A stretch of 64,000 nt of DNA from Bacteroidota bacterium (lineage in GTDB: Bacteria > Bacteroidota > Bacteroidia > Bacteroidales > P3). Shown one piece after another: positions 1 through 64,000 of this stretch; within the stretch, counting starts at the first letter, position 1, and every line of letters begins with the position of its first letter. Both the position numbers and the translations under genes were made by a program. The stretch lies in assembly GCA_023415495.1 (NCBI GenBank), contig JAEZKK010000023.1:145323-209322 (forward strand). Reading direction: 5' to 3'. Below the pieces are notes generated by a model. The model was not told the DNA's origin. It did not search any database and worked only from the letters and a program-made list of their open reading frames with translations.

Positions 1-1058
1 CCAGGAGTATTAATTATATCACCTAAATTCTTTGCCTCTGACCATTCTCCATTTTCTCCCTTATAAGTATACCAAATATCACTATTCCCAAGCCCACCAG
101 GACGGGAAGAAACAAAGAAAAGTGTTCTGGAATCGGATGCTATTGAGGGTTGAGAATCCCAAGCTGCAGAATTAACCTTTGCTCCAAGATTTTTGGGTTC
201 GCTCCATTTATCTCCTTTTCTTGTTGAAACATAAATATCGCAAGAACCATAGCCATCCTTAGCATTGCATCTTGCAAAATAAGCATCCTTACCGTCAGGA
301 GAAATAGAAAGAGCTCCTTCATTTACATTAGAATTAAAAGGAGGAGGCATTAGCTCTGCCTTACTCCAAGTATTTTTTAACTTATTAGAAACATAAAAGT
401 CTTCAAAATAAGGTTCTCTTTTGTTTGTTGTATCTGGGTTAGGAGTTTGTCGAGTAAAGATTAAAGAGGTTTCATCTGCTACAAGTGTAGGGAAATACTC
501 ATCATCCTTAGTATTTATACTATTACCAATATTTCTTGGCTTAAACTCCACAGGATTATCCAAAGCATAGCGAACAAAATCAAGCTTTGATAATTGTTTC
601 TTAACATATTCCCTCCTTGCAAGATAACGGTTAGTATTTAGTTTTTCTAAAGCATATTGGTAATGATACTCCGATTTATCTATTTCGTAATTGCTAAGAT
701 AATAATCTCCAACCCTAACATGAGAATTTGGATCAAAATCAGGATGATTATTAACTAATTTCTCGTAATACTTATATGAAAGTAGCTTAGAGTTATTATC
801 ATTCTTTTTATTATAATATATCTCAGCCAAAGCCAAAAGAGAATGAGGATAGAGAGAATCATATCTTAAGGATAGTTGGAAATGTTTTATTGCCAATTCA
901 TCTCTATACGTATTTAGGTATTCTAATGCTTTGCTAAACTCCTTTTCAGCTCTTTTCTTGTTTTGAGCCATTGAAATATTTACAGATAAGATAACTATGA
1001 TTAAGAATATAGCTTTGAGATTTATGTTTTGTAATTTATTAATTAGGTGTTTCTTCAT
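1..1058 (-). CDS. TPR plus PD40/TolB-like beta-propeller repeat protein, N-terminal part (gene continues beyond window start; OmpA-family architecture likely)
   Basis: Manual translation of the minus strand from ATG at 1058 stays open to position 1. It shows a signal-like N-terminus (MKKHLINKLQNINLKAIFLIIVILSVNISMAQ), a TPR-like helical region and PD40-type motifs (SISPDGKDAYF; SIASDSRTLFFVSSRPGG.GNSDIW). The ATG overlaps the queE stop (TAATG). This ORF is absent from the track because it runs off the edge. Confidence 0.7.
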   Translation of the reverse strand, partial: MKKHLINKLQNINLKAIFLIIVILSVNISMAQNKKRAEKEFSKALEYLNTYRDELAIKHFQLSLRYDSLYPHSLLALAEIYYNKKNDNNSKLLSYKYYEKLVNNHPDFDPNSHVRVGDYYLSNYEIDKSEYHYQYALEKLNTNRYLARREYVKKQLSKLDFVRYALDNPVEFKPRNIGNSINTKDDEYFPTLVADETSLIFTRQTPNPDTTNKREPYFEDFYVSNKLKNTWSKAELMPPPFNSNVNEGALSISPDGKDAYFARCNAKDGYGSCDIYVSTRKGDKWSEPKNLGAKVNSAAWDSQPSIASDSRTLFFVSSRPGGLGNSDIWYTYKGENGEWSEAKNLGDIINTP

Positions 1059-1705
1059 TATGGGATTCTAATATATTTATGACTTTGCAATGATATCCTC
1101 CATTTCGGATTTGCTTTAATATAATCTACAATCAAGGGAATCATCGTATTACTAACGCTCCATTCGCATTGAAGGTATAATTTACATGTTTTTTCTACCT
1201 TTTTTGCATATTGTTCAGCAAAAAGAAAATCATCTTCATCGCATATTATCATCTTTAGCTCGCTTGCAAACTTCATATTCTCTTCCAAAGGGGGAAGATT
1301 TCTCTTAGCACTTAAACAAATCCAATCCCAAACTCCACTTATTTTTGAGCTCCCAGAGGTTTCTAATATTGTTTCAATTCCTTTTTCTTTAAGCTTTTGG
1401 CAAAGTAAATCAAGATTATAAAGCAATGGCTCTCCGCCAGTGATAATTACCGACTTAGCAGGATAGGAATTAGCTCTTTCAATAACCTCATCAATAGGAG
1501 TTGGAGATAATAAAGAAGCATCCCAAGCCTCTTTTACATCGCAAAAATGGCAACCCACATCACACCCTCCAATTCTAATAAAATAAGCAGCCTTACCAGT
1601 GTTAAACCCTTCTCCTTGAAGACTGTAAAACTCTTCCATTATTGGTAAATACTCTCCCTTTAGGATTAAATCTTCAGTATTTTTTAAATTGCTTTCATTA
1701 TTCAT
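1058..1705 (-). CDS. queE: 7-carboxy-7-deazaguanine synthase (radical SAM, queuosine pathway)
   Basis: 215 aa. Has a GGCDVGCHFCD cysteine cluster, SLQGEG near the N-terminus and ITGGEPLL. Size and motifs are typical of QueE. Confidence 0.8.
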   Translation of the reverse strand: MNNESNLKNTEDLILKGEYLPIMEEFYSLQGEGFNTGKAAYFIRIGGCDVGCHFCDVKEAWDASLLSPTPIDEVIERANSYPAKSVIITGGEPLLYNLDLLCQKLKEKGIETILETSGSSKISGVWDWICLSAKRNLPPLEENMKFASELKMIICDEDDFLFAEQYAKKVEKTCKLYLQCEWSVSNTMIPLIVDYIKANPKWRISLQSHKYIRIP

Positions 1706-1727
1706 TAATCTATCGCTTATTTAGGTG

Positions 1728-1735
1728 CAAAATTA
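1728..1735 (-). promoter_or_regulatory. -7 box for queE
   Basis: CAAAATTA on the plus strand equals TAATTTTG on the minus strand, 23 nt before the ATG. Confidence 0.5.
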
Positions 1736-1823
1736 AAACTTATTTCCCAATAAAACGATAATACCTCAATCAATATCATTAGAGCTTAAGTTAAATTGGA
1801 AAACATCAAAGAAGAAATTACTG

Positions 1824-1855
1824 AAATCAAGAAACAAAGAATTCTTTCTTGATTT
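1824..1855 (-). terminator. 11-bp perfect hairpin closing element A
   Basis: AAATCAAGAAA / TTTCTTGATTT with the loop CAAAGAATTC. Read on the element strand, the loop is identical to that of the element B hairpin, and the stems differ by two compensated pairs. The trailing T-tract is weak. Confidence 0.45.
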
Positions 1856-2031
1856 AAAAGAATTCTTTCTTGAATAGAAAGTCACTATGGTAGCTACCAT
1901 AGCAGCATTATGGTAGCTACCACAAGGGTGTTATGGTACCTACCACACGACCCTTATCATAGCTACCATAACGTAGTTTTTGAAATTTTTTGGATTTAGA
2001 AGGAAATAAAGATTTCTATTCCTTGTGTTTA

Positions 2032-2039
2032 CAAAGATA
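2032..2039 (-). promoter_or_regulatory. -7 box (TATCTTTG on minus strand) reading into array A
   Basis: CAAAGATA on the plus strand. The surrounding sequence ATTCATTTATTTTTCGTATCTTTG is conserved with element B (ATTCATTTATTTTGCGTATATTTG). Confidence 0.55.
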
Positions 2040-2078
2040 CGAAAAATAAATGAATTATGACTAAAAAAATGTGTTTAT

Positions 2079-2975
2079 TTAGTCTTTATAAATTTCGTTT
2101 TTGTATGCTTTTAATGTGTTTTGCAATAAAGATACTATTGTCATTGGTCCTACTCCTCCAGGAACTGGTGTTATATAAGAGCATTTAGGAGCTACATTTT
2201 TAAAATCCACATCCCCAACAATTCTATAACCTTTCTCAGTCGTATTATCCTCAACTCTGTGAATACCAACGTCAATTACAACAGCTCCATCTTTAACCAT
2301 TTCTTCTTTAACGAATTCAGGCTTTCCAATTGCAACAATTAGTATGTCAGCTTCAGCACAAATCTTTTCAATATCCTTAGTCTTGGAATGGCAAAGAGTT
2401 ACTGTACTGTTTGCTAAAGGATTATTTCTCGACAAAAGTATAGCCATAGGAGTTCCTACAATATTACTTCTTCCTAATACAACTGTGTTTTTACCAACTG
2501 TATCGATATTTGAACGATTTAAAAGGTTCATTATCCCCATTGGAGTAGCTGGAACAAAACAAGGCATATTATACATCATTCTTCCTCCATTGGTTGGATG
2601 AAAACCATCAACATCCTTTCGTGGATCAATGTTTTGAATTATCTTACTCTCATCAATATGTTTTGGTAAAGGTAATTGAATAATAAAACCATCTACCTCT
2701 GGGTCTTTATTTAAAAAATCAACGGTCTTTAGCAATTCTTCTTGAGTAGTTTCAACTGGAAGTCTATAAACCGAGGAGATAAATCCCACTTCTTTACTTT
2801 GTTTTTCTTTACTTGCTACATAAGAAAGGCTTGCACCGTCTTCTCCAAGAATAACAGCTACTAAATGAGGAGCTCTTTGTCCATTATCTATTATCTCAGC
2901 TACTTCTTTTGCAATTTCATTCTTAATCTCTTTAGCTATTGCCTTCCCGTCAATTAAAATTGGTTTCTTTTCCAT
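2079..2975 (-). CDS. folD: bifunctional methylenetetrahydrofolate dehydrogenase/cyclohydrolase
   Basis: 298 aa. Motifs LPLP, DVDGFHP, VVLGRSNIVG.P and TPVPGGVGPMT are diagnostic of FolD. Confidence 0.95.
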   Translation of the reverse strand: MEKKPILIDGKAIAKEIKNEIAKEVAEIIDNGQRAPHLVAVILGEDGASLSYVASKEKQSKEVGFISSVYRLPVETTQEELLKTVDFLNKDPEVDGFIIQLPLPKHIDESKIIQNIDPRKDVDGFHPTNGGRMMYNMPCFVPATPMGIMNLLNRSNIDTVGKNTVVLGRSNIVGTPMAILLSRNNPLANSTVTLCHSKTKDIEKICAEADILIVAIGKPEFVKEEMVKDGAVVIDVGIHRVEDNTTEKGYRIVGDVDFKNVAPKCSYITPVPGGVGPMTIVSLLQNTLKAYKNEIYKD

Positions 2976-4303
2976 TATCTTCTTTTCTTAAGATTTTTCA
3001 ATGCACTTAATTTACTACCTCCCCCGCTCATCATCTTCATGGCCTTGCGGGTTTCGTCAAACTGTTTCAATAATCTATTTACATCCTCAATCGTAGTACC
3101 TGATCCTTTTGCAATTCTCTTTCTTCTGCTTCCATCAATTCTTGTTGGGTTCTCTCTTTCAAATGGAGTCATTGAACCAATTATAGCTTCAATTCCCTTA
3201 AAGGCATCATCATTAATCTCTACATCCTTCATCATCTTGCCTACTCCTGGAATCATTCCCATAAGGTCCTTGATATTTCCCATCTTCTTGATTTGCTTAA
3301 TCTGACTAAGGAAATCATTAAAGTCAAACTCGTTGGTTTTAATCTTTTTGGATAGCTTTCTTGCTTCTTGTTCATCATATTGTTCTTGAGCCTTTTCTAC
3401 TAAGGAAACAATATCTCCCATTCCAAGGATACGAGAAGCCATACGCTCAGGATGGAATACATCTAAAGCATCCATCTTCTCCCCAATACCAACGAACTTA
3501 ATTGGTTTCTTAACAATTTGGCGAATAGTCAAAGCAGCACCACCCCTTGTATCTCCATCCAATTTTGTTAATACTACACCGTCGTAATCCAATCTTTCAT
3601 TAAATGCCTTAGCAGTATTAACAGCATCTTGACCTGTCATACTATCTACGACGAAAAGAGTTTCCTGAGGATTGATTGTAGATTTAATAGATGATATTTC
3701 ATCCATCATTTCTTGGTCAATCGCTAAACGACCTGCAGTATCTACAATAACTACATTTATTCCTCTATCCTTTGCTCTTTGAACAGCGTTCTTCGCAATT
3801 TGAATAGGATTCTTTGAATCTTCAGTATAAACTTCAACTCCTATTTGCTCACCCAGAACTTGTAATTGATTAATAGCAGCAGGACGATAAACGTCGCCAG
3901 CTGTCAATAATACAGATTTTCCTTTTTTTGTCTTTAGATAATTAGCAAGTTTTGAAGAGAAAGTAGTCTTACCACTACCTTGCAAACCAGCTATAAGAAT
4001 TATTGCAGGGGAACCTTTAATATTAATTGTTTCTGCACCTCCCCCCATTAATTCGGTAAGCTCGTCCTGCACAATCTTTACCATTAACTGACCAGGCTCA
4101 ACAGAGGTTAGAACATTCTTCCCTAAGGCTTTTTGTTTAACTGTATCACAGAACTCTTTTGCAATAGCATAGCTTACGTCAGCATCAATTAAAGCCTTGC
4201 GAACTTCCTTTAGAGTATCAGCAATATTAATCTCGGTAATCTTCCCTTGACCTTTTAAAATCTTAAACGCTTTATCAAACTTTTCGCTTAAATTCTCAAA
4301 CAT
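2975..4303 (-). CDS. ffh: signal recognition particle protein Ffh
   Basis: 442 aa. SRP54 N and G domains (GLQGSGKTT, DTAGR, TKLDGD.RGGAAL) and a Met-rich M domain. The stop overlaps the folD start by 1 nt. Confidence 0.95.
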   Translation of the reverse strand: MFENLSEKFDKAFKILKGQGKITEINIADTLKEVRKALIDADVSYAIAKEFCDTVKQKALGKNVLTSVEPGQLMVKIVQDELTELMGGGAETINIKGSPAIILIAGLQGSGKTTFSSKLANYLKTKKGKSVLLTAGDVYRPAAINQLQVLGEQIGVEVYTEDSKNPIQIAKNAVQRAKDRGINVVIVDTAGRLAIDQEMMDEISSIKSTINPQETLFVVDSMTGQDAVNTAKAFNERLDYDGVVLTKLDGDTRGGAALTIRQIVKKPIKFVGIGEKMDALDVFHPERMASRILGMGDIVSLVEKAQEQYDEQEARKLSKKIKTNEFDFNDFLSQIKQIKKMGNIKDLMGMIPGVGKMMKDVEINDDAFKGIEAIIGSMTPFERENPTRIDGSRRKRIAKGSGTTIEDVNRLLKQFDETRKAMKMMSGGGSKLSALKNLKKRR

Positions 4304-4346
4304 AGTATGTAAATAGAAATGTGTTAAATCTTAATTTATTGGCTTG

Positions 4347-4354
4347 CAAAGTTA
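4347..4354 (-). promoter_or_regulatory. -7 box for ffh-folD
   Basis: CAAAGTTA equals TAACTTTG on the minus strand. Confidence 0.5.
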
Positions 4355-4378
4355 ATTCTTTTTTGCCTAACAGCGAAA

Positions 4379-5581
4379 TTAGTAAATCAAGTATTTCTCT
4401 CTTATCTTTTTAAACTCTTCTAAGTCTTTTGACCATGAGTTTTTTATAAATGTTTCAGATTGGTTTTGTTTTATCTGTGCTTTCAATTCTCTGGAGCCTG
4501 AGAGTTTGTCGAAAAAGGGTTGGAAAAATTTGTCTTTATTTGGATATGCTCTATACATTTCAATTAAATAGCTTAAATCTATTTCATTCTTTATTTCACA
4601 TTTCAATTTTAAACCATTGCATTGCTGGTTTTTGTATGGAGGATTATCACTTACTCCTTTAATTATCCTTGGAGTAAAACTTATTATATCTTTTCCTTCA
4701 AGTCTTTTTGTATAATAATTAGGAAAACCTATAATCTCAAAAGGGGTATCAGTTCCTCTACCTACACTTACTGGTGTTCCTTCAAACCAACATATTGAGG
4801 GATATAATATAATTGAGCAATCGGTTCTTAGATTTGGGCTTGGAGAAATTGGGAGTGAATATTTTGAATTATGATTATAGTTATCAATCTGTATTACTTT
4901 TAAATCGCAAATCAGATTTCCCCTTTCTCCTTCTACTCTTTTATTAGAAGTTCCTAACCACCTCTCTCCATTTATCATAAGGGCATATTCCCCAATAGTC
5001 ATTCCATAAACAATTGGCACTGGATGCATGCCGACAAAACTTACCAAATCTTTATCCTTTAATACTGGACCATCGATATAAGAAGCATTTGGATTAGGTC
5101 TGTCAAGAACTATTAATGGTATATTATTCTCGCTACATGCTTCCATAACATAGTGAAGAGTTGAGATATAGGTATAGAACCTTGTCCCTACATCTTGTAA
5201 ATCGAATATAATTATATCATTATTCTGGAATTCTTCTTTCTTTGGCTTTTTATTATTTCCATATAGCGAAATAATAGGAAGATTGGTTTTAGAATCTATT
5301 GAGGAGTTGATTGCAGCTCCCGCCTCTGCCTCTCCTCTAAATCCATGTTCAGGACAATAAATAGCCCTTAGATTTACATTTAAGCTAATCAAGCTATCAA
5401 CCAAATGAGTCTTCCCAATCAATGAGCTTTGGTTCGAAACAACACCTACCTTCTTATTTTCTAATAATGGAAGATAATCCTCAATGCATTCAGCCCCAAC
5501 CTTAATATAAGTGTGATTATCTTGGGAGAAGAGATTAGTATTAATAAAGAAAAGAATAATAAAAAGAAAGATTTGCCTCAT
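4379..5581 (-). CDS. DUF1343 family protein (exo-beta-N-acetylmuramidase NamZ-like)
   Basis: 400 aa with a signal-like N-terminus. Motifs CPEHGFRGE, FDLQDVG.RFYTY and LDRPNP are characteristic of DUF1343. Confidence 0.75.
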   Translation of the reverse strand: MRQIFLFIILFFINTNLFSQDNHTYIKVGAECIEDYLPLLENKKVGVVSNQSSLIGKTHLVDSLISLNVNLRAIYCPEHGFRGEAEAGAAINSSIDSKTNLPIISLYGNNKKPKKEEFQNNDIIIFDLQDVGTRFYTYISTLHYVMEACSENNIPLIVLDRPNPNASYIDGPVLKDKDLVSFVGMHPVPIVYGMTIGEYALMINGERWLGTSNKRVEGERGNLICDLKVIQIDNYNHNSKYSLPISPSPNLRTDCSIILYPSICWFEGTPVSVGRGTDTPFEIIGFPNYYTKRLEGKDIISFTPRIIKGVSDNPPYKNQQCNGLKLKCEIKNEIDLSYLIEMYRAYPNKDKFFQPFFDKLSGSRELKAQIKQNQSETFIKNSWSKDLEEFKKIREKYLIY

Positions 5582-5614
5582 AAGTAAAACGTATTAATAG
5601 TTTAATTTATAAGG

Positions 5615-5622
5615 CAAATATA
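5615..5622 (-). promoter_or_regulatory. -7 box for the DUF1343 gene
   Basis: CAAATATA equals TATATTTG on the minus strand. Confidence 0.5.
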
Positions 5623-5649
5623 CAATTGTTTTTTTAGATAATAAGAAGT

Positions 5650-6444
5650 CTATTCCTTTCTTCTGTTTTTCTTATATCGCTTATACACCCACCTTGATAA
5701 GAATACTACTAATATTATTACCCATAAATAGGTTAGGGTTGTGAAGACTTTTAAAAAGACTTGAAGTCCTTGGGTTAGAGCTTCCCATAACTCGGAGAAA
5801 AATCTATTAGAATATTTATAATCCTTGTGGAAACTAATGTTTAAGGTGCTGTAATTTACTTGGTCATTTAAGTATTTCAATCTTCCTTGAGTTGCCTCTA
5901 TCTCTATTCTTAAATCATTCAATTGTTTGTAAATCTCAGTAGTCTCATTAACATTCTTAGCCTTAGATAATAAATCCAATAGTTTGGTTTCGTATTCTCT
6001 CTTTACCTTTAACCTTGACTCAATATCGATAAACTCTTCGGTAACATCCTTAACCATTATGGTCTTGCTCTCAATCTCCTTTATATTCTCGTCTTCAATT
6101 ATCTTATTTAGAAAATTATCAAAATCCTTGGATGGCACCCTTATAATTAAGTCATACCCCTTTGAATCTTCATAATTCTCAATCTTTTCGTCTGAAATAT
6201 ATCCCTTATACAATATAACCTTAGACTTTATCCAATTATAAGTTTTCTCTATGCTATTAGTCTTGAAACTAATATATCCGTCTTTAATAAGTTTCTCACC
6301 AACTCTTTTTTCATTAGAATTTGTTTGCTCGTGTGTAACGCTTGCCTCAACCATTGTTCCTTCTCCGCTTTCGGTTTTACTTCCACAACCAAAAACAATT
6401 AGTATAAAGAAAGATAGCAAGCTAAGTTTAAGTTTCCTTTGCAT
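5650..6444 (-). CDS. DUF4349-like lipoprotein
   Basis: 264 aa. Lipobox (LIVFGCGS), a central coiled-coil segment (DVTEEFIDIESRLK...) and a C-terminal transmembrane helix. The pattern matches DUF4349 from memory. Confidence 0.6.
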   Translation of the reverse strand: MQRKLKLSLLSFFILIVFGCGSKTESGEGTMVEASVTHEQTNSNEKRVGEKLIKDGYISFKTNSIEKTYNWIKSKVILYKGYISDEKIENYEDSKGYDLIIRVPSKDFDNFLNKIIEDENIKEIESKTIMVKDVTEEFIDIESRLKVKREYETKLLDLLSKAKNVNETTEIYKQLNDLRIEIEATQGRLKYLNDQVNYSTLNISFHKDYKYSNRFFSELWEALTQGLQVFLKVFTTLTYLWVIILVVFLSRWVYKRYKKNRRKE

Positions 6445-6466
6445 AGTCTTAGTTTATTTCAATTTT

Positions 6467-6949
6467 TTAGTCTTTTAGTTCTCCAATAATTGGAACGTAG
6501 TTTTTACCGTATTTCTTTGCACATTTTGGACATGTAGTGTACCACATATACATTTTGCTTACCTTTAGATTCTTTTTCTCTAAATGAGATTCATAGTCTT
6601 TACACCATTTGCCATTTTCTTGAAACTTACCTTCGTAAACCTTAGAGTAGTATTTTCCAGTGAACTTTACATTCTCAATTCCCTCAACCTCTTTGTCTAT
6701 TGCAATGTAAATATTCATTTTCCACTTGGAAACATGCTCGCTAAGGGATATCATTTCTTCCTGATTAATAGATGAGAAATTAATTAGCTTATCTAATCGT
6801 TTCATTACCGATGAGAAATTAATCGGCATATAGAAGAATGTTTTTACCTCCGACTTAACAAAGTTCTTATTCTCCCATTCCAAAACCTTATCATCCCATT
6901 TTTCGGGTTTAAATTCTGGACAACAAATGTTTTCTTCTTTATTACTCAT
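6467..6949 (-). CDS. conserved hypothetical Cys-containing protein (CCPEF...CPKC)
   Basis: 160 aa ORF with its own -7 box upstream (7004-7011). I recall homologues with the same CCP...WYTTCPKCAKKYGKNY layout but know no function. Confidence 0.5.
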   Translation of the reverse strand: MSNKEENICCPEFKPEKWDDKVLEWENKNFVKSEVKTFFYMPINFSSVMKRLDKLINFSSINQEEMISLSEHVSKWKMNIYIAIDKEVEGIENVKFTGKYYSKVYEGKFQENGKWCKDYESHLEKKNLKVSKMYMWYTTCPKCAKKYGKNYVPIIGELKD

Positions 6950-7003
6950 AATTTACCTCCTTGATTTTAAATTGAAATTAATAATTATATTTATTTATGA
7001 CAG

Positions 7004-7011
7004 CAAAGATA
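7004..7011 (-). promoter_or_regulatory. -7 box for the 6467-6949 gene
   Basis: CAAAGATA equals TATCTTTG on the minus strand. Confidence 0.5.
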
Positions 7012-7096
7012 GTATTATTTTCTGACCTTTTGTCATATTTATTGGTTTGGAATCTAATTTGAGGCTTAAGATATAAAATTAAACACATTAAAAGTT

Positions 7097-9241
7097 ATGG
7101 AAGGAAATAAAAAAAGATTTGACCAATTAAATCGTTATGCTCGAAATTTAAACGAAGAGGCTAAGAACAACAAGCTTGACCCTGTTATTGGTCGTGATGA
7201 GGAAATTCGTAGGGTATTGCAAATTCTATCGCGTAGAACTAAGAATAATCCAATACTTATTGGTGAGCCTGGGGTTGGAAAGACAGCTATTGCCGAAGGC
7301 TTAGCTCAGAGAATTGAAAGAGCAGATGTACCAGAGAACCTTAAGGATAAGCAAATATACTCCTTGGATATGGGAGCTTTGATTGCAGGAGCTAAGTATA
7401 AGGGAGAGTTTGAGGAGAGATTAAAAGGAGTTGTGAATGATGTCATTAGTTCCAATGGAGATGTTATCCTTTTTATTGATGAGATACATACTTTGGTGGG
7501 TGCTGGAGGAGGCGAAGGCGCTATGGATGCAGCAAACATTCTTAAACCAGCTCTTTCCAGAGGGGAATTAAGAGCAGTTGGAGCAACAACCCTCAATGAG
7601 TATCAAAAGTATTTTGAAAAAGATAAGGCACTTGAAAGAAGGTTTCAAATGGTAATAATCGATGAACCATCAATTGCTGATACTATATCTATACTAAGAG
7701 GTCTTAAGGAGAAATACGAAGTACATCATAAGGTTAGGATAAAAGACTCAGCAATTATATCGGCTGCACAAATGAGTGCAAGATATATTACTAATAGATT
7801 CTTACCCGATAAGGCTATTGACTTAATCGATGAGGCAGCTGCAAAGCTTAGGATGGAAATAAATTCTTCTCCAGAGGAGATAGATGAGGTTGAAAGAAGA
7901 CTTAGACAATTGGAGATTGAAAGAGCTGCAATTAGAAAAGAAAAAGACAAGAAAAAAGAAGAGGAATTAACGAAGGAGATAGATGAATTAAGCAAAACAA
8001 AAGAAACTCTAAGAGGAAAATGGGAGAAAGAAAAGAATTTGGTCGATGCTATTCAAGATGAGGTTAAAAAGATTGAAAAATATAAGATTGATGCTACTCA
8101 GGCAGAGAGGATGGGAGATTATGGTAAGGTTGCTGAGCTAAGATATGGCAAGATTAAACAAGCCGAAACCGACCTTGAAAACTATCAAACTAAGCTTAAA
8201 GAAATTCAAGGTAATGAAGCACTTATTACCGAAGAGGTTAATGAGAACCATATTGCAGAGGTTATTTCTCGTTGGACTGGTATTCCTGTTCAAAAAATGC
8301 TTCAAAGCGAAAAAGAAAAACTAATTAAGCTTGAGGATGAATTATCTAATAGAGTAATAGGTCAATTTGAAGCAATACAAGCTGTATCCAATGCTATTAG
8401 ACGTTCAAGAGCAGGTCTTTCGGATGACAAACGACCAATAGGTTCCTTTGCTTTCTTAGGCTCTACTGGAGTTGGGAAGACCGAGCTTGCAAGAGCATTG
8501 GCAGAATTGCTTTTCGATGATGAGAATATGATGGTTAGGATAGATATGAGCGAATACCAAGAAAGACATTCTATTTCAAGACTAATTGGGGCTCCTCCGG
8601 GATATGTTGGATATGATGAGAGCGGACAATTGACCGAAGCTGTTAGAAGAAAACCTTATTCTATTGTCTTATTGGATGAGATAGAAAAAGCACATCCTGA
8701 TGTATTTAATATATTACTGCAAGTATTGGAAGATGGAAGACTAACCGACAATAAGGGAAGGGTTGTGGACTTTAAGAATACAATTGTGATAATGACAAGT
8801 AATTTAGGTTCGGAACACTTGCAAGAGGCTATTGAGTCGAGCAAAGAAAATTTTGATTCAGAGTGGAATAAAGGCAAGGAAAAGGTAATGGAATTGCTTC
8901 GAAGAACCATTAGACCTGAGTTCCTTAATAGGATTGATGAGATAATTGTATTTAAACCTTTAAGAATTGAAGAAGTTAGAGAGATTGTTGTATTGCAAAT
9001 CAATAGGCTAAAGGCTCAACTTAGAGAAAAGGATATTAGAATTGAATTTACCGATAAGGCAATTGATTTCTTAGCCGAAAGAGGTTATGAACCTTCCTTA
9101 GGAGCAAGACCAATCAAAAGAGCATTACAAAAACTTGTAATTAACGCCCTATCAATCGAATTAATAAAAGGAATAATATCCCAAGAGAACAAAATAGAGG
9201 TAGACGAAATTGATAATCAATTAGTATTTAAAAAAGTATAA
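7097..9241 (+). CDS. clpB: ClpB-type AAA+ disaggregase lacking the N-terminal domain
   Basis: 714 aa. Two AAA+ modules (GEPGVGKTA; GSTGVGKTE), a long coiled-coil middle domain between them, and the motifs [14 protein letters not shown] and GARPIKR. The protein begins about where E. coli ClpB residue 150 aligns. Confidence 0.9.
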
Positions 9242-9263
9242 TCAACCCTCAAAACAACAAACA

Positions 9264-9302
9264 AAAAGCTATAATCAAAATTGGTTATAGCTTTTGTTTT
9301 TT
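9264..9302. terminator. bidirectional rho-independent terminator between clpB and the convergent YD-like gene
   Basis: An 11-bp perfect stem (AAAAGCTATAA / TTATAGCTTTT) is followed by GTTTTTT on the plus strand and by a T-rich run on the minus strand. Confidence 0.7.
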
Positions 9303-11009
9303 CTATTCATAATATTCATATTCAAACCTTACCAAATAAGAAGGATGTCTTTCTTCAACAAGATTTCCTATATCATCATACTTATAATAAACATTTTCAA
9401 TATTAGAATTGTCGCTATATACTATTGTATAATCCTTGCTAAAGGGTTTGTATTTATAATCTGATATTATAATATTCCCTTCGTTATCATTAATAATTCC
9501 TCTTATTAGTTTGCCTTTTGAGTTATAGAAAAAATTAATTTTTGAAGAAAAATAAGGATAATTATAAGCGTACTCTATTAGTCTTTTATTTGAATCGTAT
9601 TTCCAATTTTTAATTATACAATAATCTAAAGTATTTCCTTTATATATTTCTTCTCTTTTATAAACTAAAGTATCATTATCATATTTATATATTTCTCTCC
9701 TATTGTTATATCCTATTATTTCTTTTTCAATTAATCTTTTTTTATCATCATACTTATATGTAGTTTGAGGAGTTTTAGTCTCGCAATCAAATCTTTTTAT
9801 TAATAATCCATTTTCATAAATCAAAGTATCAATGCTAATGTAATTTGAAAATAATTCTGGAGTTTTAATAAGAATAATTTGCTTTTCATCATTGTAGTTA
9901 TATTCTTCAACATTACTCTCTCTCCATTTAATATTTTCTCCTACACGATCTTCATAATAAAATCTTACTTTACTTGATAATGTATAATCGTTATTATATA
10001 AATATTCAATTTTATATGTTTGGTTATATGAGTCAGTTGGTTCATCAAATATCTCCTGAAGTATTTTATCATTTTTATATATGAATCTATGTATTATTGG
10101 AGGAGCATCTGCTCTATAAGTTTTGCTTTCAACCAATCTTCCTTTTTTATCTAATCTAACAACTTCTTTTTTTGGTTTTGTATAGATATCCCTTTCCCAA
10201 CTAATAGTTTGGGATTTTCTGTTTAAACTATCATAAACATAAGTCTTTGTATTAGTTAATTCATTTCTAAAATATGATTTCTTTTGTATTAAATCATTTT
10301 GAGAGTTATAAATATATATAGTTTTCTCTAAACGTTTATTTTTAAGATATTCTATTTCTTTTATTAGATTTCCTTTTTTATCGTACTTATATAGAGTGTA
10401 TTCTCCCTTTGTTTCAGGTGAATAATCTTTAATCTTTTGTCCTTTATTATTGTATTCTATTATGTAACTACTAAATTCAACATTATTATTATAACTATAT
10501 TTAGATGTGTTATTTTTATTAGAATCATAAGTGTACAAAACTCTATGTGAAAACTTACCATTAAAATCTGTAAGTTCTTCAATTAGATTATCAAATCTAT
10601 CGTATTTATAAGTTTTTATTGATTGGATACTATCATTACGATAATCCTCCTTTTTTATACGTTTACCTTTTGAATCATAGTAATACTTAGAAATTTCTAC
10701 ATAATCTCTTTTAGTATATGCACTATCTAAAACAATATTTAGATTTTCATCAAAGTATTTTACAGTTTTATTGATTCTATGATTTTTCTTGTGGATTTTC
10801 GTTTCTTTTAAGTTTTGGAAATCTACAAAGATTGATTCAGAAGGTGTTATTGTATCTAAATAGCCATCTTTGCTGTCCTCGTATGTCTTTTTGTAAAAAG
10901 ATTTTACTTTTCCCTTGAGTTTATAATCGTTTAATGATTGAGCATTAGCCAAGATAGTTAAGCAAAGAAAAACTATTAATCCCAAGAATGCTTTTAAAGG
11001 AATACTCAT
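9303..11009 (-). CDS. secreted YD/RHS-like repeat protein (no toxin domain recognised)
   Basis: 568 aa with a signal peptide (…LTILANAQS). Many degenerate Y.YD..GNLI-type repeats (YKYDRFDNLIEE, YKYDKKGNLIKE, YVYDSLNRK). Confidence 0.6.
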   Translation of the reverse strand: MSIPLKAFLGLIVFLCLTILANAQSLNDYKLKGKVKSFYKKTYEDSKDGYLDTITPSESIFVDFQNLKETKIHKKNHRINKTVKYFDENLNIVLDSAYTKRDYVEISKYYYDSKGKRIKKEDYRNDSIQSIKTYKYDRFDNLIEELTDFNGKFSHRVLYTYDSNKNNTSKYSYNNNVEFSSYIIEYNNKGQKIKDYSPETKGEYTLYKYDKKGNLIKEIEYLKNKRLEKTIYIYNSQNDLIQKKSYFRNELTNTKTYVYDSLNRKSQTISWERDIYTKPKKEVVRLDKKGRLVESKTYRADAPPIIHRFIYKNDKILQEIFDEPTDSYNQTYKIEYLYNNDYTLSSKVRFYYEDRVGENIKWRESNVEEYNYNDEKQIILIKTPELFSNYISIDTLIYENGLLIKRFDCETKTPQTTYKYDDKKRLIEKEIIGYNNRREIYKYDNDTLVYKREEIYKGNTLDYCIIKNWKYDSNKRLIEYAYNYPYFSSKINFFYNSKGKLIRGIINDNEGNIIISDYKYKPFSKDYTIVYSDNSNIENVYYKYDDIGNLVEERHPSYLVRFEYEYYE

Positions 11010-11052
11010 AATGGTTTAAGTTTGTATATAGTATTATATTGATTTTCTTTGG

Positions 11053-11060
11053 CAAAGATA
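11053..11060 (-). promoter_or_regulatory. -7 box for the YD-like repeat gene
   Basis: CAAAGATA equals TATCTTTG on the minus strand, 44 nt before the ATG. Confidence 0.5.
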
Positions 11061-11106
11061 GTGAAATTTGAATTAGAAATCCTAAAGTCTAATTCCCTTC
11101 TAATGA

Positions 11107-11406
11107 AATTTGATTCTATTTTAATATAATGCCATTATACTTGCAATATAATGGCATTATTCTTACGATATAATGGCATTATATTAGATTGGAATTTGAT
11201 AAGAGTAGATTGAGGCTTGATTATGCGAGTTTTAAACTTGATTTAAAAGCTTGGTTTTTGGGATACAACCGATGGTTTTGTTGAATTATTGTATTGAATA
11301 AGGCTTTTTCTCATCGTTTCATCCAATTAATACTCTCTAACCTTTTGTTAATTAACATTTGAGTTAAGAGAACTATCTCTTGATTCTACGAAAATAGAAT
11401 CAAATT
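11107..11406. mobile_element. MITE-like element C: 16-bp perfect terminal inverted repeats enclosing a 3 x 22-bp TAATG-S-CATTA array
   Basis: AATTTGATTCTATTTT at 11107-11122 has its exact reverse complement at 11391-11406. Dyad cores are centred at 11132, 11154 and 11176. No ORF longer than about 20 aa lies inside. Confidence 0.7.
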
Positions 11407-11473
11407 GCATTTTTTTAGAATCCCGAGTTAGTTTTCTGTAATATGATTCTATTTTTCTGTAATTTGACTCTAA

Positions 11474-11512
11474 TCAAAAATAAGAGTTGATATCTTTATA
11501 TTTTCACTCTTA
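11474..11512 (-). terminator. terminator after umuC
   Basis: On the minus strand a 7-bp stem (TAAGAGT...ACTCTTA) is followed by TTTTTG. Confidence 0.45.
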
Positions 11513-11519
11513 TCATTTA

Positions 11520-12779
11520 TTAATGCACCTCGAGGATTTCGTTTATATTGGTTGTGTAGTGGTTTGATAGTTTTTCTTGTCTCATTTTCCATGTTCTTCC
11601 ATGGCTTTGTGCGGCAAGTCTTACAATATCTTTACTATAATATGAATTAATTTTATCAACAGCCTTCATTAGTTTCCAATGTCTTGGGTCACTTTCTTCA
11701 AAAAGAGATAGCTGTTTGTTCGACTCATTTATAAAGTCCATTACAATAACTCCGGCCTTCTTATACTTAAAGCCTTTTTGATAAATCTTCTTTAGACCAT
11801 TTGTTGCAAACTTAGATAATTCAATACTGCTATTGGTAGGATAGGGTAGCTTGAGGATAACGAAGTTTGAATATTGCTTTAAATCTTCTCGGAAATAATT
11901 TGTTGTTATAAAAACTTGAATCCTTGTGCAAAGGGAATGTTGCTTCCTTAGTTTCTCTGCACATTTACTTGCAAAAGTGGAGATTCTTTCTTCTATATCT
12001 TCCAAATCCTCCTTCATATTATCGAAGGTACGAGTTACAGCTATTGATTTTTTATCTTTAAATTTTTCTAATTCAATACTTGGTATTCCTTTTAAATCTC
12101 TCATTAGTAATAACCCTACAGAGGTGAGGTTTTTCTTTACCCAATTCTCATCTAAATTAGTAAAATCAAAAGCGTTATTAATATTCATTGCAAGTAACCT
12201 TTTTGAATGTTGTCGCCCTATTCCCCATACATCTCCAATCTTTGTCCACTTTAGGGCTTTAATCCTTTTATATTCGCTATCTATAATATGAATTCCATTG
12301 GTTTGTTTTGGAAATTTTTTAGCAACTCTTGTAGCAGTCTTAGCAAGGCTTTTTGTTGGACCAATTCCTATACTTATAGGTAGATGAGTGCATTTTTCAA
12401 CCTTTTTTTTTATCTCTAAAGCATATTCATAAATATCTTTTTCAATTCCTTTTAAACTAAGAAAGCACTCATCAATACTATATATTTCCATTTCTGGAGA
12501 AAAGCCCGAAAGAATAGTCATAACCCTATTAGACATATCTCCATATAGTTCGAAATTGGCAGAAAACACAGCAATATTATGCTTCTCTATTAAATGTTTT
12601 ATCTTAAAAGCAGGAACGCCCATTTTTACTCCGATATCTTTTGCCTCTTGGGAGCGAGCAATAGCACAACCATCATTATTGCTAAGTACAATAACAGGTC
12701 TTCCGATAAGTGAGGGATTAAAAACCCTTTCACAAGAGGCATAGAAATTATTACAATCTATATGTGCATAAAGGTTCAT
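11520..12779 (-). CDS. umuC: Y-family translesion DNA polymerase, UmuC-like
   Basis: 419 aa. The N-terminus (HIDCNNFYASCERVFNP...PVIVLSNNDGC) and SIDECFL are typical of UmuC. It lies immediately downstream of a UmuD-like gene. Confidence 0.85.
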   Translation of the reverse strand: MNLYAHIDCNNFYASCERVFNPSLIGRPVIVLSNNDGCAIARSQEAKDIGVKMGVPAFKIKHLIEKHNIAVFSANFELYGDMSNRVMTILSGFSPEMEIYSIDECFLSLKGIEKDIYEYALEIKKKVEKCTHLPISIGIGPTKSLAKTATRVAKKFPKQTNGIHIIDSEYKRIKALKWTKIGDVWGIGRQHSKRLLAMNINNAFDFTNLDENWVKKNLTSVGLLLMRDLKGIPSIELEKFKDKKSIAVTRTFDNMKEDLEDIEERISTFASKCAEKLRKQHSLCTRIQVFITTNYFREDLKQYSNFVILKLPYPTNSSIELSKFATNGLKKIYQKGFKYKKAGVIVMDFINESNKQLSLFEESDPRHWKLMKAVDKINSYYSKDIVRLAAQSHGRTWKMRQEKLSNHYTTNINEILEVH

Positions 12780-12788
12780 AATTTATCT

Positions 12789-13250
12789 CTAAATATGTTT
12801 TCTAAGGCTCCAAGTAATAACACCTAAGATTTGAGAATTCATTTCTGGATTAATCTCAATTAATGGGAATTTTTCGTTAGAAGAAACTAAGAAACATTTA
12901 TCCTTTGTTCTTTTTATTCTCTTTGTTGTAAACTCACCATCAATAAATATCATTGCAATATTATTATCTTTATATTCTAAGCTTGAATCAATCACTAATA
13001 AATCTCCTTCAAGAAAATCCTTATTCATAGAAGTTCCCACAACTCTTGCAAAATAAGTTGACTCAGGATGTGGCACACATTCCTTATTTATATCTATTCT
13101 CTGTCCGGTAAAATCGTTTGCTGGTGAAGGGAACCCAGCCCATATATTTCCTATAAATGGGAGACTAAGCTCTTGAGACTCTTTTGAGCCGTAAATCTCA
13201 AAGTCCTGTGTTTTTATTATTGGTCCTTCTAATTTTATTTTTGTCATCAC
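12789..13250 (-). CDS. umuD: S24 peptidase, UmuD-like (no HTH domain)
   Basis: 153 aa. Motifs GFPSPA, VGTSM and a later K (TTKR) match the LexA/UmuD self-cleaving fold. It is paired with umuC. Confidence 0.8.
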   Translation of the reverse strand: MMTKIKLEGPIIKTQDFEIYGSKESQELSLPFIGNIWAGFPSPANDFTGQRIDINKECVPHPESTYFARVVGTSMNKDFLEGDLLVIDSSLEYKDNNIAMIFIDGEFTTKRIKRTKDKCFLVSSNEKFPLIEINPEMNSQILGVITWSLRKHI

Positions 13251-13257
13251 AAAAAAA

Positions 13258-14379
13258 TTAATACTGAAAATCTATTACAAGTAGTTCTGATATAGAGCCT
13301 ATTCTATATTGTGGTCCCCAAATTCCCAAACCAGAGGATACGTAGTAATGAGTATTGGTCTTTTTCTTATATCCAAAAGGAAGCTCATACATAAGTTTCT
13401 CTATAATATTCACAGGAAAGAATTGACCATTATGAGTATGACCAGAGATTTGAATATCTATATTTAATTTTTCAGCCTCTGAGAGATTATATGGCTGGTG
13501 ATCTAATAGAATGGCAGGAAGATTAGCATTTAATTTCGTAACTATTTCTTTTAAATCCTTTCTTAAACGGCTGCTCCTATCTTTTCGCCCAATAATATAA
13601 AGGCTATTATCTATAATAACACTTGAATCCAATAAGACTCCAACATTAGCTTTGCGTAAGAAGTCAAAGTTTCTTTCTTTACCCTCTCCATAATAATCGT
13701 GATTTCCACTAACAGCATAAACTCCAAATTTTGTTTTGATGCTTAAAAACTCTTCATCCATTTTTTGAGACTCTACTGGATGCAAATTTCTATCTACGAT
13801 ATCTCCGACAAAAAGAACTAAATCCGGATTTTGATAATTAATCAGTTCTACGTATTTCTTAAACTTATTCTTATTAATATCATGACCAAGATGTAAATCG
13901 CTTGCAGCTACAATCCTTATGCTTTTTCCAAGTTTAGGCTTATTAGACTCAAGGTTTAATTTTGTAATTTGTGGATTATTAAATCTATAATTGCCTATAA
14001 TTAAACTAATCACTATTATCCCAGCACCAATTCCAAAAGCATATAATCGTGTTTGTAAAAACAAATCGTTAGGTAACTTTATCCAGAAACGATCAATCAG
14101 GGAATAAATATCTATCAATACAAATAGCAGGAAGAGATAGATTAGAATAATAAAAAAAGTATATGATATAAAATAAAGGATATTTGCTAATTGAGAGTGA
14201 AGTGTATCCCCATAGCTTAATGTATAGATAAATAATCCAAAAAGCGTTATTGAGCTTATTAGATAAATCCATTTACCAATTTTAAAATCACCGAGTATTT
14301 GAAATCCTCTTGTACTTATATAACTCAATAAAATTCCAAAAAAGATAATTAATACTAATATAAATCCTATGTTTTTCAT
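13258..14379 (-). CDS. membrane-anchored metallophosphoesterase
   Basis: 373 aa. N-terminal transmembrane helices followed by calcineurin-like motifs (SDLHLG, GDIVD, GNHDYY, GHTHNGQ). Confidence 0.8.
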   Translation of the reverse strand: MKNIGFILVLIIFFGILLSYISTRGFQILGDFKIGKWIYLISSITLFGLFIYTLSYGDTLHSQLANILYFISYTFFIILIYLFLLFVLIDIYSLIDRFWIKLPNDLFLQTRLYAFGIGAGIIVISLIIGNYRFNNPQITKLNLESNKPKLGKSIRIVAASDLHLGHDINKNKFKKYVELINYQNPDLVLFVGDIVDRNLHPVESQKMDEEFLSIKTKFGVYAVSGNHDYYGEGKERNFDFLRKANVGVLLDSSVIIDNSLYIIGRKDRSSRLRKDLKEIVTKLNANLPAILLDHQPYNLSEAEKLNIDIQISGHTHNGQFFPVNIIEKLMYELPFGYKKKTNTHYYVSSGLGIWGPQYRIGSISELLVIDFQY

Positions 14380-14389
14380 TCTCTTAGTT

Positions 14390-16291
14390 TTAATTATTAA
14401 TGTAGATTAAACCATTTTTAAAAGTCAAAATCTCTTTATCTATCATATCTCTTATAATAGGAATAATAATTTCTTTTCTTCCAAACTCATTATTGTCTGA
14501 AAAATATGAAATTTGTTTTGGTGAATACTCAAGCGATTCAATTATTTTTTCTTCAATTGATTTTCTATTTGTTTTAGCTCTTTTGTTAAGGCAATTATCG
14601 CATTTATTGCAAGAAATAGAATTAATAGAGAAATACTTTAACAAGTACTCTTGTCTGCATTGATCGCTATCTATATAATTTATTATTTGATTTGCCTTTT
14701 TTATATTTATTTCTTTCATCCTATGGTACGTCTCTTGAGATAAGGAAAAATTTGAATCAGGCAATCTGTTTTCTAAGAATAGTATTTGTGGATTCTTGCT
14801 CTTTTGGTCAAAATATAGTATTTCGTATTTTTCTAAGGTCATTAAGCTTTTATGTATTGAATCCTCTGTTTCATAAATTAACTTGGATATATCTCTTTCG
14901 TTAATATTTACAAAGTCTATCATAATAAAAGGATAAAGACGAATTAAAGTTATTAATAAGGGCTCGTAAGAAGGGTGTTGAGAAATAAAATTATATAAAT
15001 TAGGTTTTGAGCATATTATCTTTACTTTTGAAAATGTATTAAGGTTTTCAACAACAGAAAACAATTGTGAGGTCTCCATTATCTTAATTGCATTTGCTAC
15101 AATATAAGGTTGGTAATTATAAGTATGTGAAAACTCTAAAATATCCCAATTAAATCGTCTATCCTTACCAGTTGAAATAGGAACATTACAATAATTACCA
15201 ATAGCATTATATATTTTTTTAATACTATCAAGTTCTGGATATCTGTTTCTTGTAAAGCTAATCAATTCCTTTTTATCATTATCATTATAAAGTAAAACAC
15301 AATAAGACTTTTGTCCATCTCTTCCTGCACGTCCTACTTCCTGAAAATAATTTTCTATACTTTGAGGTATGTCGTAATGAATAATAAATCTTACATCTGG
15401 CTTATTAATCCCCATTCCAAATGCAGTAGTGGCAACAATCACTCTGGTTTTGTTTTCTATCCAATAATTTTGGTTGTGATTCCTCTCGGCCATTGTCATT
15501 CCTGCATGATACGCCATAGAGGAAACATTGTGATTGTTTAATAAAGCATTTATTATGGTAGCTTTATTCCTCGACCTTACATAAATTATTCCTGATCCTT
15601 CAATTCTTTCTAATATCTTAATAATTTTGGCAATTTTATTATTGTCATATTCGTAATATGCAGCGTATATTAAATTATTTCTCTCAAAACTGGAAGTGAA
15701 AAATCTAAAAGGACTTTTCATTAGTTTGGAACGGATATCTACTAAGACTTCTTCTGTGGCAGATGCAGTAAGGGCTAATAATGGAATATCAGGATGATAA
15801 TCTCTGATGTCGATAATTTTCATGTAAGATGGTCGAAAATCATATCCCCATTGAGATAAACAATGAGCCTCATCTACTACGATGAAGCTAACCTTCATTT
15901 TTTTAAAATGAGATATAAATGTTTCGGAACTGATTCTTTCAGGTGATATATAAAGTAGTTTTATCTTTGAATAAAGGCAGTTATTAAGAATTACTTCAAT
16001 TTCACCCTTAGACATACCCGAACATATATACTTAGCCGCAATTCCTCTTCTTTGTAAATCTTCTACTTGATCAATCATTAATGATATTAGGGGAGAAATA
16101 ACTATACAAACACCTTTTTTGATTAGGGCAGGCACTTGGTAACAAATACTTTTTCCCCCACCAGTTGGCATTAAACCGATGGTATCGTTATCAGACAAAA
16201 CTGAGGATATGATTTCTTCTTGATTTAATTTGAATTCTTCATATCCCCAGTATTTCTTAAGTATATTTAATGGTGTTAAGCTCTCAGACAT
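14390..16291 (-). CDS. RecQ-family ATP-dependent DNA helicase
   Basis: 633 aa. Motifs PTGGGKS, VDEAHCLSQWGYDFRPSY, TTAFGMGINK and QE.GRAGRDG, plus a C-terminal Cys cluster (C..C.NC). Confidence 0.85.
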   Translation of the reverse strand: MSESLTPLNILKKYWGYEEFKLNQEEIISSVLSDNDTIGLMPTGGGKSICYQVPALIKKGVCIVISPLISLMIDQVEDLQRRGIAAKYICSGMSKGEIEVILNNCLYSKIKLLYISPERISSETFISHFKKMKVSFIVVDEAHCLSQWGYDFRPSYMKIIDIRDYHPDIPLLALTASATEEVLVDIRSKLMKSPFRFFTSSFERNNLIYAAYYEYDNNKIAKIIKILERIEGSGIIYVRSRNKATIINALLNNHNVSSMAYHAGMTMAERNHNQNYWIENKTRVIVATTAFGMGINKPDVRFIIHYDIPQSIENYFQEVGRAGRDGQKSYCVLLYNDNDKKELISFTRNRYPELDSIKKIYNAIGNYCNVPISTGKDRRFNWDILEFSHTYNYQPYIVANAIKIMETSQLFSVVENLNTFSKVKIICSKPNLYNFISQHPSYEPLLITLIRLYPFIMIDFVNINERDISKLIYETEDSIHKSLMTLEKYEILYFDQKSKNPQILFLENRLPDSNFSLSQETYHRMKEINIKKANQIINYIDSDQCRQEYLLKYFSINSISCNKCDNCLNKRAKTNRKSIEEKIIESLEYSPKQISYFSDNNEFGRKEIIIPIIRDMIDKEILTFKNGLIYINN

Positions 16292-16839
16292 CAGTATTCA
16301 AATGGAGAATTAAAATCTTTAAACAATGGGTTATTCAAATCTCTTTGGGAAAGGATTGGATTTTCTACTCCCCAATCAATCCCTATTGTTTCATCGTTCC
16401 AATAAATTGCTCCTTCAGATTCTCTATTATACACATTAGTACATTTATATGTAAAAATAGTATCATCCTCAAGGGTTATAAATCCGTGAGCAAAACCTTC
16501 AGGAACGTAGAACATTCTTTTTGATTCTCCATCTAATTCAACAGAAAAGTATTTGCCATAAGTTGGAGAATTCTTTCTAATATCAACAGCATAATCTCTT
16601 ACCCTCCCTTGAAAAACTCTTACCAATTTCCCTTGAGCAAAAGGGGGCTTTTGGAAATGCAAGCCCCTTATTACACCTTTTGAAGATTTTGATTCATTAT
16701 CTTGAACAAACTCCATATCCAAACCATTGGCAAAAAATCTCTCTCTATTATAGGATTCAAAGAAATAACCCCTTTCGTCTCTAAAAACTACAGGTTCAAT
16801 AATTACAAGTCCTTCTATAGGAGTTTTAATTATCTTCAT
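16291..16839 (-). CDS. rfbC: dTDP-4-dehydrorhamnose 3,5-epimerase
   Basis: 182 aa. Motifs F.DERG.F.E, RGLH.Q and FAHGF. The stop overlaps the recQ-family start by 1 nt. Confidence 0.9.
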   Translation of the reverse strand: MKIIKTPIEGLVIIEPVVFRDERGYFFESYNRERFFANGLDMEFVQDNESKSSKGVIRGLHFQKPPFAQGKLVRVFQGRVRDYAVDIRKNSPTYGKYFSVELDGESKRMFYVPEGFAHGFITLEDDTIFTYKCTNVYNRESEGAIYWNDETIGIDWGVENPILSQRDLNNPLFKDFNSPFEY

Positions 16840-16851
16840 AAAAGAATTATA

Positions 16852-18237
16852 TTATCCGTGAATAGCTTTATTGTAAGCAGCCTCAATAGCTTCCATTATT
16901 CCTTCACTCATTGTTGGGTGAGGATGAACTCCATTGATTATATTATGAGCTTTAATTCCGTTTTCTCTTGCAACTACTGCTTCTGCAATCATTTCTGTAA
17001 CATTATCACCAATTAGGTGGCATCCTAATAACTCATCTGTTTTAGAATCTATAATTACCTTTACAAACCCATCTTTATTTCCAGAAGCGGAAGCTTTACC
17101 TGAAGCCATAAACATAAACTTACCTATTTTAATTTCTTTTCCACTCTCTAAAGCTTTTTCCTCAGTAAGCCCAACTGATGCTATTTCAGGAGAAGTATAG
17201 GTACAACCAGGGATATTCGCATAATTGATAGGTTGAGGTTTTTCTCCAGCTATTGCTTCAACACAAATAATAGCTTCTTTTGAAGCAACATGAGCTAAGG
17301 CTGGTCCATGAACAATATCTCCAATAGCATATACTCCATCAATATTAGTTCTGTAATAATCGTCTACAATTACCTTTGTTCTTTCAGTTTTAACTTCTAC
17401 TTCTTCTAATCCAAGGTTTTCAATATTAGTACTTACTCCAACAGCAGAAAGAACTATATCAGCCTCAATTATCTCATCTTTCTTTTTGCCCTTAACGTTA
17501 ACTAATAGCTTTTCTCCGCTTTTGTCAACTGATTCAACAGAAGTAGAAGTCATAATTTTCATACCCATTTTTCTAAATGATCTTTGAAGTGCAGCTGAAA
17601 CTTCTTCATCTTCGTTAGGAACAATTCTTGGTAAAAATTCAATTAAATGAACCTTTGTTCCCATACTTTGATAGAAATATGCAAATTCAGAACCAATTGC
17701 TCCCGAACCTACAACGACCATCGTTTCTGGTAAAGAAGGAAGAGTCATTGCTTGGCGATAACCTATAATTTTACTTCCATCTTGAGGTAAATTATCCAAT
17801 TCTCTTGAACGAGCACCTGTTGAAAGTATAATATGATTAGCTTCGTAAACTTCTTTTTCTCCAGATTTAGAAACTACTTCAACTTTCTTATCCCTTAATA
17901 ATTTGCCTACTCCTTCTATTACGTCGATATTATGTTTTTTCATTAAATATTCAACACCCTTGCTCATATTTTCAGCAACTCCTCTACTTCTTGAAACAAT
18001 TGCTTGCATATCAGCCTCTCCATTTGCTTTTATTCCATAACTATCGCTATGGTTTATATAATTAAATACTTGAGCAGATTTTAAAAGTGCCTTGGTTGGG
18101 ATACATCCCCAATTTAAACAAATTCCTCCAAGATTTTCTCTTTCAACAATTGCAGTTTTAAATCCAAGTTGTGAAGCTCTAATAGCAGCAACATAACCAC
18201 CAGGTCCTGCTCCAATTATTAATATATCGTATTTCAT
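16852..18237 (-). CDS. lpdA: dihydrolipoyl dehydrogenase
   Basis: 461 aa. Motifs GAGPGGY and the redox centre GGICLNWGCIPTK, a second NAD fold (VVGSGAIG.E) and a C-terminal HPHPT.SE. Confidence 0.9.
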   Translation of the reverse strand: MKYDILIIGAGPGGYVAAIRASQLGFKTAIVERENLGGICLNWGCIPTKALLKSAQVFNYINHSDSYGIKANGEADMQAIVSRSRGVAENMSKGVEYLMKKHNIDVIEGVGKLLRDKKVEVVSKSGEKEVYEANHIILSTGARSRELDNLPQDGSKIIGYRQAMTLPSLPETMVVVGSGAIGSEFAYFYQSMGTKVHLIEFLPRIVPNEDEEVSAALQRSFRKMGMKIMTSTSVESVDKSGEKLLVNVKGKKKDEIIEADIVLSAVGVSTNIENLGLEEVEVKTERTKVIVDDYYRTNIDGVYAIGDIVHGPALAHVASKEAIICVEAIAGEKPQPINYANIPGCTYTSPEIASVGLTEEKALESGKEIKIGKFMFMASGKASASGNKDGFVKVIIDSKTDELLGCHLIGDNVTEMIAEAVVARENGIKAHNIINGVHPHPTMSEGIMEAIEAAYNKAIHG

Positions 18238-18265
18238 AATAATCTATTTTATTCTGTTTTAATAT

Positions 18266-19693
18266 TTAGTCATTAAACTTTTTTTCTAATTCATCTACAA
18301 AGCTTTTAAAATCCTTGTCTGTTTCATAATGTTTTTCAACTTGGTTGCATGCATGCAATACTGTTGCGTGATTCTTCTTTCCACATTGAGAACCTATTAC
18401 AGTCAATGAATTTTTTGTAAGCTTTTTTGCAAAATACATCGAAAGCTGCCTGGCTCTAACTATCTCAAATTTTCTTGTAGGAGAATTAATCTTATCAACA
18501 GGCAGATCAAAATAATCACATACTACTTTTTGAATATAATCTATAGTTAATTCCCTCGCATTATTCTTAACGAATTTATCTATCATTTGTTTTGCAAGGT
18601 CAATAGTTATTGTTTTTTTATTAAATGAACTTTGTGCAAGTAGAGAGATTAAAGCTCCTTCTAATTCTCTAATGCTTGAATTAATATTATAGGCTAAATA
18701 CTCAATTATTTCATCACCCATTTCAATTCCGTCCTTGAATAGTTTTGTTTTAAGAATTTTAATTCTTGTTTCTACATCTGGATTCACTAAATCACAACTC
18801 AGTCCCCATTTAAGTCTGGATATTACCCTTTGTTCGAAATCAGCTAATTCAATTGGGGTTTTGTCGGAAGTAATTACTAATTGTTTGCCATTAGAATGTA
18901 GGGTGTTGAATATGTGGAAGAATGCTTCTTGAGTGCTATTTTTCTTTGCAAAGAATTGAATGTCGTCAATTATCAAAAGGTCAATCATTTGATAAAATTG
19001 CATGAAATCATTCTTTGAATTATTCATTATTGATTGAGTATATTGTTGGAAAAACTGTTCCGCAGAAACATATAAAACTGTTTTGTCAGGGAAATTCTTT
19101 TTTGTTTCAATTCCTATTGCATGTGCCAAATGAGTTTTACCAAGTCCGACTGAAGAGTAAATAAATAAAGGATTAAAAGAGCTTTTTCCTGGATTTTTAC
19201 TTACGGCATAACCAGCACTCCTTGCTAAACGGTTACAATCTCCTTCAATAAAATTTTCAAAGGATAAGTTATCGTTTAATTGAGAATTGATTTTAATTTT
19301 TTTAAGCCCAGGTAATATAAATGGATTAGGAAAATCCTTTTGATGAGAATTATTAATATTTACAGGAACATTTACTGGCTTGTTGTATGTAGCAGATTTA
19401 TTAGATGATGGTTGAAGAGTGTTATTAGGCACTCCTGAGTCAATTACATAAGAATAAAGAAGCTTAGCATCAGTCCCAATAACCCTTCGAATAGTTTTTT
19501 TTAGTAAATCCACATAATTCTCCTCAAGCCATTCGCAAAAGAATGGGCTAGGAACTTGAATGGTAAGTATTTTATTCTCTAATTGAAGTGGTTTTATTGG
19601 TTCGAACCATGTTTTGTACATATATTCATTGTCAAGAGCATCCTTAAATACATTAAGGCATTCTTTCCATACGTCCACATGATTTCTTTGCAT
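18266..19693 (-). CDS. dnaA: chromosomal replication initiator DnaA
   Basis: 475 aa. AAA+ motifs (NPLFIYSSVGLGKTHL, LLIIDDIQF) and a C-terminal DnaA-box-binding domain (R.R...AR...MY..K..T..S...IG..). Confidence 0.95.
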   Translation of the reverse strand: MQRNHVDVWKECLNVFKDALDNEYMYKTWFEPIKPLQLENKILTIQVPSPFFCEWLEENYVDLLKKTIRRVIGTDAKLLYSYVIDSGVPNNTLQPSSNKSATYNKPVNVPVNINNSHQKDFPNPFILPGLKKIKINSQLNDNLSFENFIEGDCNRLARSAGYAVSKNPGKSSFNPLFIYSSVGLGKTHLAHAIGIETKKNFPDKTVLYVSAEQFFQQYTQSIMNNSKNDFMQFYQMIDLLIIDDIQFFAKKNSTQEAFFHIFNTLHSNGKQLVITSDKTPIELADFEQRVISRLKWGLSCDLVNPDVETRIKILKTKLFKDGIEMGDEIIEYLAYNINSSIRELEGALISLLAQSSFNKKTITIDLAKQMIDKFVKNNARELTIDYIQKVVCDYFDLPVDKINSPTRKFEIVRARQLSMYFAKKLTKNSLTVIGSQCGKKNHATVLHACNQVEKHYETDKDFKSFVDELEKKFND

Positions 19694-20086
19694 AGTTTGT
19701 TGATAGTTTAAAAATTAGACATTATATATATATTGTAAGACTTCTTGCATTACAAAGACAAAATTAGACAAAAGAAAAAACAAGTCTAATAAATTTATTT
19801 CTTTGTCAATTCAAATTTATTTATATATAAACCTTGTTCAAGGTAAATCCATTATGAGGACAAAGTTTAAATGGTTTTCATTTCATGGAGTTATCAACAA
19901 TTCAGAATAAAAATAATGAAGAGCGGGCAATATAAGTATTTTTTATTTAATACAAAAATCTAAATCTAATTTTATTGTTTTTTTTATCAACATTAAACCT
20001 TTAAGGAATTAGTATGAATATCAATCATTAGAAAAAGTGTTTACTCGATTGGCATGCTTTTTTGTGGAAAAAAATATCGAATCAGA
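19694..20086. promoter_or_regulatory. candidate oriC region adjacent to dnaA
   Basis: 393-bp AT-rich non-coding gap. It holds 9-mers one mismatch from TTATCCACA at 19891-19899 and 19984-19992 (TTATCAACA) and at 20063-20071 (TGTGGAAAA, reverse orientation), plus a two-mismatch site at 19698-19706. TA-rich runs lie at 19721-19735 and 19813-19832. The coding-strand bias flips nearby. Confidence 0.45.
19759..19766 (-). promoter_or_regulatory. -7 box for dnaA
   Basis: CAAAATTA equals TAATTTTG on the minus strand. AAATTAGACA occurs twice nearby (about 19712 and 19761). Confidence 0.45.
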
Positions 20087-20698
20087 TTAAAACTCTTCAA
20101 TAAATTTTATTTCTACCTTTTCTAAATCCCTAAACTTATCAACAATTTTCTTTTGCTCATTTTTCCTAACACAAAACTCCAAATAACATTCCAAATCAAA
20201 ATTATGATTCTCTTGAATAAGTGAATATTCTTTTAGTATTCTCATTACATCATTCATTGAAGAATAATCAAAACTAATACTATACCTATTCATAATAGTT
20301 TTGGTTACAATAACTGAATTCTCAAGCAAATCTATTGTTGCTTGCTTATACGCATTAGTTAATCCCCCAACACCAAGTTTTACCCCTCCAAAATATCTAA
20401 TTACAACAACTAATATATTGGTAAGGTCTTTTGAAACTAATTGCCCATAAATTGGTTTACCCGCACTATATGATGGTTCCCCATCATCATTCATCCTAAA
20501 TTCTTTTTTATCGAAACCCAATATATAAGCATAGCAATGATGCCTTGCATCATAATACTCTTTCTTTACATTATTAATTATCTCCTTTGCCTGTTCTGAA
20601 CTTTTTATACTATACCCAAGGGAAATAAATTTACTTCCCTTTTCTTTATACATCCCTTTTGACTCCCCTTCTATTGTATAATATATATCATCCATCAT
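20087..20698 (-). CDS. yigZ: YigZ/IMPACT family protein
   Basis: 203 aa. Motifs KGSKF and ARHHCYAY.......DDGEP..AGKP, typical of UPF0029/YigZ. Confidence 0.75.
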   Translation of the reverse strand: MMDDIYYTIEGESKGMYKEKGSKFISLGYSIKSSEQAKEIINNVKKEYYDARHHCYAYILGFDKKEFRMNDDGEPSYSAGKPIYGQLVSKDLTNILVVVIRYFGGVKLGVGGLTNAYKQATIDLLENSVIVTKTIMNRYSISFDYSSMNDVMRILKEYSLIQENHNFDLECYLEFCVRKNEQKKIVDKFRDLEKVEIKFIEEF

Positions 20699-20723
20699 TA
20701 TTTATACTTTCAAAACAAAATAA

Positions 20724-21773
20724 TTACAAGTAAATTCTGTTTCTATAATTCAAAATATAATTATCTGCATAATCCTCTCTTGAACTAAGATAAACATCTT
20801 CAATATTACAAGCTCTTAAACCTTTATGAAAGAATTTGTTTCCAACCAAAACATTTGCCTCGTCCCATAAATTTGAATTAATAAAACTCTCCAAAGTATT
20901 TTTACCACCTTCTACAATAATACTCTTAACCTTAATGCTATGAAGATAGGAAAGCAATTGAGGTATAATATTATCATTAAAATCTAATTTATAATAAATC
21001 AAATTTTCATCCTCAATATGATTTTTTTTAGAATTAAAAATTATGGTTTTCTGCTTCTTATCCATTACTTTATAATCTTTAGTTATTTCAAGGTTTCTGT
21101 CAATAACTAATCGTAAAGGATTCTTACCCGAATAATACCTAATATTTAAATTAGGATTATCATTGATAACTGTATTCTTGCCAACTAACATAGCATCCTC
21201 AAAAGCTCTTTGTTTATGTACCCACACTCTTAGATTATCATTGGTTATCCAATAAGATTTTACCTCCTTCTCTCTTTCAATATCCATATATGAGTCAAGA
21301 GTTTGTGCCCATTTAAGGGTGATATAAGGTCTCTTGAGGATATGTGAAGTAAAAAACCTCTTATTTATTTCCTTACCCTCTTTTTCTAATATTCCAGTAA
21401 TTACTTCAACTCCTCCATCTCGAAGTATTTTGATTCCTCCTCCAAATACTTTTGGATTAGGGTCGAAATTTGAGATAACAACCTTTGGAATCTTCTTTTC
21501 AAGGATTAAATTTGCACAAGGAGGAGTCTTGCCGTAATGACAACAAGGCTCAAGACTTACATAAATTGTGCTTTTCTCTAATAAGGATTTGTCTTTAACA
21601 GAATTAATTGCATTAACCTCTGCATGAGCCTTCCCATATTGCTTATGAAATCCTTCGCCTATTATTTTCCCATTATAAACAATAACACATCCAACCACAG
21701 GATTAGGGCTAACCCTTCCGCTCCCTAATAAAGCAAGCTCAAAGCAACGTTTTATGTATTTTTCCTCTTCCAT
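20724..21773 (-). CDS. ribD: bifunctional riboflavin biosynthesis deaminase/reductase RibD
   Basis: 349 aa. A CMP/dCMP deaminase zinc motif (HAE...PC..C) is followed by a RibD C-terminal reductase domain. Confidence 0.9.
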   Translation of the reverse strand: MEEEKYIKRCFELALLGSGRVSPNPVVGCVIVYNGKIIGEGFHKQYGKAHAEVNAINSVKDKSLLEKSTIYVSLEPCCHYGKTPPCANLILEKKIPKVVISNFDPNPKVFGGGIKILRDGGVEVITGILEKEGKEINKRFFTSHILKRPYITLKWAQTLDSYMDIEREKEVKSYWITNDNLRVWVHKQRAFEDAMLVGKNTVINDNPNLNIRYYSGKNPLRLVIDRNLEITKDYKVMDKKQKTIIFNSKKNHIEDENLIYYKLDFNDNIIPQLLSYLHSIKVKSIIVEGGKNTLESFINSNLWDEANVLVGNKFFHKGLRACNIEDVYLSSREDYADNYILNYRNRIYL

Positions 21774-21792
21774 TCTAAATTCAATAAAAGTA

Positions 21793-21800
21793 CAAATTTA
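21793..21800 (-). promoter_or_regulatory. -7 box for ribD
   Basis: CAAATTTA equals TAAATTTG on the minus strand, 20 nt before the ATG. Confidence 0.5.
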
Positions 21801-21854
21801 AGCATTTTTCTCCGAAAGGGAATTGAAAACCTAATTCAGGAAAGAAAAAACTAT

Positions 21855-21862
21855 TATTTTTG
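21855..21862 (+). promoter_or_regulatory. -7 box for prmC
   Basis: TATTTTTG, 18 nt before the ATG. Confidence 0.5.
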
Positions 21863-21879
21863 CAAATAAAAAACACTCT

Positions 21880-22734
21880 ATGAGAATTCCCTCCAATAGA
21901 ATCAAGGATATTAAACGTTTTGCAATTAATGAATTAAAGGATATTTATTCTGAAAATGAGATAAAGATAATGATAAGTCAATTAATCTCTCATTTCACTT
22001 CCTTCGACAATATCCAACAGTTAATATCTGAGGACAAAACAGTATTGGAGTCAGACCTTTTAAAGCTCAACTTCGCCATAAAAGACCTTAAGCATAATAA
22101 ACCCTTACAATACATAATAGGATTTAGTGAATTTTATAATCTAAGAATAGGCCTAAGAAACAAAGTCTTAATTCCGAGGGGGGAAACAGAGGAATTGGTC
22201 GATTTGATAATAAAAGAGAATAAGGATAGAGAGGGTTTAAAGATAGTTGACCTTTGCACAGGGAGCGGAGCAATTGCTTTGGCTCTCAAAAAGAATATTC
22301 CAAGCGCTAATGTATGGGCTGTTGATAATGATATTAATGCAATAAATCAAGCAAGGGAGAATTCCCAAACTCTTGGCATAGATATAAATATTTTAGAGCA
22401 AGATATTTTGAAACAAGGGTTTACTACGGAGAAATTTGATATTATTGTTTCTAATCCACCCTATGTTATGGAAAAAGAAAAGCAATTAATGAAAGAAAAT
22501 GTATTAGATTACGAGCCTCATCAAGCTCTTTTCGTTGAGGATAATAACCCATTAATTTTCTATAAGGCAATTGAGAAATTTTCTCAAACAAATCTAAACC
22601 CAAAAGGCAAGGTTTACTTAGAAATTAATGAAAATCTCTCAAAGCAAACCTCAGATTTATTTAAATTAGGGAGTGTAGAGGAGAGGAAAGATATTAATTC
22701 CAAAGACCGTTTTGTAATTGTTCGATTTTCTTGA
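21880..22734 (+). CDS. prmC: release factor glutamine N5-methyltransferase
   Basis: 284 aa. Has a SAM fold (DLCTGSGAIA) and NPPY. Confidence 0.85.
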   Translation: MRIPSNRIKDIKRFAINELKDIYSENEIKIMISQLISHFTSFDNIQQLISEDKTVLESDLLKLNFAIKDLKHNKPLQYIIGFSEFYNLRIGLRNKVLIPRGETEELVDLIIKENKDREGLKIVDLCTGSGAIALALKKNIPSANVWAVDNDINAINQARENSQTLGIDINILEQDILKQGFTTEKFDIIVSNPPYVMEKEKQLMKENVLDYEPHQALFVEDNNPLIFYKAIEKFSQTNLNPKGKVYLEINENLSKQTSDLFKLGSVEERKDINSKDRFVIVRFS

Positions 22735-22777
22735 TTTTTTTCTTTCAAATTTTACTTCGTAATTCATTTATTTTGCG

Positions 22778-22785
22778 TATATTTG
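22778..22785 (+). promoter_or_regulatory. orphan -7 box TATATTTG reading into array B
   Basis: Perfect TAnnTTTG between two convergent gene ends (prmC stop at 22734, T9SS gene stop at 23034). There is no plus-strand CDS downstream. Confidence 0.55.
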
Positions 22786-22981
22786 CAATTGTAAGGATAG
22801 AACTCTAATTTCCTTATATAAATCACCCCATTTTGTAAAACTACATTATGGTAGCTACCATAAGAGGCGTGTGGTAGGTACCATAACACCCTTGTGGTAG
22901 GTACCATAATGCTCGTGTGGTAGCTACCATAGTGAGATTGTAATCAAAGAAGAATACTTTGTAATCAAATAAGAAAAGTAT

Positions 22982-23015
22982 GGAATCAAATAAGAATTCT
23001 TTGTTATTTGATTCC
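22982..23015 (+). terminator. 12-bp perfect hairpin closing element B; may also terminate the convergent T9SS gene
   Basis: GGAATCAAATAA-GAATTCTTTG-TTATTTGATTCC. AT-rich, with only weak T-runs on both sides. Confidence 0.45.
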
Positions 23016-23033
23016 ATTAAATTTATTCTTGAC

Positions 23034-24464
23034 TTAGTTTACGATTAGCTTTTTAGAATTTGAGTATTTTCCACTTCTTAGATTTATAATATAGGTTCCC
23101 TTTCTTAGATTTCTTGTATTAATTACTAATTCTACTCTTTCATTTATTGGAGAGGACTTAATATTTTCAACCAATCTGCCTTTTATATCATAAATCAAAA
23201 TATCTAAGTCCTGGTTCAAGCCCTCAACCACAAGTTTTGCCTCAGTATTTGTAGGATTTGGATAAAGAAGAAAATCTTTTCCGTTAAAGCTAATCCCTTC
23301 TCCAAGAGAAACAATAATGTTTTTCATAGAATAATACAAATATGTTGAGTCATCACTCCAAGAATTTAAATCATCTGGGAATCCACTCGAATAAACAATA
23401 TTAGTAAGCATATTATTATAATTATCGAAGAATTCTGGCTTCATATAACCCAATTTGTCAGAAAATTGCAAAACATCATCTGAGGTATAATTATAATCAA
23501 ATAAGTTAATATACTTTTGAGTGCAAGCCATTTCTTGATTGTAATTAGTATATGTATTAATAAGGGTTTGATTATTGTTATTATCGTAATACAATGAATC
23601 AATGCTGTGAAGAACAAAGCCATCTGTTGCGTTGTGCATAAAATTATTTCTTGAAACCATTAAATTATTAGGATTGTATGTTAATGTTTGTTTCATTGAT
23701 GGCTTCCACAAGCTATCTTGATAAGCACTATAGTTTTCCATTAAGATTTGAGTAAGCAAATTATTAGAATTATAAGAGTTAAATGTTTTTGAACCATAAC
23801 TTAGCTCTCCTTCACTATTATAATACTCATTTTGTATATGTACTGGATTATTATTATTATCGTATAAATACTCAGTCTTAGAGCCAAGTTCTTCAATCCC
23901 TTCATTTTTATAATATGTTTCTATTTTGGTAATTAAATTGCTTTCATTGTAAAGGTAATCTGTCTTTCCATAATAAATCCAATAATTAGAGTCAAGGTCA
24001 AAAAAGTAATTTTCTTCTTTAGTAAGGAGATTATTTGTGTAATCCGAAAGAGTTTTCTGATTAAATAACCAGGCACTATCTATAAAAATACTCATTATCT
24101 CAGATATTTTGTTTCCGTTATTATCATAAAGATAATCGATATTCTCATGTTGGCGGAAAAAATTAGAGTCATAGTCCCAAATATAGTATAGAGTGTTAAT
24201 TAGATTCTCATTATTGTCATAAGTGTAAACATATTTACTGAATACATCCTTCATTAGGATTAATCTCCCGTATGAATCGTATTCATAAATTGTGGGTTCA
24301 TTTGGAGCATAGGCGTATGCGACGCTATCAAGCGCCATTAATTGGACATTTGCCTTTGATAAAATCTCTGATTTTGATTTGTTTTTCTCTGCTTTGCTTT
24401 GAGAAAAACTATTTTGTGAACCAATAATAATGAAACACAAAACAAGGAAGTAAATCTTTTTCAT
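23034..24464 (-). CDS. secreted YD-like repeat protein with T9SS C-terminal sorting domain
   Basis: 476 aa with a signal peptide. Carries Y.YD..G.L repeats (YEYDSYGRLI, YTYDNNENLI, YLYDNNGNKI). The C-terminus (LYPNPTN...LIYDIKGRLV...GTYIINL...KKLIVN) matches the Por/T9SS CTD pattern. Confidence 0.7.
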   Translation of the reverse strand: MKKIYFLVLCFIIIGSQNSFSQSKAEKNKSKSEILSKANVQLMALDSVAYAYAPNEPTIYEYDSYGRLILMKDVFSKYVYTYDNNENLINTLYYIWDYDSNFFRQHENIDYLYDNNGNKISEIMSIFIDSAWLFNQKTLSDYTNNLLTKEENYFFDLDSNYWIYYGKTDYLYNESNLITKIETYYKNEGIEELGSKTEYLYDNNNNPVHIQNEYYNSEGELSYGSKTFNSYNSNNLLTQILMENYSAYQDSLWKPSMKQTLTYNPNNLMVSRNNFMHNATDGFVLHSIDSLYYDNNNNQTLINTYTNYNQEMACTQKYINLFDYNYTSDDVLQFSDKLGYMKPEFFDNYNNMLTNIVYSSGFPDDLNSWSDDSTYLYYSMKNIIVSLGEGISFNGKDFLLYPNPTNTEAKLVVEGLNQDLDILIYDIKGRLVENIKSSPINERVELVINTRNLRKGTYIINLRSGKYSNSKKLIVN

Positions 24465-24511
24465 AATTTTTAGGTATAAGTTGTTTGTAATATGATTTTA
24501 TTATGATTTGG

Positions 24512-24519
24512 CAAAGATA
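24512..24519 (-). promoter_or_regulatory. -7 box for the T9SS-CTD gene
   Basis: CAAAGATA equals TATCTTTG on the minus strand. Confidence 0.5.
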
Positions 24520-24629
24520 CATAATAGAATATGAAAATCCTATTAAAAATATCCTAAAAATTCAAAGAAGGCATTGAAATTTTAATCTTAAAAAATGATT
24601 AATTAATTGTTTGATTTTAAAAAGAGTTT

Positions 24630-24637
24630 TACTTTTG
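24630..24637 (+). promoter_or_regulatory. -7 box for the PEPCK gene
   Basis: TACTTTTG, 30 nt before the ATG. Confidence 0.5.
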
Positions 24638-24666
24638 CATAATTAATCAATTAAAACAGTATTGAA

Positions 24667-26457
24667 ATGACTAAGAATAAAAAATTAATTGAGTGGGTTG
24701 AGAGCTGGGCTAAGGTATTTAATCCAAATAATATACATTGGTGCGATGGAAGTGATAAAGAATACTATGGTATTTTAGAAGAAATGGTCGCTAAAGGCTC
24801 GGCAGTAAAGCTAAATGAAGATAAGAAGCCAAATTCTTATTATTTCCAATCCGACCCTTCCGATGTTGCAAGAGTTGAGAATAGAACCTTTATATGTACT
24901 AATACAAAAGAAGAAGCAGGTCCTACAAATAATTGGCATGAGCCAAAGAGCATGAAGGAAATACTGACAAAGCGATATACTAATTCGATGAATGGGAGAA
25001 CAATGTATATTATCCCTTTCTCAATGGGACCTTTGGGAGGAGATAAATCTTATATTGGAGTTCAAATTACCGATTCCCCTTATGTTGTAGTCCATATGAG
25101 GGTAATGACAAGAATGGGAAAACCAGCTCTTGATGTTTTAGGGGAAAACGGAAGTTTTATACCTTGTCTTCATTCTCTTGGAGCACCTTTGAAAGAAGGA
25201 CAAAAAGATGTAGCTTGGCCTTGTACTCCAATTGAAGAGAAATATATATGCCAATTTCCTCAAACTCGTGAGATATGGAGCTATGGCTCTGGTTACGGTG
25301 GTAATGCACTATTGGGTAAAAAGTGTTTTGCACTTAGAATTGCCTCATATATGGGGAAACAAGATGGCTGGTTAGCAGAGCATATGCTTATCCTTGGATT
25401 AACAAACCCAAAGGGAGAAAAGAAATATATAGCTGCAGCCTTCCCTTCAGCATGTGGAAAAACTAATTTAGCAATGCTGATTCCAACTATTCCAGGTTGG
25501 AAAGTAGAAACAGTAGGAGACGATATTGCATGGATGAAATTTGATTCCAATGGTCAGCTTTGGGCAATAAATCCTGAGGATGGATTTTTTGGGGTTGTGC
25601 CTCAAACCTCAATGAGTACAAATCCAAATGCTTTTCTTTCAATTCAAAACAATACGTTATACACTAACGTAGGTTTAACTCCAGATAAGGATGTTTGGTG
25701 GGAAGGAATAGGATGGGATTGTCCAAATAATACTATTGACTGGCAAAACAATGTGTATAACAAAGAAAGTGGAAAGCCTTGTGCTCAACCAAATTCTCGT
25801 TTTACTGTAAAAATTGAAAATTGTCCTTGTGCAGATAATGAGTATAATAACCCTAAAGGCGTTCCAATTTCAGCAATATTGTTTGGAGGAAGAAGACCAA
25901 GTACTATACCTTTGGTTTATGAGTCAAATAATTGGAATCACGGAGTAATGTTAGGCTCTGTTGTGGGAAGTGAGATAACCTCTGCTGTTATAGGTCTTAC
26001 AGAAGGAGAACTTAGAAGAGACCCATTTGCTATGTTACCTTTCTGTGGTTATCATATGGGAGAGTATTTCCAACATTGGATAGATATTGTTAAAGATGTG
26101 CCTGAAAGCAAAAGACCAAAAATCTTTAGTGTAAATTGGTTTAGAAAAGAAGGAAAACAATGGTTGTGGCCTGGATATGGAGAAAACTCAAGAGTCTTAG
26201 CTTATATATTTGACCGTTGTAATGATGCTCCAATTTATGAAGAATCTCCAATAGGTAGGATTCCAAAACAAGGAGCAATAGATATAAATGGTCTTGATAT
26301 TAGCCAAGAAGATATGGATAAGGCATTGAAGATTAATCCAGAGGAATGGAGAGGTGAGATAGAAAATATTGAAGAATACTACAAGGAGTTTGGAGATAAA
26401 ATGCCTAGAGAACTAATCAAGGAATTAGAGGAATTGAAAAAGAGATTTGGATTCTAA
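24667..26457 (+). CDS. pckG: phosphoenolpyruvate carboxykinase (GTP-dependent type)
   Basis: 596 aa. Motifs FPSACGKTN, GDDIAWM and the WF/NWFR region are typical of GTP-PEPCK. Confidence 0.9.
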   Translation: MTKNKKLIEWVESWAKVFNPNNIHWCDGSDKEYYGILEEMVAKGSAVKLNEDKKPNSYYFQSDPSDVARVENRTFICTNTKEEAGPTNNWHEPKSMKEILTKRYTNSMNGRTMYIIPFSMGPLGGDKSYIGVQITDSPYVVVHMRVMTRMGKPALDVLGENGSFIPCLHSLGAPLKEGQKDVAWPCTPIEEKYICQFPQTREIWSYGSGYGGNALLGKKCFALRIASYMGKQDGWLAEHMLILGLTNPKGEKKYIAAAFPSACGKTNLAMLIPTIPGWKVETVGDDIAWMKFDSNGQLWAINPEDGFFGVVPQTSMSTNPNAFLSIQNNTLYTNVGLTPDKDVWWEGIGWDCPNNTIDWQNNVYNKESGKPCAQPNSRFTVKIENCPCADNEYNNPKGVPISAILFGGRRPSTIPLVYESNNWNHGVMLGSVVGSEITSAVIGLTEGELRRDPFAMLPFCGYHMGEYFQHWIDIVKDVPESKRPKIFSVNWFRKEGKQWLWPGYGENSRVLAYIFDRCNDAPIYEESPIGRIPKQGAIDINGLDISQEDMDKALKINPEEWRGEIENIEEYYKEFGDKMPRELIKELEELKKRFGF

Positions 26458-26466
26458 ACAAAGGGA

Positions 26467-27324
26467 ATGAGTAAAATATCCTTTTTCTTTCAAGATGCAA
26501 AGCCATTTGTGAAGCTAATGATGTTAATAGCAATATTTATGTTTATTACTTCACTCTATAGCTTTGCATCTTATTTCTTTTCTTTTAACGCTTATATTTC
26601 CCAATCAATTGCTCAAATCCTTATGTTTGGGCTTTCTGTAATTATTTGGGGATATATGTTCGAGGGAAATCCTATAAGCTTTATTAAAACCAAGGGGAGG
26701 AATTTAAGATATTATCTAATAATCTCCTTTCTTTTAGTGTTTATCCTTCTCCCTTTTATTGACGGCATTTCAATTTGGAATAATTCGTGGAGCTTTGAAG
26801 GAGATGAAACCTTAAGAAAGATGGAGGAAAATTCAAAGTTAATTACTTCTTCATTATTATCGGTAAATAGTATTTCAATGCTATTTGTAAATCTCTTAGT
26901 CTTTGCATTAATACCTGCATTTTTAGAAGAATACTTCTTTAGAGGAGCTATGCAAAAGACAATAATAGCAATGTTTAGAAATGAATTCTTTGGGATTCTT
27001 CTTACATCAATTATTTTTTCCCTTGCTCACTTCCAATTCTTTTCATCTATTCCAAGAGTTCTTCTGGGAATGATACTTGGATATCTATATGTATACAGCA
27101 AAAATATATATGTCCCAATTCTATTTCATTTTCTAAACAATTCAATCGGTATAATTAGCGTTTACTTATATTATAATTCATTTGTGGATAAAGATTATGC
27201 TCAAAGTGGGGAGATATATTCTCCATGGCTTTTTACTATTAGTCTCACCCTAATTTGCATTTTCTTTGCAATAGAAATAAGGAAAAGGAGAAAAAGCCGT
27301 ATATTTGTAGAAAATTTAAAGTAG
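26467..27324 (+). CDS. CPBP family intramembrane glutamic endopeptidase (CAAX protease-like)
   Basis: 285 aa polytopic protein with motifs EEYFFRG, SLAHF and HFLNN. Confidence 0.75.
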   Translation: MSKISFFFQDAKPFVKLMMLIAIFMFITSLYSFASYFFSFNAYISQSIAQILMFGLSVIIWGYMFEGNPISFIKTKGRNLRYYLIISFLLVFILLPFIDGISIWNNSWSFEGDETLRKMEENSKLITSSLLSVNSISMLFVNLLVFALIPAFLEEYFFRGAMQKTIIAMFRNEFFGILLTSIIFSLAHFQFFSSIPRVLLGMILGYLYVYSKNIYVPILFHFLNNSIGIISVYLYYNSFVDKDYAQSGEIYSPWLFTISLTLICIFFAIEIRKRRKSRIFVENLK

Positions 27325-27340
27325 AATTCGGATTAAATTA

Positions 27341-29608
27341 ATGTTATTAGACGATTTAAATCAAGAACAAAGATCAGCAGCCCAGCAGACAGAGGGTGCA
27401 GTGATGATAGTTGCAGGAGCTGGCTCGGGTAAAACAAGAACCCTAACTTATAGAATAGCCCATTTAATAGAAAAAGGAGTAGATCCATTTAATATATTAT
27501 CCCTTACCTTTACCAATAAAGCAGCAAAGGAGATGAAGGAGAGAATTATTAAGCTTGTTGGGAGGGATGCAAGGAATATTATGATGGGCACTTTTCACTC
27601 TGTTTTTGCAAAGATACTTAGAGTTGAGGCTGAGAAATTAGGTTATATGTCAAATTTCACTATCTATGATACTGATGATGCAAAGAGTGTAATTAAATCA
27701 ATTATCAAAGAACATAATTTAGACCCTAAAATCTATAATCTATCTTATGTAATTGATAGAATATCCAAAGCGAAAAGCAGTTTAATCTCCTCATACGATT
27801 ATCAGAATAATATTCAGTTAATGACAGAGGACAAAGCCTCTAACAAACCCCTAATTGCAAATATTTACCAAGAGTATAATATGAGGTTAAGAAGGGCTAT
27901 GGCAATGGATTTCGACGATTTGCTTTTCTATATGAATGTTCTTTTAAGAGATTTTCCTGAAGTATTATATAAGTACCAAGAAAGGTATAGATATATACAT
28001 GTGGATGAGTATCAAGATACAAATTTCTCTCAGTATTTAATAATCAAAAAACTTGCAGCAAGGTTTGGGAATATATGTGTTGTTGGAGATGATGCACAAA
28101 GTATCTATGCTTTTAGAGGTGCGAATATTCAAAATATACTAAACTTTAAATCCGATTATCCTGATTGTCAAATTGTGAAATTAGAACAAAACTATCGTTC
28201 AACTCAAAATATAGTAAATGCTGCAAATTCGGTAATTGCAAAGAATAAAGACCAAATTAAGAAAGAAATATGGACAAGTAATTCTCAAGGAGATAAGATT
28301 AGCTTAGTTGAATGCGATAACGAGAAGGAGGAAGCTAATTGGATAGTAAGTTCAATTAAGAAAAGACTAAATGAGAATACAAATTATAAGAGCTTTGCAA
28401 TCCTATATAGAACTAACCAACAATCTCGTTCTCTTGAAGAAAGTCTAAGAATTTCTAATATTCCTTATAGAATATTTAGTGGGACATCTTTCTATGATAG
28501 AAAAGAAATACGCGATGTACTTGCTTATTTTAGATTAGTTGTAAATAATTGGGACGATGAGGCATTCCTTAGAATCATAAATTTCCCTTCTCGTGGCATT
28601 GGTGATACAACAATTAACCGTTTAAAAGTTGTAGCTTCTCAAAATAATCTATCATTATTTGAAACATCACAAAGATTAAGAGAATTTCCAACGGATATAA
28701 ATCTAAGTACTATTCAAAGGATAATAGATTTTACAATGATGATTAAAGCATACACTGTAAATGTGAATAAAACGGATGCTTTTGAATTAGGTTCAGAGAT
28801 AATTCATACAAATAAACTAATTCAATATTGGAAAGAAGATACAGACCCATTGAGCGATGATAGAGCAGATAATATTAATGAAATGCTTAATGCTATCAAG
28901 AGTTTTGTAGAGGGAGAGGATAATGCAATTATTGATGAGCAAACTGGAGAAGAGATATCTCTTGAGGATAAAACCTTGGATGTATTTCTTTCTCAAGTAA
29001 GTCTTATGAGCGAAACAGATAGAGACGATAAGGAAGATGAGAATAGGGTTTCACTTATGACTATTCATGCTTCAAAAGGTTTAGAATTTCCTTATGTATT
29101 TGTAGCAGGTATGGAGGAAAATCTTTTTCCAAGTGTAATGTGTTTGGCCTCAAGGACAGAACTTGAGGAAGAGAGGAGATTATTCTATGTAGCTATGACA
29201 AGGGCTGAAAAAGAATTATTCTTAAGTTCTGCTGTTTCGAGATATAGAAATGGTCAATTGAATTTTAATGAGAAAAGTAGGTTTTTAGACGATATTGAAG
29301 ATAAATTTATAAACGAAACGTCTTTATGTAATAAATCAATAAATCCATTTCAAAGCAAAACCTCATTTGTAAGAAACACTCCTAAGTCAAGCTTTACAAC
29401 TCAAAAGCCATTACCAAAACCAATAGGTGGAGAAGATGTGAAGACAGGAGAGTATTTTATTAATATGAAAGTGGGTCATGATAAATTTGGTTTTGGAGAG
29501 ATAATAAACCTTGATGGAAATGGCGACGATATGAAAGCAGAGGTTAGATTTGAAGCCTTTGGAACAAAAACATTGGTACTTAGGTTTGCAAAATTAAAAA
29601 AGATATAA
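27341..29608 (+). CDS. UvrD/PcrA/Rep-family ATP-dependent DNA helicase
   Basis: 755 aa. Motifs AGAGSGKT, VDEYQDTN, YRS and TIHASKGLEF. Confidence 0.9.
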   Translation: MLLDDLNQEQRSAAQQTEGAVMIVAGAGSGKTRTLTYRIAHLIEKGVDPFNILSLTFTNKAAKEMKERIIKLVGRDARNIMMGTFHSVFAKILRVEAEKLGYMSNFTIYDTDDAKSVIKSIIKEHNLDPKIYNLSYVIDRISKAKSSLISSYDYQNNIQLMTEDKASNKPLIANIYQEYNMRLRRAMAMDFDDLLFYMNVLLRDFPEVLYKYQERYRYIHVDEYQDTNFSQYLIIKKLAARFGNICVVGDDAQSIYAFRGANIQNILNFKSDYPDCQIVKLEQNYRSTQNIVNAANSVIAKNKDQIKKEIWTSNSQGDKISLVECDNEKEEANWIVSSIKKRLNENTNYKSFAILYRTNQQSRSLEESLRISNIPYRIFSGTSFYDRKEIRDVLAYFRLVVNNWDDEAFLRIINFPSRGIGDTTINRLKVVASQNNLSLFETSQRLREFPTDINLSTIQRIIDFTMMIKAYTVNVNKTDAFELGSEIIHTNKLIQYWKEDTDPLSDDRADNINEMLNAIKSFVEGEDNAIIDEQTGEEISLEDKTLDVFLSQVSLMSETDRDDKEDENRVSLMTIHASKGLEFPYVFVAGMEENLFPSVMCLASRTELEEERRLFYVAMTRAEKELFLSSAVSRYRNGQLNFNEKSRFLDDIEDKFINETSLCNKSINPFQSKTSFVRNTPKSSFTTQKPLPKPIGGEDVKTGEYFINMKVGHDKFGFGEIINLDGNGDDMKAEVRFEAFGTKTLVLRFAKLKKI

Positions 29609-29618
29609 ATAAAGAAAA

Positions 29619-30308
29619 ATGGAATACAATACAGAAAGAAAGGAACTGATTATCCCTGAATACGGAAGGAATATTCAAAAGATGGTGGAAAATGCCATGA
29701 AGATTGAAGATAGAGAAAAGAGGACTGAATATGCAAATAGTATTATTGCGTCCATGAATAATGTGAATCCAGATGCTAAAAACATATTAGATTATAAACA
29801 TAAACTTTGGGACCATCTTTATATTATATCTGATTATAAACTCGATGTTGATTCTCCATATCCAATGCCAGATAAGGTGAAGATTCAATCACAACCTCAA
29901 AAACTATCTTATAAAAACAGCAAGATAGAGTTTGGACCCTATGGAATGTTAATAGAGAAAATGATTGAGACTATAATCCAAATGGAAGATGGAGAGGAAA
30001 AACAAGAACTTATTTCACTTCTTGCCCAGCAGCTTAAGAAGTCTTATCTGCAATGGAATAGAGATTCAGTTGATGATGAGCTAATACTTAAACATTTTGA
30101 GCAGCTTAGTAAAGGCATGCTAAAATTACAAGAAGACTTTAAGCTTAATACTACAAGAAATATTCTAAATAGCGGAAGCAAGAAGAGGACAGGAGCTAAG
30201 GGACAGATTAAAGTTCAGTCCAAAAACCAAAACAAAAGCTATACGGGTGGAACTAACCAGAAAAGAAGTAAGTTTATTGGACAAAAGTTTAATAGAAACC
30301 AAAAATAA
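29619..30308 (+). CDS. DUF4290 family protein
   Basis: 229 aa. Motifs PEYGRNIQKMV and KLWDHLYIISD. The position directly upstream of murA is the usual Bacteroidota arrangement (from memory). Confidence 0.7.
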   Translation: MEYNTERKELIIPEYGRNIQKMVENAMKIEDREKRTEYANSIIASMNNVNPDAKNILDYKHKLWDHLYIISDYKLDVDSPYPMPDKVKIQSQPQKLSYKNSKIEFGPYGMLIEKMIETIIQMEDGEEKQELISLLAQQLKKSYLQWNRDSVDDELILKHFEQLSKGMLKLQEDFKLNTTRNILNSGSKKRTGAKGQIKVQSKNQNKSYTGGTNQKRSKFIGQKFNRNQK

Positions 30309-30332
30309 TTAACTAATTAACAAAACAATACT

Positions 30333-31640
30333 ATGAGCTCTTTTGAAATTATCGGAGGCACAAAATTAAAAGGCGAGATTACTCCTCAGGGAGCTAAGAA
30401 CGAAGCCCTACAAGTCATTTGTGCTGTACTTTTAACTAAGGAAGAAATTATTATGGAGAATATCCCAGATATTAGGGATGTTAATAAACTAATAGAATTA
30501 CTTTCTGTCTTAGGTGTTGAGGTAAAGAAAATATCAAAAGGCAAGTACTCTTTTAAAGCTGAGAATATTGATATATCAGTAATTAAAACAGAAAAATATT
30601 CTAAGATAGCCTCTGTACTTAGGGGTTCAGTTATGCTTGTTGGTCCTTTGCTTGCTCGTTTTTCTCAAGCCTCTATCCCAACTCCTGGAGGAGATAAGAT
30701 TGGTAGAAGAAGATTGGATACTCATTTTATAGGCTTCGAAAAACTGGGAGCTAAGGTTAATTACGATTCAGATTCTTCTTGTTTTAGTGTAAAGACCCAT
30801 GGTTTAAAGGGATGTTATATGCTTTTGGATGAGGCTTCTGTTACTGGAACTGCAAATATTCTTATGGCAAGCGTACTTGCAAAAGGAATTACAACAATAT
30901 TCAATGCTGCTTGTGAACCTTATCTTTATCAATTATGCACCATGTTAAACTCTATGGGTGCAAAAATCACTGGAGTTGGTTCAAACCTTCTAACAATTGA
31001 GGGCGTTGAAAGCCTCAGTGGTTGTACTCATAGACTTTTACCCGATATGATTGAGATTGGTTCATTTATTGGGCTTGCAGCAATGACCTCTTCCGAAATC
31101 ACCATTAAGGATGTTAACTATAAGCAATTGGGAATTATTCCTGATGTATTTAAGCGTTTGGGAATTAAAATGGAGTTAAGAGGGGACGATATTTTTATTC
31201 CAGAACAAGAGGTTTATGAAGTAGAGAAATTTATGGATGGTTCGATAATGACAATTGCCGATTCTCCATGGCCTGGTTTTACTCCTGACCTTATTTCTAT
31301 TGCCCTTGTGGTAGCAACTCAAGCTAAGGGCTCTGTTCTTATTCATCAAAAGATGTTCGAGAGTCGTTTATTCTTTGTTGATAAGCTTATAGATATGGGA
31401 GCTCAAATTATATTATGCGACCCTCATAGAGCAACAGTTATTGGTTCAGCTAAGGCTTATCCTTTGAAAGGAGTAAGGATGAGCTCACCTGATATACGTG
31501 CAGGTGTTGCTTTACTTATAGCTGCCCTATCTGCAAAGGGTACAAGTATTATTGATAATATTGACCAAATAGATAGAGGATACGAAGATATTGATAAGAG
31601 ATTAATTTCTCTTGGAGCAAAGATTTCCAGAATAGATTAA
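30333..31640 (+). CDS. murA: UDP-N-acetylglucosamine 1-carboxyvinyltransferase
   Basis: 435 aa. EPSP-synthase-like fold with motifs GAKNEAL, P.GGD.IG.RR.D and DRGYE. Confidence 0.95.
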   Translation: MSSFEIIGGTKLKGEITPQGAKNEALQVICAVLLTKEEIIMENIPDIRDVNKLIELLSVLGVEVKKISKGKYSFKAENIDISVIKTEKYSKIASVLRGSVMLVGPLLARFSQASIPTPGGDKIGRRRLDTHFIGFEKLGAKVNYDSDSSCFSVKTHGLKGCYMLLDEASVTGTANILMASVLAKGITTIFNAACEPYLYQLCTMLNSMGAKITGVGSNLLTIEGVESLSGCTHRLLPDMIEIGSFIGLAAMTSSEITIKDVNYKQLGIIPDVFKRLGIKMELRGDDIFIPEQEVYEVEKFMDGSIMTIADSPWPGFTPDLISIALVVATQAKGSVLIHQKMFESRLFFVDKLIDMGAQIILCDPHRATVIGSAKAYPLKGVRMSSPDIRAGVALLIAALSAKGTSIIDNIDQIDRGYEDIDKRLISLGAKISRID

Positions 31641-31803
31641 ATCTGTTAACTTTATTATTACCATTTTAAGAGGATGATTATATTATCCTCCATAACTTCT
31701 TTTATCCTGTTATTCCTAATTTTGGGAGTAATGGACATTTTTAATGGTTTATATTTCCCCACTTTTGTTATTCATTAGATTTTATTTGTTCTTTGGTAGT
31801 ATC

Positions 31804-32072
31804 CCTCTGTAGGGTTATTACTGATGAGAGATTTAAAAGCAATACCAAGTATTGAATTATCTAAGTTTGCAACAAATGGCCTAAAGAAGATATACCAAAA
31901 AGGCTATAAGTACAAAAAAGCAGGAGTAATTGTTATGGACTTTATTAACGAGTCGAACAAAGATATTGTAAGACTTGCCGCCCAAAGCCACGGAAGAACA
32001 TGGAAAATGAGACAAGAAAAACTATCAAACCACTATACAACCAATATAAACGAAATCCTCGAGGTGCATTAA
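31804..32072 (+). pseudogene. internally deleted relic of the 3' part of umuC (82-aa ORF still open)
   Basis: Three colinear DNA blocks match the reverse complement of the full gene: about 12069-12126, about 11715-11828 and about 11520-11633. The track ORF 31824-32072 is a splice-like concatenation of UmuC residues (LMRDLKGIPSIEL / SKFATNGLKKIYQKG.KYKKAGVIVMDFINESNK / DIVRLAAQSHGRTWKMRQEKLSNHYTTNINEILEVH). Confidence 0.85.
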
Positions 32073-32203
32073 TAAATGATTAGGTTCTTTTTTGGTTTCA
32101 TTTAGATGATACTTATAGATATAAAAATAGAATCAGATTAAATTTTCTTTGATTAAAGAAATAGAAAATGGGGCTTAGCGATGAAAAAGACTTTTAGATT
32201 TAC

Positions 32204-32211
32204 TATCTTTG
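32204..32211 (+). promoter_or_regulatory. -7 box for the methyltransferase-rarA-dus string
   Basis: TATCTTTG, 8 nt before the ATG. Confidence 0.5.
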
Positions 32212-32218
32212 CAAAACT

Positions 32219-32926
32219 ATGAATAAAGCAGTTTTATTTCTCTTCCCTACTCCTATTGCTGATGGAGATATTAATTTATCTCTACCACAAAAGAATTTGG
32301 AATTATTATTAGAATGTGATTATTTTGTTGTTGAGGAAATACGCACAGCAAGAAGATTTTTAAGAAAGGCAGGTTATAATAAAAACTTCGATGAGGTTGT
32401 ATTCTTTGAGTTAAATGAACATACTAAAGAAGAAGATATTTCAGAATATCTAATCCCTATTAGCCAAGGGAATAGTATTGGACTTATGTCTGAGGCAGGT
32501 CTCCCTTGTGTTGCTGACCCTGGTGCAATGATAGTTAGTATGGCTCAGAGCAAAGGGATAGAAATTATTCCATTGGTTGGTCCTTCCTCTATTATGATGA
32601 GTTTGATGGCTTCAGGATTTAATGGTCAAAACTTTGCTTTTGTTGGCTATTTGCCAATTGATAAGACTCAAAGAGCTAAGAGAATAAAAGCCTTAGAAAC
32701 GATTGCTTTTAAAGAGAATCAAACACAAATATTTATTGAAGCTCCTTATAGAAATAATTCTATGCTTGAGAGTTTGATTTCAATTTTAAATCCCAATACT
32801 AAGATTTGTGTTGGAGTAGATATAATGTTACCTACACAAAATATCATTTCACATACAGCACAAGAATGGGAAAAGATAAAAATTGATTTACATAAGAGGA
32901 ATACTGTGTTTTTAATATACAAATAA
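32219..32926 (+). CDS. SAM-dependent methyltransferase, tetrapyrrole-methylase (RsmI-like) fold
   Basis: 235 aa. Motifs SEAG.P.V.DPG and GPSS are typical of the TP_methylase family. Confidence 0.7.
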   Translation: MNKAVLFLFPTPIADGDINLSLPQKNLELLLECDYFVVEEIRTARRFLRKAGYNKNFDEVVFFELNEHTKEEDISEYLIPISQGNSIGLMSEAGLPCVADPGAMIVSMAQSKGIEIIPLVGPSSIMMSLMASGFNGQNFAFVGYLPIDKTQRAKRIKALETIAFKENQTQIFIEAPYRNNSMLESLISILNPNTKICVGVDIMLPTQNIISHTAQEWEKIKIDLHKRNTVFLIYK

Positions 32927-32927
32927 T

Positions 32928-34181
32928 ATGCAACCACTTGCTGAAATACTAAGACCAAGCAGCCTTGAGGATTATATTGGTCAAGCACATTTAATTGGGA
33001 AAGATGCTATTCTTAGAAATGCTATTGAGAATAATAATATCCCTTCAATGATATTGTGGGGACCTCCAGGAGTAGGCAAAACTACTCTTGCAAATATTAT
33101 AGCTAACCAACTTCTAAGACCTTTTTATTCCTTAAGTGCTATAAATTCTGGAGTAAAGGATGTTAGGGAGGTTATTGAAAAAGCAAGACATAATCAAGGG
33201 AGTATTTTATTTATAGATGAAATACATAGGTTTTCAAAATCTCAGCAAGACTCTCTGCTGGGAGCTGTTGAACAAGGAATAGTTACACTAATAGGTGCAA
33301 CAACCGAGAATCCTTCTTTTGAGGTTATCTCCCCATTGCTCTCAAGGTGTCAGGTCTATATTCTTAAAAATCTAACTAAGGATGAATTAAATCAATTAAT
33401 AGAGAAAGCAAAACTATATTACCAAAACAAATTAAATAGAAACCTTAAGATAAAAGAAACCGAAGCCCTTTTGAGAATAAGTTCTGGGGATGCAAGAAAA
33501 CTATTGAATGCAATAGAGTTAATAGCTCTTCAAACAAGCTCGGATATTGAAATAGATAATGAAATTGTAAAGAAAATAATACAACAGAATCTTAATGTTT
33601 ATGATAAAAAGGGAGAAATGCATTATGATATTATTTCTGCCTTTATCAAGAGTATAAGAGGTTCCGACCCAAATGCAGCAATTTATTGGTTAGCCAGAAT
33701 GTTAGATAGTGGAGAGGATATTCTTTTTATAGCAAGAAGATTATTAATTATAGCATCTGAGGATATAGGTATGGCAAACCCAAATGCTCTTCTAATGGCT
33801 AATTCTTGTTTTGAGGCTATTCATAAGATAGGTATGCCAGAGGCAAGAATTATTCTTGCTCAAACTGCAGTTTATCTTGCAACCTCAGCAAAGAGCAATT
33901 CTACTTATCTTGCAATTAATGCAGCAATGGAATTTGTTAGAAAAACAGGTTCTTTGCCTGTTCCTTTGGATATAAGAAACTCCCCAACAGAGCTAATGAA
34001 AGAGATTGGATATGGAGAGAATTATAAATACGCCCATGATTATGAAAATAATTTTGCTCAGATGGAGTTCTTGCCAAGAGAGATTTTTGGAACTAAGTTT
34101 TACGAGCCTGGGAATAATCCAAAGGAAAATGAAGTAAAGAAAACCCTAAGTAATATATGGAAGGGATATTATGAGTATTAG
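32928..34181 (+). CDS. rarA: replication-associated recombination protein A (MgsA/RarA AAA+ ATPase)
   Basis: 417 aa. Motifs LRP..L.DYIGQ.HL, WGPPGVGKTT, FIDEIHRF and RGSDP.AA.YW.ARM. Confidence 0.9.
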   Translation: MQPLAEILRPSSLEDYIGQAHLIGKDAILRNAIENNNIPSMILWGPPGVGKTTLANIIANQLLRPFYSLSAINSGVKDVREVIEKARHNQGSILFIDEIHRFSKSQQDSLLGAVEQGIVTLIGATTENPSFEVISPLLSRCQVYILKNLTKDELNQLIEKAKLYYQNKLNRNLKIKETEALLRISSGDARKLLNAIELIALQTSSDIEIDNEIVKKIIQQNLNVYDKKGEMHYDIISAFIKSIRGSDPNAAIYWLARMLDSGEDILFIARRLLIIASEDIGMANPNALLMANSCFEAIHKIGMPEARIILAQTAVYLATSAKSNSTYLAINAAMEFVRKTGSLPVPLDIRNSPTELMKEIGYGENYKYAHDYENNFAQMEFLPREIFGTKFYEPGNNPKENEVKKTLSNIWKGYYEY

Positions 34182-35121
34182 CAATAAGGATGTATTTATT
34201 TTAGCTCCTTTACAAGGACTTACTGATTATGAATTTAGAAATGCCTATTCTAAGATATTTCCTAATTCATTTGAAATGGCAGTAACGCCTTTTATTTCTT
34301 TAACTCATGGGAATAATGAAACCTCTAAGAAAAAGTATAGAGATGTTCTACCTGAAAATAATAAGAATAATATTAAACTAATACCTCAGGTTCTTGGGAA
34401 TGATGAGAAGGGAATAATTGAGGTGGCAAATGGTGTTTATAATTTAGGATATAGAGAATTAAATATTAACCTTGGATGTTCAGTCAAAAGGATTACTCGA
34501 AAGACAAGGGGTTCTGCACTGATGAAAGATACAGAAGAATTGGAGAGAATCCTAAATAAAGTCTGCAAAGCAAGCCCTTGTTCAATATCTTTAAAACTAA
34601 GATTAGGCTATGATATCAATGAAGATATATTTAGATTAATTCCTATTATCAATTCCCTCCCTATTAGTTCTGTGATAATTCATCCAAGATTAGGAATAGA
34701 AGATTTCTCTTCTCAATTAGATTTAGATAGTTTTGAAAAAGCATATTCACTAATAAAAACCAAGTTAGTTTATAATGGAGAAATTAGAACTAAGGAGGAT
34801 TTTAATAAACTAAAATCTCGTTTTCCAAATATTAATTCTTGGATGATTGGCAGAGGTGTTTTAAATAATCCTACACTTATTGAGGAAATAAAATCGACCA
34901 AGCCTACTGATAAGAGAAAGAAAATAATGGATTTAAGTAATGAGCTTATAAATAATTCGATAAGATTAAATAAGCTAAAAGAGTTTTGGACTTATTTCTC
35001 TATTGGATTTGGAATTAGCCCTAATGATTACAAACTATTATTGGAATCAAATAGCCTTGAAGAGTTTATAGAGATAATTAATAAATTAATGGAATTTGAC
35101 TTTGAAGATGAAAAAGAATAA
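34171..35121 (+). CDS. tRNA-dihydrouridine synthase family protein
   Basis: 316 aa. Has an APLQGLTD start, N.GC (TIM-barrel Dus motif) and HPR. Overlaps the rarA end by 11 nt. Confidence 0.7.
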   Translation: MSISNKDVFILAPLQGLTDYEFRNAYSKIFPNSFEMAVTPFISLTHGNNETSKKKYRDVLPENNKNNIKLIPQVLGNDEKGIIEVANGVYNLGYRELNINLGCSVKRITRKTRGSALMKDTEELERILNKVCKASPCSISLKLRLGYDINEDIFRLIPIINSLPISSVIIHPRLGIEDFSSQLDLDSFEKAYSLIKTKLVYNGEIRTKEDFNKLKSRFPNINSWMIGRGVLNNPTLIEEIKSTKPTDKRKKIMDLSNELINNSIRLNKLKEFWTYFSIGFGISPNDYKLLLESNSLEEFIEIINKLMEFDFEDEKE

Positions 35122-35617
35122 AAACCTTGAAAAAGAGTTTGAAACATCCTTATTGCTTAGAATTATTATTATTCTATGTGTCTTGTTTTTTACGTTTATT
35201 TCAATCCTATATTTATTCTCCGGATTATTCCCAAATACTATTAAAGACTTTGTAATGAGTGATAGTTTTCCAAAAGTGCTTCATTTTTACAGAGAGAATC
35301 TAATAAGCAGAATAATGGATTTTAGATTATATTATCTTATTGGCTTTTTTGTCTATATAATATTAAATTACGGCCTATTGCTTATTTATAAAGGAAGTTG
35401 GCTGGGCTTTATCCTATTTTCTACATCTTTGTCAATTGTCCTTATCTCACCAATTCTAATTCAAGGCACAAGAGGAATTGCTCTTGGTGATATAATGTTG
35501 GGTTTCCTATTAATCATATTCTTTCTAATCCAGATTTCTAAAGCAAAGATAAGGTATAAGAAGAAGATAAAAGCCAATAAAGAAGAAACAACGCATATAA
35601 TTGAAGAAGAAATTTAA
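35108..35617 (+). CDS. hypothetical polytopic membrane protein
   Basis: About 169 aa with four hydrophobic helices. I prefer the ATG at 35108 to the TTG at 35096 used by the track. No family recognised. Confidence 0.45.
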   Translation: MKKNKNLEKEFETSLLLRIIIILCVLFFTFISILYLFSGLFPNTIKDFVMSDSFPKVLHFYRENLISRIMDFRLYYLIGFFVYIILNYGLLLIYKGSWLGFILFSTSLSIVLISPILIQGTRGIALGDIMLGFLLIIFFLIQISKAKIRYKKKIKANKEETTHIIEEEI

Positions 35618-35638
35618 ATAAATAAAACTATAAATATT

Positions 35639-35980
35639 ATGGCATCAAGTTCAGAATTTATGGAATTCGTTTACGAAAGAATTAAACACGTTGGTGATAT
35701 ATCCTATAAGAAGATGTTTGGGGAATATGGAGTCTATTATAAGGAGAAATTTATAGCCTTTGTTGCAGACGATAGGTTTATTCTAAAGAAAACGGACAAG
35801 GCATATAGTCTTATTCCAAAGGCTGAGTTGGTAGAACCTTACCCTAATGCGAAACCTCATTTACTAATTGAGAATTTAGATGATAAATCCTTAATCAGAG
35901 AATTAATTACCTTAACATATCAAGAGCTTCCTGAAGCAAAGCCAAAGAAAAAGAAAATAAAAAAAGATAAAACAAAATAA
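35639..35980 (+). CDS. TfoX/Sxy N-terminal-domain-like protein
   Basis: 113 aa. The motifs KKMFGEYGVYY..KFIAFV.DD are reminiscent of the TfoX_N domain. Lys-rich tail. Confidence 0.55.
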   Translation: MASSSEFMEFVYERIKHVGDISYKKMFGEYGVYYKEKFIAFVADDRFILKKTDKAYSLIPKAELVEPYPNAKPHLLIENLDDKSLIRELITLTYQELPEAKPKKKKIKKDKTK

Positions 35981-35981
35981 T

Positions 35982-36317
35982 ATGGAAAACTGGGCAAAAG
36001 AATTACCAATAGCAATAACTGTTAGCGATAAAGAAGGAAAAATAATTGAAATGAACGACAAGAGTGCTAATACATTTCAAGCTTATGGAGGATATGAATT
36101 AATTGGCAAAGCATTATTGGCTTGTCATGGAGAAAAAGCACAAAACACTATCAAATCTATGATGGAAAATCAAAATATTAATGCTTATACTATCGAGAAA
36201 CAAGGTCAAAAAAAACTAATCTATCAAATGCCTTGGTATGAAAAAGGCGAATTTGCAGGCTTGGTTGAGCTAAGTATTGTATTACCTGAAGATATGCCTC
36301 ATTTTATTAGAGGATAA
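35982..36317 (+). CDS. small PAS-like domain protein
   Basis: 111 aa. The segment PIAITVSDKEGKIIEMNDKS....GG is a PAS-like N-terminal strand pattern. Weak call. Confidence 0.4.
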   Translation: MENWAKELPIAITVSDKEGKIIEMNDKSANTFQAYGGYELIGKALLACHGEKAQNTIKSMMENQNINAYTIEKQGQKKLIYQMPWYEKGEFAGLVELSIVLPEDMPHFIRG

Positions 36318-38163
36318 ATTTCATTTTCATTAGGCATTCTTGGCAGTCGAAGGTTATTTGGTAGGTGTTTTTGTTGTCTTTGAGATATAGGGGTTGGTTA
36401 TAGTCTTTTGGGAGGTTGTTTTTCAGTTTGCAATAGCCCAATTGGAATAAAATGCAATGGCGAGAGGTGAATATTTCCTTGTTTTCAAAGTTCAGAGTTT
36501 CATCTAATCCTTTTTCAATTTCCTCTACTCCATGTCTCTTAAAGAATTCTATGGCTTTTTGATTTATTATGTTTGCCCTATAATCTAATTTGGTTTGAAA
36601 ATAAGGGTAGTTATTTGGTTTGAACTCCTTTGGTTGGGGTTTATTCTCCTCTATTCTTTTTCTTTCTAAACTCTCGCAAGCTTTTCTTCTTAGAGAATTG
36701 ATATAACTATTTGGGAAGAAGTATTTTTCTTTTGTATTGTTTGTAAAGCTTTTTAGATAGAAGGGTGTTTGTCCTAATGCAGCGATTTGGTTTAGTAGTT
36801 TTTCATCATAAGAGTCAAGATTTTTGGCTTTTGTCTTTTCAAAATCCTCATTTACCCTTACTTCTACCTCTGATTCGTCTTTAATAATTAGTTCAAAGCC
36901 ATTTAATGTTTCCTCAAGGATAATATCCACCCCTATCCTCCTTCTTGTCTTGCTCTGCAATAGGGATTTTTCAAATGCTTTATCGTAGTTTCTATATATT
37001 GGTGTAGAGATATTTAATTCTAATTCTTTATTGGGTTTAATCCAAATACCATCAAATCCATTCACTAAAAAACCTTGGATATTATTATTATTATCCTTAT
37101 CCATAAACCATAATCCATCACCATTTTCCATTTTCACTTTATTGTCTAAGGCAAAACTATTTCCTTTAATTCTCTCTATCTTACCTAAATACTCTCCTTT
37201 TGCTCTTGGATTGTGAATATCTCCAATCTCAGATTTCCTTTCCTCTAAATAGAAATTGGTAAAGCCACGATTAAAACTCTTATAGGGGTTGGGCTGAAAT
37301 TCAATATCAACCCTACCAATAGATGAACGAGTATATTTCTCTGGATTATTATTTATACACTTATCTATTTCTCTTCGGTAATAGGCAGTAATATTTTTTA
37401 AATAAGTTATATCCTTTAATCTACCCTCTATCTTAAATGAGGTTATTCCAGAGGATATGAGCTGGGGGATTAATTCACTTGCATTAAAATCTTTAGGTGA
37501 AAGGAGGTATTTGTCTTTAATTAAAATCTTGCCTTCTTGATTTACTAAAGTATATTTATTCCTACATGGTTGAGCACAAACTCCCCTATTACCTGAGCGT
37601 GAAGTAAGAGCAAGAGATAAGTAACATTGTCCTGAAAGTCCTGAACATAGAGCTCCATGAACAAAGGCTTCTAATTCTATATTAGGAGAAAAATTATATA
37701 TTCTATCAATTTGATTTAGGGATAATTCTCTTGCAAGGACTACTCTTTGAATACCTATCTTTTCCAAGAAATCTACCTTCTCCTTAGTGAAATTATTCAT
37801 CTGGGTTGAAGCATGTATAGGAATTGGAGGTAGGTTTAACTCCAAAATTCCTAAGTCTTGGATAATTATTGCATCAGCTCCAATTTGGTAAAGCTTATGA
37901 ATAAAACTCTCTACTTGAAGTAATTCATTATCATATAAGAGGGTATTGACTGTTATATAGACCTTGACCGAGAAAAGATGAGCATAAGAAATAAGCTCTG
38001 CTAAATCCTCAATACTATTACCTACCGAGGCTCTCGCTCCATAACCCTCTCCTCCAATATATAAGGCATCAGCTCCGTAATCCACAGCAGCCTTGCCATA
38101 TTCTAAGTTCTTGGCAGGTGAAAGCAGCTCAATCTTTCTCAAATCCCTTTTTATTTCAAGCAA
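36307..38163 (-). CDS. U32 family peptidase-like protein
   Basis: 618 aa. Motifs ELLSPA, GADALYIGG and E.FVHGALC.S.SGQC are diagnostic of family U32. There is no ATG near the N-terminus; candidate starts are TTG at 38163 or 38142. Overlaps the pdxJ end. Confidence 0.8.
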   Translation of the reverse strand: MLEIKRDLRKIELLSPAKNLEYGKAAVDYGADALYIGGEGYGARASVGNSIEDLAELISYAHLFSVKVYITVNTLLYDNELLQVESFIHKLYQIGADAIIIQDLGILELNLPPIPIHASTQMNNFTKEKVDFLEKIGIQRVVLARELSLNQIDRIYNFSPNIELEAFVHGALCSGLSGQCYLSLALTSRSGNRGVCAQPCRNKYTLVNQEGKILIKDKYLLSPKDFNASELIPQLISSGITSFKIEGRLKDITYLKNITAYYRREIDKCINNNPEKYTRSSIGRVDIEFQPNPYKSFNRGFTNFYLEERKSEIGDIHNPRAKGEYLGKIERIKGNSFALDNKVKMENGDGLWFMDKDNNNNIQGFLVNGFDGIWIKPNKELELNISTPIYRNYDKAFEKSLLQSKTRRRIGVDIILEETLNGFELIIKDESEVEVRVNEDFEKTKAKNLDSYDEKLLNQIAALGQTPFYLKSFTNNTKEKYFFPNSYINSLRRKACESLERKRIEENKPQPKEFKPNNYPYFQTKLDYRANIINQKAIEFFKRHGVEEIEKGLDETLNFENKEIFTSRHCILFQLGYCKLKNNLPKDYNQPLYLKDNKNTYQITFDCQECLMKMKFIL

Positions 38164-38861
38164 CGCTTATACAATTCTACTGTATTCTTAATTCCATAAT
38201 AGAGAGAATCGCAAATAAGAGCATGCCCAATGGATACCTCCAAAAGGTTTGGAATCATATTCTTAAAATATTCTAAGTTCTCAAGATTAAGGTCATGTCC
38301 TGCGTTAAGTCCTAAAGATGCTTTCTCTGCTGCCTTTGCTGCAATTACATATTCCTTAATTGCCTCTTCCTTATTCTTGGAATAATCTCTGGCATAAGCC
38401 TCTGTATATAATTCTACTCTATCTGCTCCTATCTCTTTTGCTCCAAAAACCATATCTTCTGCAGGATTAACAAATACCGAAACCCTTGAATAAGTCTTCA
38501 TTTCAGATATAATTTCACTAAGAAAGGCTTTATATTTGATAGTATCCCATCCTGAATTGGAGGTAATTGCTCCAGGAGGATCTGGAACAAGAGTAATTTG
38601 GTGAGGCTTAATCTCTTTTACAAGCGATATAAATTCTTTACTCGGATATCCTTCGATATTAAATTCAGTACTTAATATAGGTTTTAAATCTCTTACATCC
38701 TGATAACGAATATGTCTTTCATCTGGCCGAGGATGCACAGTAATTCCCTCTGCTCCAAAGCTCTCAATATCCAAAGCCATTTTTATTAAATCAGGAAGAT
38801 TACCTCCTCTTGCATTCCTCAGAGTTGCAATCTTATTTATATTAACGCTTAATTTAGTCAT
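38151..38861 (-). CDS. pdxJ: pyridoxine 5'-phosphate synthase
   Basis: 236 aa. Motifs LSVNI..IATLRNARGG, HPRPDERH, LVPD and GHAL. Confidence 0.9.
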   Translation of the reverse strand: MTKLSVNINKIATLRNARGGNLPDLIKMALDIESFGAEGITVHPRPDERHIRYQDVRDLKPILSTEFNIEGYPSKEFISLVKEIKPHQITLVPDPPGAITSNSGWDTIKYKAFLSEIISEMKTYSRVSVFVNPAEDMVFGAKEIGADRVELYTEAYARDYSKNKEEAIKEYVIAAKAAEKASLGLNAGHDLNLENLEYFKNMIPNLLEVSIGHALICDSLYYGIKNTVELYKRCLK

Positions 38862-38905
38862 AGAATTAAAAATTAAATAGCTTAGCTAAAACATCTAAGC
38901 GTTTG

Positions 38906-38913
38906 CAAAAATA
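38906..38913 (-). promoter_or_regulatory. -7 box for pdxJ
   Basis: CAAAAATA equals TATTTTTG on the minus strand. Confidence 0.5.
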
Positions 38914-39022
38914 CAACCAAATCAGAGATAAATAAAATCATATATTAAAATAATACGATTTTTTGCTTGAAATAAATCTTGTAAAACTTAGTATTAAAGT
39001 CAATTAATAGGACTTTGAACTA

Positions 39023-39195
39023 TTTTTTCTTGATTTCAATCTCTAATTCATGGCATGATACTCTGCATATCATGCCATGATATTGTCAGAATCATGGCAT
39101 GATGTTACCGGAATCATGGCATGATGTTGACAGAATCATGCCATGATGTTGAGAACTTCATGGCATGATGTTGAGATTGAAATCAAGAAAAAAAA
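39023..39195. mobile_element. MITE-like element D: 21-bp perfect inverted repeats enclosing a 6 x 22-bp TCATG-S-CATGA array
   Basis: TTTTTTCTTGATTTCAATCTC at 39023-39043 pairs with GAGATTGAAATCAAGAAAAAA at 39173-39193. Core centres at 39053, 39075, 39097, 39119, 39141 and 39163 are exactly 22 bp apart. Confidence 0.8.
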
Positions 39196-39428
39196 GTTTG
39201 AATCTTGATTTGATTAGTTCTTTATTTGATTTTGCTACTCTAAACTCAAGGATATTTTCTTTTATTGCAAGGATAACTTGTATTTTAAAACTCAAGAGCT
39301 GAAAGAATAGGGTTCTAAAATAAATTCAATTTGATTGGTTTCAATTTTTTATCGTATCTTTGAAGGTTAATTATACTGTCTTCTGCAGGATAATTATCTT
39401 GAAAAAAGGAAAAGATTTAAATATATAT

Positions 39429-41204
39429 ATGGAAAAAACATGGGTAATAAAACCAAGGGGAGATGAAAGATTAGTAGATGAATTAGCAAGAGAACTTACA
39501 GTAGATAAGGATGGTAAACCTGAAGACAAACAGGTTTATAATATTATTTCCAACCTCTTAGTTCAAAGAGGGATTAAGGATTACGAGAGTGCTAAGGACT
39601 TTTTCAGACCCTCTCTTTCCAAACTGCACGACCCCTATCTTTTAAATGATATGGATATCGCCGTAGAGAGGATTCTTTTTGCCCAAAAGGGTTCTGAGAA
39701 AATTTTAGTTTATGGGGATTATGACGTTGATGGGACTTCGGCAGTAGCTTTGGTATATTCTTATTTAGAAACTTTTTGTACTGGCGTGGAATTCTATATT
39801 CCTGACCGTTATACTGAAGGTTATGGGGTTTCTTATCAATCTATTGATTGGGCTCTTGAGAATGGAATAAAACTAATTATTGCTTTGGATTGTGGGATTA
39901 AGGCTATTGAACAAGTTAAGTATGCCAAGGAAAGGGGAATTGACTTTATAATCTGCGACCACCACCTTCCGAGCGAAGAACTTCCTGATGCATGTGCTAT
40001 TCTTAATCCAAAGAGATTAGATTCGACTTATCCTTACAAGGAACTTTCGGGTTGTGGAATAGGTTTCAAACTAATACATGCTATTAATAATCAAAGAAAT
40101 CAAGCTTTTGAGAAACTACATCATTATCTCGATTTAGTTGCAATATCTATTGCTGCTGACGTTGTGCCAATTACTGGGGAGAATAGGATTTTGGCCTTTT
40201 TTGGTTTGAAAGTTATTAATAAAATGCCAAGACCTGGTCTTGAAGCGATTTTAGAGTATAGTAAGGTATTGCATGTTGAGGATAATCTGCCTTTTTATTT
40301 CAATAGGGAGCTATCCTTAAGCGATTTGGTATTTCTTGTAGGACCAAGAATCAATGCAGCTGGGAGAATAGAAACAGGGAAGCACTCTGTTGAACTATTG
40401 ATTTGCAAGAAAAAGGAGGAGGCTGCGAAAATTGCTAAGCAAATCAATAATAATAATGACCAAAGGAGGAAATTTGACATTGAAGCTACTGAGCAGGCAT
40501 TAGAAATGATAGACACTTTGCCTGAATATAAGAATTCTAAGTCCACAGTGGTATATAATAAGGATTGGAATAAGGGAGTTGTGGGTATAGTTGCCTCAAG
40601 ACTAATTGAGAAATGCTATAAGCCAACAATTGTTTTTACAAAAAGCAATGGACATATTACAGGGTCGGCTCGTTCTGTCAAAGATTTTGATATATATGCA
40701 GCAATAGAGTCCTGTTCTCACTTACTTGAGCATTTTGGAGGGCATAAATTTGCAGCAGGGCTATCCCTAAAGGAAGAAAATCTTGAAGAATTTAAGAGAT
40801 TATTCGAAAAACAGGTAGAAGAAAATATTAGCGATAAGCAATCTCAAAGAGAAATAGATATAGATATGCAAATTTCTCTTAGCGATATAAGTCCTAAGCT
40901 CTTTAGAATACTTAATCAATTCTCTCCTTTTGGTCCTGAGAATAGTATTCCAGTATTTCAATCTAATAATGTAGTTGATACTGGGCTTGGCAGGCCTGTT
41001 GGGGCAAATCACTTGAAGTTAAATGTTCTTCATCTAAATGTTAGACATAATCCCTTTGCTTGCATTGGGTTTGGTCTAAGCAGTTATTATAAAGACATTA
41101 GAGGAGAGAAACCATTTGATATTTGTTATCAGATAGATGAGAACCTATGGAATGGCAAAACCTCTTTACAATTAAAATTAATGGACATTAGAATTAATAA
41201 ATAA
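39429..41204 (+). CDS. recJ: single-stranded-DNA-specific exonuclease RecJ
   Basis: DHH motifs (GDYDVDGTS, DCG, CDHH) and a DHHA1 motif (GGH..AAG). I use the ATG at 39429; the track's TTG extension from 39360 adds a hydrophobic, non-conserved peptide. Confidence 0.9.
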   Translation: MEKTWVIKPRGDERLVDELARELTVDKDGKPEDKQVYNIISNLLVQRGIKDYESAKDFFRPSLSKLHDPYLLNDMDIAVERILFAQKGSEKILVYGDYDVDGTSAVALVYSYLETFCTGVEFYIPDRYTEGYGVSYQSIDWALENGIKLIIALDCGIKAIEQVKYAKERGIDFIICDHHLPSEELPDACAILNPKRLDSTYPYKELSGCGIGFKLIHAINNQRNQAFEKLHHYLDLVAISIAADVVPITGENRILAFFGLKVINKMPRPGLEAILEYSKVLHVEDNLPFYFNRELSLSDLVFLVGPRINAAGRIETGKHSVELLICKKKEEAAKIAKQINNNNDQRRKFDIEATEQALEMIDTLPEYKNSKSTVVYNKDWNKGVVGIVASRLIEKCYKPTIVFTKSNGHITGSARSVKDFDIYAAIESCSHLLEHFGGHKFAAGLSLKEENLEEFKRLFEKQVEENISDKQSQREIDIDMQISLSDISPKLFRILNQFSPFGPENSIPVFQSNNVVDTGLGRPVGANHLKLNVLHLNVRHNPFACIGFGLSSYYKDIRGEKPFDICYQIDENLWNGKTSLQLKLMDIRINK

Positions 41205-41243
41205 ACAACTCAACAAATAAACAACTAAACATTAAATATAGAA

Positions 41244-42926
41244 ATGGCATTAGAAGAAAAGAAAATTATATTTTCTATGGTAGGAGTAGGGAAGGTTTTC
41301 CCTCCAAATAAGCAAGTTTTGAAAGATATTTATCTTTCATTTTACTATGGAGCTAAAATCGGGATAATTGGTTTAAATGGGTCAGGGAAATCTACCCTTT
41401 TAAAGATAATTGCAGGGATGGACAATTCTCATCTTGGAGATGTTCACTTTTCTCCAGGCTATAGCGTAGGGATGCTTGAACAAGACCCTAAGCTTGATGA
41501 TAATAAAACAGTTAAAGAAGCAATTCTTGAAGGAGTTAAGGAAGTAGCTGATATTGTTGCAGAATATGAAGCCATAAATAATAAATTTGCTGAACCTATG
41601 AGCGACGATGAGATGAATAAGCTAATCGAACGCCAAGGTGAGGTTATGGAATTAATGGAACAACATGATGCATGGAACCTTGATAATAAATTAGAAAGAG
41701 CAATGGATGCTCTTCGTTGCCCAGAGGAAGACTCTTTAATCAAGACTCTTTCTGGAGGAGAAAGACGTAGAGTTGCTCTTTGTCGTTTATTATTACAAGA
41801 ACCAGATATCTTATTATTAGACGAACCTACAAACCACTTGGATGCTGAAAGTATTGATTGGTTGGAGCAACATCTTAAACAATACAAGGGCACAGTTATT
41901 GCTGTAACCCACGATAGGTATTTCTTAGATAATGTTGCTGGATGGATTTTGGAATTAGATAGAGGCGAGGGTATTCCTTGGGAAGGAAATTATTCTTCTT
42001 GGTTAGAGCAAAAGACCAAGAGAATGGAAATGGAAGAAAAAACTGAAAGCAAGAGAAGGAAAACACTTGAAAGAGAATTAGAATGGGTTAGAATGAGCCC
42101 TAAAGCAAGACACGCTAAAGGGAAAGCTCGTTTGAATGCTTATGAACAAATGCTTTCTCAAGACAGCAAAGATAAGGAAGATAAATTAGAGATATTTATT
42201 CCTAATGGTCCAAGATTGGGTAATAAGGTTATTGAGGTAAATAATATTAGCAAGGCTTTTGGGGATAAGATTCTATTTGAAAATCTTAGCTTCTCATTAC
42301 CACCTGCTGGTATTGTAGGGGTTATTGGACCTAACGGAGCTGGTAAGACTACTTTATTTAGAATGATAATGGGATTACAGACTCCAGATACTGGAAGTTT
42401 TGAGGTAGGAGACACTGTAAAGGTTGGTTATGTTGACCAACAACATGAAGAGATTGACCCTAAGAAATCGGTTTGGGAAGTTATTTCTGGAGGAAATGAA
42501 CAAATACAGGTTGGTTCAAGAATGATTAATTCAAGAGCCTATGTATCAAGATTCAATTTTGCTGGAACTGACCAAAGCAAGAAAACAGGAATACTTTCAG
42601 GTGGGGAAAGAAATAGATTGCATTTAGCTATGACTTTAAAATCTGAAGCAAATGTTTTACTATTAGATGAGCCTACTAACGATATTGACGTAAACACTCT
42701 TAGAGCCTTAGAAGAGGGACTTGAGAACTTTGCTGGTTGTGCTGTGGTTATTTCTCACGATAGATGGTTCTTGGATAGAATTGCTACACATATACTTGCT
42801 TTTGAAGGAAATTCTGAGGTTTATTTCTTCGAGGGGTCTTATACAGAATATGAAGAAAACCGCAAGAAAAGACTTGGAGATATTACTCCTAAGAGAACAA
42901 GATATAGAAAACTTATTGCAGATTAA
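41244..42926 (+). CDS. ettA: energy-dependent translational throttle protein EttA (ABC-F)
   Basis: 560 aa. Two ABC cassettes (GLNGSGKST; GPNGAGKTT; two LSGGE signatures). The N-terminus and size are typical of EttA. Confidence 0.9.
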   Translation: MALEEKKIIFSMVGVGKVFPPNKQVLKDIYLSFYYGAKIGIIGLNGSGKSTLLKIIAGMDNSHLGDVHFSPGYSVGMLEQDPKLDDNKTVKEAILEGVKEVADIVAEYEAINNKFAEPMSDDEMNKLIERQGEVMELMEQHDAWNLDNKLERAMDALRCPEEDSLIKTLSGGERRRVALCRLLLQEPDILLLDEPTNHLDAESIDWLEQHLKQYKGTVIAVTHDRYFLDNVAGWILELDRGEGIPWEGNYSSWLEQKTKRMEMEEKTESKRRKTLERELEWVRMSPKARHAKGKARLNAYEQMLSQDSKDKEDKLEIFIPNGPRLGNKVIEVNNISKAFGDKILFENLSFSLPPAGIVGVIGPNGAGKTTLFRMIMGLQTPDTGSFEVGDTVKVGYVDQQHEEIDPKKSVWEVISGGNEQIQVGSRMINSRAYVSRFNFAGTDQSKKTGILSGGERNRLHLAMTLKSEANVLLLDEPTNDIDVNTLRALEEGLENFAGCAVVISHDRWFLDRIATHILAFEGNSEVYFFEGSYTEYEENRKKRLGDITPKRTRYRKLIAD

Positions 42927-42935
42927 TTGATTTAT

Positions 42936-45410
42936 ATGCTTAGAAAGATTAGTATTCTAACTCTTTTATTATTAATTTCCTGTGCTTTTAATGCTGATTT
43001 ATTAGCACAGGAAAATAATTTTAAGGGACAGATTTTAGATATTGAAAGTAAACAAGGAGTTCCTTTTGCTACTCTGAGTTATGTAATTGAAGGAAGTGGC
43101 TATGGGGCTACTTCTGATTTTGAAGGGAATTTCACAATAGATATTCATCAGGATATTGATAGCATTATGATTTCCCATCTTGCTTATAGCCCTATTTACT
43201 TCAAGGTTGCAAATCTTAAAAAGAAGAATACTAAGATTTATCTAAAACCCCTTGCTAATCAAATACAAGAAATAGTTATAACTGCAAAGAAAGAGAAATA
43301 CTCTAACAAAAACAATCCTGCTGTTGATTATATTAGAAATGTTATAGATAAAAAGGCAGATAATCAAATTATCAATTACTCTCCTTTGAATTACCAATCT
43401 CATAATAAATCCCTTATCGCCTTGGACAATATGGGAGATAAGGAGATTAAACGCTTGGGATTAAAGTCAATTAAAGGACTTATGAGTAATTTAGAACCAA
43501 CTTATTTTGGAAACACTGATTATCTCCCTATTTATTTCTTTGAAGAGCTTACTTCAATTTATGCCGGGAAGAATACCCCTTTTGAAGAGCAGGTATTAAA
43601 AACCAAGGATATTGAATTAATGGAGGTATTGGATCATGAGAAGGCCAAACAAATCAAATCTACTTTCTTTTCCAAGATAAATCTTTATGACGACTACATT
43701 AATATATTAGGAAATCAATTAATGAGTCCTTTACACTCTGCCTCTCCAAGCTTTTATAAGTTCTTTATAGAAGATACTGTTATTTTGGAGGGAAGAGAAT
43801 GTATTGTTATTGACTTTATCCCAAGAAATATCTATGACCTTGGATTCTTAGGCGATATATATCTTACTAATGATGGCAAATACGAACTTATAAAGGCAGA
43901 GCTAAGCTTATCACAATGGGCTAATATTAATTTTGTTGATAAGATATACTTTACTCAAAAGTTTAAAACAGATAGTTTGGATATTCGTGGGAATAAAAAG
44001 CTAATTACTTATATTGAAGAGGATGCAGTATATGCAAAACTAAAGATTTATGGTCTTAAAGTTTATGGTTATAGTATAAATAATTACTCCACTCCTTCTT
44101 TTGCTGAATACAAAATAAAGAAAGATTCAGAATTAAGCCTAATAGACTTAGACCAAAATACGAGAATTTCAAAACTAAGTGATATTGAAAAGAAAACCTA
44201 TCAATTACCAGATAGTTTAAATAAAATTACATGGTTTAGAATAACTAAATTCCTTTCTCAAAGTTTTTATGGTGGATATTTTGTATCTGGTCCATTAGCT
44301 TTTGGACCTTTAGATAATACTGTTTCTTTTAATGATATTGAAGGAACAAGACTAAGGTTTAGCGGTAAAACTAATTACAAACTAAGCAGAAGGGTTTATG
44401 TGAATTGGTTATTGGCATACGGTACAAAAGATGAGAAATTCAAATATGATTTAGATTTAAAATACAGTTTTAACACCCAAGGAAAAACCCCAATGTATTA
44501 TCCTGCAAATTATTTGGGTGCTAAGATTACAAATAACACCTTCGTACCGAGTCAAACTCTCGGAGGGAGCAATTATGACAGAATTAGTCTATCTCTTACA
44601 AATATTCTTAACTTTAAATTAGCTATTGAAGAATCATATCTTTTCCAATGGTATAAACAATCTCGTAAAGGATTTATATTTAATCCTTATATAAAGCTCC
44701 AAAAGGTAGATGCTTATGGGAATTGGACATTTGAAAACTTATTAGGAAAAGAAATAAAAGGCTTTGAGTATAATCGAATTGGTTTGAATTTTAGTATTAC
44801 TCTCAATGGCAGGATAATTCCAAGCTTTAGACCTAAATATAAGCAAGGAGTAAATAGAACTAATCTATCTTTTAATTATGAGTATGGATTTGAAAATACT
44901 CATTTATTAAAACTAAGAGCTTCGAGGAAATATAATTTTATGCCTTTAGGTTATATGAATGTTTGGGCTGAGGCTGGGAATATCTGGGGGAGAATGCTTT
45001 CTCCTTATCTTTTTGTAAACCCAACTTTCAATAATATTGTTTATAGTCGAACTTCATTTAATCTTATGCGTCCATTGGAATTCTATTCAGATAGATATAT
45101 ACAATTTATGGCTGCATATAATATGAATGGTTATATATTCAACAGAATTCCATTAATAAGGAAACTAAAACTTAGAGAGGAATTTAATATTAAGATCGCT
45201 CACGGAAGCCTTAGAGATGAAAATAGGTTTATGATTAATGGTTTTGAAGCAAAATCCTTTGGCAATAAACCTTATGTTGAAGCAGGTTTTGGTTTCCAAA
45301 ATCTTTTCGGAATTCTTGGAGCAGAATATATACAAAGATTAACCCATAATGAGAATATCCCAAACAACCAGAAATGGGGAATAAGACTAAACCTTGTCTT
45401 TGGTTTCTAA
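42936..45410 (+). CDS. carboxypeptidase-regulatory-like domain plus DUF5686-like outer-membrane-associated protein
   Basis: About 824 aa with a signal peptide. Has an N-terminal CarboxypepD_reg-like segment (G.ILD..S..GVPFATL......GATSDFEGNF) and a C-terminal beta-rich region ending in F. ATG at 42936 is preferred over the TTG at 42927. Confidence 0.6.
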   Translation: MLRKISILTLLLLISCAFNADLLAQENNFKGQILDIESKQGVPFATLSYVIEGSGYGATSDFEGNFTIDIHQDIDSIMISHLAYSPIYFKVANLKKKNTKIYLKPLANQIQEIVITAKKEKYSNKNNPAVDYIRNVIDKKADNQIINYSPLNYQSHNKSLIALDNMGDKEIKRLGLKSIKGLMSNLEPTYFGNTDYLPIYFFEELTSIYAGKNTPFEEQVLKTKDIELMEVLDHEKAKQIKSTFFSKINLYDDYINILGNQLMSPLHSASPSFYKFFIEDTVILEGRECIVIDFIPRNIYDLGFLGDIYLTNDGKYELIKAELSLSQWANINFVDKIYFTQKFKTDSLDIRGNKKLITYIEEDAVYAKLKIYGLKVYGYSINNYSTPSFAEYKIKKDSELSLIDLDQNTRISKLSDIEKKTYQLPDSLNKITWFRITKFLSQSFYGGYFVSGPLAFGPLDNTVSFNDIEGTRLRFSGKTNYKLSRRVYVNWLLAYGTKDEKFKYDLDLKYSFNTQGKTPMYYPANYLGAKITNNTFVPSQTLGGSNYDRISLSLTNILNFKLAIEESYLFQWYKQSRKGFIFNPYIKLQKVDAYGNWTFENLLGKEIKGFEYNRIGLNFSITLNGRIIPSFRPKYKQGVNRTNLSFNYEYGFENTHLLKLRASRKYNFMPLGYMNVWAEAGNIWGRMLSPYLFVNPTFNNIVYSRTSFNLMRPLEFYSDRYIQFMAAYNMNGYIFNRIPLIRKLKLREEFNIKIAHGSLRDENRFMINGFEAKSFGNKPYVEAGFGFQNLFGILGAEYIQRLTHNENIPNNQKWGIRLNLVFGF

Positions 45411-47330
45411 TTCTATTGATAACTCTTCCCATTTTTCTAATGCTTTTTGAAGATTATCTTTAAGGGATTGGTAGTTGTCGAAGAAAGTTTTATCGTTTAA
45501 TAGCTCTAAAGATGTTTTAAAATCAGAAAGTTTTTGATCAATAATCTCTATCTCTTTTTCTAAGCTCTCAATTTCTGATTCTGTCTTTTGAATTTGATTC
45601 TTTATTTTACGAATTTCTCTTTCAAATTCCTTATTCTTTTCGTAGTTGATTTTGTTTTCTGTAATAATAACTTGCTTATCTTCCTTTCCTTTCTCATCCT
45701 TCTCCAATTCTTTTAAATCCTCCATCTTTCTATGCTCAAGGTATTCAAAGATATCTCCCTTAAACTCAGTTATAGTTCTATTTCTAAACTCATAGAGATT
45801 ATCTGTTAATCCTTGAAGGAAATCTCTATCGTGGGAAACTAAAATCAAAGTCCCGTCGAAATGAATAAGTGCAGTTTTAAGAATATCTTTTGAATCCATA
45901 TCCAAGTGATTGGTAGGCTCATCCAAGACAAGGCAGTTTATAGGAGAAAGAATAAGTTTTGCAAGAGCTAAACGAGATTTCTCCCCACCAGAAAGTACTT
46001 TAACCTTCTTTTCAATATCATCTTCATCAAATAAGAAACTACCTAATATACTCCTAATCTTAGAACGACTATCACCAGTTGCAATATGGTCAATTGTTTC
46101 AAAAACTGTTAATTCTCCATCTAATAATGCAGCCTGATTTTGTGCGAAATAACCTATCTTAAGCTGATGACCTAATTTACATTCTCCTCTAAAATCATCT
46201 ATTTGCCCTACAATAATCTTTGCAAGGGTAGATTTTCCTTCCCCATTCTTGCCAACGAAGGCAATCTTCTCCCCTTTTTTAATAATTATATTCACATCAT
46301 TAAGCACATGATTATCCCCATAGCTCTTATAAAGATGATTAATTTCTAAGGATATCTTACCTGAGTGTGGTGAGGGTGGAAATTTAAAATGAATTGAAGA
46401 TGTATCTATCTCATCAACACTTTCCAATTCCATTTTCTCAATCAGTTTAATTCGGGATTGAACTTGCTTTGCCTTTGTTGCTTTATATCGAAATTTCTCA
46501 ATAAACTTCTCTATTTCTGCAATTTGTTTTTGTTGATTATTTAAGATAGATGCTTGAGTTTCTCTCCTTTCTTGAAGTTGTATTACATACTGAGAATAAG
46601 GACATTTATAGTCATAAATCTTTCCTGAAGTAATTTCAATTGTACGCTTGGTAATATTATCCAAAAAAGTCCTATCGTGAGAGACTAATACTACAGCTCC
46701 AAAATAGTTTACAAGGAAATTCTCCAACCATTCTATTGACTCTATATCCAAGTGGTTTGTAGGTTCATCTAATAGTATGAAATTCGGTTTTTGGAGCAAT
46801 ATCTTCGCAAGCTCAACCCTCATTTGCCAACCAGAGCTAAACTCGTCTAATTTCCTTTCAAAATCACTTCTTTCAAAACCAAGCCCAAGCAAAACCTTTT
46901 CTGCCTCCCCTTCTGCATTATTCGCTCCAATAAGGTTTAGATACTCACTTGTTTCGAAATGTTTATTTAATAATTTCTCATAATCCGAAGATTCATAATC
47001 AGTTCTTCGCTCAATCTCAGAAGTAATTTTCTTAAGATTATCTTCTAATTGTCTAACCCTTACAAAAGCCGTCATTGTCTCTTCAAAAACACTTACCTTA
47101 GAGCTTGGAATCATTTCCTGAGGTAGATATCCTACACTCTGGTCATCAGGAATAATTATTGTCCCAGTTTCTCGCTCTTGAAGATTTGCAAGTATCTTAA
47201 GTAAGGTAGACTTACCTGCACCATTTTTCCCAACAAGACCAATCCTATCTCTATCACCTACAACAAAACTGACATTATCAAATAGATTAACTCCAGTAAA
47301 TTGAACAGAAAGATTATTAACAGTTATCAT
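45387..47330 (-). CDS. ABC-F family ATPase with C-terminal coiled coil
   Basis: 647 aa. Two ABC cassettes (GKNGAGKST; GKNGEGKST; FSGGWQMR, LSGGEKSR) and a Lys/Glu-rich coiled-coil tail. Its 3' end overlaps the convergent gene by 24 nt. Confidence 0.85.
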   Translation of the reverse strand: MITVNNLSVQFTGVNLFDNVSFVVGDRDRIGLVGKNGAGKSTLLKILANLQERETGTIIIPDDQSVGYLPQEMIPSSKVSVFEETMTAFVRVRQLEDNLKKITSEIERRTDYESSDYEKLLNKHFETSEYLNLIGANNAEGEAEKVLLGLGFERSDFERKLDEFSSGWQMRVELAKILLQKPNFILLDEPTNHLDIESIEWLENFLVNYFGAVVLVSHDRTFLDNITKRTIEITSGKIYDYKCPYSQYVIQLQERRETQASILNNQQKQIAEIEKFIEKFRYKATKAKQVQSRIKLIEKMELESVDEIDTSSIHFKFPPSPHSGKISLEINHLYKSYGDNHVLNDVNIIIKKGEKIAFVGKNGEGKSTLAKIIVGQIDDFRGECKLGHQLKIGYFAQNQAALLDGELTVFETIDHIATGDSRSKIRSILGSFLFDEDDIEKKVKVLSGGEKSRLALAKLILSPINCLVLDEPTNHLDMDSKDILKTALIHFDGTLILVSHDRDFLQGLTDNLYEFRNRTITEFKGDIFEYLEHRKMEDLKELEKDEKGKEDKQVIITENKINYEKNKEFEREIRKIKNQIQKTESEIESLEKEIEIIDQKLSDFKTSLELLNDKTFFDNYQSLKDNLQKALEKWEELSIELETKDKV

Positions 47331-47334
47331 ATGT

Positions 47335-47376
47335 ATAAAAAATTAGAGACGGATAAAAAACATTTAACCCGTCTCT
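47335..47376 (-). terminator. rho-independent terminator after the tonB-family gene
   Basis: On the minus strand, AGAGACGG-16 nt-CCGTCTCT is followed by AATTTTTTATA. Confidence 0.65.
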
Positions 47377-47402
47377 ATTATTAAAGAATTAAAATCAAAT
47401 TA

Positions 47403-48098
47403 TTAATTTCCTTTTAAAGTGAAATTAACTGGAAGATTAAAGTATTGTCTTACAGCTTTCCCTCTTTGTTGTGCTGGTTTCCATTTTGGCATCTTGGATA
47501 CAACTCTCATTGCTTCCTCTCCACAACCAGAACCAATATCGCGAAGAATCTTAATGTCTGTAATTCTACCATCAACCTCAACAACAAACTCTAAATAAAC
47601 CCTTCCTTGCGTTCCTGTTTCTTTTGCTTGTTGAGGATACTTAATATTATCAGCTAAATACTGATACATTTCTTTTGGACCTCCAGGGAATGAAGCGTCT
47701 TGCTCTACAACTCTAAAAATAGGTTGTTCTGGAGCAACTTCTTCTTCTTCCTCAATAACAATGGTTTTAGCAGTAACAACAACGTTTGATTTGTTTTCAA
47801 AACTTGTTACCTTAAACTCATTTTCCAATTTAACATCATCCTCTACGATGTCAAATTCGGTAGTTTCTGGTGGTGGTACATCCTCAGGTGGTGGTGGTGG
47901 TTCATCTCTCTGAGTTTGAATTACAGTTTCTTCAACCTCTTGAATAGCTTCACGAACAATAAGATTAGACTCCTTTGTGTCGTAAGTTTTATATTCGAAG
48001 GCGAAGATAACTATACTCAATGCAACCACTAATCCTATTTGAACAAAAAGTGCCTTTTTGTTCTCAAGATTGGCTTTTTCTGATTTCTTTACTTCCAT
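47403..48098 (-). CDS. TonB family energy transducer
   Basis: 231 aa. N-terminal transmembrane anchor, a Pro-rich spacer (EPPPPPEDVPPPE) and a TonB C-terminal domain (A.FPGG......Y....YP..A...G..G.V...F.V...G.). Confidence 0.8.
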   Translation of the reverse strand: MEVKKSEKANLENKKALFVQIGLVVALSIVIFAFEYKTYDTKESNLIVREAIQEVEETVIQTQRDEPPPPPEDVPPPETTEFDIVEDDVKLENEFKVTSFENKSNVVVTAKTIVIEEEEEVAPEQPIFRVVEQDASFPGGPKEMYQYLADNIKYPQQAKETGTQGRVYLEFVVEVDGRITDIKILRDIGSGCGEEAMRVVSKMPKWKPAQQRGKAVRQYFNLPVNFTLKGN

Positions 48099-48280
48099 AG
48101 CATTGAAGTTTTATTGTTAAAAACCTATTTTATTTACTTTACGTTTCAGGTTGCTAAATTACTTCATTTTTGATTACAAGGCAAGTTTTTTTGTTTTTTT
48201 ATAATATTGAAACAATCTAAACACCTATAAACGCTTTAAAACTTAACGCAGTAAGTTTAATATTATTGTATACATTATTA

Positions 48281-49969
48281 TTAATAATCGAAACTTGAAC
48301 CCCCTAAAAACTCCCTCATAATTGAAGTTGGAGGTATAAATTCATGACCTATTGTCTTGAAATTTGATAAAAAACTCAATAATCTCTTTGCCTCAGCATA
48401 CTCAACTCTGTTTTGAGGCACTGCATTTAAAAGTGTTTCAGCAAAAGGTTTTAATACTCCTATCTCATATAATAATGAAGAATTAAATATCTCATCTGCG
48501 TTCTCTTGATAAGGGAATATATGCTTCTCTTCTCCATTTCTAACACTTTGCCAACGTGAAAGAGTATCTAAAGCACTATAACCTCTGTAATTATTATCCC
48601 TAACTATTCTTCTTATCAACCTATTATCACTACTACTTATTAAGTTATGTCTATCCAATGATACCTGTGTAAGAGCTGAAACGAAGATATTAAACTTATT
48701 CTTTTTATCTATCTTCTCCGTTAACCTTGGATTGAGTGCATGTATTCCTTCTATAATTAATATAGAATTTCCCTCCATCTTTAATATATGTCCATTATAT
48801 TCTTTCTTACCTGTAATAAAATTAAATTTTGGAATACTTACCTCTTCTGAATTCATAAGCATATTCATTTGGGTATTGAAAAGATCAATATCTAATGCCT
48901 CTAATGCTTCAAAATCATAATTCCCATCTTTATCTCTTGGTGTAAACTCTCTGTCAAGGAAATAATCATCTAAAGATATTTGAACAGGTTTATAACCTAA
49001 GACTGCCAATTGAGTAGATAATCTCCTGCAACTTGTAGTCTTTCCTGATGATGAAGGACCTGCTAATAAAACCATTTTCACATCTTCTCCCCTTTTATGA
49101 ATTGAGTCAGCAATATTGGAGTATTTCTTTTCATGCAAAGCTTCAGAAATTTGAATAAGTTTTATCTCATTTTTTTTCTCAACAACCTTGTTTAATTCAG
49201 AAACATAAGGAGTCCCCAATATATGCACCCACTGCTCATATTCTTGAAATACAGAAAACATTTTCCTTTGCTTACTCCTGCCATTTGATAATTCCTTAGG
49301 GTTTTTATTATTTGGCATTATCAACATCATGCCTTTATCGAAACTAACTAAATCAAAGACTTCCAGATAGGATGTAGAAGGAACAAGCTCATAATAAAAA
49401 TGATTAACTGTATTTCCTAAATAGTCCACATTTGCATATAATCTATTGAGTGTTTTAATTAGTTCTGACTTTTCTCTCATCCCCTTTTCCTCATATAATC
49501 CTATAGCATTTTCAGCTGGAATTATTTCTTTAGTGAATGGAATATTTTCTATCACTAATTCCCTCATTCTATTCTTAATCCTTTCTATCAATTCAATATC
49601 TAAATCCTTATCTATCTTCTCTATCTCTGCATAGAAACCATTTGACATAGAATGACGAATAATTAATTCTGATTTAGGAAGGATTTCTTTAGTTGCTTTA
49701 TACAATAAGAACATAAGACTCATTGCATACATCCTTCTTCCATTTACATTATTAATATCAATAAACTCTATTGTTTTTGGAATAAAGATTTTATAGTTAA
49801 GGTTCTGAACCTTATTATTAATATAGGCACCAAGTATTGGAAACTCGTTTTTTAAATTAGCAATATCAATTATCTGACCTATTGTTATCCCTGCCTTAAC
49901 TCTAAGAGTAGTATTTGTATTTTTACAAATTACTTCTATTTCATTCACTTCTTTCTTTTCTTCATTCAT
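48281..49969 (-). CDS. uridine-kinase-like nucleoside kinase with N-terminal TGS-like extension
   Basis: 562 aa. A P-loop (LAGPSSSGKTT) lies in the C-terminal half with PRK/uridine-kinase-like spacing. The start is only 12 nt downstream of tcdA. Confidence 0.6.
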   Translation of the reverse strand: MNEEKKEVNEIEVICKNTNTTLRVKAGITIGQIIDIANLKNEFPILGAYINNKVQNLNYKIFIPKTIEFIDINNVNGRRMYAMSLMFLLYKATKEILPKSELIIRHSMSNGFYAEIEKIDKDLDIELIERIKNRMRELVIENIPFTKEIIPAENAIGLYEEKGMREKSELIKTLNRLYANVDYLGNTVNHFYYELVPSTSYLEVFDLVSFDKGMMLIMPNNKNPKELSNGRSKQRKMFSVFQEYEQWVHILGTPYVSELNKVVEKKNEIKLIQISEALHEKKYSNIADSIHKRGEDVKMVLLAGPSSSGKTTSCRRLSTQLAVLGYKPVQISLDDYFLDREFTPRDKDGNYDFEALEALDIDLFNTQMNMLMNSEEVSIPKFNFITGKKEYNGHILKMEGNSILIIEGIHALNPRLTEKIDKKNKFNIFVSALTQVSLDRHNLISSSDNRLIRRIVRDNNYRGYSALDTLSRWQSVRNGEEKHIFPYQENADEIFNSSLLYEIGVLKPFAETLLNAVPQNRVEYAEAKRLLSFLSNFKTIGHEFIPPTSIMREFLGGSSFDY

Positions 49970-49981
49970 AATCCCAATTAT

Positions 49982-50773
49982 TTATTCGTTTTTATTATCA
50001 TATAATATTAATGGCTTTTCTTTTTTATTCGCATAAAACCTATTATCATTTGACTTTGGATATGACTCCATGCCAATCAGTTCTCTAATTACTACCGATG
50101 CACACATACATCCAAATATTGGTGGCATATATGAAATTGTACCTACTGTACTTCTCTTGTTTTGCCCCTTATCTTCAACAACAACATGCTCAGAAACTTT
50201 CTCAGAAGAATAGACAACCGAAAAACCTGAGTAAACTCCCATCTTATGTAATTTCTTTCTAAGTGCTGAGGCAAGGCTACAATTATAAGATTTTGATATA
50301 TCCGATACCTTTACTTGGGTTGGATCAAATTTGCCTCCCGAACCCATAGAACTTACAATAGGAATATTTAATGTAAGAGAATGAATAATTAGATAAAGCT
50401 TAGGAGAAAGAGTATCTATTGCATCTACAATAAAATCATATTTATCTCTTTTCAATAGCTCAATCATAAACTCATCCCTAATAAACTGATTAACCTCAAT
50501 TATCTCTAAATCCTTGTTTATATCTTTTAAACGCTTTGCCAATACCTCTGTTTTTTCCTTTCCTTGGGTTGAATCCAAAGCAATTAACTGTCTATTCTTA
50601 TTAGACTGGTTTACTATATCTCCATCCACAATAGTTATTTTCCCTATTCCTGCCCTAACCAACATCTCAGCCGAATAAGCTCCAACTCCACCTAACCCAA
50701 CAACCATTACGTGAGATTTTTTAAGTTTTTCTAATGATTCTTTTCCGATTAATAGTTCTGTTCTTGTGTGCAT
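49982..50773 (-). CDS. tcdA: tRNA threonylcarbamoyladenosine dehydratase (ThiF/E1-like)
   Basis: 263 aa. Motifs VVGLGGVG and D.D.V..SN.NRQ. The size and lack of a Cys-rich C-terminus fit TcdA/CsdL. Confidence 0.75.
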   Translation of the reverse strand: MHTRTELLIGKESLEKLKKSHVMVVGLGGVGAYSAEMLVRAGIGKITIVDGDIVNQSNKNRQLIALDSTQGKEKTEVLAKRLKDINKDLEIIEVNQFIRDEFMIELLKRDKYDFIVDAIDTLSPKLYLIIHSLTLNIPIVSSMGSGGKFDPTQVKVSDISKSYNCSLASALRKKLHKMGVYSGFSVVYSSEKVSEHVVVEDKGQNKRSTVGTISYMPPIFGCMCASVVIRELIGMESYPKSNDNRFYANKKEKPLILYDNKNE

Positions 50774-50793
50774 CTAAATAATAAATTATACTG

Positions 50794-50801
50794 CAAAGAT
50801 A
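50794..50801 (-). promoter_or_regulatory. -7 box for tcdA and the kinase gene
   Basis: CAAAGATA equals TATCTTTG on the minus strand. Confidence 0.5.
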
Positions 50802-50864
50802 GTAAAGATAAGGGAAAAGAGTGCACTCAAAAGTTCTTAATTTGCTAAAAACAATAATTTTTAG

Positions 50865-50872
50865 TAACTTCG
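50865..50872 (+). promoter_or_regulatory. variant -7 box (TAACTTCG) for the 50907 membrane-protein gene
   Basis: One mismatch to TAnnTTTG; the position is appropriate. Confidence 0.35.
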
Positions 50873-50906
50873 CAGTCTAAAACTACAATAGATTAATTAG
50901 AGAAAA

Positions 50907-51902
50907 ATGTTTGTAAAAACTTTTAAGAAAAACTATCATCTTCAACTATTACTACTAATAATAGTTCCTTTACTTTTATGGATACCTATTTTTACAAATC
51001 CTCCAAAGATGATTTCAAGCGATTTCGATATGCCTATATATCAAACAATCTATAATCTCCTTTCGCTTTATCCTCTTCTTAGCTCAATTATTGCATTCTT
51101 TTTAATTTATTTACAGGCAATATTACTCAATTCTATTTTCTCTTATAATCAATTATCAAGCAAGACTTCTTTTTTCCCTGCTTTTATTTACTTACTTATA
51201 TTAAGCAGTGATAAGAACATTATGACGCTTAATCCAATTATAATATCAAACACCTTTGTAATAATTGCATTATACTTTATATTTAAAAGCTATGATAAAC
51301 GAGATGGAGCTGATGAAATCTTTAATTCTGCTCTTTTAATCTCTCTATCTTCACTTACTTATTCTCCATCAATTTTCTTTATACTTTGGATATGGTTAAG
51401 TTTTATAGCTTATAAAAACTATAAATGGAGATTATGGATAATAAGTTTGCTTGGATTAATCACTCCTTATATTTTACTTGGAGCTTATTATTTTATAATA
51501 GATAAACTTGAGATAAAAACAAATCACTTTCTAACAACACTACAATCAATCCCTGACTTGTATTTCAGCCTACCCCCTATGCAGATAATATTTTACATTG
51601 GAATAGGATTATTTACTATAATATCTCTTTCTTCTTTATTAATGTATAGGAATGATAGTAATATTAGCTTTAGAAAGAAAACATCAGTTATTGTTTTATT
51701 CTTTTTTATATCTCTTTTCCCTTGCTTCTATTTTATTCAGTATAGAGAATTAATAATTATTGCCGCACCAGCCATGGCATATTTATTCTCATACTACTTG
51801 TTTCAAAAAAGAAAACTAATCTATTCTAATATTATCCTTAGCATTCTAATTATATTGGTATTAGCTAAGTTCATTCTTTCGTTCGATATAAGTTTTTTAT
51901 AG
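50907..51902 (+). CDS. hypothetical polytopic membrane protein
   Basis: 331 aa with about 9 hydrophobic helices. No family recognised. Confidence 0.5.
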   Translation: MFVKTFKKNYHLQLLLLIIVPLLLWIPIFTNPPKMISSDFDMPIYQTIYNLLSLYPLLSSIIAFFLIYLQAILLNSIFSYNQLSSKTSFFPAFIYLLILSSDKNIMTLNPIIISNTFVIIALYFIFKSYDKRDGADEIFNSALLISLSSLTYSPSIFFILWIWLSFIAYKNYKWRLWIISLLGLITPYILLGAYYFIIDKLEIKTNHFLTTLQSIPDLYFSLPPMQIIFYIGIGLFTIISLSSLLMYRNDSNISFRKKTSVIVLFFFISLFPCFYFIQYRELIIIAAPAMAYLFSYYLFQKRKLIYSNIILSILIILVLAKFILSFDISFL

Positions 51903-51930
51903 TTATACAAGGTTTTAGAGAGAATTTTCT

Positions 51931-51938
51931 TAACTTTG
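51931..51938 (+). promoter_or_regulatory. -7 box for purQ
   Basis: TAACTTTG, 25 nt before the ATG at 51963. Confidence 0.5.
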
Positions 51939-51962
51939 CAATCAAATATAAAACAAGAAATA

Positions 51963-52652
51963 ATGAAATTTGGTGTAGTTATCTTTCCTGGGTCTAATTG
52001 CGACCACGACATGATTTACTTATTACAAGACCTTTTAAAGCAAGAAGTTGTTGAACTTTGGCATAAAGAAAACGATTTGAAAGGCTGTGATTTTATTGTT
52101 TTACCTGGTGGGTTCTCTTATGGAGACTATCTTCGCTCAGGAGCAATTGCAAGGTTCTCTCCTATTATGGATTCAGTAATCTCCTTTGCGAATAAGGGAG
52201 GTTATGTATTAGGAGTATGCAACGGTTTCCAAATACTTACCGAATCTCATCTCTTAGACGGAGCTCTAAGACATAATAATAGTCAGAAATTCATCTGTCA
52301 AAATCAATTCATAACCCCTCAAACCAATAATACAATCTTCACAAAGGATTCTACTATTGGCAAGGCATATAATATTCCTATTGCTCACGGAGAAGGTAAT
52401 TTCTATGCAGATGCAGACACAATAAAACGCCTTAACGATAACGACCAAATCCTTTTCCGTTATTGCGATAAAAAAGGTAATATTACTCTGGAGTCAAATC
52501 CTAATGGAGCCATTGAAAACATTGCTGGTATCACCAATAAGACAAGAAATGTTTTCGGAATGATGCCTCACCCAGAAAGAGCTGCTGACAAAGAGCTTGG
52601 AAATACTGACGGTTTATTATTCTTCGAAAGCATATTAAAGAATATAAAATAA
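51963..52652 (+). CDS. purQ: phosphoribosylformylglycinamidine synthase, glutaminase subunit
   Basis: Starts MKFGVVIFPGSNCD. Motifs PGGFSYGD, GVCNGFQ and MPHPER. The track's TTG start at 51936 lies inside the -7 box, so the ATG at 51963 is used. Confidence 0.9.
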   Translation: MKFGVVIFPGSNCDHDMIYLLQDLLKQEVVELWHKENDLKGCDFIVLPGGFSYGDYLRSGAIARFSPIMDSVISFANKGGYVLGVCNGFQILTESHLLDGALRHNNSQKFICQNQFITPQTNNTIFTKDSTIGKAYNIPIAHGEGNFYADADTIKRLNDNDQILFRYCDKKGNITLESNPNGAIENIAGITNKTRNVFGMMPHPERAADKELGNTDGLLFFESILKNIK

Positions 52653-52713
52653 TATATTATTAGCATAACAAAGGGTGGGTTAATTGACCTTCCCTTTATT
52701 TTTTTATACAAAT

Positions 52714-53316
52714 ATGTTATTACCATATTACCAATCCCAGGATATATTAGAGTGTGGCTGCGACGAAGCTGGGAGAGGATGCCTTGCTGGTCCTGTTGTT
52801 GCTGCCGCAGTAATTCTTCCAAATGGATTTAAGAGCGAAACACTTAACGACTCCAAACAATTATCCGAGAAAAAGCGTCTAACCTTAAGAAAAGAAATCC
52901 AAGAAAATGCTCTTGCTTATTCAGTATGCTTTATAACAAATGAAGAGATAGATAAGATAAATATACTAAATGCATCCTTTAAAGCAATGAGCGTGGCTGT
53001 AAAGCAATTAAATATTCGCCCAGAATTATTATTAATAGACGGCAACCGTTTCCGCACCGATTTAAAAATCCCATATAATTGCATAATCAAAGGAGATGCC
53101 AAATACCAATCAATAGCCGCAGCGTCAATCCTTGCCAAAACTTACAGAGATGAGTATATGGAAACCTTAGCCAAAGACTACCCAGAATACAACTGGCAAA
53201 AGAACAAAGGCTATCCAACAAAAGCCCATAGAGAAGCCATTAAACAATTCGGCATCACCCCTCATCACCGCCTTACTTTTAACCTATTTGGAGAATTATC
53301 TTTATTTGAGGAATAA
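52714..53316 (+). CDS. rnhB: ribonuclease HII
   Basis: Motifs [21 protein letters not shown] and ASI.AK. ATG at 52714 is used instead of the TTG at 52684. Confidence 0.9.
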
Positions 53317-53325
53317 ATTAATAGA

Positions 53326-54456
53326 CTAATAGGTCAATTGTAGCCACCTCATTAAGAATACATCATAAACTGTAAAACTACTTCCCTCTTTGGTGTTTCT
53401 TTCTAAAATCATTTCCTTTTCAACTAATGAATTAACTACTCTCTTTGCACTTGAAGGTGTTCCGAGATTATATTTCTTAAGAAAATCATTAGAATAGATT
53501 TGCTCGATCTCTTCTTCTTTTGCAAGTGCTATTAGAAACTTCCATTGGTTAGGTGTTAGCAAATTACGATATTGGAAAAAGGAAGGTTCTTTTTCTTTAA
53601 TCAAACCAAGAGATTCGAGTTTGATAATCTCCAAATCTATTTTTTTATTTCTATAAACTTTATTACATAAACTTTGAGTATAGAATGTATATCCCTTTGT
53701 CCAATCTAAAATATAATCAATACATTCTTCTGTAATACTTTTATCTCCTTGAGAGAAATGATATTTAATAAACTCCTTGTATTTACTTCTTTCAATTTTT
53801 TCAAGATTTAGAAACTGAGTACTTGAAAAGAAAGGACGTTTTGAACTTAGGAACATCTCTGCTAATATATGTGCTTGAGAACCGCTAAAAATAAAATTAA
53901 TATTCTTAAGTTGTTGGATATATGTTCTTAGGATTGCTTCTATATTTTTCTCTGGATAGTTTACAATTTGTTGGAACTCATCAATTGCTATTATTATCTT
54001 TGTATCTTGGCTATCTAAGAATAGCAATAATTGTTTAAGGGTATATTCTTTGTCATTTTGCGATTGATAATTAAATTCAATTTGCGGAGCTCCACTTATG
54101 CTATCAAAAGTAAAACGAGGACGAAATCCCTTAATAAGAGTTAGGAACTTCTTACCAAAGGAGGTTTTCTCTGGAAACTTCTCTAATATTGCCTCTGCCA
54201 ATAATCTTATAAAGTCTTCAATATTCAATGAAGAATATATATCTACATATATTGTTTCAATATCTTTTTCATTCTTCAAAGAGTCGAAATAATGGAAGAT
54301 TAATCCCGTTTTCCCTAATCTTCTTGGAGAAATAAGGGTAGTATTTACACCATTTAAAGTGTTTTTCTTTAATATTTCATACTCTGACTCTCTATCGCAG
54401 AAATACTCCTTAGAGATATAACCGCTTATCAAAAAAGGACTTAAAGGCTTTTTCAT
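53326..54456 (-). CDS. AAA+ ATPase of the archaeal-ATPase/DUF234 type
   Basis: 376 aa. Motif F.DRE.E...L then a P-loop (SPRRLGKTGL) and Walker B (IIAIDEFQ), with a winged-helix-like C-terminus. Confidence 0.65.
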   Translation of the reverse strand: MKKPLSPFLISGYISKEYFCDRESEYEILKKNTLNGVNTTLISPRRLGKTGLIFHYFDSLKNEKDIETIYVDIYSSLNIEDFIRLLAEAILEKFPEKTSFGKKFLTLIKGFRPRFTFDSISGAPQIEFNYQSQNDKEYTLKQLLLFLDSQDTKIIIAIDEFQQIVNYPEKNIEAILRTYIQQLKNINFIFSGSQAHILAEMFLSSKRPFFSSTQFLNLEKIERSKYKEFIKYHFSQGDKSITEECIDYILDWTKGYTFYTQSLCNKVYRNKKIDLEIIKLESLGLIKEKEPSFFQYRNLLTPNQWKFLIALAKEEEIEQIYSNDFLKKYNLGTPSSAKRVVNSLVEKEMILERNTKEGSSFTVYDVFLMRWLQLTY

Positions 54457-54477
54457 AACAAATTAATTTAATCCCTG

Positions 54478-54485
54478 CAAAGATA
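54478..54485 (-). promoter_or_regulatory. -7 box for the AAA+ ATPase gene
   Basis: CAAAGATA equals TATCTTTG on the minus strand. Confidence 0.5.
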
Positions 54486-54500
54486 TAAATTAATTTTCAA

Positions 54501-54531
54501 TTACGCATAATGCGTAACGCACTTTGCGTAA
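54501..54531. promoter_or_regulatory. two overlapping 17-bp dyads built from TTACGCA/TGCGTAA heptamers, upstream of the AAA+ ATPase promoter
   Basis: TTACGCATAATGCGTAA (perfect palindrome, 54501-54517) overlaps TAACGCACTTTGCGTAA (one mismatch, 54515-54531). They lie 16-46 nt upstream of the -7 box at 54478-54485 as read on the minus strand. Confidence 0.35.
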
Positions 54532-54609
54532 TAAAATAGCTATATTCAGGTATTATTTTCCCACTTAGTTAAAAGAATTATCTTTATTTGTAGATTGAGA
54601 TTAAAAGTA

Positions 54610-54617
54610 TATCTTTG
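54610..54617 (+). promoter_or_regulatory. -7 box for the 54633 secreted-protein gene
   Basis: TATCTTTG. Confidence 0.5.
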
Positions 54618-54632
54618 CAACAAAAATTACTT

Positions 54633-55358
54633 ATGAAGAAGCTTATACTTTTTATATTCTTTTCTATTTCAATAAACAGTCTTTTTTCTCAAACTGAATC
54701 TGAGACAAGATTAAATCAAGATGACCTTTTGACAATAAGTTATTTTGACTCGACTTTTAATGATAAAGTTAATGGAGATACTCTCAGTAATTTTATTAAT
54801 GTGGAATTTATTACTGAAGAAGAGTTTAACAATCATAAGATAACAGAAGAAAACTACTTAGTTCGTGATACTCTTTCTGTTTTTAAAGACAAAGGAGTTA
54901 TTAGTTTAAACTGTAGTAGTACAACAGTAAAATATATTGATATTGATGAAGACGGCGAAAGCTTCAACTATAGTCAGTATGAATATTTTGGTCAAATTCC
55001 TTTTATAAACAAGTATGTTGTATTGGGGTACTTTTATGAATGGTTTAATTGCTTTTTAATAGATAAGGACTCGGGAAAAGAAATAGTATTATATGACATC
55101 CCAATAATCTCTCCAAATAAGAAACATATTATTTCATTATCCTATAATCCATATCTCAATACAACCGATTTTCAATTGTTTTCAATCAAAGGAAATGATA
55201 TTAATCTAATCACAGAATTACATTTTTCAAAATGGAAAACAACTGAAAGAGATAATTTCTTTTGGGGAAAAGATAATTCTTTTTACTTAGAAGTAATTCA
55301 CGCTGAGAATTATGAACAAGATAAAGATATTCACTATATAAAAATATCAATAAAGTAA
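54633..55358 (+). CDS. hypothetical secreted protein
   Basis: Signal peptide (MKKLILFIFFSISINSLFSQ). The ATG at 54633 lies 16 nt after a perfect -7 box. No family recognised. Confidence 0.5.
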   Translation: MKKLILFIFFSISINSLFSQTESETRLNQDDLLTISYFDSTFNDKVNGDTLSNFINVEFITEEEFNNHKITEENYLVRDTLSVFKDKGVISLNCSSTTVKYIDIDEDGESFNYSQYEYFGQIPFINKYVVLGYFYEWFNCFLIDKDSGKEIVLYDIPIISPNKKHIISLSYNPYLNTTDFQLFSIKGNDINLITELHFSKWKTTERDNFFWGKDNSFYLEVIHAENYEQDKDIHYIKISIK

Positions 55359-55382
55359 ATCAATGACTAAAACACTTTGCGT

Positions 55383-56135
55383 TTAGTTTGTTTTTGTCCT
55401 GTATTTTAGGGTATCTGTCCAGGATTTATAGATTTCTATTATCTCATCTTTTACCAAACCTTTCATTACCTTCATCCCTTTTAGCTCTATATATAGGTCT
55501 TTAATTTCTCTTGAGTGTTTGGTTGGACAGTTAAGGGAATTTGCAAGATAAGCCTCAAGCACCATTGGGTCAAGCTCTAATTCATATTCGCTAAGGACTT
55601 TTAATATTACCTTTGCTTTTTTAATACCAGAGGGTTGACGTAGTCCTGTCGAAATATTTATACCATTTATCAATTCCTCCAAAGCAATCTTAGCAATATC
55701 GGAAGGCTCCTCGATAAATTCCTGCTCTTTAGTTTCTATATTTATTACATTCCTTGTTTTAATCCATTCTTGGATATTCTCCTCACTGCTTGTCATTGCA
55801 ATTATTGCCTTAATTCCAAAAAGGTCTTCAAGCTTATAGGCATCGTTTGAATCCAAATCGCAACAAATAATAATATCCCTATTCGAGGATGAGCCTGTAT
55901 ATGTTTTAATAGTTTCAATCTTAATTGATAAATCACTTTCTGAAGGTCTATAACCGCTAAAAAGCCTATCAATATCAATCCCCGGAATAATATTACCAAT
56001 TAAATCAGTATCCTGCCTTGAGCGAACCACCAAAACAATCCTTTTAATATTCCCCAACTCCTTAGCAACCTCACAAGCATAATCAAAAACCCTCTCCCCA
56101 TGAGAATAAATATAAAACTTCTTTCCAATCATCAT
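55383..56135 (-). CDS. hypothetical cytoplasmic protein, N-terminal alternating beta/alpha (Rossmann-like) pattern
   Basis: 250 aa with its own -7 box (56153-56160). Hydrophobic beta-like runs (FYIYS, RIVLVV, DIIICCD, AIIAMT) alternate with helical segments. No motif I can name. Confidence 0.5.
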   Translation of the reverse strand: MMIGKKFYIYSHGERVFDYACEVAKELGNIKRIVLVVRSRQDTDLIGNIIPGIDIDRLFSGYRPSESDLSIKIETIKTYTGSSSNRDIIICCDLDSNDAYKLEDLFGIKAIIAMTSSEENIQEWIKTRNVINIETKEQEFIEEPSDIAKIALEELINGINISTGLRQPSGIKKAKVILKVLSEYELELDPMVLEAYLANSLNCPTKHSREIKDLYIELKGMKVMKGLVKDEIIEIYKSWTDTLKYRTKTN

Positions 56136-56152
56136 AATAATTATTTACCCTG

Positions 56153-56160
56153 CAAAGTTA
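56153..56160 (-). promoter_or_regulatory. -7 box for the 250-aa hypothetical gene
   Basis: CAAAGTTA equals TAACTTTG on the minus strand, 18 nt before the ATG. Confidence 0.5.
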
Positions 56161-56204
56161 CAACAAAAACCCTACACCACCCAAAGCATCAAGCCAACGC
56201 AATA

Positions 56205-56624
56205 CTATTCATCTTTCGTTACCAATCCCTTTGGTGGTTTGCGCATATTGTCGAATTTCATTTCTTTTATGGCTCTTGTTAGGGAACGTGCGGCTTTAAA
56301 GGTTACTTTTGTTGCTTTAACTTTCTTCGGATTAATATCTTTAGGGTCGTCATAGCCTTCACTGGTTACCCAAACTCCAAACACTCCAATCTTTTTCAAG
56401 TTTACATTTTCACCTTGCATTAAATGATATTCAATACGATTGGAAAGTGCAGCCACCATCCCCAATACGTCTGGTTCAGAGAAAGATGACATTTCTGACA
56501 CCTCTCTTACTAAAGTTTCTTCATCAACAACTCTTGATGTTCTTGGACATGCATAGTATTTTTCTACAACATTTCCCTCAGCATCTTTAAATTTTCTTTT
56601 CCAAATTCCGAATATTTTACTCAT
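56205..56624 (-). CDS. Bacteroidota-type long HU-like DNA-binding protein
   Basis: 139 aa. The central segment (L..G..V.L..IG.F.......G) resembles the HU beta-arm region. The layout matches the HU-related family restricted to Bacteroidota (from memory). Confidence 0.7.
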   Translation of the reverse strand: MSKIFGIWKRKFKDAEGNVVEKYYACPRTSRVVDEETLVREVSEMSSFSEPDVLGMVAALSNRIEYHLMQGENVNLKKIGVFGVWVTSEGYDDPKDINPKKVKATKVTFKAARSLTRAIKEMKFDNMRKPPKGLVTKDE

Positions 56625-56728
56625 AATCAGATAATTTTAATTTTATACTTAGTTTTAATCTTATTTATTCCCAATTCAAATTGAATTAATCCTATTTCAA
56701 ACTATTTATACAAGGTTTCTATCTCCAA

Positions 56729-56899
56729 TTCATATAATGATATAGCAAATATCATGCCATGAATTAGTTGAAATCATGGCATGAATTGGTCGGATTCATG
56801 GCATGATTCTAAGCAATTCATGGCATGAAATGGAGAACATCATGGCATGAATTCGTGTTCATCATGACATGATTCCGAGATCGAAATCAAATAAAAAAA
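56729..56899. repeat. element E: 7 x 22-bp TCATG-S-CATGA array (first and last units degenerate), paralog of D, upstream of the HU-like gene
   Basis: Core centres at 56735, 56757, 56779, 56801, 56823, 56845 and 56867. The right flank GAGATCGAAATCAAATAAAAAAAGTT...CTTGAT aligns with D's right flank. The left arm is degenerate (TTTCTATCTC versus GAGATCGAAA). Confidence 0.8.
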
Positions 56900-56938
56900 G
56901 TTAAAAACTTGATATAATTAGCTTTATACTTGATTTGC

Positions 56939-57709
56939 TTAGCGTTTAACTTGATTTTGTCTTGCAAATTCGGCACAAATTATCGAGGTTGCTATGCTTG
57001 CGTTTAGGCTTTCGATTTTTTGGTCTAAGGAAAAGCATGGTATGGTGATTGGATTGGTAATTAAAGGCAGGATTTCCTTGCTAATGCCGTGTGATTCGCT
57101 ACCTATTACTATTATTCCTTGATTTGGGAGGTCTTGGGTGTAGATATTCTTTCCTCCTTGCACAACGGTGCCAAAAACTTTATACTTCTTATCTAAGACT
57201 TTTAAATATTCCTCAAGATTTTGGCAAGTAACATTTACCCTAAAGAGGGAACCCATTGTGGATTGCACGGTTTTGGGGTTATATAATTCCACAGAATCTT
57301 CCGAACATATAATATCTTTTATACCAAACCAATCGGCAAGGCGAATAATTGTACCAAGATTGCCTGGGTCCTTAATTCCATCCAAAGCAATAACCAATCT
57401 ATTTTCGTTTTCAATAGGTTTGTTAGGAATATTCTCCAATAAGGCTATAACTTTATTAGGAGTGGAGAGATTAGATAGCTTTTGAAGCTCATCACTATTA
57501 ACAATATAAACCTCATCTGCAATATCTTTCAATTCCTTTTCCCTATCCTGAATATAATCCTCAAGAGCAAAAACAGCCAATATCCTCCTCTTGCTTTCTA
57601 TTAGCTCATCCACCATCTTAACTCCTTCAACCAAGAACCTACCCTCCTCTTTCCTATGCTTAAGCGATTTAAGCAACGAAATCTTTTTAATCAAAGCCTT
57701 TGAAATCAT
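56939..57709 (-). CDS. TrmH/SpoU family RNA 2'-O-methyltransferase
   Basis: SpoU motifs (LDGI.DPGNLGTIIR, IGSE..G) and an N-terminal substrate-binding domain. ATG at 57709 is used; the track's TTG at 57736 lies inside the -7 box. Confidence 0.8.
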   Translation of the reverse strand: MISKALIKKISLLKSLKHRKEEGRFLVEGVKMVDELIESKRRILAVFALEDYIQDREKELKDIADEVYIVNSDELQKLSNLSTPNKVIALLENIPNKPIENENRLVIALDGIKDPGNLGTIIRLADWFGIKDIICSEDSVELYNPKTVQSTMGSLFRVNVTCQNLEEYLKVLDKKYKVFGTVVQGGKNIYTQDLPNQGIIVIGSESHGISKEILPLITNPITIPCFSLDQKIESLNASIATSIICAEFARQNQVKR

Positions 57710-57733
57710 ATATTTTATTCGATTTATTATTTG

Positions 57734-57741
57734 CAAAATTA
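57734..57741 (-). promoter_or_regulatory. -7 box for the TrmH-family gene
   Basis: CAAAATTA equals TAATTTTG on the minus strand. Confidence 0.5.
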
Positions 57742-57763
57742 GGGTTTATGGGGGATTAATGCA

Positions 57764-57800
57764 AATAAAAAAACCCTCGAGTTTGTGAAAACCGAGGGTT
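57764..57800 (-). terminator. rho-independent terminator after rplI
   Basis: On the minus strand, AACCCTCG-13 nt-CGAGGGTT is followed by TTTTTTATTT. Confidence 0.75.
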
Positions 57801-57826
57801 AATATGATTATTATTATCTAAAAATA

Positions 57827-58276
57827 TTATTCTGCTACTACGTCGAAGCTAATTTCAGATTTAATATCTTTGTAAATAGAGATAATTGCTTTGTGTGTTC
57901 CAATCTCTTTGATTGTGTCAACAATATTAATTTTCTTTCTATCTACTTCGATATCAAATTGAGCTTTGATTGCTTCAGCAATTTGAATAGTATTTACAGA
58001 GCCGTAAATCTTACCATTTTCTCCTGCTTTTGCTCCAATTTTAAGTCCTTGGATTTTAGAGAATGATTCTACTAAGCTCTCAGCATCCTTACGAATCTTA
58101 TCTTCTTTGAATGCTCTTTGTTTTAGGTTTTCAGCTAAGATTTTTTTGTTAGATGAAGTTGCTACAACTGCAAATCCTTGAGGGATTAAATAGTTATTAG
58201 CGTATCCGTCCTTAACCTTAACTATTTCATCTTTATAACCTAATTTAATTATGTCTTGTTTTAATATAATTTCCAT
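57827..58276 (-). CDS. rplI: 50S ribosomal protein L9
   Basis: 149 aa beginning MEIILKQDI..LG.....V.VK.GYA.NYL.P.G.A. Confidence 0.95.
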   Translation of the reverse strand: MEIILKQDIIKLGYKDEIVKVKDGYANNYLIPQGFAVVATSSNKKILAENLKQRAFKEDKIRKDAESLVESFSKIQGLKIGAKAGENGKIYGSVNTIQIAEAIKAQFDIEVDRKKINIVDTIKEIGTHKAIISIYKDIKSEISFDVVAE

Positions 58277-58291
58277 CGAAAAATCTCCTTA

Positions 58292-58558
58292 TTATTTTAA
58301 TAAATCTGCTACATAAGGCATAAGAGCTAAGTGACGAGCACGTTTAACAGCTTGTGATACCTTTTTTTGATACTTGTTAGAAGTTCCGGTTAGTCTTCTT
58401 GGAAGAATCTTTCCTTGTTCGTTTACAAATTTCAAAAGGAAATCAGCATCCTTATAATCGATGTATTTAATACCGCTCTTTTTGAAACGGCAGTATTTCT
58501 TTCTTTGTGTTTCAACCGCAATTGGGGTTAAATATTTTATTTCAGTTTCGTTTGCCAT
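58292..58558 (-). CDS. rpsR: 30S ribosomal protein S18
   Basis: 88 aa. Motifs IDYKD...L..F....GKILPRR.TG and A.K.AR..A..P. Confidence 0.95.
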
Positions 58559-58579
58559 CGTTATTCAATTTTAAAAATA

Positions 58580-58960
58580 TTACTGAGCTAATTCTTCTCT
58601 TTTAGCTTGTGCAGCTTCTTGTTGTTTTCTTAAGCCACCTGAACGTTTCTTTTCGTTGTATGCTATTGCATGTTTGTCTAAAGAAACTGTAAGGAAACGT
58701 AGTAATTTCTCATCACGTTTGTAAGCTGTCTCTAAAGTAGCAATTACATCTCCTTCAGCTTTAAACTCTATTAGATAATAGAATCCAGTAGATTTCTTTT
58801 GAATAGGATAAGCTAATTTGCGCATCCCCCAATTGTTTTCGTAAACAATCTCAGCGCCACTTTCAGTCAATAAAGACTGATACTTTTTTACCGCTTCCTT
58901 TATCTGTTCATCAGATAAAACGGGAGTCATAATGAAAACGGTTTCATACTGTTTTACCAT
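58580..58960 (-). CDS. rpsF: 30S ribosomal protein S6
   Basis: 126 aa. Motifs YE..FI..P and WG.RKLAYPI. First gene of the rpsF-rpsR-rplI operon. Confidence 0.95.
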
Positions 58961-59018
58961 AGTAGTAAAAATTGTTTTGTTATTAATTTATTCGTTATTG
59001 TCTCAAGATTTGAGTTTG

Positions 59019-59026
59019 CAAAGGTA
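59019..59026 (-). promoter_or_regulatory. -7 box for rpsF-rpsR-rplI
   Basis: CAAAGGTA equals TACCTTTG on the minus strand. Confidence 0.5.
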
Positions 59027-59062
59027 CAAACTTTTTCTAAATCTGCAAGTAAAAAATTGAAT

Positions 59063-62000
59063 TTATTCGTTTTGACCGTGGCAGTTCTTATATTTTTTAC
59101 CACTACCACATGGACAAGGTTCATTTCTTCCAACTTTCTTTTCTACGTGCACTGGTTGTACCTTTTGAGGCTCCGATGGATTGTTTGCACTTAGTTCTTC
59201 TCTGCCTGTTTTCAAATTTTTTGTGTTAGATTGAGGTAAATCGGTTTGCTTAACTTCTTTTTCTCCTATTGGGAGAGATGCTCTGCAAAGGAATGATGTA
59301 ATGTCTTTATTTATTTCATTTATCATCTTTTCAAACAATCCGAATGATTCTAACTTATATATTAATAGAGGGTCCTTTTGTTCGTAAGAAGCATTTTGAA
59401 CTGATTGTTTTAAATCGTCTAATTCTCTAAGGTGTTCCTTCCAAGCATTATCTATAATATGAAGTGTAATACTTTTTTCTATTGATAATCCAATTTCCTT
59501 TCCTCCGCTTAAATAAGACCTTTCAATAGGAGCAATAGCATTGAACATCTTTACTCCGTCAGTTACAGGGAAAGCAATATTTTCATAAGTATAGTTCTTT
59601 GATTCATATAGACTTTCTACATAAGGAAAGGCTAATTTAGCTATCTTTTCCATCCTTGTATTATATGTAGAATAGACTATTTCAAATAGTTTATCAACCA
59701 AATCTGTTTTTCTATAAGAAAAGAATTCCTTTTCATTTTCAATAGGACATTCCATTCCTGTTATCTTCATAAATTCGTATTGGAAACCTTCAAAATCTTC
59801 TGCTTTTTGATATTCAGAGGCCATAAACTCAAGAGTATCATAAATCATATTTGAAATATCTATTGAAAGCTTATCTCCATACAATGCATTTTTTCTTTTA
59901 GTATAAATAACCTCTCTTTGGTTATTCATTACATCGTCATACTCCAATAGTCTCTTTCTTATTCCGAAATTATTTTCCTCAACCTTTCTTTGTGCTCTTT
60001 CAATACTCTTAGTCATCATAGAATGCTGAATCACCTCCCCTTCTTTAAGACCTAGCCTATCCATTACCTTAACCATTCTGTCCGAACCGAACAAACGCAT
60101 AAGATTATCCTCCAATGATACAAAGAATTGGCTGCTACCAGGGTCACCTTGACGTCCTGCACGACCTCTTAACTGACGGTCAACACGTCTTGACTCATGT
60201 CGTTCAGTACCTATAATTGCCAAACCGCCTGCATCCTTAACCCCTTCTCCAAGCTTGATATCCGTTCCACGACCTGCCATATTGGTTGCAATAGTTACTG
60301 TACCAGCTCTACCTGCTTCTGCAACAATATCTGCCTCCCTCTTATGAAGCTTAGCATTTAATACATTATGCTTAATCTTTCTCATTGTAAGCATCTTGCT
60401 TAAAAGCTCAGAAGTTTCAACCGATGTTGTACCAACTAAGACAGGTCTATTCTCTGATACTAATTTTTCAATTTCTTGAATAACTGCATTGAATTTTTCT
60501 CTCTTTGTCTTATATATTAAATCCTCTTCATCGTTTCTAGAAATAGGGCGATTAGTAGGAATTACTACAACATCCAATTTGTATATATTCCATAACTCTC
60601 CCGCTTCAGTCTCTGCAGTACCTGTCATACCTGCTAACTTCTTATACATACGGAAATAATTCTGAAGAGTAATTGTTGCGTAAGTTTGGGTTGCTGCCTC
60701 TACCTTAACGTTTTCCTTTGCCTCAATTGCTTGATGCAATCCGTCGGAATATCTTCTTCCCTCCATAATACGGCCTGTTTGTTCATCTACAATCTTTACT
60801 TGATTGTTTACAACCACATATTCCACATCCTTTTCAAACAAGGTATAAGCTTTTAATAATTGATTTATTGTATGAACTCTGTCCGACTGAACTGCAAAAC
60901 TTTGCATTATCTTATCCTTTGCCTCAGCTTTTTCGATTGGAGAAATATCTTGCTTTTCTAAATCAGCTATTTCAGAACCAACATCTGTAAGCATATACAT
61001 CTTAGGGTCTTCTCCAAGTTTTGCCAAATAATCCATACCCTTATCTGTAAGCTCAATTGAGTTTTGCTTTTCGTCGATAATAAAGTATAATTCATCATCT
61101 ATCTTATGCATTTCCTTATTTTGGTCCTGCATATAAAGATTCTCTGTTTTTAGGAGCAAAGCCTTAATACCTGGTTCTGATAAGAATTTAATTAATGCTT
61201 TATTCTTTGGCAATCCATGATATGCTCTAAGTAATAGTACTGCTCCTTGTTTTTCTTGTTCTGAGGTTCTGCCTTCTGCAAGAAGCTTCTTACTTTCAGC
61301 AAGTATTTGTGTTACAAAATTTCTTTGAACGTTATATAGCTTTTCGATTACAGGTTTAAATTGATCAAACTCTTGATCATCTCCCTTTGGAGTTGGTCCG
61401 GATATAATCAAAGGAGTTCTTGCATCATCTATCAATACTGAGTCAACCTCATCGACAATAGCATAATTATGTTTCCTTTGAACTATTTCATTTGTGTTAT
61501 TACACATATTATCTCTTAGATAATCGAAACCAAATTCATTATTAGTTCCATAAGTAATATCAGCATTATACGCCTGGCGCCTTTCTTCTGAATTTGGTTC
61601 GTGCTTGTCTATACAATCAACTTTTAATCCATGGAATTCAAACAACATACTATTCCATTCAGAGTCACGCTTTGCAAGATAATCATTAACTGTTACAACA
61701 TGAACTCCTTTTCCTGGCAATGCATTTAAATATATTGGCAAAGTTGCAACAAGAGTTTTACCCTCTCCCGTTGCCATTTCGGCAATCTTACCTTGATGTA
61801 AAACTGTTCCCCCTATAAGTTGAACATCATAATGTATCATGTCCCACTTAATCATATTGCCTCCTGCCATCCAAGAATTATCATAGTATGCTTTATCTCC
61901 AATAATATTCACATTATCTTTCTTTGAAGCAAGAAATCTATCGTAATCATTAGCTGTTACTTCAATTTTCTCATTTGTTGCAAACCTTTTAGCAGTTTCT

Positions 62001-62347
62001 TTTACTAAAGCAAATGCTTCTGGGAGAATTTCGTTAAGCACTGCCTGTGTTTTATCATATATGGTTTTCTCTAATTCCTCTATCTCATTATAAAGACTTT
62101 GTTTTAATCCAACTTCCATCTCTAATTCAGTATCTATTCTATGTCGGATTGAAGTAAGGCTTTCTTCTTCTGATTTTATTTTTTCTTTTATCCTTTGCTT
62201 AAACTCTTGAGTTTTTTCTCTAAGTTCATCATTACTTAAGTTTTCAACTTTTGCAGAGCTTTTCAAACATTGCTCCATTATTGGTTTCAATTCCTTTAAA
62301 TCTCTTTGAGATTTATTTCCAAACAATTGTGCAAGAAAATTTGCCAT
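59063..62347 (-). CDS. secA: preprotein translocase ATPase SecA
   Basis: 1094 aa. Motifs [36 protein letters not shown] and [10 protein letters not shown], plus a C-terminal zinc motif ([14 protein letters not shown]). Confidence 0.97.
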
Positions 62348-62372
62348 TTTATTTATATTTTATCTAATTGAT

Positions 62373-63875
62373 TTATCTATGTAATTGTTTATCTTTTCTA
62401 CTATATACATCTAACGCTAAAATTGCTGCAGTAAACATCCAAAACGGTATGCTTAATTTATCAGTATCAAGAAAATTGTTCAATACTCCATGAGTATAAT
62501 ATGTAACAAGACTCATTGTCAAATACAATGCCAGCAACTTAATATTGTCATCTATGGCATGTTTATATACTTTTATTCCTATTGACAATGTAGTTAGAAA
62601 AAGAATAAGCACACTTGCCATTCCTAATACTCCACTATCTGCTAATGCTCCAAAATATTCTGAATGTGCATTACCTAAATTCCCTGCATTTGTACTTATT
62701 GTCGATAACTGATATGATTTTTGGAATCCTGCATATTCAAATTGATATGTTCCAGGTCCCCATCCAAAGACTGGCTTTTCTTTAAACATTCTAAACACAC
62801 AAAACCATCTATTTAATCTTTCAACATTAGATGCGTCTGTTGTAATATTAGAAATAGAACTTATATGCTCAGTTATATTACCTGATGAATCCTGATTGTT
62901 TTTCTCTAAAATTTGTAGTATTGGAGTTTGAAAGGCGAAGAAAATAAAAGCTCCAAAAAACATTAAATAAAAAATAAGCCTGAGTTTAATTTTAAATTTA
63001 AGAATAAGGTAGATTCCAATAGCTGGAATAATACTTAACCATGCTGCTCGCGAATAAGACAGAATTAACCCTGAAATAAAAATAAATAATAGCAATAAAA
63101 AAAATAACTTTTGAGGTTTTGATATTTCTTTACTAATAATAAAGTAAAGAGAAAGAGGAATAAATAATGCTAATATTGCTCCATAAGCAGTGTGGTCATT
63201 ATAGAATGGTTGCATTATATAAAAGGAATATTGGAATTCAAATCCTCTTAGAGCAAATTTTAAACTTGAAATTATTACAATTATTGCAAGAGATATTGAG
63301 TATAAGATATAAAAGGTTTTTATTTTTTTTACATCTTTAAAAATCGGTATAATGGCTATGAAATAAGGTATAATATATACTATCTTAGAAAATACATATT
63401 TAAAAGAAACTAATTGATGAGTACTAGTAAATGATGTAATTATCATCCATATCATGTAAAAATATATAGATATAGATATCGGATGTTTTAATATCTTTGT
63501 ATTATAATTTCCATCTAAAAAGAATTTTATAAGATAAAGAATAGTAAATACAATTAAGAATGGTTCTGTAAGTATACTTATTGAGGTCGACTCACTTATT
63601 AATGTATTTACTGAAAAAGGAGTTAAAAAAGCAACTAAGTAAAGTACTTTATCGAGTTGATAATAGAATAATAATACTCCTAAAAAGAGAAGTGGAATAA
63701 ATCCGTAATTATAGTATTCATAATCTATATACGAATATCCGAACCCAATAAAAAGAGAACATAAAACAAAGATAATTAAATAGGTCTGAGTACTCTCATT
63801 TATCTTTTTCCAAGCTCTATTAATGGGATGTAAAAATACACTTAAGAAATTAAATATTTGATTAATTAATTTCAT
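62373..63875 (-). CDS. O-antigen ligase/polymerase-like (Wzy_C-type) membrane protein
   Basis: 500 aa with at least 10 transmembrane helices. The motif SYSRAAWLS followed by a periplasmic loop is typical of the O-antigen ligase family. Confidence 0.6.
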   Translation of the reverse strand: MKLINQIFNFLSVFLHPINRAWKKINESTQTYLIIFVLCSLFIGFGYSYIDYEYYNYGFIPLLFLGVLLFYYQLDKVLYLVAFLTPFSVNTLISESTSISILTEPFLIVFTILYLIKFFLDGNYNTKILKHPISISIYFYMIWMIITSFTSTHQLVSFKYVFSKIVYIIPYFIAIIPIFKDVKKIKTFYILYSISLAIIVIISSLKFALRGFEFQYSFYIMQPFYNDHTAYGAILALFIPLSLYFIISKEISKPQKLFFLLLLFIFISGLILSYSRAAWLSIIPAIGIYLILKFKIKLRLIFYLMFFGAFIFFAFQTPILQILEKNNQDSSGNITEHISSISNITTDASNVERLNRWFCVFRMFKEKPVFGWGPGTYQFEYAGFQKSYQLSTISTNAGNLGNAHSEYFGALADSGVLGMASVLILFLTTLSIGIKVYKHAIDDNIKLLALYLTMSLVTYYTHGVLNNFLDTDKLSIPFWMFTAAILALDVYSRKDKQLHR

Positions 63876-64000
63876 TTTGAGCCTTAACAGCTTTAGTCCT
63901 GTCTCTTAAAATCAATACAAAAATAGCTAAGAATGTGCAAGAAATACCTCCAATAATGGCGATAATTGAACGTTTTGGTTTGTCTTTCAAATCCGCTGGA
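63862..64000 (-). CDS. C-terminal end of a polysaccharide chain-length-determinant (Wzz/GumC-like) protein; 5' part lies outside the window
   Basis: Manual translation of the minus strand gives PADLKDKPKRSIIAIIGGISCTFLAIFVLILRDRTKAVKAQNEIN-stop. P.KPKR followed by a transmembrane helix is the usual Wzz C-terminus. The stop overlaps the next gene's start by 14 nt. Confidence 0.4.
   Translation of the reverse strand, partial: PADLKDKPKRSIIAIIGGISCTFLAIFVLILRDRTKAVKAQNEIN

Follow-up and report, generated by a model that had tools for sequence, protein, structure and literature searches.

What are the evenly spaced palindromes that recur between the genes of this Bacteroidales genome, and which factor could read them? 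An earlier note on the stretch of DNA analysed here (64 kb in full length, hereafter the window) had described five elements with a shared layout of tandem palindromic units, a period of 22 or 23 bp and flanks rich in CTTGAT arranged as inverted repeats. It had attributed their symmetry to dimeric proteins on double-stranded DNA, possibly one HU-like binder per sequence family, or else to inter-unit pairing or cruciforms, and had raised a kinship with the BrickBuilt elements of Porphyromonas gingivalis. Tandem Repeats Finder recovered all five arrays (A–E) where they had been described (Table 1). All are intergenic and consist of 3–6 units with 11–12-bp palindromic cores and a period of exactly 22 or 23 bp; element A is inverted with respect to B, C, D and E and has its flank module on the left. 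In an independent scan of the window for dyads with 5-bp arms, in which the same dyad recurred within 60 bp, the distances between identical dyads were 22 bp (n = 12) and 23 bp (n = 6), the others being 21 bp (n = 2, in the flank module of A) and 27 bp (n = 1, at 54460). The pattern TMATGSCATKA has 14 matches in the window against 0.32 expected, a count reached in 0 of 100 shuffles, and TGGTASSTACCA with at most one mismatch has 7 against 0.21 expected; every one of these matches falls inside an array. Families with a period of 22 bp and those with one of 23 bp share a spacer of 11 bp, the period being core length plus 11, and thus the constant in this window is the edge-to-edge spacing and not strictly the helical phase. 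Of the 'helical phasing' claimed previously, the period of 22 or 23 bp stands, but it may instead express this constant spacer.

Table 1. Arrays, flanks and the linked gene in the window.
Feature	Position	Strand	Description
Flank module of A	1805-1881	-	~21-bp AATCAAG/CTTGATT units
Array A	1886-1972	-	Period 23; TGGTA-SS-TACCA; 3 perfect and 1 degenerate unit
Array C	11123-11183	+	Period 22; 3 units TAATG-S-CATTA; extended palindrome ATAATGSCATTAT
Flank modules of C	11184-11262	+	AGATT...CTTGAT units ~21 bp apart; CTTGAT at 11216 and 11237
Array B	22845-22931 (Tandem Repeats Finder: 22849-22931)	+	Period 23; 4 units TGGTA-SS-TACCA; between convergent genes
Flank modules of B	22938-23015	+	21-bp AATCAAA units
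Left boundary of D	39026-39047	+	Includes inverted-repeat arm CTTGATTTCAATCTC at 39029-39043
Array D	39048-39168 (Tandem Repeats Finder: 39048-39174)	+	Period 22; 6 units TCATG-S-CATGA; between divergent pdxJ and recJ
Right boundary and flank of D	39173-39232	+	Arm GAGATTGAAATCAAG at 39173-39187, plus CTTGAT modules
HU-HIG gene	56205-56624	-	139 aa; PF18291; candidate reader of TCATG arrays
Gene-proximal flank of E (HU-HIG gene upstream region)	56625-56751	-	21-bp AGTTTGAA modules
Array E	56752-56872 (Tandem Repeats Finder: 56751-56872)	+	Period 22; 6 units TCATG-N-CATGA (5 with S centre, 1 with A)
Distal flank of E	56873-56957	+	3 ACTTGAT modules 21 bp apart: 56907, 56928, 56949

The richness of the flanks in CTTGAT was borne out, with 9 copies within 160 bp of the arrays where 1.06 are expected, and in C, D and E these lie at similar offsets from the last core (+35/36, +56/57 and +78). 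Tandem Repeats Finder identified 21-bp periodic modules at 1836-1881, 22938-23004 and 56907-56957. Inverted repeats are present as well: hairpin-capable ones of 11 bp within the module of A (1824-1834 / 1845-1855) and 12 bp within those of B (22982-22993 / 23004-23015), and a perfect 15-bp pair that brackets D. Homologues of the flank modules of C border TAATG-family copies in other MAGs, the right flank of D is homologous to the distal flank of E, and the gene-proximal flank of E is conserved in orthologues. Across copies, the k-mers of the left flank match the reverse complement of the right flank better than its direct strand (r = 0.89 versus 0.66). Some copies show clear 23-bp inverted repeat blocks in their flanks, and the inverted-repeat alignment is moderate overall (mean score 24.6 versus 17.8 for shuffled flanks; at least 40 in 9% of elements).

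Symmetry of the cores was measured on 482 phased units from other genomes, among the matches listed. In 456 of them (94.6%) the base at position 2 is complementary to that at position 10, with three pair types (C-G, A-T and T-A), in agreement with the claim that core families differ by changes mirrored in both half-sites. C-G and A-T units are never mixed within one array, and compensation is also seen at positions 1/11 (CAATG..CATTG) and 4/8 (TCAAG..CTTGA). The centre base is limited to S (C in 255 units, G in 218) in no fixed order: neighbouring centres are the same in 231 cases and different in 147, without alternation, and units with an asymmetric centre occur in both orientations within one array (loci L120 and L126). 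Centres flip to their complement far faster per site than spacers mutate (10.6% versus 1.0% and 24.7% versus 10.0% in two comparisons). Compared in register between copies, spacers are 47–70% identical and arms 99–100%, a comparison partly biased by the pattern used to find the arrays. In all, 15 of the 22 unit positions are conserved, which together with the restriction of the centre to S implies selection. The balance of G and C centres, the free orientation of asymmetric units and the placement of elements in all gene contexts and orientations favour the symmetric dimer on duplex DNA that the earlier note proposed over RNA structure or cruciforms.

The arrays extend well beyond the window. 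A pattern scan for phased dyad arrays over species genomes returned at least 105 matching stretches, about 90 of those listed being in Bacteroidales MAGs, and one MAG, UBA5515, has at least 24 array-bearing blocks of 8 kb. They apparently constitute a widespread and previously undescribed intergenic element family of uncultured Bacteroidales. Among the matches listed, 106 of 108 arrays are intergenic; the elements stand in both orientations in convergent, divergent and tandem gene contexts, many of them upstream of gene starts. The TGGTA family was seen only in arrays A and B among the array-bearing loci examined. Spacers of dispersed copies show in-register homology across loci as well as across species, which indicates a spread of entire elements. 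The pdxJ–recJ site of a related genome, CTSoil_022, lacks array D, and this genome has arrays elsewhere; the empty site is too diverged for a target-site duplication to be read. Where D is present its unit number varies between strains (6 or 3), and near-identical strains can differ in spacers, unit number and even core. Loci L137 and L138 share about 2 kb of 100% identical sequence that contains three HU-HIG genes, but carry four TTATG and two TAATG cores, respectively. Loci L011 and L034, conversely, have arrays identical at 44 of 44 spacer positions inside diverged flanks. About 15 of some 205 array ends have an adjacent degenerate unit, and the element ends are fuzzy when copies are aligned. 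Across some 880 kb of array-bearing loci, just one kind of gene recurs immediately beside the arrays, that for HU-HIG; no transposase gene recurs next to them, nor does a cognate RAYT (Y1 transposase) flanked by repeats.

The HU-HIG gene of the window has array E upstream of its start codon, at a distance of 128 bp. Its product matches PF18291 over residues 1–125 of 139 (78.5 bits against a cut-off of 26.2; E = 5.9e-22), and Pfam score and fold together place it in the HU-HIG clade. The AlphaFold model (mean pLDDT 86) has the HU/IHF fold, with strands at 3–13 and 19–27 before the helices and at 124–126 after them. Its best structural match is 4FMR, a homodimer (PMC5499826); HU, IHF and Hbb, among them structures in complex with DNA, come next. 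In the alignment, the proline with which HU intercalates is matched by a proline at the tip of the arm. At the arm position aligned to Arg53 of HU, every TCATG-linked protein of the close clade has W, proteins linked to TAATG, CAATG and other cores have G or A, and the distant TCATG-linked protein of L071 has S. Arrays lie 87–198 bp upstream of all 8 HU-HIG homologues in the pattern-selected loci, and phased dyad units lie 77–300 bp upstream in all 24 protein-selected homologue loci with enough upstream DNA, against a baseline in the window of about 4 of 57 genes with an array comparably close. Three more distant members (27–33% identity) also have phased dyad units upstream; among further distant members, L104 and P0080/L143 lack arrays and P0010/L155 has flank modules only. 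Since an array stands just upstream of nearly every examined gene of this subgroup, its proteins are likely the readers of the arrays. Two paralogue lineages each have a conserved synteny, c6-[array]-HU-c5/c11 and c7-[array]-HU-c1-c2, in which the position of the array is held across proteins with only 40–60% identity. The core proper to each lineage, TCATG or TAATG/CAATG, is retained in several MAG species despite rapid spacer turnover, even in UBA5515, where both core families are co-resident (L095 and L053).

In our reading, which we consider about as probable as all others combined, the arrays are putative sites for symmetric HU-HIG dimers that also spread as REP- or MITE-like cassettes. 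Each element is a composite DNA of roughly twofold symmetry, in which inverted 21–23-bp flank modules surround 3–7 palindromic cores, with 11 bp of spacer after every core. These cores would most probably serve as double-stranded sites for homodimers of one Bacteroidota-specific HU-HIG subclade with the DNA-bending HU/IHF fold, and the even spacing would hold successive dimers in register and so build a higher-order bent nucleoprotein structure. One long-conserved resident array directly upstream of each HU-HIG gene would probably act as an autoregulatory operator, while arrays A–D would be 'orphan' copies that spread through intergenic DNA as REP or MITE sequences do and swap their central arrays by recombination. 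Several observations weigh against HU-HIG as the reader. Common descent alone would make a gene-linked array co-vary with its gene. The core swap between L137 and L138, whose proteins are identical, implies that the neighbouring proteins do not determine at least the choice of A or T at positions 2/10. Recognition by classical proteins of the HU family relies mainly on the minor groove and on DNA shape, which makes discrimination of C-G from A-T at one position less obvious. The 21-bp flank modules are not accounted for. Within the 64-kb window there is no HU-HIG gene for the TAATG or TGGTA families. The idea of an HU-like binder per family has real, if circumstantial, support in the arrays that systematically precede genes of the subclade and in the two lineages with different cores, but a strict one-protein-one-core rule is contradicted by L137/L138. 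Rapid divergence has also been taken to make HU-HIG proteins unlikely sequence-specific transcription factors (Burroughs et al., PMC5499826).

Known repeat systems share parts of this organization. REP/BIME sequences, including the IHF-binding RIB and RIP types, and REPIN-RAYT systems are likewise high-copy extragenic clusters of palindromes with other short motifs, as seen here in five arrays within 64 kb and in the blocks of UBA5515; REPIN-RAYT and REP systems also have several sequence families per genome, each tied to a cognate gene flanked by the repeat. Some REP/BIME bind an HU/IHF-family nucleoid protein, and these repeats are targets of IS elements. MITEs carrying IHF sites are a known concept (PMC10969869). 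The arrays differ in their shorter, perfect palindromes (11–12 bp versus imperfect REP hairpins of 20–40 nt), strict 22- or 23-bp period, lack of alternating orientation and host clade, and in that the linked gene encodes an HU-fold protein and not a Y1 (RAYT) transposase. In other respects they resemble the metboxes of MetJ, F-plasmid sopC and the ParR iterons, in which identical dyads are evenly spaced with less conserved DNA between them, dimers bind cooperatively to give a higher-order complex and the array adjoins the gene of its binder. In sopC, 12 repeats of 43 bp each contain a 16-bp palindrome. The half-site co-variation and the adjacent candidate binder gene of the present arrays are traits of such operators, although L137 and L138 exchange the core with proteins unchanged. 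Unlike the window arrays, each of those operators serves regulation or partition at one locus; dispersal in many copies and coexistence of several sequence families are not known for them, and they are bound by RHH or HTH proteins and not by HU-fold ones. CRISPR arrays are defined by repeats of 23–50 bp, unique foreign-derived spacers of similar length and cas genes. A CRISPR assignment was rejected: repeat and spacer are 11 bp each, spacers are register-homologous between loci and species, and no cas-like gene recurs beside the arrays in the loci examined.

Other explanations have to be weighed against HU-HIG recognition. The elements might be selfish, non-autonomous REP/BIME or MITE sequences, with cores and subterminal 21–23-bp repeats bound by a transposase or recombinase whose gene lies elsewhere; the association with HU-HIG would then stem from one old inherited insertion, or HU-HIG would be a host factor of transposition. 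We regard this as unlikely, even though it would suit the dispersed, almost entirely intergenic copies with register-homologous spacers, the presence or absence of D at an orthologous site, the exchange of arrays between copies, the flanks inverted in motif content, with subterminal repeats that resemble multi-site transposon ends, the frequent location of arrays at contig ends and the IS-like ends that abut them. HU-HIG and not a transposase recurs beside the arrays in the loci examined, however, the flank alignment is only moderate with fuzzy ends, the gene-linked arrays are fixed in synteny in a manner unlike neutral insertions, and individual old copies keep perfect cores while their spacers decay. 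Less probable still is a structural or promoter DNA with no dedicated reader, for example curved DNA or outward-facing promoters, in which mutation and not selection would create the palindromy and the centre flips, be it by template switching at quasi-palindromes or by short-patch gene conversion among units irrespective of their orientation. The rapid centre flips, the concerted and symmetric core changes between near-identical strains, the identical spacers of L011 and L034, the exact 21-bp module period, which suits intrinsic curvature, and the many arrays upstream of gene starts are compatible with it. Yet with a centre of 1 nt, arms of 5 bp fall short of what hairpin-templated repair requires, given the limits on hairpin loops, and 11-bp cores are well below the homology needed for RecA-type conversion, while the spacers between them are not homogenized; the selection seen at the cores and the one-to-one placement upstream of HU-HIG genes would also be left unexplained.

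Action at the RNA level, through transcription of the arrays in 5′ leaders, 3′ UTRs or small RNAs whose inter-unit hairpins would act as stabilizers, terminators or protein sponges, is in our view very improbable. A G-centred and a C-centred unit complement each other perfectly and could pair as a stem of 11 bp around a loop of 11 nt, the inverted repeats of the flanks might close a larger stem, and HU proteins are able to bind RNA. Against this, no Rfam family matches the window, and the excess of same-centre neighbours is the opposite of what inter-unit pairing needs. A G-T wobble is found in only 2 of 26 broken 2/10 pairs, which is no excess, wobble-compatible variant units lie on both strands of one array (L126) and the elements occur in all orientations and gene contexts. 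Direct kinship with BrickBuilt, finally, is scarcely credible, despite several similarities: the same phylum, 23-nt tandem units between distinct, non-identical flanks, an intergenic placement that is strict in BrickBuilt, tens of copies and a unit number that varies between strains (6 versus 3 in D; 4 in L137 and 2 in L138). BrickBuilt_14 even adjoins a gene for a PF00216 (HU-type) DNA-binding protein, and outward-facing promoters have been reported for these elements (Klein et al., 2015; PMC4596501). Nevertheless the two are unrelated in sequence. In BrickBuilt, the unit AGACCATAGTATCCTCTCATATG is conserved over its full length (95%) with up to 22 copies and no variable spacer, whereas the arrays combine a conserved 11–12-bp core with a diverged 11-bp spacer; its best match in the window, at 5053, has 6 of 23 mismatches and lies outside the arrays. 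The IS5-type terminal inverted repeats at the BrickBuilt leader and tail ends, GAGACCTTTGCA and TGCAAAGGTCTC, have 8 window matches with two mismatches against 4.25 expected, none of them within an element or near an array, and BrickBuilt gave no BLAST hits beyond P. gingivalis and P. gulae (PMC4596501). The relationship raised in the earlier note is therefore abandoned.

Lineage-specific expansion, fast divergence and occasional tandem gene pairs were already known for the HU-HIG clade and are also observed here, but the 2017 analysis reported neither a conserved linkage nor a DNA target (PMC5499826), and our literature search found no paper that links HU-HIG to such repeats. What is new is that one HU-HIG subclade has a conserved cis-linked array of dyad sites. 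A broader reading is possible, although we lean against it: the lineage-specific HU-HIG expansions in Bacteroidota may be matched by genome-wide families of arrays, each paralogue reading its own core, in a diversifying recognition network. The arrays would then be fast-turnover cassettes that differ in unit number, spacers, centre orientation and core type between otherwise identical strains. If true, such a network would parallel REPIN-RAYT, with a nucleoid protein that bends DNA as its basis, and it could give variable, contingency-type control of promoters or provide decoys or markers in conflicts with mobile DNA.

Tandem Repeats Finder, combined with reading of the sequence, resolved five arrays (A–E) of tandem palindromic cores with 5-bp arms. 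In a separate scan of the window for dyads with 5-bp arms, identical dyads recurring less than 60 bp apart did so at 22 bp (n = 12) or 23 bp (n = 6); the sole others were two recurrences at 21 bp in a flank module of array A and one at 27 bp, at 54460. The core TMATGSCATKA occurs 14 times in the window against 0.32 expected, and TGGTASSTACCA, with at most one mismatch, seven times against 0.21 expected, in both cases entirely within arrays. The phased palindromic arrays described in the earlier note therefore stand, and its CTTGAT-rich flanks were recovered as an approximately ninefold enrichment of CTTGAT beside the arrays, at fixed offsets of about +36, +57 and +78. The period of 22 or 23 bp that it gave was upheld with one refinement: the spacer after each core is 11 bp in the two families alike (arrays A–E), so that the constant quantity is the inter-core spacing and not strictly the period. 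A perfect 15-bp inverted repeat brackets array D. The window matches part of the ENA MAG scaffold LEMO22-1_SAMN17062668 scaffold_27 without a difference. All five arrays are intergenic, in DNA of ~32% GC, and their neighbours are ordinary chromosomal genes (folD, umuC-like, prmC-like, pdxJ/recJ and an SpoU methylase gene). Arrays C and B adjoin RHS-repeat genes, one of which carries a type IX secretion sorting domain. Scanning the window against Rfam and for tRNA genes gave no matches.

Location of the arrays and associated features; L-numbered loci are array-bearing or HU-HIG-homologue loci from other metagenome-assembled genomes (MAGs) or metagenome contigs
Feature	Location	Period (bp)	Unit or remark
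Array A	1886-1972	23	TGGTA-SS-TACCA
Array C	11123-11183	22	TAATG-S-CATTA
Array B	22849-22931	23	TGGTA-SS-TACCA
Array D	39048-39174	22	TCATG-S-CATGA
Array E	56751-56872	22	TCATG-S-CATGA
RHS-repeat gene beside C	9303-11009		internal 36-nt repeats, spacings 372 and 633 bp
RHS-repeat gene beside B	23034-24464
Window HU-HIG gene	56205-56624		139 aa, next to array E
TAnnTTTG match before pdxJ	38890-38905		TATTTTTG
TAnnTTTG match before recJ	39300-39330		TATCTTTG
339-aa HU-HIG paralogue	L053:4790-5809, L096:1851-2870, L117-L119:3001-4020		TAATG-linked
Tandem distant HU-HIG genes (2-3)	L137:1501-2909, L141:1501-2813		behind single composite array element
Module sets without array	L151-L153, ~150 bp upstream of pdxJ; L155:1350-1420		21-bp TTGATT / ATTAGAATCAA
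IS-like ends at arrays	L019:1-60, L041:~100-160, L109:~20-55, L114:~60-105, L012:~7840-7880, L108/L110 upstream
IS-like ends at arrays, further	contig starts of L016, L018, L031 and L047; end of L013

Three TNATGNCATNA cores at 22-bp spacing were sought in a single genome of each GTDB species, and at least 105 stretches matched. Among the matches listed, ~90 are from uncultured Bacteroidales/Bacteroidetes MAGs, with at least 24 blocks in UBA5515, at least 17 in CTSoil_023 and at least 10–11 in each of three others. A few matches bear the names of other phyla and seem to be accidental or mis-binned; L071, for instance, carries the very element seen at the Bacteroidales locus L079. The anatomy was described from 108 arrays containing 482 phased units, with core positions 2 and 10 left free by the search pattern. 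These mirrored positions are complementary in 456 of the 482 units (C–G in 300, A–T in 140 and T–A in 16), so that the half-site covariation noticed earlier holds across genomes, and no array of this set mixes C–G with A–T units. Counts of the centre base are C 255, G 218, T 8 and A 1. Arrays hold 3–7 units and have sharp edges, a degenerate unit adjoining only ~15 of ~205 ends. Their flanks mirror each other in motif content (k-mer r of 0.89 for the left flank against the reverse complement of the right, 0.66 direct), and in GC-richer MAGs they take the form of simple 23-bp tandem repeats, some four per side, in inverted orientation. Of the 108 arrays, 106 are intergenic; tandem, divergent and convergent contexts all occur, and gene starts are faced about as often as gene ends. 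As for strict terminal inverted repeats, flank alignments scored moderately above shuffled sequence and were strong in 9% only; alignment of 27 TAATG-family copies found no sharp element ends, the ends being fuzzy.

Further period-22 dyad families that had not been sought appeared in the same loci (AAACGSCGTTT, AGGACTWAGTCCT and AAGTCWGACTT). Mixed arrays exist at low frequency: the TCATG arrays at L035 (~7118) and L045 (~1041) end with one unit of another type (CAATGCCATTA / TAATGGCATTG), and in L136 one ATAATAGCGTTAT unit is interleaved between two AAGAGTGGCACTCTT units. Sets of 21-bp modules also occur with no palindromic array, which makes the flank modules a separable component. In several MAGs, dyad arrays adjoin, or are partly replaced by, one of two IS-like termini (…TGTCAACCTTATTCAGGACGGGTCA, or …CCTATTTCAGGAAACGACA in CTSoil_023), often at contig ends, with the IS bodies unassembled. 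BIMEs are targets of IS1397, and by analogy this suggests that insertion sequences may target the present elements.

Sequence comparisons indicate that whole elements have been copied to dispersed sites and that the arrays are not local expansions. Aligned in register between loci and species, spacers are 47–70% identical and arms 99–100%, the arm figure being partly biased by the array-finding pattern; variation within the unit falls on the seven positions in its middle, with the 2 bp flanking the core on each side conserved. Between pdxJ and recJ, array D is nearly unchanged among conspecific strains; where PdxJ is 97% identical, one strain has three units only, with other spacers, and at 85% another species shows no dyad array but four 21-bp TTGATT modules. 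At the same site CTSoil_022 (72%) lacks the element, ~125 bp separating two conserved promoter-like boxes, and has arrays elsewhere in its genome. When the elements were checked for Bacteroidetes promoter motifs, by eye only, clear TAnnTTTG boxes lay outside element D, and no promoter is claimed for the elements themselves; the position and conservation of these boxes indicate that D was inserted between two divergent promoters. The matches to TAnnTTTG (the Bacteroidetes −7 consensus) on either side of D are both kept across species at this locus, also in L151 and L154.

Turnover within the arrays is rapid, spacers changing ~20 times as fast as the DNA around them. In the closest array pairs, centres flip to the complement at 10.6% per site versus 1.0% for spacer change, and in the next divergence bin at 24.7% versus 10.0%. 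The window and the metagenome contig L107 are 98–100% identical over ~4.7 kb aligned, with an identical HU-HIG protein, yet array E and its L107 orthologue differ at 19 of 55 spacer positions and have two of six centres flipped, with none of 60 arm positions changed. Array E is 73% identical to an array of another species versus 65% to its L107 orthologue. On one contig, L011 and L034 lie 12.5 kb apart with identical arrays and clearly diverged flanks, and L137 and L138 are identical over ~2 kb, yet carry four TTATGSCATAA and two TAATGSCATTA units, respectively. Together, these cases indicate that the central array behaves as a cassette replaced or reshuffled by recombination, with its cores kept perfect. 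In the comparison with L107, an indel of ~480 bp (L107 3400-3900) immediately follows the shared HU-HIG gene, and collinearity is lost ~1.7 kb past it (beyond L107 4700), with 98–100% identity upstream. In the mutation spectrum of the spacers, complement transversions made up 38% of differences, a share not plainly unusual for AT-rich sequence, and no inversion signature is claimed there.

All ORFs of the array-bearing loci were clustered to find recurrent neighbours. The sole protein family always immediately beside an array comprises homologues of the window gene adjoining array E, and no other convincing recurrent neighbour was found in these loci. The gene encodes an HU-HIG protein (PF18291, 78.5 bits), and array E lies upstream, its near end 128 bp from the start codon. 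In the pattern-selected loci, eight of eight homologues have an array 87–198 bp upstream. As an unbiased test, JGI metagenome contigs were searched with protein alignment alone, giving 30 loci. Separately, a word-indexed protein search from the one HU-HIG sequence yielded ten close relatives only, and an alignment search was needed beyond it. Three of the 30 loci are without any upstream DNA and three are cut less than 240 bp upstream, one starting with a CAATGCCATTG unit and two with an IS-like end at the expected place of the array. The remaining 24 of 24 have phased dyad units 77–300 bp upstream.

The core upstream is TCATGSCATGA for proteins 58–100% identical to the window HU-HIG, TAATGSCATTA at 49–58%, CAATGSCATTG at 54–57%, ATAAC-NNN-GTTAT at 50%, AAGARTGSCAYTCTT at 32–41% (a group including L136, which matches residues 1–28 only, at 61%), and both AATAATGSCATTATT and TATAATGGGGTTATA at 39%. 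HU-HIG genes at 27–33% identity, which often lead a tandem set of two or three, are preceded by 23-bp inverted flank repeats and a 22-bp dyad array with cores TTATGSCATAA, CCTCAAGSCTTGAGG or GCTTATGGCRTAAGC. Paralogues more distant again are without arrays (L104, P0080) or, in one case, have flank modules only (P0010/L155). In L155, the homologue adjoins a restriction-modification pair (N6_N4_Mtase and RE_CfrBI). Neither TGGTASSTACCA arrays nor a cognate gene for arrays A and B were found in the fetched loci beyond the window. Linked arrays hold conserved syntenic positions in two paralogue lineages, and UBA5515 has both, each with its own core (L095 TCATG, L053 TAATG). Since arrays are often swapped and flanks are similar in both families, yet the pairing of lineage and core is stable across species, this pattern argues for functional coupling beyond shared descent. 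The core swap between L137 and L138 shows that such coupling is not strict for A/T at the mirrored positions (2 and 10). An HU-like binder for each array family, as proposed earlier, agrees circumstantially with the adjacent HU-HIG genes and lineage-specific cores, but a strict match of one protein to one core is contradicted by these two loci, which differ in core in otherwise identical DNA.

The AlphaFold model of the window HU-HIG (mean pLDDT 86) shows the HU/IHF fold with an additional hairpin at the N terminus. The closest structure is the HU-HIG homodimer 4FMR, followed by HU, IHF and Hbb, DNA complexes included, and in sequence alignment the arm-tip proline coincides with the intercalating proline of HU. 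The arm residue aligning with HU Arg53 is W in all close-clade TCATG-linked proteins and G or A where the cores are TAATG, CAATG or others, a pattern confounded by phylogeny; the distant TCATG-linked L071 has S at this position. The TAATG-linked 339-aa paralogue consists of an HU-HIG domain, a hydrophobic segment and ~200 C-terminal residues that end …LTLSLKF and resemble an outer-membrane beta-barrel. In L121, which shares the synteny, only a ~140-aa HU-domain-like region (3001-3411) is evident and no 339-aa ORF was called.

The best-supported reading, on sequence grounds, is that the cores would be duplex-DNA sites of a two-fold-symmetric protein, given the mirrored half-sites, the G:C centre of free orientation, the occurrence of asymmetric units in both orientations and the indifference to strand and gene context. 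The preference for dimeric proteins on double-stranded DNA over an RNA hairpin within the unit, already expressed in the earlier note, is retained on these features. Function at the RNA level appears improbable and was rejected, as G and C centres do not alternate between neighbouring units (231 same versus 147 different) and an excess of wobble is absent at broken 2/10 pairs. The dispersed copies could instead belong to a selfish element served by a transposase encoded elsewhere, which we regard as unlikely, and an origin that is purely structural or mutational seems less probable again. Membership of BrickBuilt, the Porphyromonas gingivalis MITE with a 23-nt tandem unit to which the arrays had been tentatively related, is very improbable: unit sequence and terminal repeats are both unmatched, and the likeness is one of architecture only. 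The closest known counterparts otherwise are REP/BIME elements (IHF-binding in some cases), the REPIN-RAYT system, and tandem palindromic operators and centromeres (metboxes, sopC).

For duplex-DNA sites of this kind, the most likely reader is predicted to be the adjacent HU-HIG dimer. The gene-linked array would be its operator, and the orphan copies A–D would be further predicted binding arrays, spread in REP/MITE fashion. In a palindrome array, spacer centres are dyad axes no less than core centres. As the spacer length common to both period families would allow, the site that the protein reads could instead be CATGA-N11-TCATG, with the spacer in its middle.

To our knowledge, HU-HIG proteins have no known target or function. 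Few DNA-binding families of Bacteroidota are as expanded or evolve as fast, and one Bacteroides genome carries 22 HU-HIG copies (PMC5499826). Burroughs et al. (2017) described these expansions, saw no linkage that is conserved and considered sequence-specific binding unlikely (PMC5499826). Searches of the available literature for HU-HIG or Bacteroidales linked to such repeats found no connecting paper, and the link of the array elements to this enigmatic family appears new and is testable. A dyad array conserved in cis, with variants that track paralogues, offers concrete DNA targets for EMSA or DAP-seq on HU-HIG specificity. A further outcome is the definition of an abundant repeat family, at which assemblies break, in uncultured Bacteroidales of digesters, sediments and guts; its micro-evolution is unusual, with perfect cores, fast spacers and complement-flipping centre pairs. 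These features bear on genome annotation, strain typing and the co-diversification of repeat families and their binding proteins.

What the first reader, a model, noticed from the sequence alone, without database searches (positions are those of the whole stretch)
22757..23015. Orphan promoter box, phased dyad-repeat array and covarying hairpin: a stand-alone non-coding unit between two convergent genes
A perfect Bacteroidota -7 box (TATATTTG, 22778-22785) points rightward into DNA that lies between two gene ends, so it has no CDS to serve. About 60 nt downstream are four copies of the dyad TGGTA-NN-TACCA, with centres exactly 23 bp apart. Three direct AATCAAAKAAGAA copies follow at a 21-bp period. 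The last of these forms a 12-bp perfect hairpin (22982-23015) with the loop GAATTCTTTG. A paralog at 1800-2060 on the opposite strand keeps the promoter context, leader, array and the identical loop. Its stem differs at two positions that are both compensated (AATCAAGAAA/TTTCTTGATT versus AATCAAATAA/TTATTTGATT). Compensatory change around an invariant loop argues for selection on structure rather than decay of a dead repeat. The unit therefore looks like a roughly 230-nt transcript (sRNA or decoy) or a protein-loading site with its own transcription.
Basis: partly seen in the sequence, partly recalled or inferred. Interest (0 to 1): 0.72.

Follow-up and report, generated by a model that had tools for sequence, protein, structure and literature searches.

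The report
Dispersed promoter-bearing hairpin-array repeat element
This 300-bp gap between two genes holds one copy of an undescribed repeat family scattered through uncultured Bacteroidales genomes; each copy has its own promoter, four near-identical small palindromes and an A/T-rich tail, and probably makes a structured non-coding RNA of unknown role.

Summary
It is not a two-copy curiosity. Copy A (22735-23033, +) and copy B (1781-2078, -) belong to a family of at least 36-40 distinct intergenic loci of about 285 bp in uncultured Bacteroidales, 28 of them in one metagenome. No Rfam family, plasmid or phage matches it.

All copies share a fixed order:
- an A/T-rich upstream region;
- a -7 box (TATCTTTG in nearly all copies; TATATTTG in A);
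- a covarying 5' stem-loop;
- exactly four 23-nt units carrying TGGTA-NN-TACCA;
- a tail of 21-nt AAATCAAAG units closed by inverted CTTGATT units.

Related species have empty orthologous sites for both A and B, so the copies arrived by insertion. Promoter and leader evolve three times more slowly than the flanks. The sense-strand RNA of the array is the more stable strand in 35 of 36 copies.

The window holds three more arrays of the same build with other palindromes. The best reading is a DNA-dispersed, self-transcribed non-coding RNA module, a BOX/BIME-like mosaic repeat with a promoter. Its function is unproven.

The parts
22735..22777 (+). Copy A: A/T-rich region upstream of the promoter (AATTCATTTATTTT), conserved across the family. 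It starts right after the prmC stop codon.
   Evidence: Family alignment. Ortholog-pair substitution rate is 0.99% against 4.16% in the flanks.
22778..22785 (+). Copy A: Bacteroidota-type -7 box, TATATTTG (TATCTTTG in most copies).
   Evidence: TANNTTTGCAA occurs 15 times against 2.2 expected in the window. 0 of 144 substitutions between ortholog pairs.
22790..22818 (+). Copy A: 5' leader stem-loop (AAGGA...TCCTT core) just after the predicted transcription start.
   Evidence: Predicted fold. Five of 7 pairs show changes on both sides and 84% of cells are paired.
22819..22845 (+). Copy A: linker with the conserved AAATCAC and AAAACTACA motifs.
   Evidence: Family consensus.
22846..22932 (+). 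Copy A: four 23-nt units, each holding TGGTA-NN-TACCA. Cores are at 22849-22860, 22872-22883, 22895-22906 and 22918-22929. The centres read GC, GG, GG, GC.
   Evidence: Every full copy has four unit positions at a fixed 23-nt step.
22938..23004 (+). Copy A: tail of three 21-nt AATCAAAKAAGAA units. Other copies have 2 to 5.
22982..23015 (+). Copy A: terminal hairpin formed by the last tail unit and an inverted TTGATT unit (12 bp, loop GAATTCTTTG).
   Evidence: It is strong here (-17.7 kcal/mol) but weak or absent in most family members.
23024..23033 (+). Copy A: last CTTGAC unit, the right end of the element. It abuts the stop codon of the convergent T9SS-tail gene.
1781..2078 (-). Copy B, the paralogous element. 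Its -7 box TATCTTTG is at 2032-2039. The array is at 1886-1972, with three perfect dyads and one degenerate. The terminal hairpin is at 1822-1855.
   Evidence: It was inserted between folD and queE, which lie 5-13 nt apart in relatives.
1728..1735 (-). Copy B: outward-facing -7 box TAATTTTG in a 3' extension, 22 nt before the queE start codon. It probably restores queE transcription after the insertion.
   Evidence: Six other copies carry a similar module, ATAAAAATAATTCCTTAACTTTGACACTTG.
39014..39232 (.). Related array C with a different palindrome: 6 x TCATGSCATGA at 22 bp. It is enclosed by a perfect 19-nt inverted repeat and followed by an AATCAAG/CTTGATT hairpin and unit.
56727..56960 (.). 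Related array D: 7 units of TCATGSCATGA at 22 bp, then GAGATCGAAATCAAA and three CTTGATT units at 21 bp.
11100..11270 (.). Related array E: 3 x TATAATGSCATTATA at 22 bp, then YTTGATW units at 21 bp.

Best explanation
The unit at 22735-23033 and its paralog at 1781-2078 are two members of a dispersed family of intergenic modules, each about 285 bp, in uncultured Bacteroidales.

Shown:
- Each member has the same fixed parts in the same order: an A/T-rich upstream region, a canonical Bacteroidota -7 box, a 5' stem-loop, four 23-nt units each carrying the palindrome TGGTA-NN-TACCA, and a tail of 21-nt AAATCAAAG units closed by one or two inverted CTTGATT units.
- Members sit between unrelated housekeeping genes, with no associated protein gene.
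- Copies A and B are absent from the orthologous sites of related species, so they arrived by DNA insertion.
- Promoter and leader are under stronger constraint than the surrounding DNA.

Inferred:
- Each copy is transcribed from its own promoter into an RNA of about 230-250 nt. The RNA starts with a protective stem-loop and presents the array either as four tandem hairpins or as a fold-back duplex.
- The RNA acts as a multivalent platform (sponge or decoy) for a factor that recognises this hairpin sequence.
- The A/U-rich tail hairpin serves at most as a weak terminator.

How the copies are mobilised is unknown. Some copies also carry an outward promoter that keeps the downstream gene expressed after insertion.
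For: Family size and spread:
- A metagenome scan for three dyads gave 76 loci.
- A profile built from A and B hit 66 elements at 100 bits or more, most of them spanning nearly the whole model.
- These reduce to 36 non-redundant loci, or 40 clusters at 92% identity, 28 of them in one metagenome.
- Three species-representative Bacteroidales genomes hold full copies.

Anatomy:
- Order and spacing are fixed, with four unit positions at a 23-nt step in every copy.

Stand-alone and dispersed:
- All copies are intergenic.
- 113 flanking proteins hit 137 Pfam families. None recurs more than twice, and no transposase family appears among the 25 families shown.

Insertion:
- In a relative with 66% PrmC identity, prmC and the T9SS gene overlap and there is no element.
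- In relatives with 82% and 77% FolD identity, folD and queE are 5 and 13 nt apart.

Transcription:
- The box matches the promoter type found in front of genes in this window.
- In 18 independent ortholog pairs, promoter plus leader differ at 1.36% against 4.16% in the flanks (odds ratio 0.32, p = 6e-11), and the box at 0 of 144 positions.
- In co-directional intergenic regions the element points with the genes 11 times and against them 2 times (p = 0.02).

RNA level:
- Leader helix: 5 of 7 pairs have changes on both sides.
- A G.T wobble, never A.C, occupies the position outside the searched core in 34 of 36 copies of units 2 and 3.
- The sense-strand array RNA is more stable in 35 of 36 copies, mean -48.9 against -41.8 kcal/mol.
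- Copy A folds at -85 kcal/mol, z = -9.5, against -67.5 kcal/mol for the antisense strand.
Against: - There are no expression data, so the transcription start, RNA ends and abundance are all inferred.
- The dyad stems show no covariation.
- Invariance of the cores of units 2 and 3 is partly built in, because the scan required three perfect dyads. One strain has a core SNP.
- The copies are related by descent, so counts such as 35 of 36 are not independent.
- Gene conversion among copies could mimic purifying selection.
- Sister arrays in the window use palindromes (TCATG-S-CATGA, TAATG-S-CATTA) whose 1-nt centre leaves at most about 4 stem pairs around a 3-nt loop, so I judge them too short for stable local RNA hairpins (not folded here). 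That suggests recognition as duplex DNA. Array C has no canonical -7 box pointing into it, and D and E have only one-mismatch or distant candidate boxes.
- No partner protein was identified.
- No terminal inverted repeats were found, and there is no general target-site duplication, so mobilisation is unexplained.
- No canonical intrinsic terminator was found.
Confidence: 0.55

Rival explanations
1. DNA-level binding array. The palindromes are operators for a dimeric DNA-binding protein, and the 21-nt AATCAAG units bind a second protein. They form a nucleoprotein complex similar to iteron or centromere-like arrays. Transcription from the box would be regulated by this complex or incidental to it.
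For: - The dyads are 5-8-bp half-sites with 1-2-bp centres repeated every 21-23 bp. At least eight different palindromes use the same layout in these genomes.
- Several of them have a 1-nt centre, which leaves too few stem pairs for a stable RNA hairpin in my judgement (not folded here).
- The cores do not covary, which suggests that sequence rather than shape is read.
- The heptamer AATCAAG/CTTGATT recurs at 21-bp phase in all three families in the window.
Against: - The strand asymmetry has no meaning for a symmetric dimer on duplex DNA: G.T but never A.C at a conserved flank position, and GG never CC at the centres of units 2 and 3.
- The sense strand folds better in 35 of 36 copies.
- The most constrained parts are the promoter and the covarying leader hairpin, not only the dyads.
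- A 23-bp step is not an integral number of helical turns.
- More than 100 high-affinity sites per genome in three or more specificities would need several dedicated proteins, and none is encoded nearby.
Confidence: 0.2
2. A purely selfish mosaic repeat of the BIME/REPIN/BOX type with no host function. A trans-acting transposase copies the palindrome cluster. The promoter and apparent constraint reflect recent spread and gene conversion, and any RNA is a by-product.
For: - Copy number is high and copies are present or absent between related species.
- The build is a mosaic of interchangeable 21-23-nt modules in direct and inverted order.
- Unit 1 is flipped relative to units 2 and 3 in 13 of 36 copies.
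- The number of tail units varies.
- GTAG/CTAC lies inside the palindrome, recalling the REP hallmark (my own knowledge of REP/RAYT).
- Pneumococcal BOX, RUP and SPRITE repeats were judged parasitic on similar grounds (PMC3049150).
Against: - No transposase family appears among the 25 Pfam families shown for 113 neighbouring proteins.
- No terminal inverted repeats or consistent target duplication were found.
- Paralogs are old. Identity was not measured across all copies; A and B, the only paralog pair aligned, share 79% mean column identity. Yet the -7 box is kept in all 36.
- Orthologous copies show three-fold lower divergence in promoter and leader than in flanks that include coding DNA.
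- Elements point with their flanking genes 11 times against 2.
Confidence: 0.25
3. A cis-acting punctuation cassette. The hairpin array and tail stop or insulate transcription of the upstream gene, and promoter modules restart it for the downstream gene.
For: - Elements begin 0-70 nt after the stop of a co-oriented upstream gene in many loci.
- Nine of 30 classifiable loci are between convergent genes.
- Copy B splits a formerly adjacent folD-queE pair and carries an outward -7 box before queE. Six other copies share this module.
Against: - The conserved strong promoter points into the array, not out of it.
- No G+C-rich stem followed by a T run was found.
- Ten of 32 upstream genes point away from the element.
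- Copy A has no downstream gene to restart.
Confidence: 0.1

Closest known systems
BOX elements of Streptococcus pneumoniae (boxA, boxB x n, boxC); PMC3049150
   Same: - Small, non-coding, modular interspersed repeats in intergenic DNA.
- A tandemly repeated module between distinct end modules.
- Extensive predicted secondary structure.
- Present or absent between close relatives.
- Can alter neighbouring gene expression, and some are transcribed.
   Different: - A different phylum, and no sequence similarity was tested or expected.
- BOX has no promoter of its own as a defining part.
- In BOX the central module varies in number. Here the array always has four unit positions and it is the tail units that vary.
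- Here several families share one scaffold but use different palindromes.
BIME / REP / REPIN elements of proteobacteria (PMC8049555; Gilson 1991, Nunvar 2010 and Bertels & Rainey 2011 from my own knowledge)
   Same: - Clusters of short palindromic units combined with other conserved motifs in a mosaic.
- Extragenic and high in copy number.
- Units can occur in either orientation.
- A GTAG/CTAC motif is present.
   Different: - REPs are 20-40-nt imperfect palindromes with GTAG at the foot of the stem. Here the palindromes are 16-18 nt and GTAG is at the centre.
- REPs depend on RAYT transposases, and none was seen here.
- REP clusters carry no conserved promoter or 5' leader.
FopS/GibS multicopy small RNAs of Bacteroides (PMC11697453)
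   Same: - A multicopy (12-15 per genome) family of non-coding RNAs in the Bacteroidales.
- Each copy is driven by the canonical sigma-ABfr promoter.
- Copies are dispersed in the genome and associated with an RNA-binding protein.
   Different: - FopS RNAs are 65-70 nt, with a single-stranded seed and a terminator hairpin, and act by base-pairing to susC mRNAs.
- The present RNA would be about 230-250 nt, dominated by four identical hairpins, with no evident seed.
- No Rfam hit was obtained, although the FopS authors report depositing the family in Rfam (PMC11697453).
Protein-sequestering RNAs such as CsrB/RsmZ (my own knowledge)
   Same: - A short hairpin motif repeated many times on one highly expressed RNA.
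- This is the functional analogy proposed here.
   Different: - Csr/Rsm RNAs display GGA in loops and bind CsrA/RsmA. There are no GGA loops here.
- I believe CsrA is not typical of Bacteroidales; this was not tested.
- Csr/Rsm RNAs have 1-5 copies per genome and are not insertion-polymorphic.
Mobile or re-used promoters (PMC3575422)
   Same: Nearly identical promoter-containing segments are found upstream of unrelated genes within and between genomes.
   Different: Here the main promoter fires into a non-coding array. Only a subset of copies has an outward promoter toward the next gene.
Type III toxin-antitoxin antitoxin RNAs (ToxI-like; my own knowledge)
   Same: A promoter is followed by a short tandem array of RNA repeats.
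   Different: - ToxI-type repeats are 34-45 nt and are always followed by the toxin gene.
- Here the units are 23 nt and the neighbouring genes are unrelated housekeeping genes.

Membership tests
Any Rfam 15 RNA family | A match to a curated covariance model at its gathering score | tested here: not met
   There were no hits in the 64-kb window or in 121 kb of 14 related loci. An E<=10 scan of 22650-23100 gave only sub-threshold chance hits to miRNA and snoRNA models.
FopS/GibS multicopy sRNA | A 65-70-nt RNA with the conserved R1 seed and a terminator hairpin; the authors report depositing the family in Rfam | tested here: not met
   No Rfam hit. The predicted RNA is about 230-250 nt with four hairpins. 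The family description comes from PMC11697453.
FopS/GibS multicopy sRNA | A canonical sigma-ABfr promoter (TAnnTTTG) in front of each copy | tested here: met
   The -7 box is kept in all 36 copies and is the same type found before genes in the window.
REP/BIME/REPIN | Extragenic, high copy number, clustered palindromic units | tested here: met
   36-40 distinct intergenic loci, 28 of them in one metagenome.
REP/BIME/REPIN | A 20-40-nt imperfect palindrome with a conserved GTAG at the 5' foot of the stem | tested here: not met
   The palindromes are 16-18 nt and GTAG/CTAC lies at the centre, TGGTAGCTACCA.
REP/BIME/REPIN | A cognate RAYT (Y1/HUH) transposase gene, usually flanked by the repeats | tested here: inconclusive
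   No transposase family appears among the 25 Pfam families shown for the 113 ORFs next to 36 loci. Whole genomes could not be searched.
BOX element | boxA, a variable number of boxB, then boxC | tested here: not met
   The build is modular, but the central array always has four unit positions. Only the tail units vary, from 2 to 5.
MITE | Terminal inverted repeats and a target-site duplication | tested here: inconclusive
   No terminal inverted repeats are evident in the alignment. Shared k-mers across the junctions occur in 18 of 36 loci against 14 of 36 in the control. Only copy B shows a possible 9-10-bp duplication, ATAGATTAAT.
Type III toxin-antitoxin (ToxIN-like) | The repeat array is followed by a toxin endoribonuclease gene | tested here: not met
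   Downstream genes are unrelated housekeeping genes and 12 of 34 are convergent.
CRISPR array | 24-48-nt repeats separated by unique spacers of 26-72 nt | tested here: not met
   The period is 23 nt with 5-9-nt linkers, and the linkers are conserved between copies.
Csr/Rsm-type sponge RNA | Multiple GGA motifs in hairpin loops, and a CsrA/RsmA partner | tested here: not met
   The loops read AGCU or AGGU. Presence of CsrA was not tested. This is a functional analogy only.
Intrinsic (Rho-independent) terminator | A G+C-rich stem followed by a T run | tested here: not met
   No terminator-like sites were found in 22600-23200. The terminal hairpin is A/U-rich and weak in most copies.

The most novel reading that the evidence does not exclude
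The Bacteroidales genomes sampled here carry a whole system of 'addressable' arrays. There are at least eight families that share one scaffold of phased 21-23-nt modules, often with a promoter, but each displays a different short palindrome. Each family would be matched to its own cognate binding protein. The arrays would act as expressed RNA or DNA decoys that set the free concentration of those proteins, which would be a new, mobile layer of regulation by titration.
Probability: 0.15. Interest if true: 0.85.

Novelty: new variant of a known kind. Interest (0 to 1): 0.6.

Why it matters
Interspersed mosaic repeats such as REP/BIME and BOX are well known in proteobacteria and streptococci. I found no description of anything like this in Bacteroidales. 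None of the families I compared has, as defining parts, a conserved promoter and a covarying 5' leader.

If the RNA is made from dozens of loci at once, it would be among the most abundant non-coding RNAs of these organisms, which are common in the metagenome assemblies sampled here. It would also be a candidate protein sponge in a phylum that, to my knowledge, largely lacks Hfq and CsrA.

The family gives a clean case of promoter-carrying DNA inserting into operons (folD-queE) and between convergent genes. That makes the regulatory rewiring caused by such elements directly testable.

The parallel families with different palindromes offer a natural specificity-swap series for finding the partner factor.

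Tried and rejected
1. Known RNA families. Rfam at gathering score on the window and on 14 related loci, and a permissive scan of the locus, gave nothing usable.
2. Phage or plasmid origin. There was no blastn match in the phage or plasmid collections and no hit in viral contigs.
Three true family members were still recovered from it.
4. Terminal hairpin covariation. It holds between A and B but not across the family.
5. Long-range fold-back pairing versus four local hairpins. Because the units are palindromes, both models fit equally and the cores carry no covariation. Weak support for unit 1 pairing with unit 4: the centres read CG instead of GC in 3 copies.
6. An inverted repeat between the upstream region and the leader (GTGATTTT/AAAATCAC) is present in only a minority of copies.
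7. Target-site duplications show no signal above the control.
8. A conserved neighbouring gene, transposase or toxin: none.
9. Small ORFs. ATG GTA GCT ACC ATA ... TAG runs from unit 1 to unit 2 and would give a 9-residue peptide. It exists only because of the palindrome, varies with the linkers, and the 23-nt period breaks the reading frame. I judged it non-coding.
10. CRISPR, type III antitoxin and intrinsic terminator readings fail on their defining features (and the membership table).
11. Literature searches for the dyad sequence and for similar Bacteroidales or Flavobacterium repeats found no description.
Full report
**Observation**

- TATATTTG lies at 22778-22785.
- The palindrome TGGTA-NN-TACCA starts at 22849, 22872, 22895 and 22918.
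- Three AATCAAAKAAGAA units lie at a 21-nt period.
- A perfect 12-bp hairpin with loop GAATTCTTTG lies at 22982-23015.

The unit fills the 299-bp gap between prmC (21880-22734, +) and a convergent gene for a protein with a T9SS sorting tail (23034-24464, -). The dyad pattern occurs 7 times in the window against 1.34 expected, always in these two places. Tandem Repeats Finder reports the 23-nt and 21-nt periods. The minus-strand paralog at about 1781-2078 aligns at 79%. The box is of the type this genome uses: TANNTTTGCAA occurs 15 times against 2.2 expected, mostly directly upstream of gene starts.

**Source organism**

Exact-protein look-ups place the window on a 278-kb scaffold of an uncultured 'Bacteroidales bacterium' MAG. 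The window is near dnaA and has 31.8% G+C.

**It is a family, not a pair**

- A metagenome scan for three dyads at 22-24-bp spacing returned 76 loci.
- About 60 of them come from contigs of 26-38% G+C and share the same flanking sequences. All have a 23/23/23 spacing.
- A profile built from A and B matched 66 elements at 100 bits or more, most across nearly the whole model.
- These reduce to 36 non-redundant loci, or 40 clusters at 92% identity, 28 of them in a single metagenome.
- One of those contigs is 98.7% identical to the window.
- Three species-representative Bacteroidales genomes hold full-length copies.
- Rfam has no match in the window or in 121 kb of related loci.
- Plasmid, phage and viral-contig collections have none.
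- The literature searches found no description.

**Anatomy of the family**

1. An A-run and an A/T-rich region, ATAATTCAAnTATTTT.
2. TTATCTTTGCAA, with the -7 box kept in all copies.
3. A stem-loop, AAGGAAAT...ATTTCCTT.
4. A linker with AAAATCACC and AAAACTACA.
5. Four 23-nt unit positions in every copy. Units 1 and 4 are often perfect 18-nt palindromes with a GC centre. Units 2 and 3 read GTGTGGTAGGTACCATAAC, with a GG centre and a G.T 'pair' flanking the core.
6. A junction, GTGA(G/C)ATTnAAATCAAAG.
7. Two to five 21-nt units, AAATCAAAGAAAAATWCTTTT.
8. One or two inverted units, CTTGATT.

Six copies and copy B continue with a 3' extension that carries an outward -7 box.

**Where the copies sit**

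All copies are intergenic. Their 113 nearest ORFs hit 137 different Pfam families. None recurs more than twice, and no transposase family appears among the 25 families shown. Intergenic types are mixed: 13 co-directional, 9 convergent and 8 divergent. In co-directional gaps the element points with the genes 11 times and against them 2 times (p = 0.02).

**Insertion polymorphism**

- In a related species with 66% PrmC identity, the synteny dnaA, Impact_N-domain gene, ribD, prmC, T9SS gene is kept. There prmC and the T9SS gene overlap by 15 nt and no element is present.
- In relatives with 82% and 77% FolD identity, folD and queE are 5 and 13 nt apart. The window has 373 bp there, containing copy B.
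- The right junction of B retains ATAGATTAAT, identical to the relative's folD end. This hints at a 9-10-bp target duplication.
- A family-wide test found no duplication signal above the control.
- No terminal inverted repeats are evident.
- Strains of the same species keep copy A with about 1% differences, including one SNP inside a dyad core.

**Evidence that the unit is transcribed and works as RNA**

- In 18 independent ortholog pairs, substitutions are 4.16% in 250-bp flanks that include coding DNA. They are 0.99% in the 45 nt upstream of the box, 0 of 144 in the box, 1.83% in the leader, 3.77% in the linkers between dyads, and 2.08% plus most of the indels in the tail.
- Promoter plus leader, which the search pattern did not select for, differ from the flanks with an odds ratio of 0.32 and p = 6e-11.
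- The leader helix has changes on both sides in 5 of 7 pairs, with 84% of cells paired.
- The position just outside the searched core is G.T in 34 of 36 copies of units 2 and 3, and in 13 of 36 copies of unit 4. It is never A.C there.
- Accordingly the sense-strand RNA of the array is more stable than the antisense strand in 35 of 36 copies, -48.9 against -41.8 kcal/mol.
- Copy A folds at -85 kcal/mol (z = -9.5) against -67.5 kcal/mol for the opposite strand.

**Caveats**

- The dyad cores carry no covariation.
- The invariance of units 2 and 3 is partly by construction, because the scan demanded three perfect dyads.
- The copies are related by descent, so the counts are not independent.
- Gene conversion could mimic constraint.
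- Because the units are palindromes, four local hairpins and a long fold-back duplex fit equally well.

**The terminal hairpin**

Across the family, however:
- Only the AATCAA/TTGATT core is kept.
- The inner stem positions pair in about 35-70% of copies, with many uncompensated changes such as 9 A.C at the first inner position.
- Most copies fold at only -1 to -7 kcal/mol.
- In 8 of 36 copies the script found no such pair of motifs.

The 'invariant loop' is the conserved second half of the 21-nt unit. No canonical terminator is detected.

**A wider superfamily**

The window has three more arrays of the same layout with other palindromes:
- C at 39014-39232: 6 x TCATGSCATGA, enclosed by a perfect 19-nt inverted repeat.
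- D at 56727-56960: 7 units of the same dyad.
- E at 11100-11270: 3 x TATAATGSCATTATA.

Each is followed by a junction like GAGATTGnAATCAA and by CTTGATT units at 21 bp. These arrays occupy five of the eight or so intergenic gaps longer than 290 bp in the window. Related contigs add at least five further palindromes at 21-22 bp. Those are flanked by other phased modules (TAGAATCAAAT, ACAAGAAGTCTAA, GAGATAACTATC) in direct and inverted order. This mosaic build is what most resembles BIMEs and BOX elements. The conserved promoter and leader are what set family 1 apart.

**Interpretation**

Shown:
- A dispersed, insertion-polymorphic, non-coding module with a constrained promoter and leader.
- A fixed four-unit array.

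Inferred:
- It is transcribed into a structured RNA of about 230-250 nt.
- The repeated hairpin makes that RNA a multivalent binding platform.

The main rival is recognition of the palindromes as duplex DNA by dimeric proteins. That reading explains the sister families with very short palindromes better. It does not explain the strand asymmetry or the leader. A purely selfish reading explains the spread but not the constraint pattern. These readings are not mutually exclusive. No expression data or partner protein could be obtained with the tools at hand.

**Verdict**

The closest analogues are BOX and BIME/REP mosaic repeats (PMC3049150, PMC8049555) and the multicopy FopS RNAs of Bacteroides (PMC11697453). 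It meets the membership criteria of none of them. I rate it a new variant of a known kind, with interest 0.6.

Noticed in passing
window 39014-39232: Array C is six TCATGSCATGA dyads at 22 bp between the divergent pdxJ and recJ promoters. It is enclosed by a perfect 19-nt inverted repeat (TTTTCTTGATTTCAATCTC / GAGATTGAAATCAAGAAAA) and followed by an AATCAAG...CTTGATT hairpin. It has no canonical -7 box of its own, only two TATCCTTG near-matches on the minus strand.
   Followed up: partly
window 56727-56960: Array D is seven units of the same TCATGSCATGA dyad (the first degenerate), then GAGATCGAAATCAAA and three CTTGATW units at 21 bp. It lies 100 nt upstream of an HU-HIG DNA-binding protein gene (56205-56624, -) and overlaps the 3' end of a SpoU methylase gene.
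   Followed up: partly
window 11100-11480: Array E is three TATAATGSCATTATA dyads at 22 bp plus YTTGATW units. A separate module, TTGATTCTACGAAAATAGAATCAAAT, lies at about 11370-11480 and recurs next to other arrays in related contigs (L100, L132).
   Followed up: partly
L097:2061, L100:11397, L113:173, L132:12602, L116:885, L131:13453: There are five further dyad-array families at 21-22 bp in contigs of 29-34% G+C that also carry family-1 elements: AATAGSCTATT, AAAATCSGATTTT, AGGACTWAGTCCT, AAATGSCATTT and AAAGTCGCACTTT. Each is flanked by its own phased 21-22-nt modules in direct and inverted order. This suggests a large mosaic repeat superfamily.
   Followed up: partly
window 1706-1800 (minus strand); L102, L108, L111, L124, L138, L148: A 3' extension of some family-1 copies carries an outward -7 box (consensus ATAAAAATAATTCCTTAACTTTGACACTTG; TAATTTTG at 1728-1735 in copy B). 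In the loci where the downstream gene could be called, it is co-oriented with this box.
   Followed up: partly
window 1706-1716 and 2076-2086: The right junction of copy B keeps ATAGATTAAT, identical to the 3' end of folD in a relative with an empty site. The left junction reads AAAGACTAAAT. This may be a 9-10-bp target-site duplication.
   Followed up: partly
window 11509-12124 versus 31804-32083: Inverted repeats of 89-97% identity are present. A fragment of the 3' part of the umuC-like (IMS) gene at 11520-12779 is duplicated as a pseudogene piece (DUF4113) in the 578-bp gap at 31641-32218.
   Followed up: no
window 18266-20086: dnaA lies at 18266-19693 (-) with a 393-bp upstream gap at 19694-20086, so the window is probably next to the replication origin. 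I did not test whether dyad arrays are enriched near the origin.
   Followed up: no
L162:3841-4171: A strain 98-99% identical to the window has a T-to-C change inside the core of dyad 2 of copy A (TGGTAGGCACCA). Copies with damaged cores therefore exist, and the pattern scan missed them.
   Followed up: yes
L010, L013, L016, L055, L069 (Planctomycetaceae MAGs); L087, L090, L101, L115, L122, L130: These are unrelated arrays that happen to contain TGGTA-NN-TACCA. The planctomycete contigs have repeats at a 42-bp period. Contigs of about 45% G+C have long tandem runs of ATGGTATATACC at a 12-bp period.
   Followed up: no

Follow-up and report, generated by a model that had tools for sequence, protein, structure and literature searches.

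The divergently oriented genes pdxJ and recJ are separated by an intergenic region with a 173-bp feature in which short palindromes alternate with variable spacers between two inverted repeat (IR) arms. This raises the question whether the feature, here named A4, is a control site belonging to its two neighbors or a copy of something more widespread, and for what reason parts of it are strictly kept. We address this for the whole 64-kb stretch of DNA that was analyzed, here called the window, and for related genomes.

Architecture of the array between pdxJ and recJ

The A4 array consists of six units with the 11-nt core TCATGSCATGA, which is perfect in all six of them. The centers of the cores are located at 39053, 39075, 39097, 39119, 39141, and 39163, and thus at a spacing of exactly 22 bp, and the central bases are, in this order, G, C, G, G, C, and G. 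There are five spacers of 9 nt each. The array is enclosed by a perfect 21-bp IR, which does not extend any further on either side, and a looser palindrome of 86 nt with 80% complementarity spans positions 39018-39198 around it. As a tandem repeat A4 reaches a TRF score of 135. An earlier note on this DNA had described six phased units between perfect 21-bp IRs, and cores, spacing, spacers and arms are all confirmed. Its statement that a 13-nt core is conserved is true for the inner 11 nt, whereas the 13-nt form ATCATGSCATGAT is perfect in only four of the six units, with T as the first base in units 1 and 6. Similarly, the suggestion that all sites lie on nearly one face of the helix can be kept for adjacent units only: at 10.5 bp per turn, a period of 22 bp leads to a drift of 34 degrees per unit and of approximately 170 degrees across A4, and therefore only neighboring sites share a face, but not all six. 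With up to one mismatch allowed, the core occurs 12 times in the window, all within two arrays, compared to 0.88 ± 0.90 occurrences in shuffled sequences, and none of 100 shuffles reached 12. A chance origin of the core arrays is excluded.

The family-wide consensus of the flanks, read outward from the arrays (see below), is GAGATTgAAAtC.aaG...AAAaAGTT, and its 22-bp periodicity persists for at least 90 bp outward in a decaying pattern. The left IR arm matches this consensus, and the arms are a conserved part of a repeated element. TAnnTTTG is the promoter -7 motif of Bacteroidetes, and a box of this type is assigned to each of the two divergent genes (Table 1). The element lies outside the -7 box of pdxJ, as had been noted before, and also outside that of recJ. 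A metatranscriptome contig of recJ begins at 39393.

Table 1. Location of A4, its neighboring genes and the other arrays in the window.
Feature	Position	Strand	Remarks
pdxJ	38151-38861	-	A4 lies between pdxJ and recJ
pdxJ -7 box TATTTTTG	38906-38913	-	outside the element; conserved in relatives with and without array
A4, left outer flank	38960-39022		degenerate flank-type units (AAGTCCTATTAATTGACTTTAAT...), inferred from family consensus; edge approximate, not sharp
A4, left IR arm (TTTTTTCTTGATTTCAATCTC)	39023-39043		innermost flank unit; matches family-wide flank consensus
A4, six-unit array	39048-39168		unit: 11-nt palindrome TCATGSCATGA (up to 17 bp as R-W-W-core-W-W-Y) plus variable middle
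A4, right IR arm (GAGATTGAAATCAAGAAAAAA)	39173-39193		second half of the perfect 21-bp inverted repeat
A4, right outer flank	39194-39255		A/T-rich subrepeats of ~21 bp with CTTGATTT / TTTGATT (39203-39215, 39219-39231); outer edge approximate
recJ -7 box TATCTTTG	39355-39362	+	outside the element; conserved in relatives with and without array
recJ	ATG at 39429	+	divergent from pdxJ
A1	1810-1972	-	four 23-bp units, core TGGTAGCTACCA, plus AATCAAGAAAGAAT flank units
A2	11123-11260	+	three 22-bp units, core ATAATGSCATTAT, plus CTTGATT flank units
A3	22849-23025	+	four 23-bp units, core TGGTAGSTACCA, plus three or four AATCAAR flank units
A5, sister copy	56730-56960		seven units of the A4 core (first and last degenerate), then one AAATCAA unit and three CTTGAT-type units, ~21 bp spacing

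Distribution of the arrays in the window and in other Bacteroidales

The window harbors five arrays of the same build, all of them intergenic and located beside housekeeping genes. A5 lies 5' of a gene encoding an HU-HIG protein (56205-56624, minus strand), and other genomes have an array at the orthologous position. A1 and A3 are near-identical copies that have approximately 200 bp in common, and both have flank units on one side only. Three unrelated cores coexist in this genome. The dnaA gene (18266-19693) is not adjacent to any of the arrays.

A genome search with a pattern of two core units gave matches in at least 114 genome stretches, mostly from Bacteroidales MAGs and with many loci per genome, which comprise at least 93 arrays of three to eight units; because the core itself served as the search pattern, its conservation between genomes is in part a product of this sampling. 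The array-bearing MAGs are relatives of the window organism. In these uncultured Bacteroidales the core arrays, present at >90 loci, are always located between genes and show no bias in gene orientation; among the matches listed, 76 placements are 5' and 65 are 3' relative to a neighboring gene. Near-identical copies are also present at two further loci (L027 and L036). Actinobacterial matches of the pattern are unrelated, being located within a conserved protein-coding gene. Moreover, a metagenome scan based on PdxJ retrieved only relatives with at most 70% identity, all without arrays. Literature searches by core sequence and by description led only to primers and to the paper on BrickBuilt, a minisatellite/MITE of Porphyromonas gingivalis (Klein et al., 2015, Mob DNA 6:18, PMC4596501).

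At the pdxJ-recJ locus itself, 11 strain contigs carry six units, whereas four contigs of a lineage with 97% PdxJ identity carry three units between identical IR arms, which agrees with the earlier expectation of minisatellite-like variation in copy number. Another locus has seven versus three units. All 15 conspecific contigs carry the element, and no empty A4 site is among them. A sister species (85% PdxJ identity) and CTSoil_022 (72%) have kept the arrangement of recJ and pdxJ together with both -7 boxes, but have no array; the site in the sister species is too diverged to be aligned at the junctions. Judged from this comparison of sequences, the copy between pdxJ and recJ is a lineage-specific gain.

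Constraint on the cores and rearrangement of the units

Among the 11 strain contigs, none of 60 core sites and none of 42 sites in the IR arms are polymorphic, compared to 7 of 63 spacer sites, one of six central bases (C<->G) and 18 of 413 sites in the other intergenic DNA of the locus. Counts are small, and the cores differ from the spacers with p = 0.013 and from the other intergenic DNA with p = 0.15. Furthermore, the invariance of the cores could also stem from gene conversion instead of selection. It had been proposed that freely varying unit number and spacers, together with a lack of specific binding, of a strand-specific transcript and of a phenotype, would point to a neutral selfish repeat. 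In this respect the outcome is mixed, as lineages differ in unit number and spacers but have constant cores and IR arms. A profile of 410 units revealed dyad constraint also at positions that had not been used in finding the arrays, namely W at +/-6 and R/Y at -8/+8. The two half-sites vary independently of each other and there is no base-pair covariation, and therefore recognition as duplex DNA fits better than a selected hairpin.

G and C together account for 98% of the central bases. Across the family, spacers are found in either orientation, and they recur between loci. One orthologous spacer is inverted between species, with identity at two of 11 positions in direct comparison versus nine of 11 as reverse complement. 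Flips of the central base and inversions of spacers between strains and species corroborate that the dyad is used in both orientations. Any two cores are direct as well as inverted repeats of each other, so that slippage or recombination between them may add, remove or flip units. Complementarity of mirror spacers is no higher within arrays than between arrays, and selection on the palindrome of the whole array was therefore rejected.

We consider it likely that the 173-bp feature is the center of one copy of a repeat element which is modular, non-coding and dispersed and is frequent within a clade of uncultured Bacteroidales, and that cores and arms are conserved owing to their recognition as duplex DNA by a protein. 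Flanks included, this copy would comprise approximately 300 bp. The outside of such an element would be built of A/T-rich subrepeats of 21-22 bp, the innermost copies of which form the IR, and its center would be a minisatellite of three to eight units, each 22 bp long or, where the palindrome of the family is even, 23 bp. A unit would combine a strictly kept dyad, here R-W-W-TCATG-S-CATGA-W-W-Y, with about five free bases, and units would be gained, lost or flipped by exchange or slippage between cores. The protein could be a dimeric or structure-specific binder, either a mobilizing enzyme or a nucleoid protein, and selection for a hairpin would not be the reason for which cores and arms are kept. 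At this locus the element would simply fill space between two divergent promoters, any effect on either gene being incidental, and for pdxJ and recJ themselves it is probably of little consequence. Of the earlier interpretation, the anatomy, the use of both orientations, the predicted stem-loop and the variation in unit number have stood, whereas a site belonging to pdxJ and recJ, the position of all six units on one face and a selected hairpin were not supported, and MITE status is unproven.

Alternative explanations

A4 lies between both promoters and its phased dyads resemble tandem operators, and hence it could be an operator array dedicated to the joint control of pdxJ and recJ by one regulator. 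We regard this as extremely improbable, since the array is missing in the two relatives with 85% and 72% PdxJ identity that keep the gene pair and the conserved -7 boxes, the number of units is halved in the 97% lineage, and the same array adjoins unrelated genes. The idea of a site that belongs to pdxJ and recJ must be dropped, because A4 is one of five arrays in the window and of >90 in related genomes, and is absent from relatives with the same promoters. A4 is one copy of a little-described dispersed repeat element of many Bacteroidales genomes and not a control site specific for pdxJ and recJ. Just as improbable are iteron-type sites of phage or plasmid replication origins, present as origin relics or as decoys that titrate an initiator. 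A spacing of 22 bp beside A/T-rich DNA is typical of iterons, and in the viral contig L208 four plus one GTTCATGSCATGAAC units repeat every 22-23 bp and precede an A/T-rich stretch. They are located within an ORF of 339 aa whose N-terminus is HTH-like, an arrangement as in lambda, where the origin is inside the O gene. However, this is a single viral match, and as only 1024 palindromic 11-mers with an S center exist, the shared core may be a coincidence; the ORF of L208 has no Pfam or PHROG match, no initiator gene is located near any chromosomal array, and five arrays in 64 kb are far too dense for origins. In other phage contigs two AATAATGSCATTATT sites are located 22 bp apart upstream of a gene, and the core pattern of BrickBuilt has no match in viral contigs. 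A link between phages and the chromosomal family was rejected, since the evidence is too scarce: the core of A4 occurs in a single viral contig, two other cores gave no viral match, and a third gave operator-like pairs. A classical MITE is a more serious, yet still unlikely candidate, i.e., a deleted insertion sequence moved in trans by a transposase that reads the 21-bp IRs as its termini, with the minisatellite as a passenger. The perfect IR bounding the array, the multi-copy and intergenic occurrence, the presence or absence between species and the classification of BrickBuilt as MITE with IS5-like ends all fit to it. On the other hand, the IR abuts the array internally, family similarity runs for at least 90 bp outward with 22-bp periodicity and no sharp terminus, the flank units of A1 and A3 are one-sided, and no target-site duplication is visible at A4. 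Furthermore, there is no transposase in the window or recurrently beside arrays: neighbor clustering, a search for multi-copy ORFs (114 loci, 868 kb) and Pfam scans of all ORFs of the window found no partner. The end sequence of BrickBuilt and IS5, the 12-bp TIR GAGACCTTTGCA, occurs eight times in the window with up to two mismatches, a number that does not exceed chance, as six of 100 shuffles reach it, and none of these matches is at an element. That the IRs are MITE termini, as had been considered before, thus stays unproven, as neither a target-site duplication nor a partner transposase was found. In such a MITE, the ends of the mobilizing IS would be expected to match GAGATTGAAATCAAG. We infer mobility of the element solely from its copy number, the near-identical copies (A1/A3 and L027/L036) and its presence or absence.

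An explanation at the level of RNA or single strands, in which function requires the long stem-loop (as sRNA, RNase III substrate, bidirectional terminator or stabilizer of mRNA), also appears very improbable, though less so than operators or iterons. The expectation that A4 can form a stem-loop in ssDNA or RNA is borne out by very stable predicted folds, with -62.5 kcal/mol as DNA (z = -13.5) and -96.1 kcal/mol as RNA (z = -12.3), which pair neighboring units and not single units. In addition, another copy of the array lies inside a metatranscriptome contig of 1.1 kb, arrays are often located 3' of genes, and a scan of the intergenic region by E-value gave sub-threshold matches to Rfam models of long hairpins, exclusively plant and animal miRNAs (59.8 bits versus a threshold of 200 bits). 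Against this, Rfam 15 gave no match in the whole window at gathering score, Watson-Crick covariation within units or across spacers is not above expectation, adjacent and mirror central bases are complementary in 38% and 45% of cases compared to 49% expected, and spacer substitutions between strains are uncompensated, so that the covariation tests do not support the hairpin as a selected feature. Moreover, the element has no orientation relative to genes and no terminator-like site. In the metatranscriptome X28 the flanking genes are covered approximately 32-fold and no contig of the same locus runs across A4 or A5, a weak argument as it is based on assembled contigs only, which, like all RNA evidence used here, carry no information on strand or ends. 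Somewhat better placed, though still doubtful, is the assumption that a nucleoid-associated protein uses the arrays as binding platforms on the chromosome. The most plausible protein would be the HU-HIG paralog encoded next to A5, with A4 as one of the platforms and autoregulation of the HU-HIG gene, local structuring of DNA or insulation of promoters as putative host functions. HU-family proteins prefer bent or cruciform DNA. The array-bearing sequence, 868 kb in total, contains nine HU-HIG-like ORFs, and seven of them have an array at a distance of 72-173 bp, always on their 5' side. The HU lineages represented by these ORFs share 80, 58, and 27% identity with the protein of the window. In a sample chosen without reference to arrays, which comprised four HU-HIG homologs (67, 66, 54, and 50% identity), three have an upstream 22-bp palindromic array of four to five units, one of them with the changed core AACAATGSCATTGTT, and the fourth has only flank-type AGAATCAAG repeats upstream. 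The independently constrained half-sites are as expected for recognition by a protein, and BrickBuilt_14 also adjoins a protein of PF00216. However, most of the HU cases are orthologous and therefore represent few independent events, a single sequence-specific reader cannot explain all arrays of a genome with three unrelated cores, and array turnover is fast elsewhere, with A4 missing in the sister species. The study that defined HU-HIG proteins reported no conserved gene linkage and judged them unlikely to be sequence-specific factors (PMC5499826).

A candidate partner protein

A dispersed repeat element whose cores and arms are read by a protein, the reading preferred here, leads to the question of the reader. 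The strict 17-bp dyad and the conservation of the IR arms without covariation predict a DNA-binding partner, for which HU-HIG is a concrete candidate. An array is present upstream of one HU-HIG gene in nearly every relative examined, and the retention of some copies, this one in particular, at the same site across deep divergence is a point against the preferred reading, as it argues that at least some copies have a host function. As a slightly more tentative proposal than that of binding platforms as such, the 22-bp palindromic arrays and one HU-HIG paralog might form a partnership, in which the protein would bind phased dyads or cruciform-prone DNA, would autoregulate via the array upstream of its own gene even after turnover of the core, and would use about a hundred dispersed copies as nucleoid-organizing or promoter-insulating sites. 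If true, this would be the first DNA target for the enigmatic expansion of HU-HIG proteins in Bacteroidetes. The logic would be comparable to that of REP and RAYT or of a DNA-binding protein with its own operator array.

Comparison with known repeat systems

BOX elements of Streptococcus pneumoniae have the composition boxA-boxB(n)-boxC with a boxB unit of 45 bp. Like the element described here they are modular, non-coding, intergenic and present in high copy number, have variable internal tandem modules between partly complementary ends, can fold as a whole into a stable stem-loop and have no known transposase of their own. In contrast, boxB is not palindromic, the host is a Firmicute, and there is neither a 22-bp phasing nor a strictly conserved dyad core. 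REP/BIME sequences of enterobacteria and pseudomonads are bound by the host DNA proteins IHF, gyrase, and Pol I. They are also short extragenic palindromes found between genes in both orientations, REPs in hundreds of copies, and an HU-HIG gene preceded by an array resembles REP-RAYT systems, where the gene of the partner protein is flanked by repeats; REP elements and RAYT transposases are among the subjects treated in PMC3733652. However, REPs are imperfect palindromes of 20-40 bp with a GTAG or CGTC head that fold singly, whereas the dyads here have a center of 0-1 nt, cannot fold alone and are strictly phased at 22 bp. The A4 units, dyads of 11-17 bp with a one-base center and without GTAG in the core, do not conform to REP/BIME, and no Y1/RAYT-like gene was found among the array neighbors or in the window. 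A CRISPR array, which would have repeats of at least ~23 nt, unique spacers of similar length and cas genes or a leader, was rejected. Here the repeat has only 11-17 nt and its variable part 5-11 nt, the same spacers are met at different loci and in both orientations, and there is no cas domain in the window. Iterons and tandem operators share the arrangement of four to seven dyad-symmetric sites at a spacing of approximately 22 bp next to A/T-rich DNA, but are present as a single set per replicon beside the gene of the binding protein, in contrast to five arrays in 64 kb of core chromosome with no such gene.

The closest published relative is BrickBuilt. [quoted passage not shown] Promoter activity has been reported for BrickBuilt. 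Its 23-nt unit AGACCATAGTATCCTCTCATATG, as read from the supplement of PMC4596501, represents in tandem a perfect 12-bp palindrome, TCTCATATGAGA, followed by an 11-nt spacer. The unit described here, TCATGSCATGA plus 11 nt, follows the same logic, according to which a palindrome of 11 or 12 bp and 11 nt add up to 22 or 23 bp, although the core sequences are unrelated. BrickBuilt differs in its non-repetitive leader (~285 nt) and tail (~318 nt) that end in IS5-like 12-bp TIRs (PMC4596501), whereas the flanks here are mirror-image, A/T-rich subrepeats with a period of 21-22 bp, the innermost of which form the 21-bp IR touching the array. BrickBuilt arrays reach 22.8 units, compared to three to eight here, and were reported to be confined to P. 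gingivalis and P. gulae (PMC4596501), whereas the family described here spans many uncultured Bacteroidales. Bacteroidales are major bacteria of gut, rumen, and digesters, and their small dispersed repeats are almost undescribed, BrickBuilt being the only published relative. The common logic of the unit, a palindrome of 11-12 bp plus 11 nt, defines a family that is much wider than BrickBuilt and has several interchangeable cores, and annotators gain a name for features that break assemblies and can resemble regulatory sites.

Anatomy of the array between pdxJ and recJ

The palindromic array A4, located between pdxJ and recJ, is best read as a real feature that belongs to a modular repeat family with dispersed copies; the copy at hand is lineage-specific and probably incidental to its neighbours. 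As described in an earlier note, it consists of six TCATGSCATGA units centred at 39053, 39075, 39097, 39119, 39141, and 39163 in exact 22-bp steps, and the spacers, the G/C alternation of the centre base and the perfect 21-bp inverted repeat (IR) bounding the array agree with that description as well. The perfect match of the IR ends there, and the repeat is nested in an 86-nt, 80%-complementary palindrome. The 13-nt form of the core (ATCATGSCATGAT), which had been called conserved, is perfect in four units and not in the other two. Reckoned at 10.5 bp per turn, the 22-bp period drifts by 34 degrees per unit and by about 170 degrees in total, so that the proposed location on one helix face holds for neighbouring sites only and not for all six. 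With at most one mismatch, the A4 core occurs 12 times in the 64 kb vs. 0.88 expected, a number reached by none of 100 shuffles.

Arrays and associated features in the window
Feature	Position	Strand	Remarks
A1	1886-1972		23-bp period, core TGGTAGSTACCA
A2	11123-11184		22-bp period, core ATAATGSCATTAT
A3	22849-22931		23-bp period, core TGGTAGSTACCA
A4	39048-39168		array under study
A5	56730-56872		core same as A4
IR arms of A4	39023-39043 / 39173-39193		
Enclosing palindrome of A4	39018-39198		
pdxJ	38151-38861	minus	
recJ	ATG at 39429	plus	
HU-HIG gene	56205-56624	minus	
Flank units	1836-1881, 22938-23004, 56907-56957		21-bp tandem repeats
RHS-repeat protein	9303-11009	minus	adjoins A2
RHS-repeat protein	23034-24464	minus	adjoins A3
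umuD/umuC-like pair	11520-13250		other side of A2
Distinct 21-bp repeat TTTTCTGTAATATGACTCTAT	11432-11472		two copies, 250 bp from A2
dnaA	18266-19693	minus	

Sister arrays and spread of the family

Tandem Repeats Finder and direct reading revealed five arrays of one build in the window. In all five, neighbouring palindromes are 11 nt apart, with odd 11-nt palindromes giving a period of 22 and even 12-nt palindromes a period of 23. A/T-rich subrepeats of about 21 bp with AAATCAAG / CTTGATTT lie beside each array on one or both sides. The two TGGTAG arrays A1 and A3 have about 200 bp in common, spacers included, and differ by one 21-bp flank unit. Such flank units, of the AATCAAGAAAGAAT / CTTGATTT type, form tandem repeats of their own, vary in copy number (two vs. 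three between A1 and A3), and can exist without a palindromic array, as upstream of pdxJ in the pdxJ-recJ spacer of a sister species (L196/L200). All five arrays are intergenic and lie among housekeeping genes, which are arranged divergently, convergently, or in tandem, and the 64-kb window encodes no transposase or integrase gene. One of the two RHS-repeat proteins has a T9SS sorting tail. Due to the presence of dnaA, the window is probably near the chromosomal replication origin.

A scan with a two-unit pattern in one genome per species matched at least 114 stretches, and those among the matches listed are mostly from Bacteroidales/Bacteroidetes metagenome-assembled genomes (digesters, rumen, gut, soil), with many loci per genome. 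Actinobacterial matches fall within a conserved protein-coding gene and have no relation to the family. The matched loci contain at least 93 arrays of 3-8 units each, many of them no more than a few hundred bases from where a contig ends, which fits an assembly-breaking repeat. Several array-bearing genomes are related to the window organism and syntenic with it (genes of 65-80% nucleotide identity); this organism is an uncultured “Bacteroidales bacterium” known from metagenomes of sludge, landfill, manure, and compost. Among the matches listed, arrays were counted 76 times on the 5' side of a gene and 65 times on the 3' side. Read outward, the flank consensus is the same on both sides (GAGATTaAAAC.aaGTTtAAAAAGTT) and is followed by a decaying 22-bp periodicity (AGATTaAAAC.t.GTTTta.t) over at least 90 bp. 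The element therefore comprises about 300 bp and lacks a sharp end. Furthermore, TGACCCGTCCTGAATAAGGTTGACAAATTATTAATTTGTAC is the precise end of a multi-copy sequence that abuts arrays or flanks at varied positions in ten loci (L032, L039, L058, L064, L065, L067, L083, L103, L107, L114). It is also present in L074 and L112, and contigs break about 86 bp within it. This sequence looks like another mobile element with a preference for arrays as target, and what comes after it in L112 and L074 is no transposase but part of a T9SS C-terminal sorting domain.

History and turnover

In same-species contigs with PdxJ variants, six A4 units are present in 11 independent assemblies, whereas a lineage with 97% PdxJ identity has three units between identical IR arms (four assemblies), which bears out the minisatellite variation in unit number that the earlier note had expected. 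In a species with 85% PdxJ identity, recJ and pdxJ are still divergent and both Bacteroidetes -7 boxes (TATCTTTG and TATTTTTG) are kept, and the 285-bp spacer holds just three TTTTTTGTCTCTTGATTTTAA units of 21 bp and lacks a palindromic array. CTSoil_022 (72% PdxJ identity) likewise has no array in its 250-bp spacer, and arrays occur elsewhere in that genome. Since relatives have the gene pair without the array, A4 is not needed for it, and was either gained in the window lineage or lost in others. The orthologous argS-clpS spacer is a second case of a large change in unit number, with seven units (L048 5567-5709) vs. three (L051 737-791) in close relatives with near-identical flanks. BrickBuilt_5 of Porphyromonas gingivalis also adjoins argS.

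Constraint, folding, and rearrangement

Among 11 six-unit contigs, none of the 60 fixed core positions and none of the 42 positions of the IR arms is polymorphic, compared with 7/63 in the spacers (core vs. spacer, p = 0.013), 1/6 centre bases (a C<->G change), and 18/413 in the rest of the intergenic region. In 410 units from many genomes, the dyad is constrained also outside the search pattern, with always A/T at +/-6, a purine at -8 and a pyrimidine at +8. As this constraint extends to +/-8, the recognised unit would be a 17-bp dyad plus about five free bases. The stem-loop potential noted earlier is real in that A4 gives very stable predicted single-strand folds (z = -13.5 for DNA and -12.3 for RNA), in which the IR forms the closing stem and neighbouring units pair to three hairpins; such folding is expected of any tandem palindrome. 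Watson-Crick pairing at -8/+8, -7/+7, and -6/+6 and across spacers is not above expectation, the halves vary independently, and complementarity of centre bases is absent in adjacent as well as mirror units. Independent halves and non-complementary centres point to duplex DNA being recognised half-site by half-site and not to a selected hairpin, and we infer from this pattern that the cores may be recognised by a DNA-binding protein. Rfam gave no match at gathering score, only long-hairpin miRNA models far below threshold. In metatranscriptome X28, the genes flanking A4 are covered about 32x, and the recJ contig starts at 39393, downstream of the recJ -7 box. The assembled X28 contigs, which are weak evidence, include no same-locus contig across A4 and none across A5, the HU-HIG contig ending at 56710. 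Another array copy sits within a 1.1-kb RNA contig.

The centre base is G/C in 98% of units. Spacers are found in both orientations across the family, and a comparison of species at the orthologous array preceding the HU-HIG gene shows one spacer in opposite orientations (2/11 direct vs. 9/11 reverse-complement identity). As every core equals its reverse complement, a pair of cores always constitutes a direct as well as an inverted repeat. Slippage or recombination between cores could thereby add, delete, or flip units. The sequences themselves show that the family is repeated, how it is distributed and turns over, how its units change, and which positions are constrained.

Association with the HU-HIG gene

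Neighbour clustering of the array loci among the matches listed revealed no recurrent transposase; recurrent neighbours are orthologous loci, e.g., argS-clpS, ruvA, and an ABC-F gene. The largest such group is the HU-HIG protein (139 aa, HU family, Bacteroidetes-specific clade PF18291). Array-bearing sequence totalling 868 kb contains nine HU-HIG-like ORFs, seven of which have an array 72-173 bp upstream, a count biased by the choice of these loci for carrying arrays. The array is on the 5' side in every case, in lineages down to 27% protein identity. When four homologues (67, 66, 54, and 50% identity) were fetched regardless of arrays, three were preceded by a palindromic array of 4-5 units in 22-bp steps. 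The core of one of these arrays is changed (AACAATGSCATTGTT), with the dyad and the inner ATG-S-CAT retained, and the fourth homologue had upstream repeats only of the AGAATCAAG flank type. Such an array precedes the gene in nearly every relative examined (A5 in the window, and L083, L105, L030, L086, L024, L062, L222-L227), and is thus far more persistent than the pdxJ-recJ copy. Judged from these sequences, the HU-HIG link is the best lead to a possible function or binding partner, albeit with few independent events, and it makes the family more interesting than an ordinary selfish repeat would be. The paper defining HU-HIG describes no conserved gene linkage for it (PMC5499826). In two relatives, the gene is directly followed by an N6/N4 DNA methyltransferase and a CfrBI-like restriction endonuclease (L222 2003-3420, L228 1949-3360).

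Comparison with known elements

The A4 core recurs in a viral contig (L208 5700-5870, IMGVR_UViG_3300021077_000037) as four plus one GTTCATGSCATGAAC units spaced 22-23 bp, with an A/T-rich stretch behind them, all within a 339-aa ORF with an HTH-like N-terminus by appearance and no Pfam or PHROG match. The lambda replication origin within gene O has this layout; a single phage coincidence of the core cannot carry weight. In related phage contigs, a gene start is closely preceded by a pair of AATAATGSCATTATT dyads that lie 22 bp from each other (L209 2947-2979, L210 7152-7184, L211 852-884). The two dyads look like an operator pair and have their core in common with A2.

The phasing of dyads at about 22 bp resembles iterons and phage operators, the clustering of palindromes in both orientations REP/BIME, and the modular end-(unit)n-end design the BOX elements of pneumococcus. 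The nearest published element is BrickBuilt, a minisatellite/MITE of P. gingivalis, whose 23-nt unit AGACCATAGTATCCTCTCATATG in tandem is a perfect 12-bp palindrome plus 11 nt, and which has bidirectional promoter activity in reporter assays (PMC4596501). Three features that define BrickBuilt are not shared by the window family, namely its unit sequence, its IS5-like ends GAGACCTTTGCA, and its long leader and tail, which are unlike each other; on these counts the window family is not BrickBuilt proper. It extends the BrickBuilt kind by a new and considerably broader variant.
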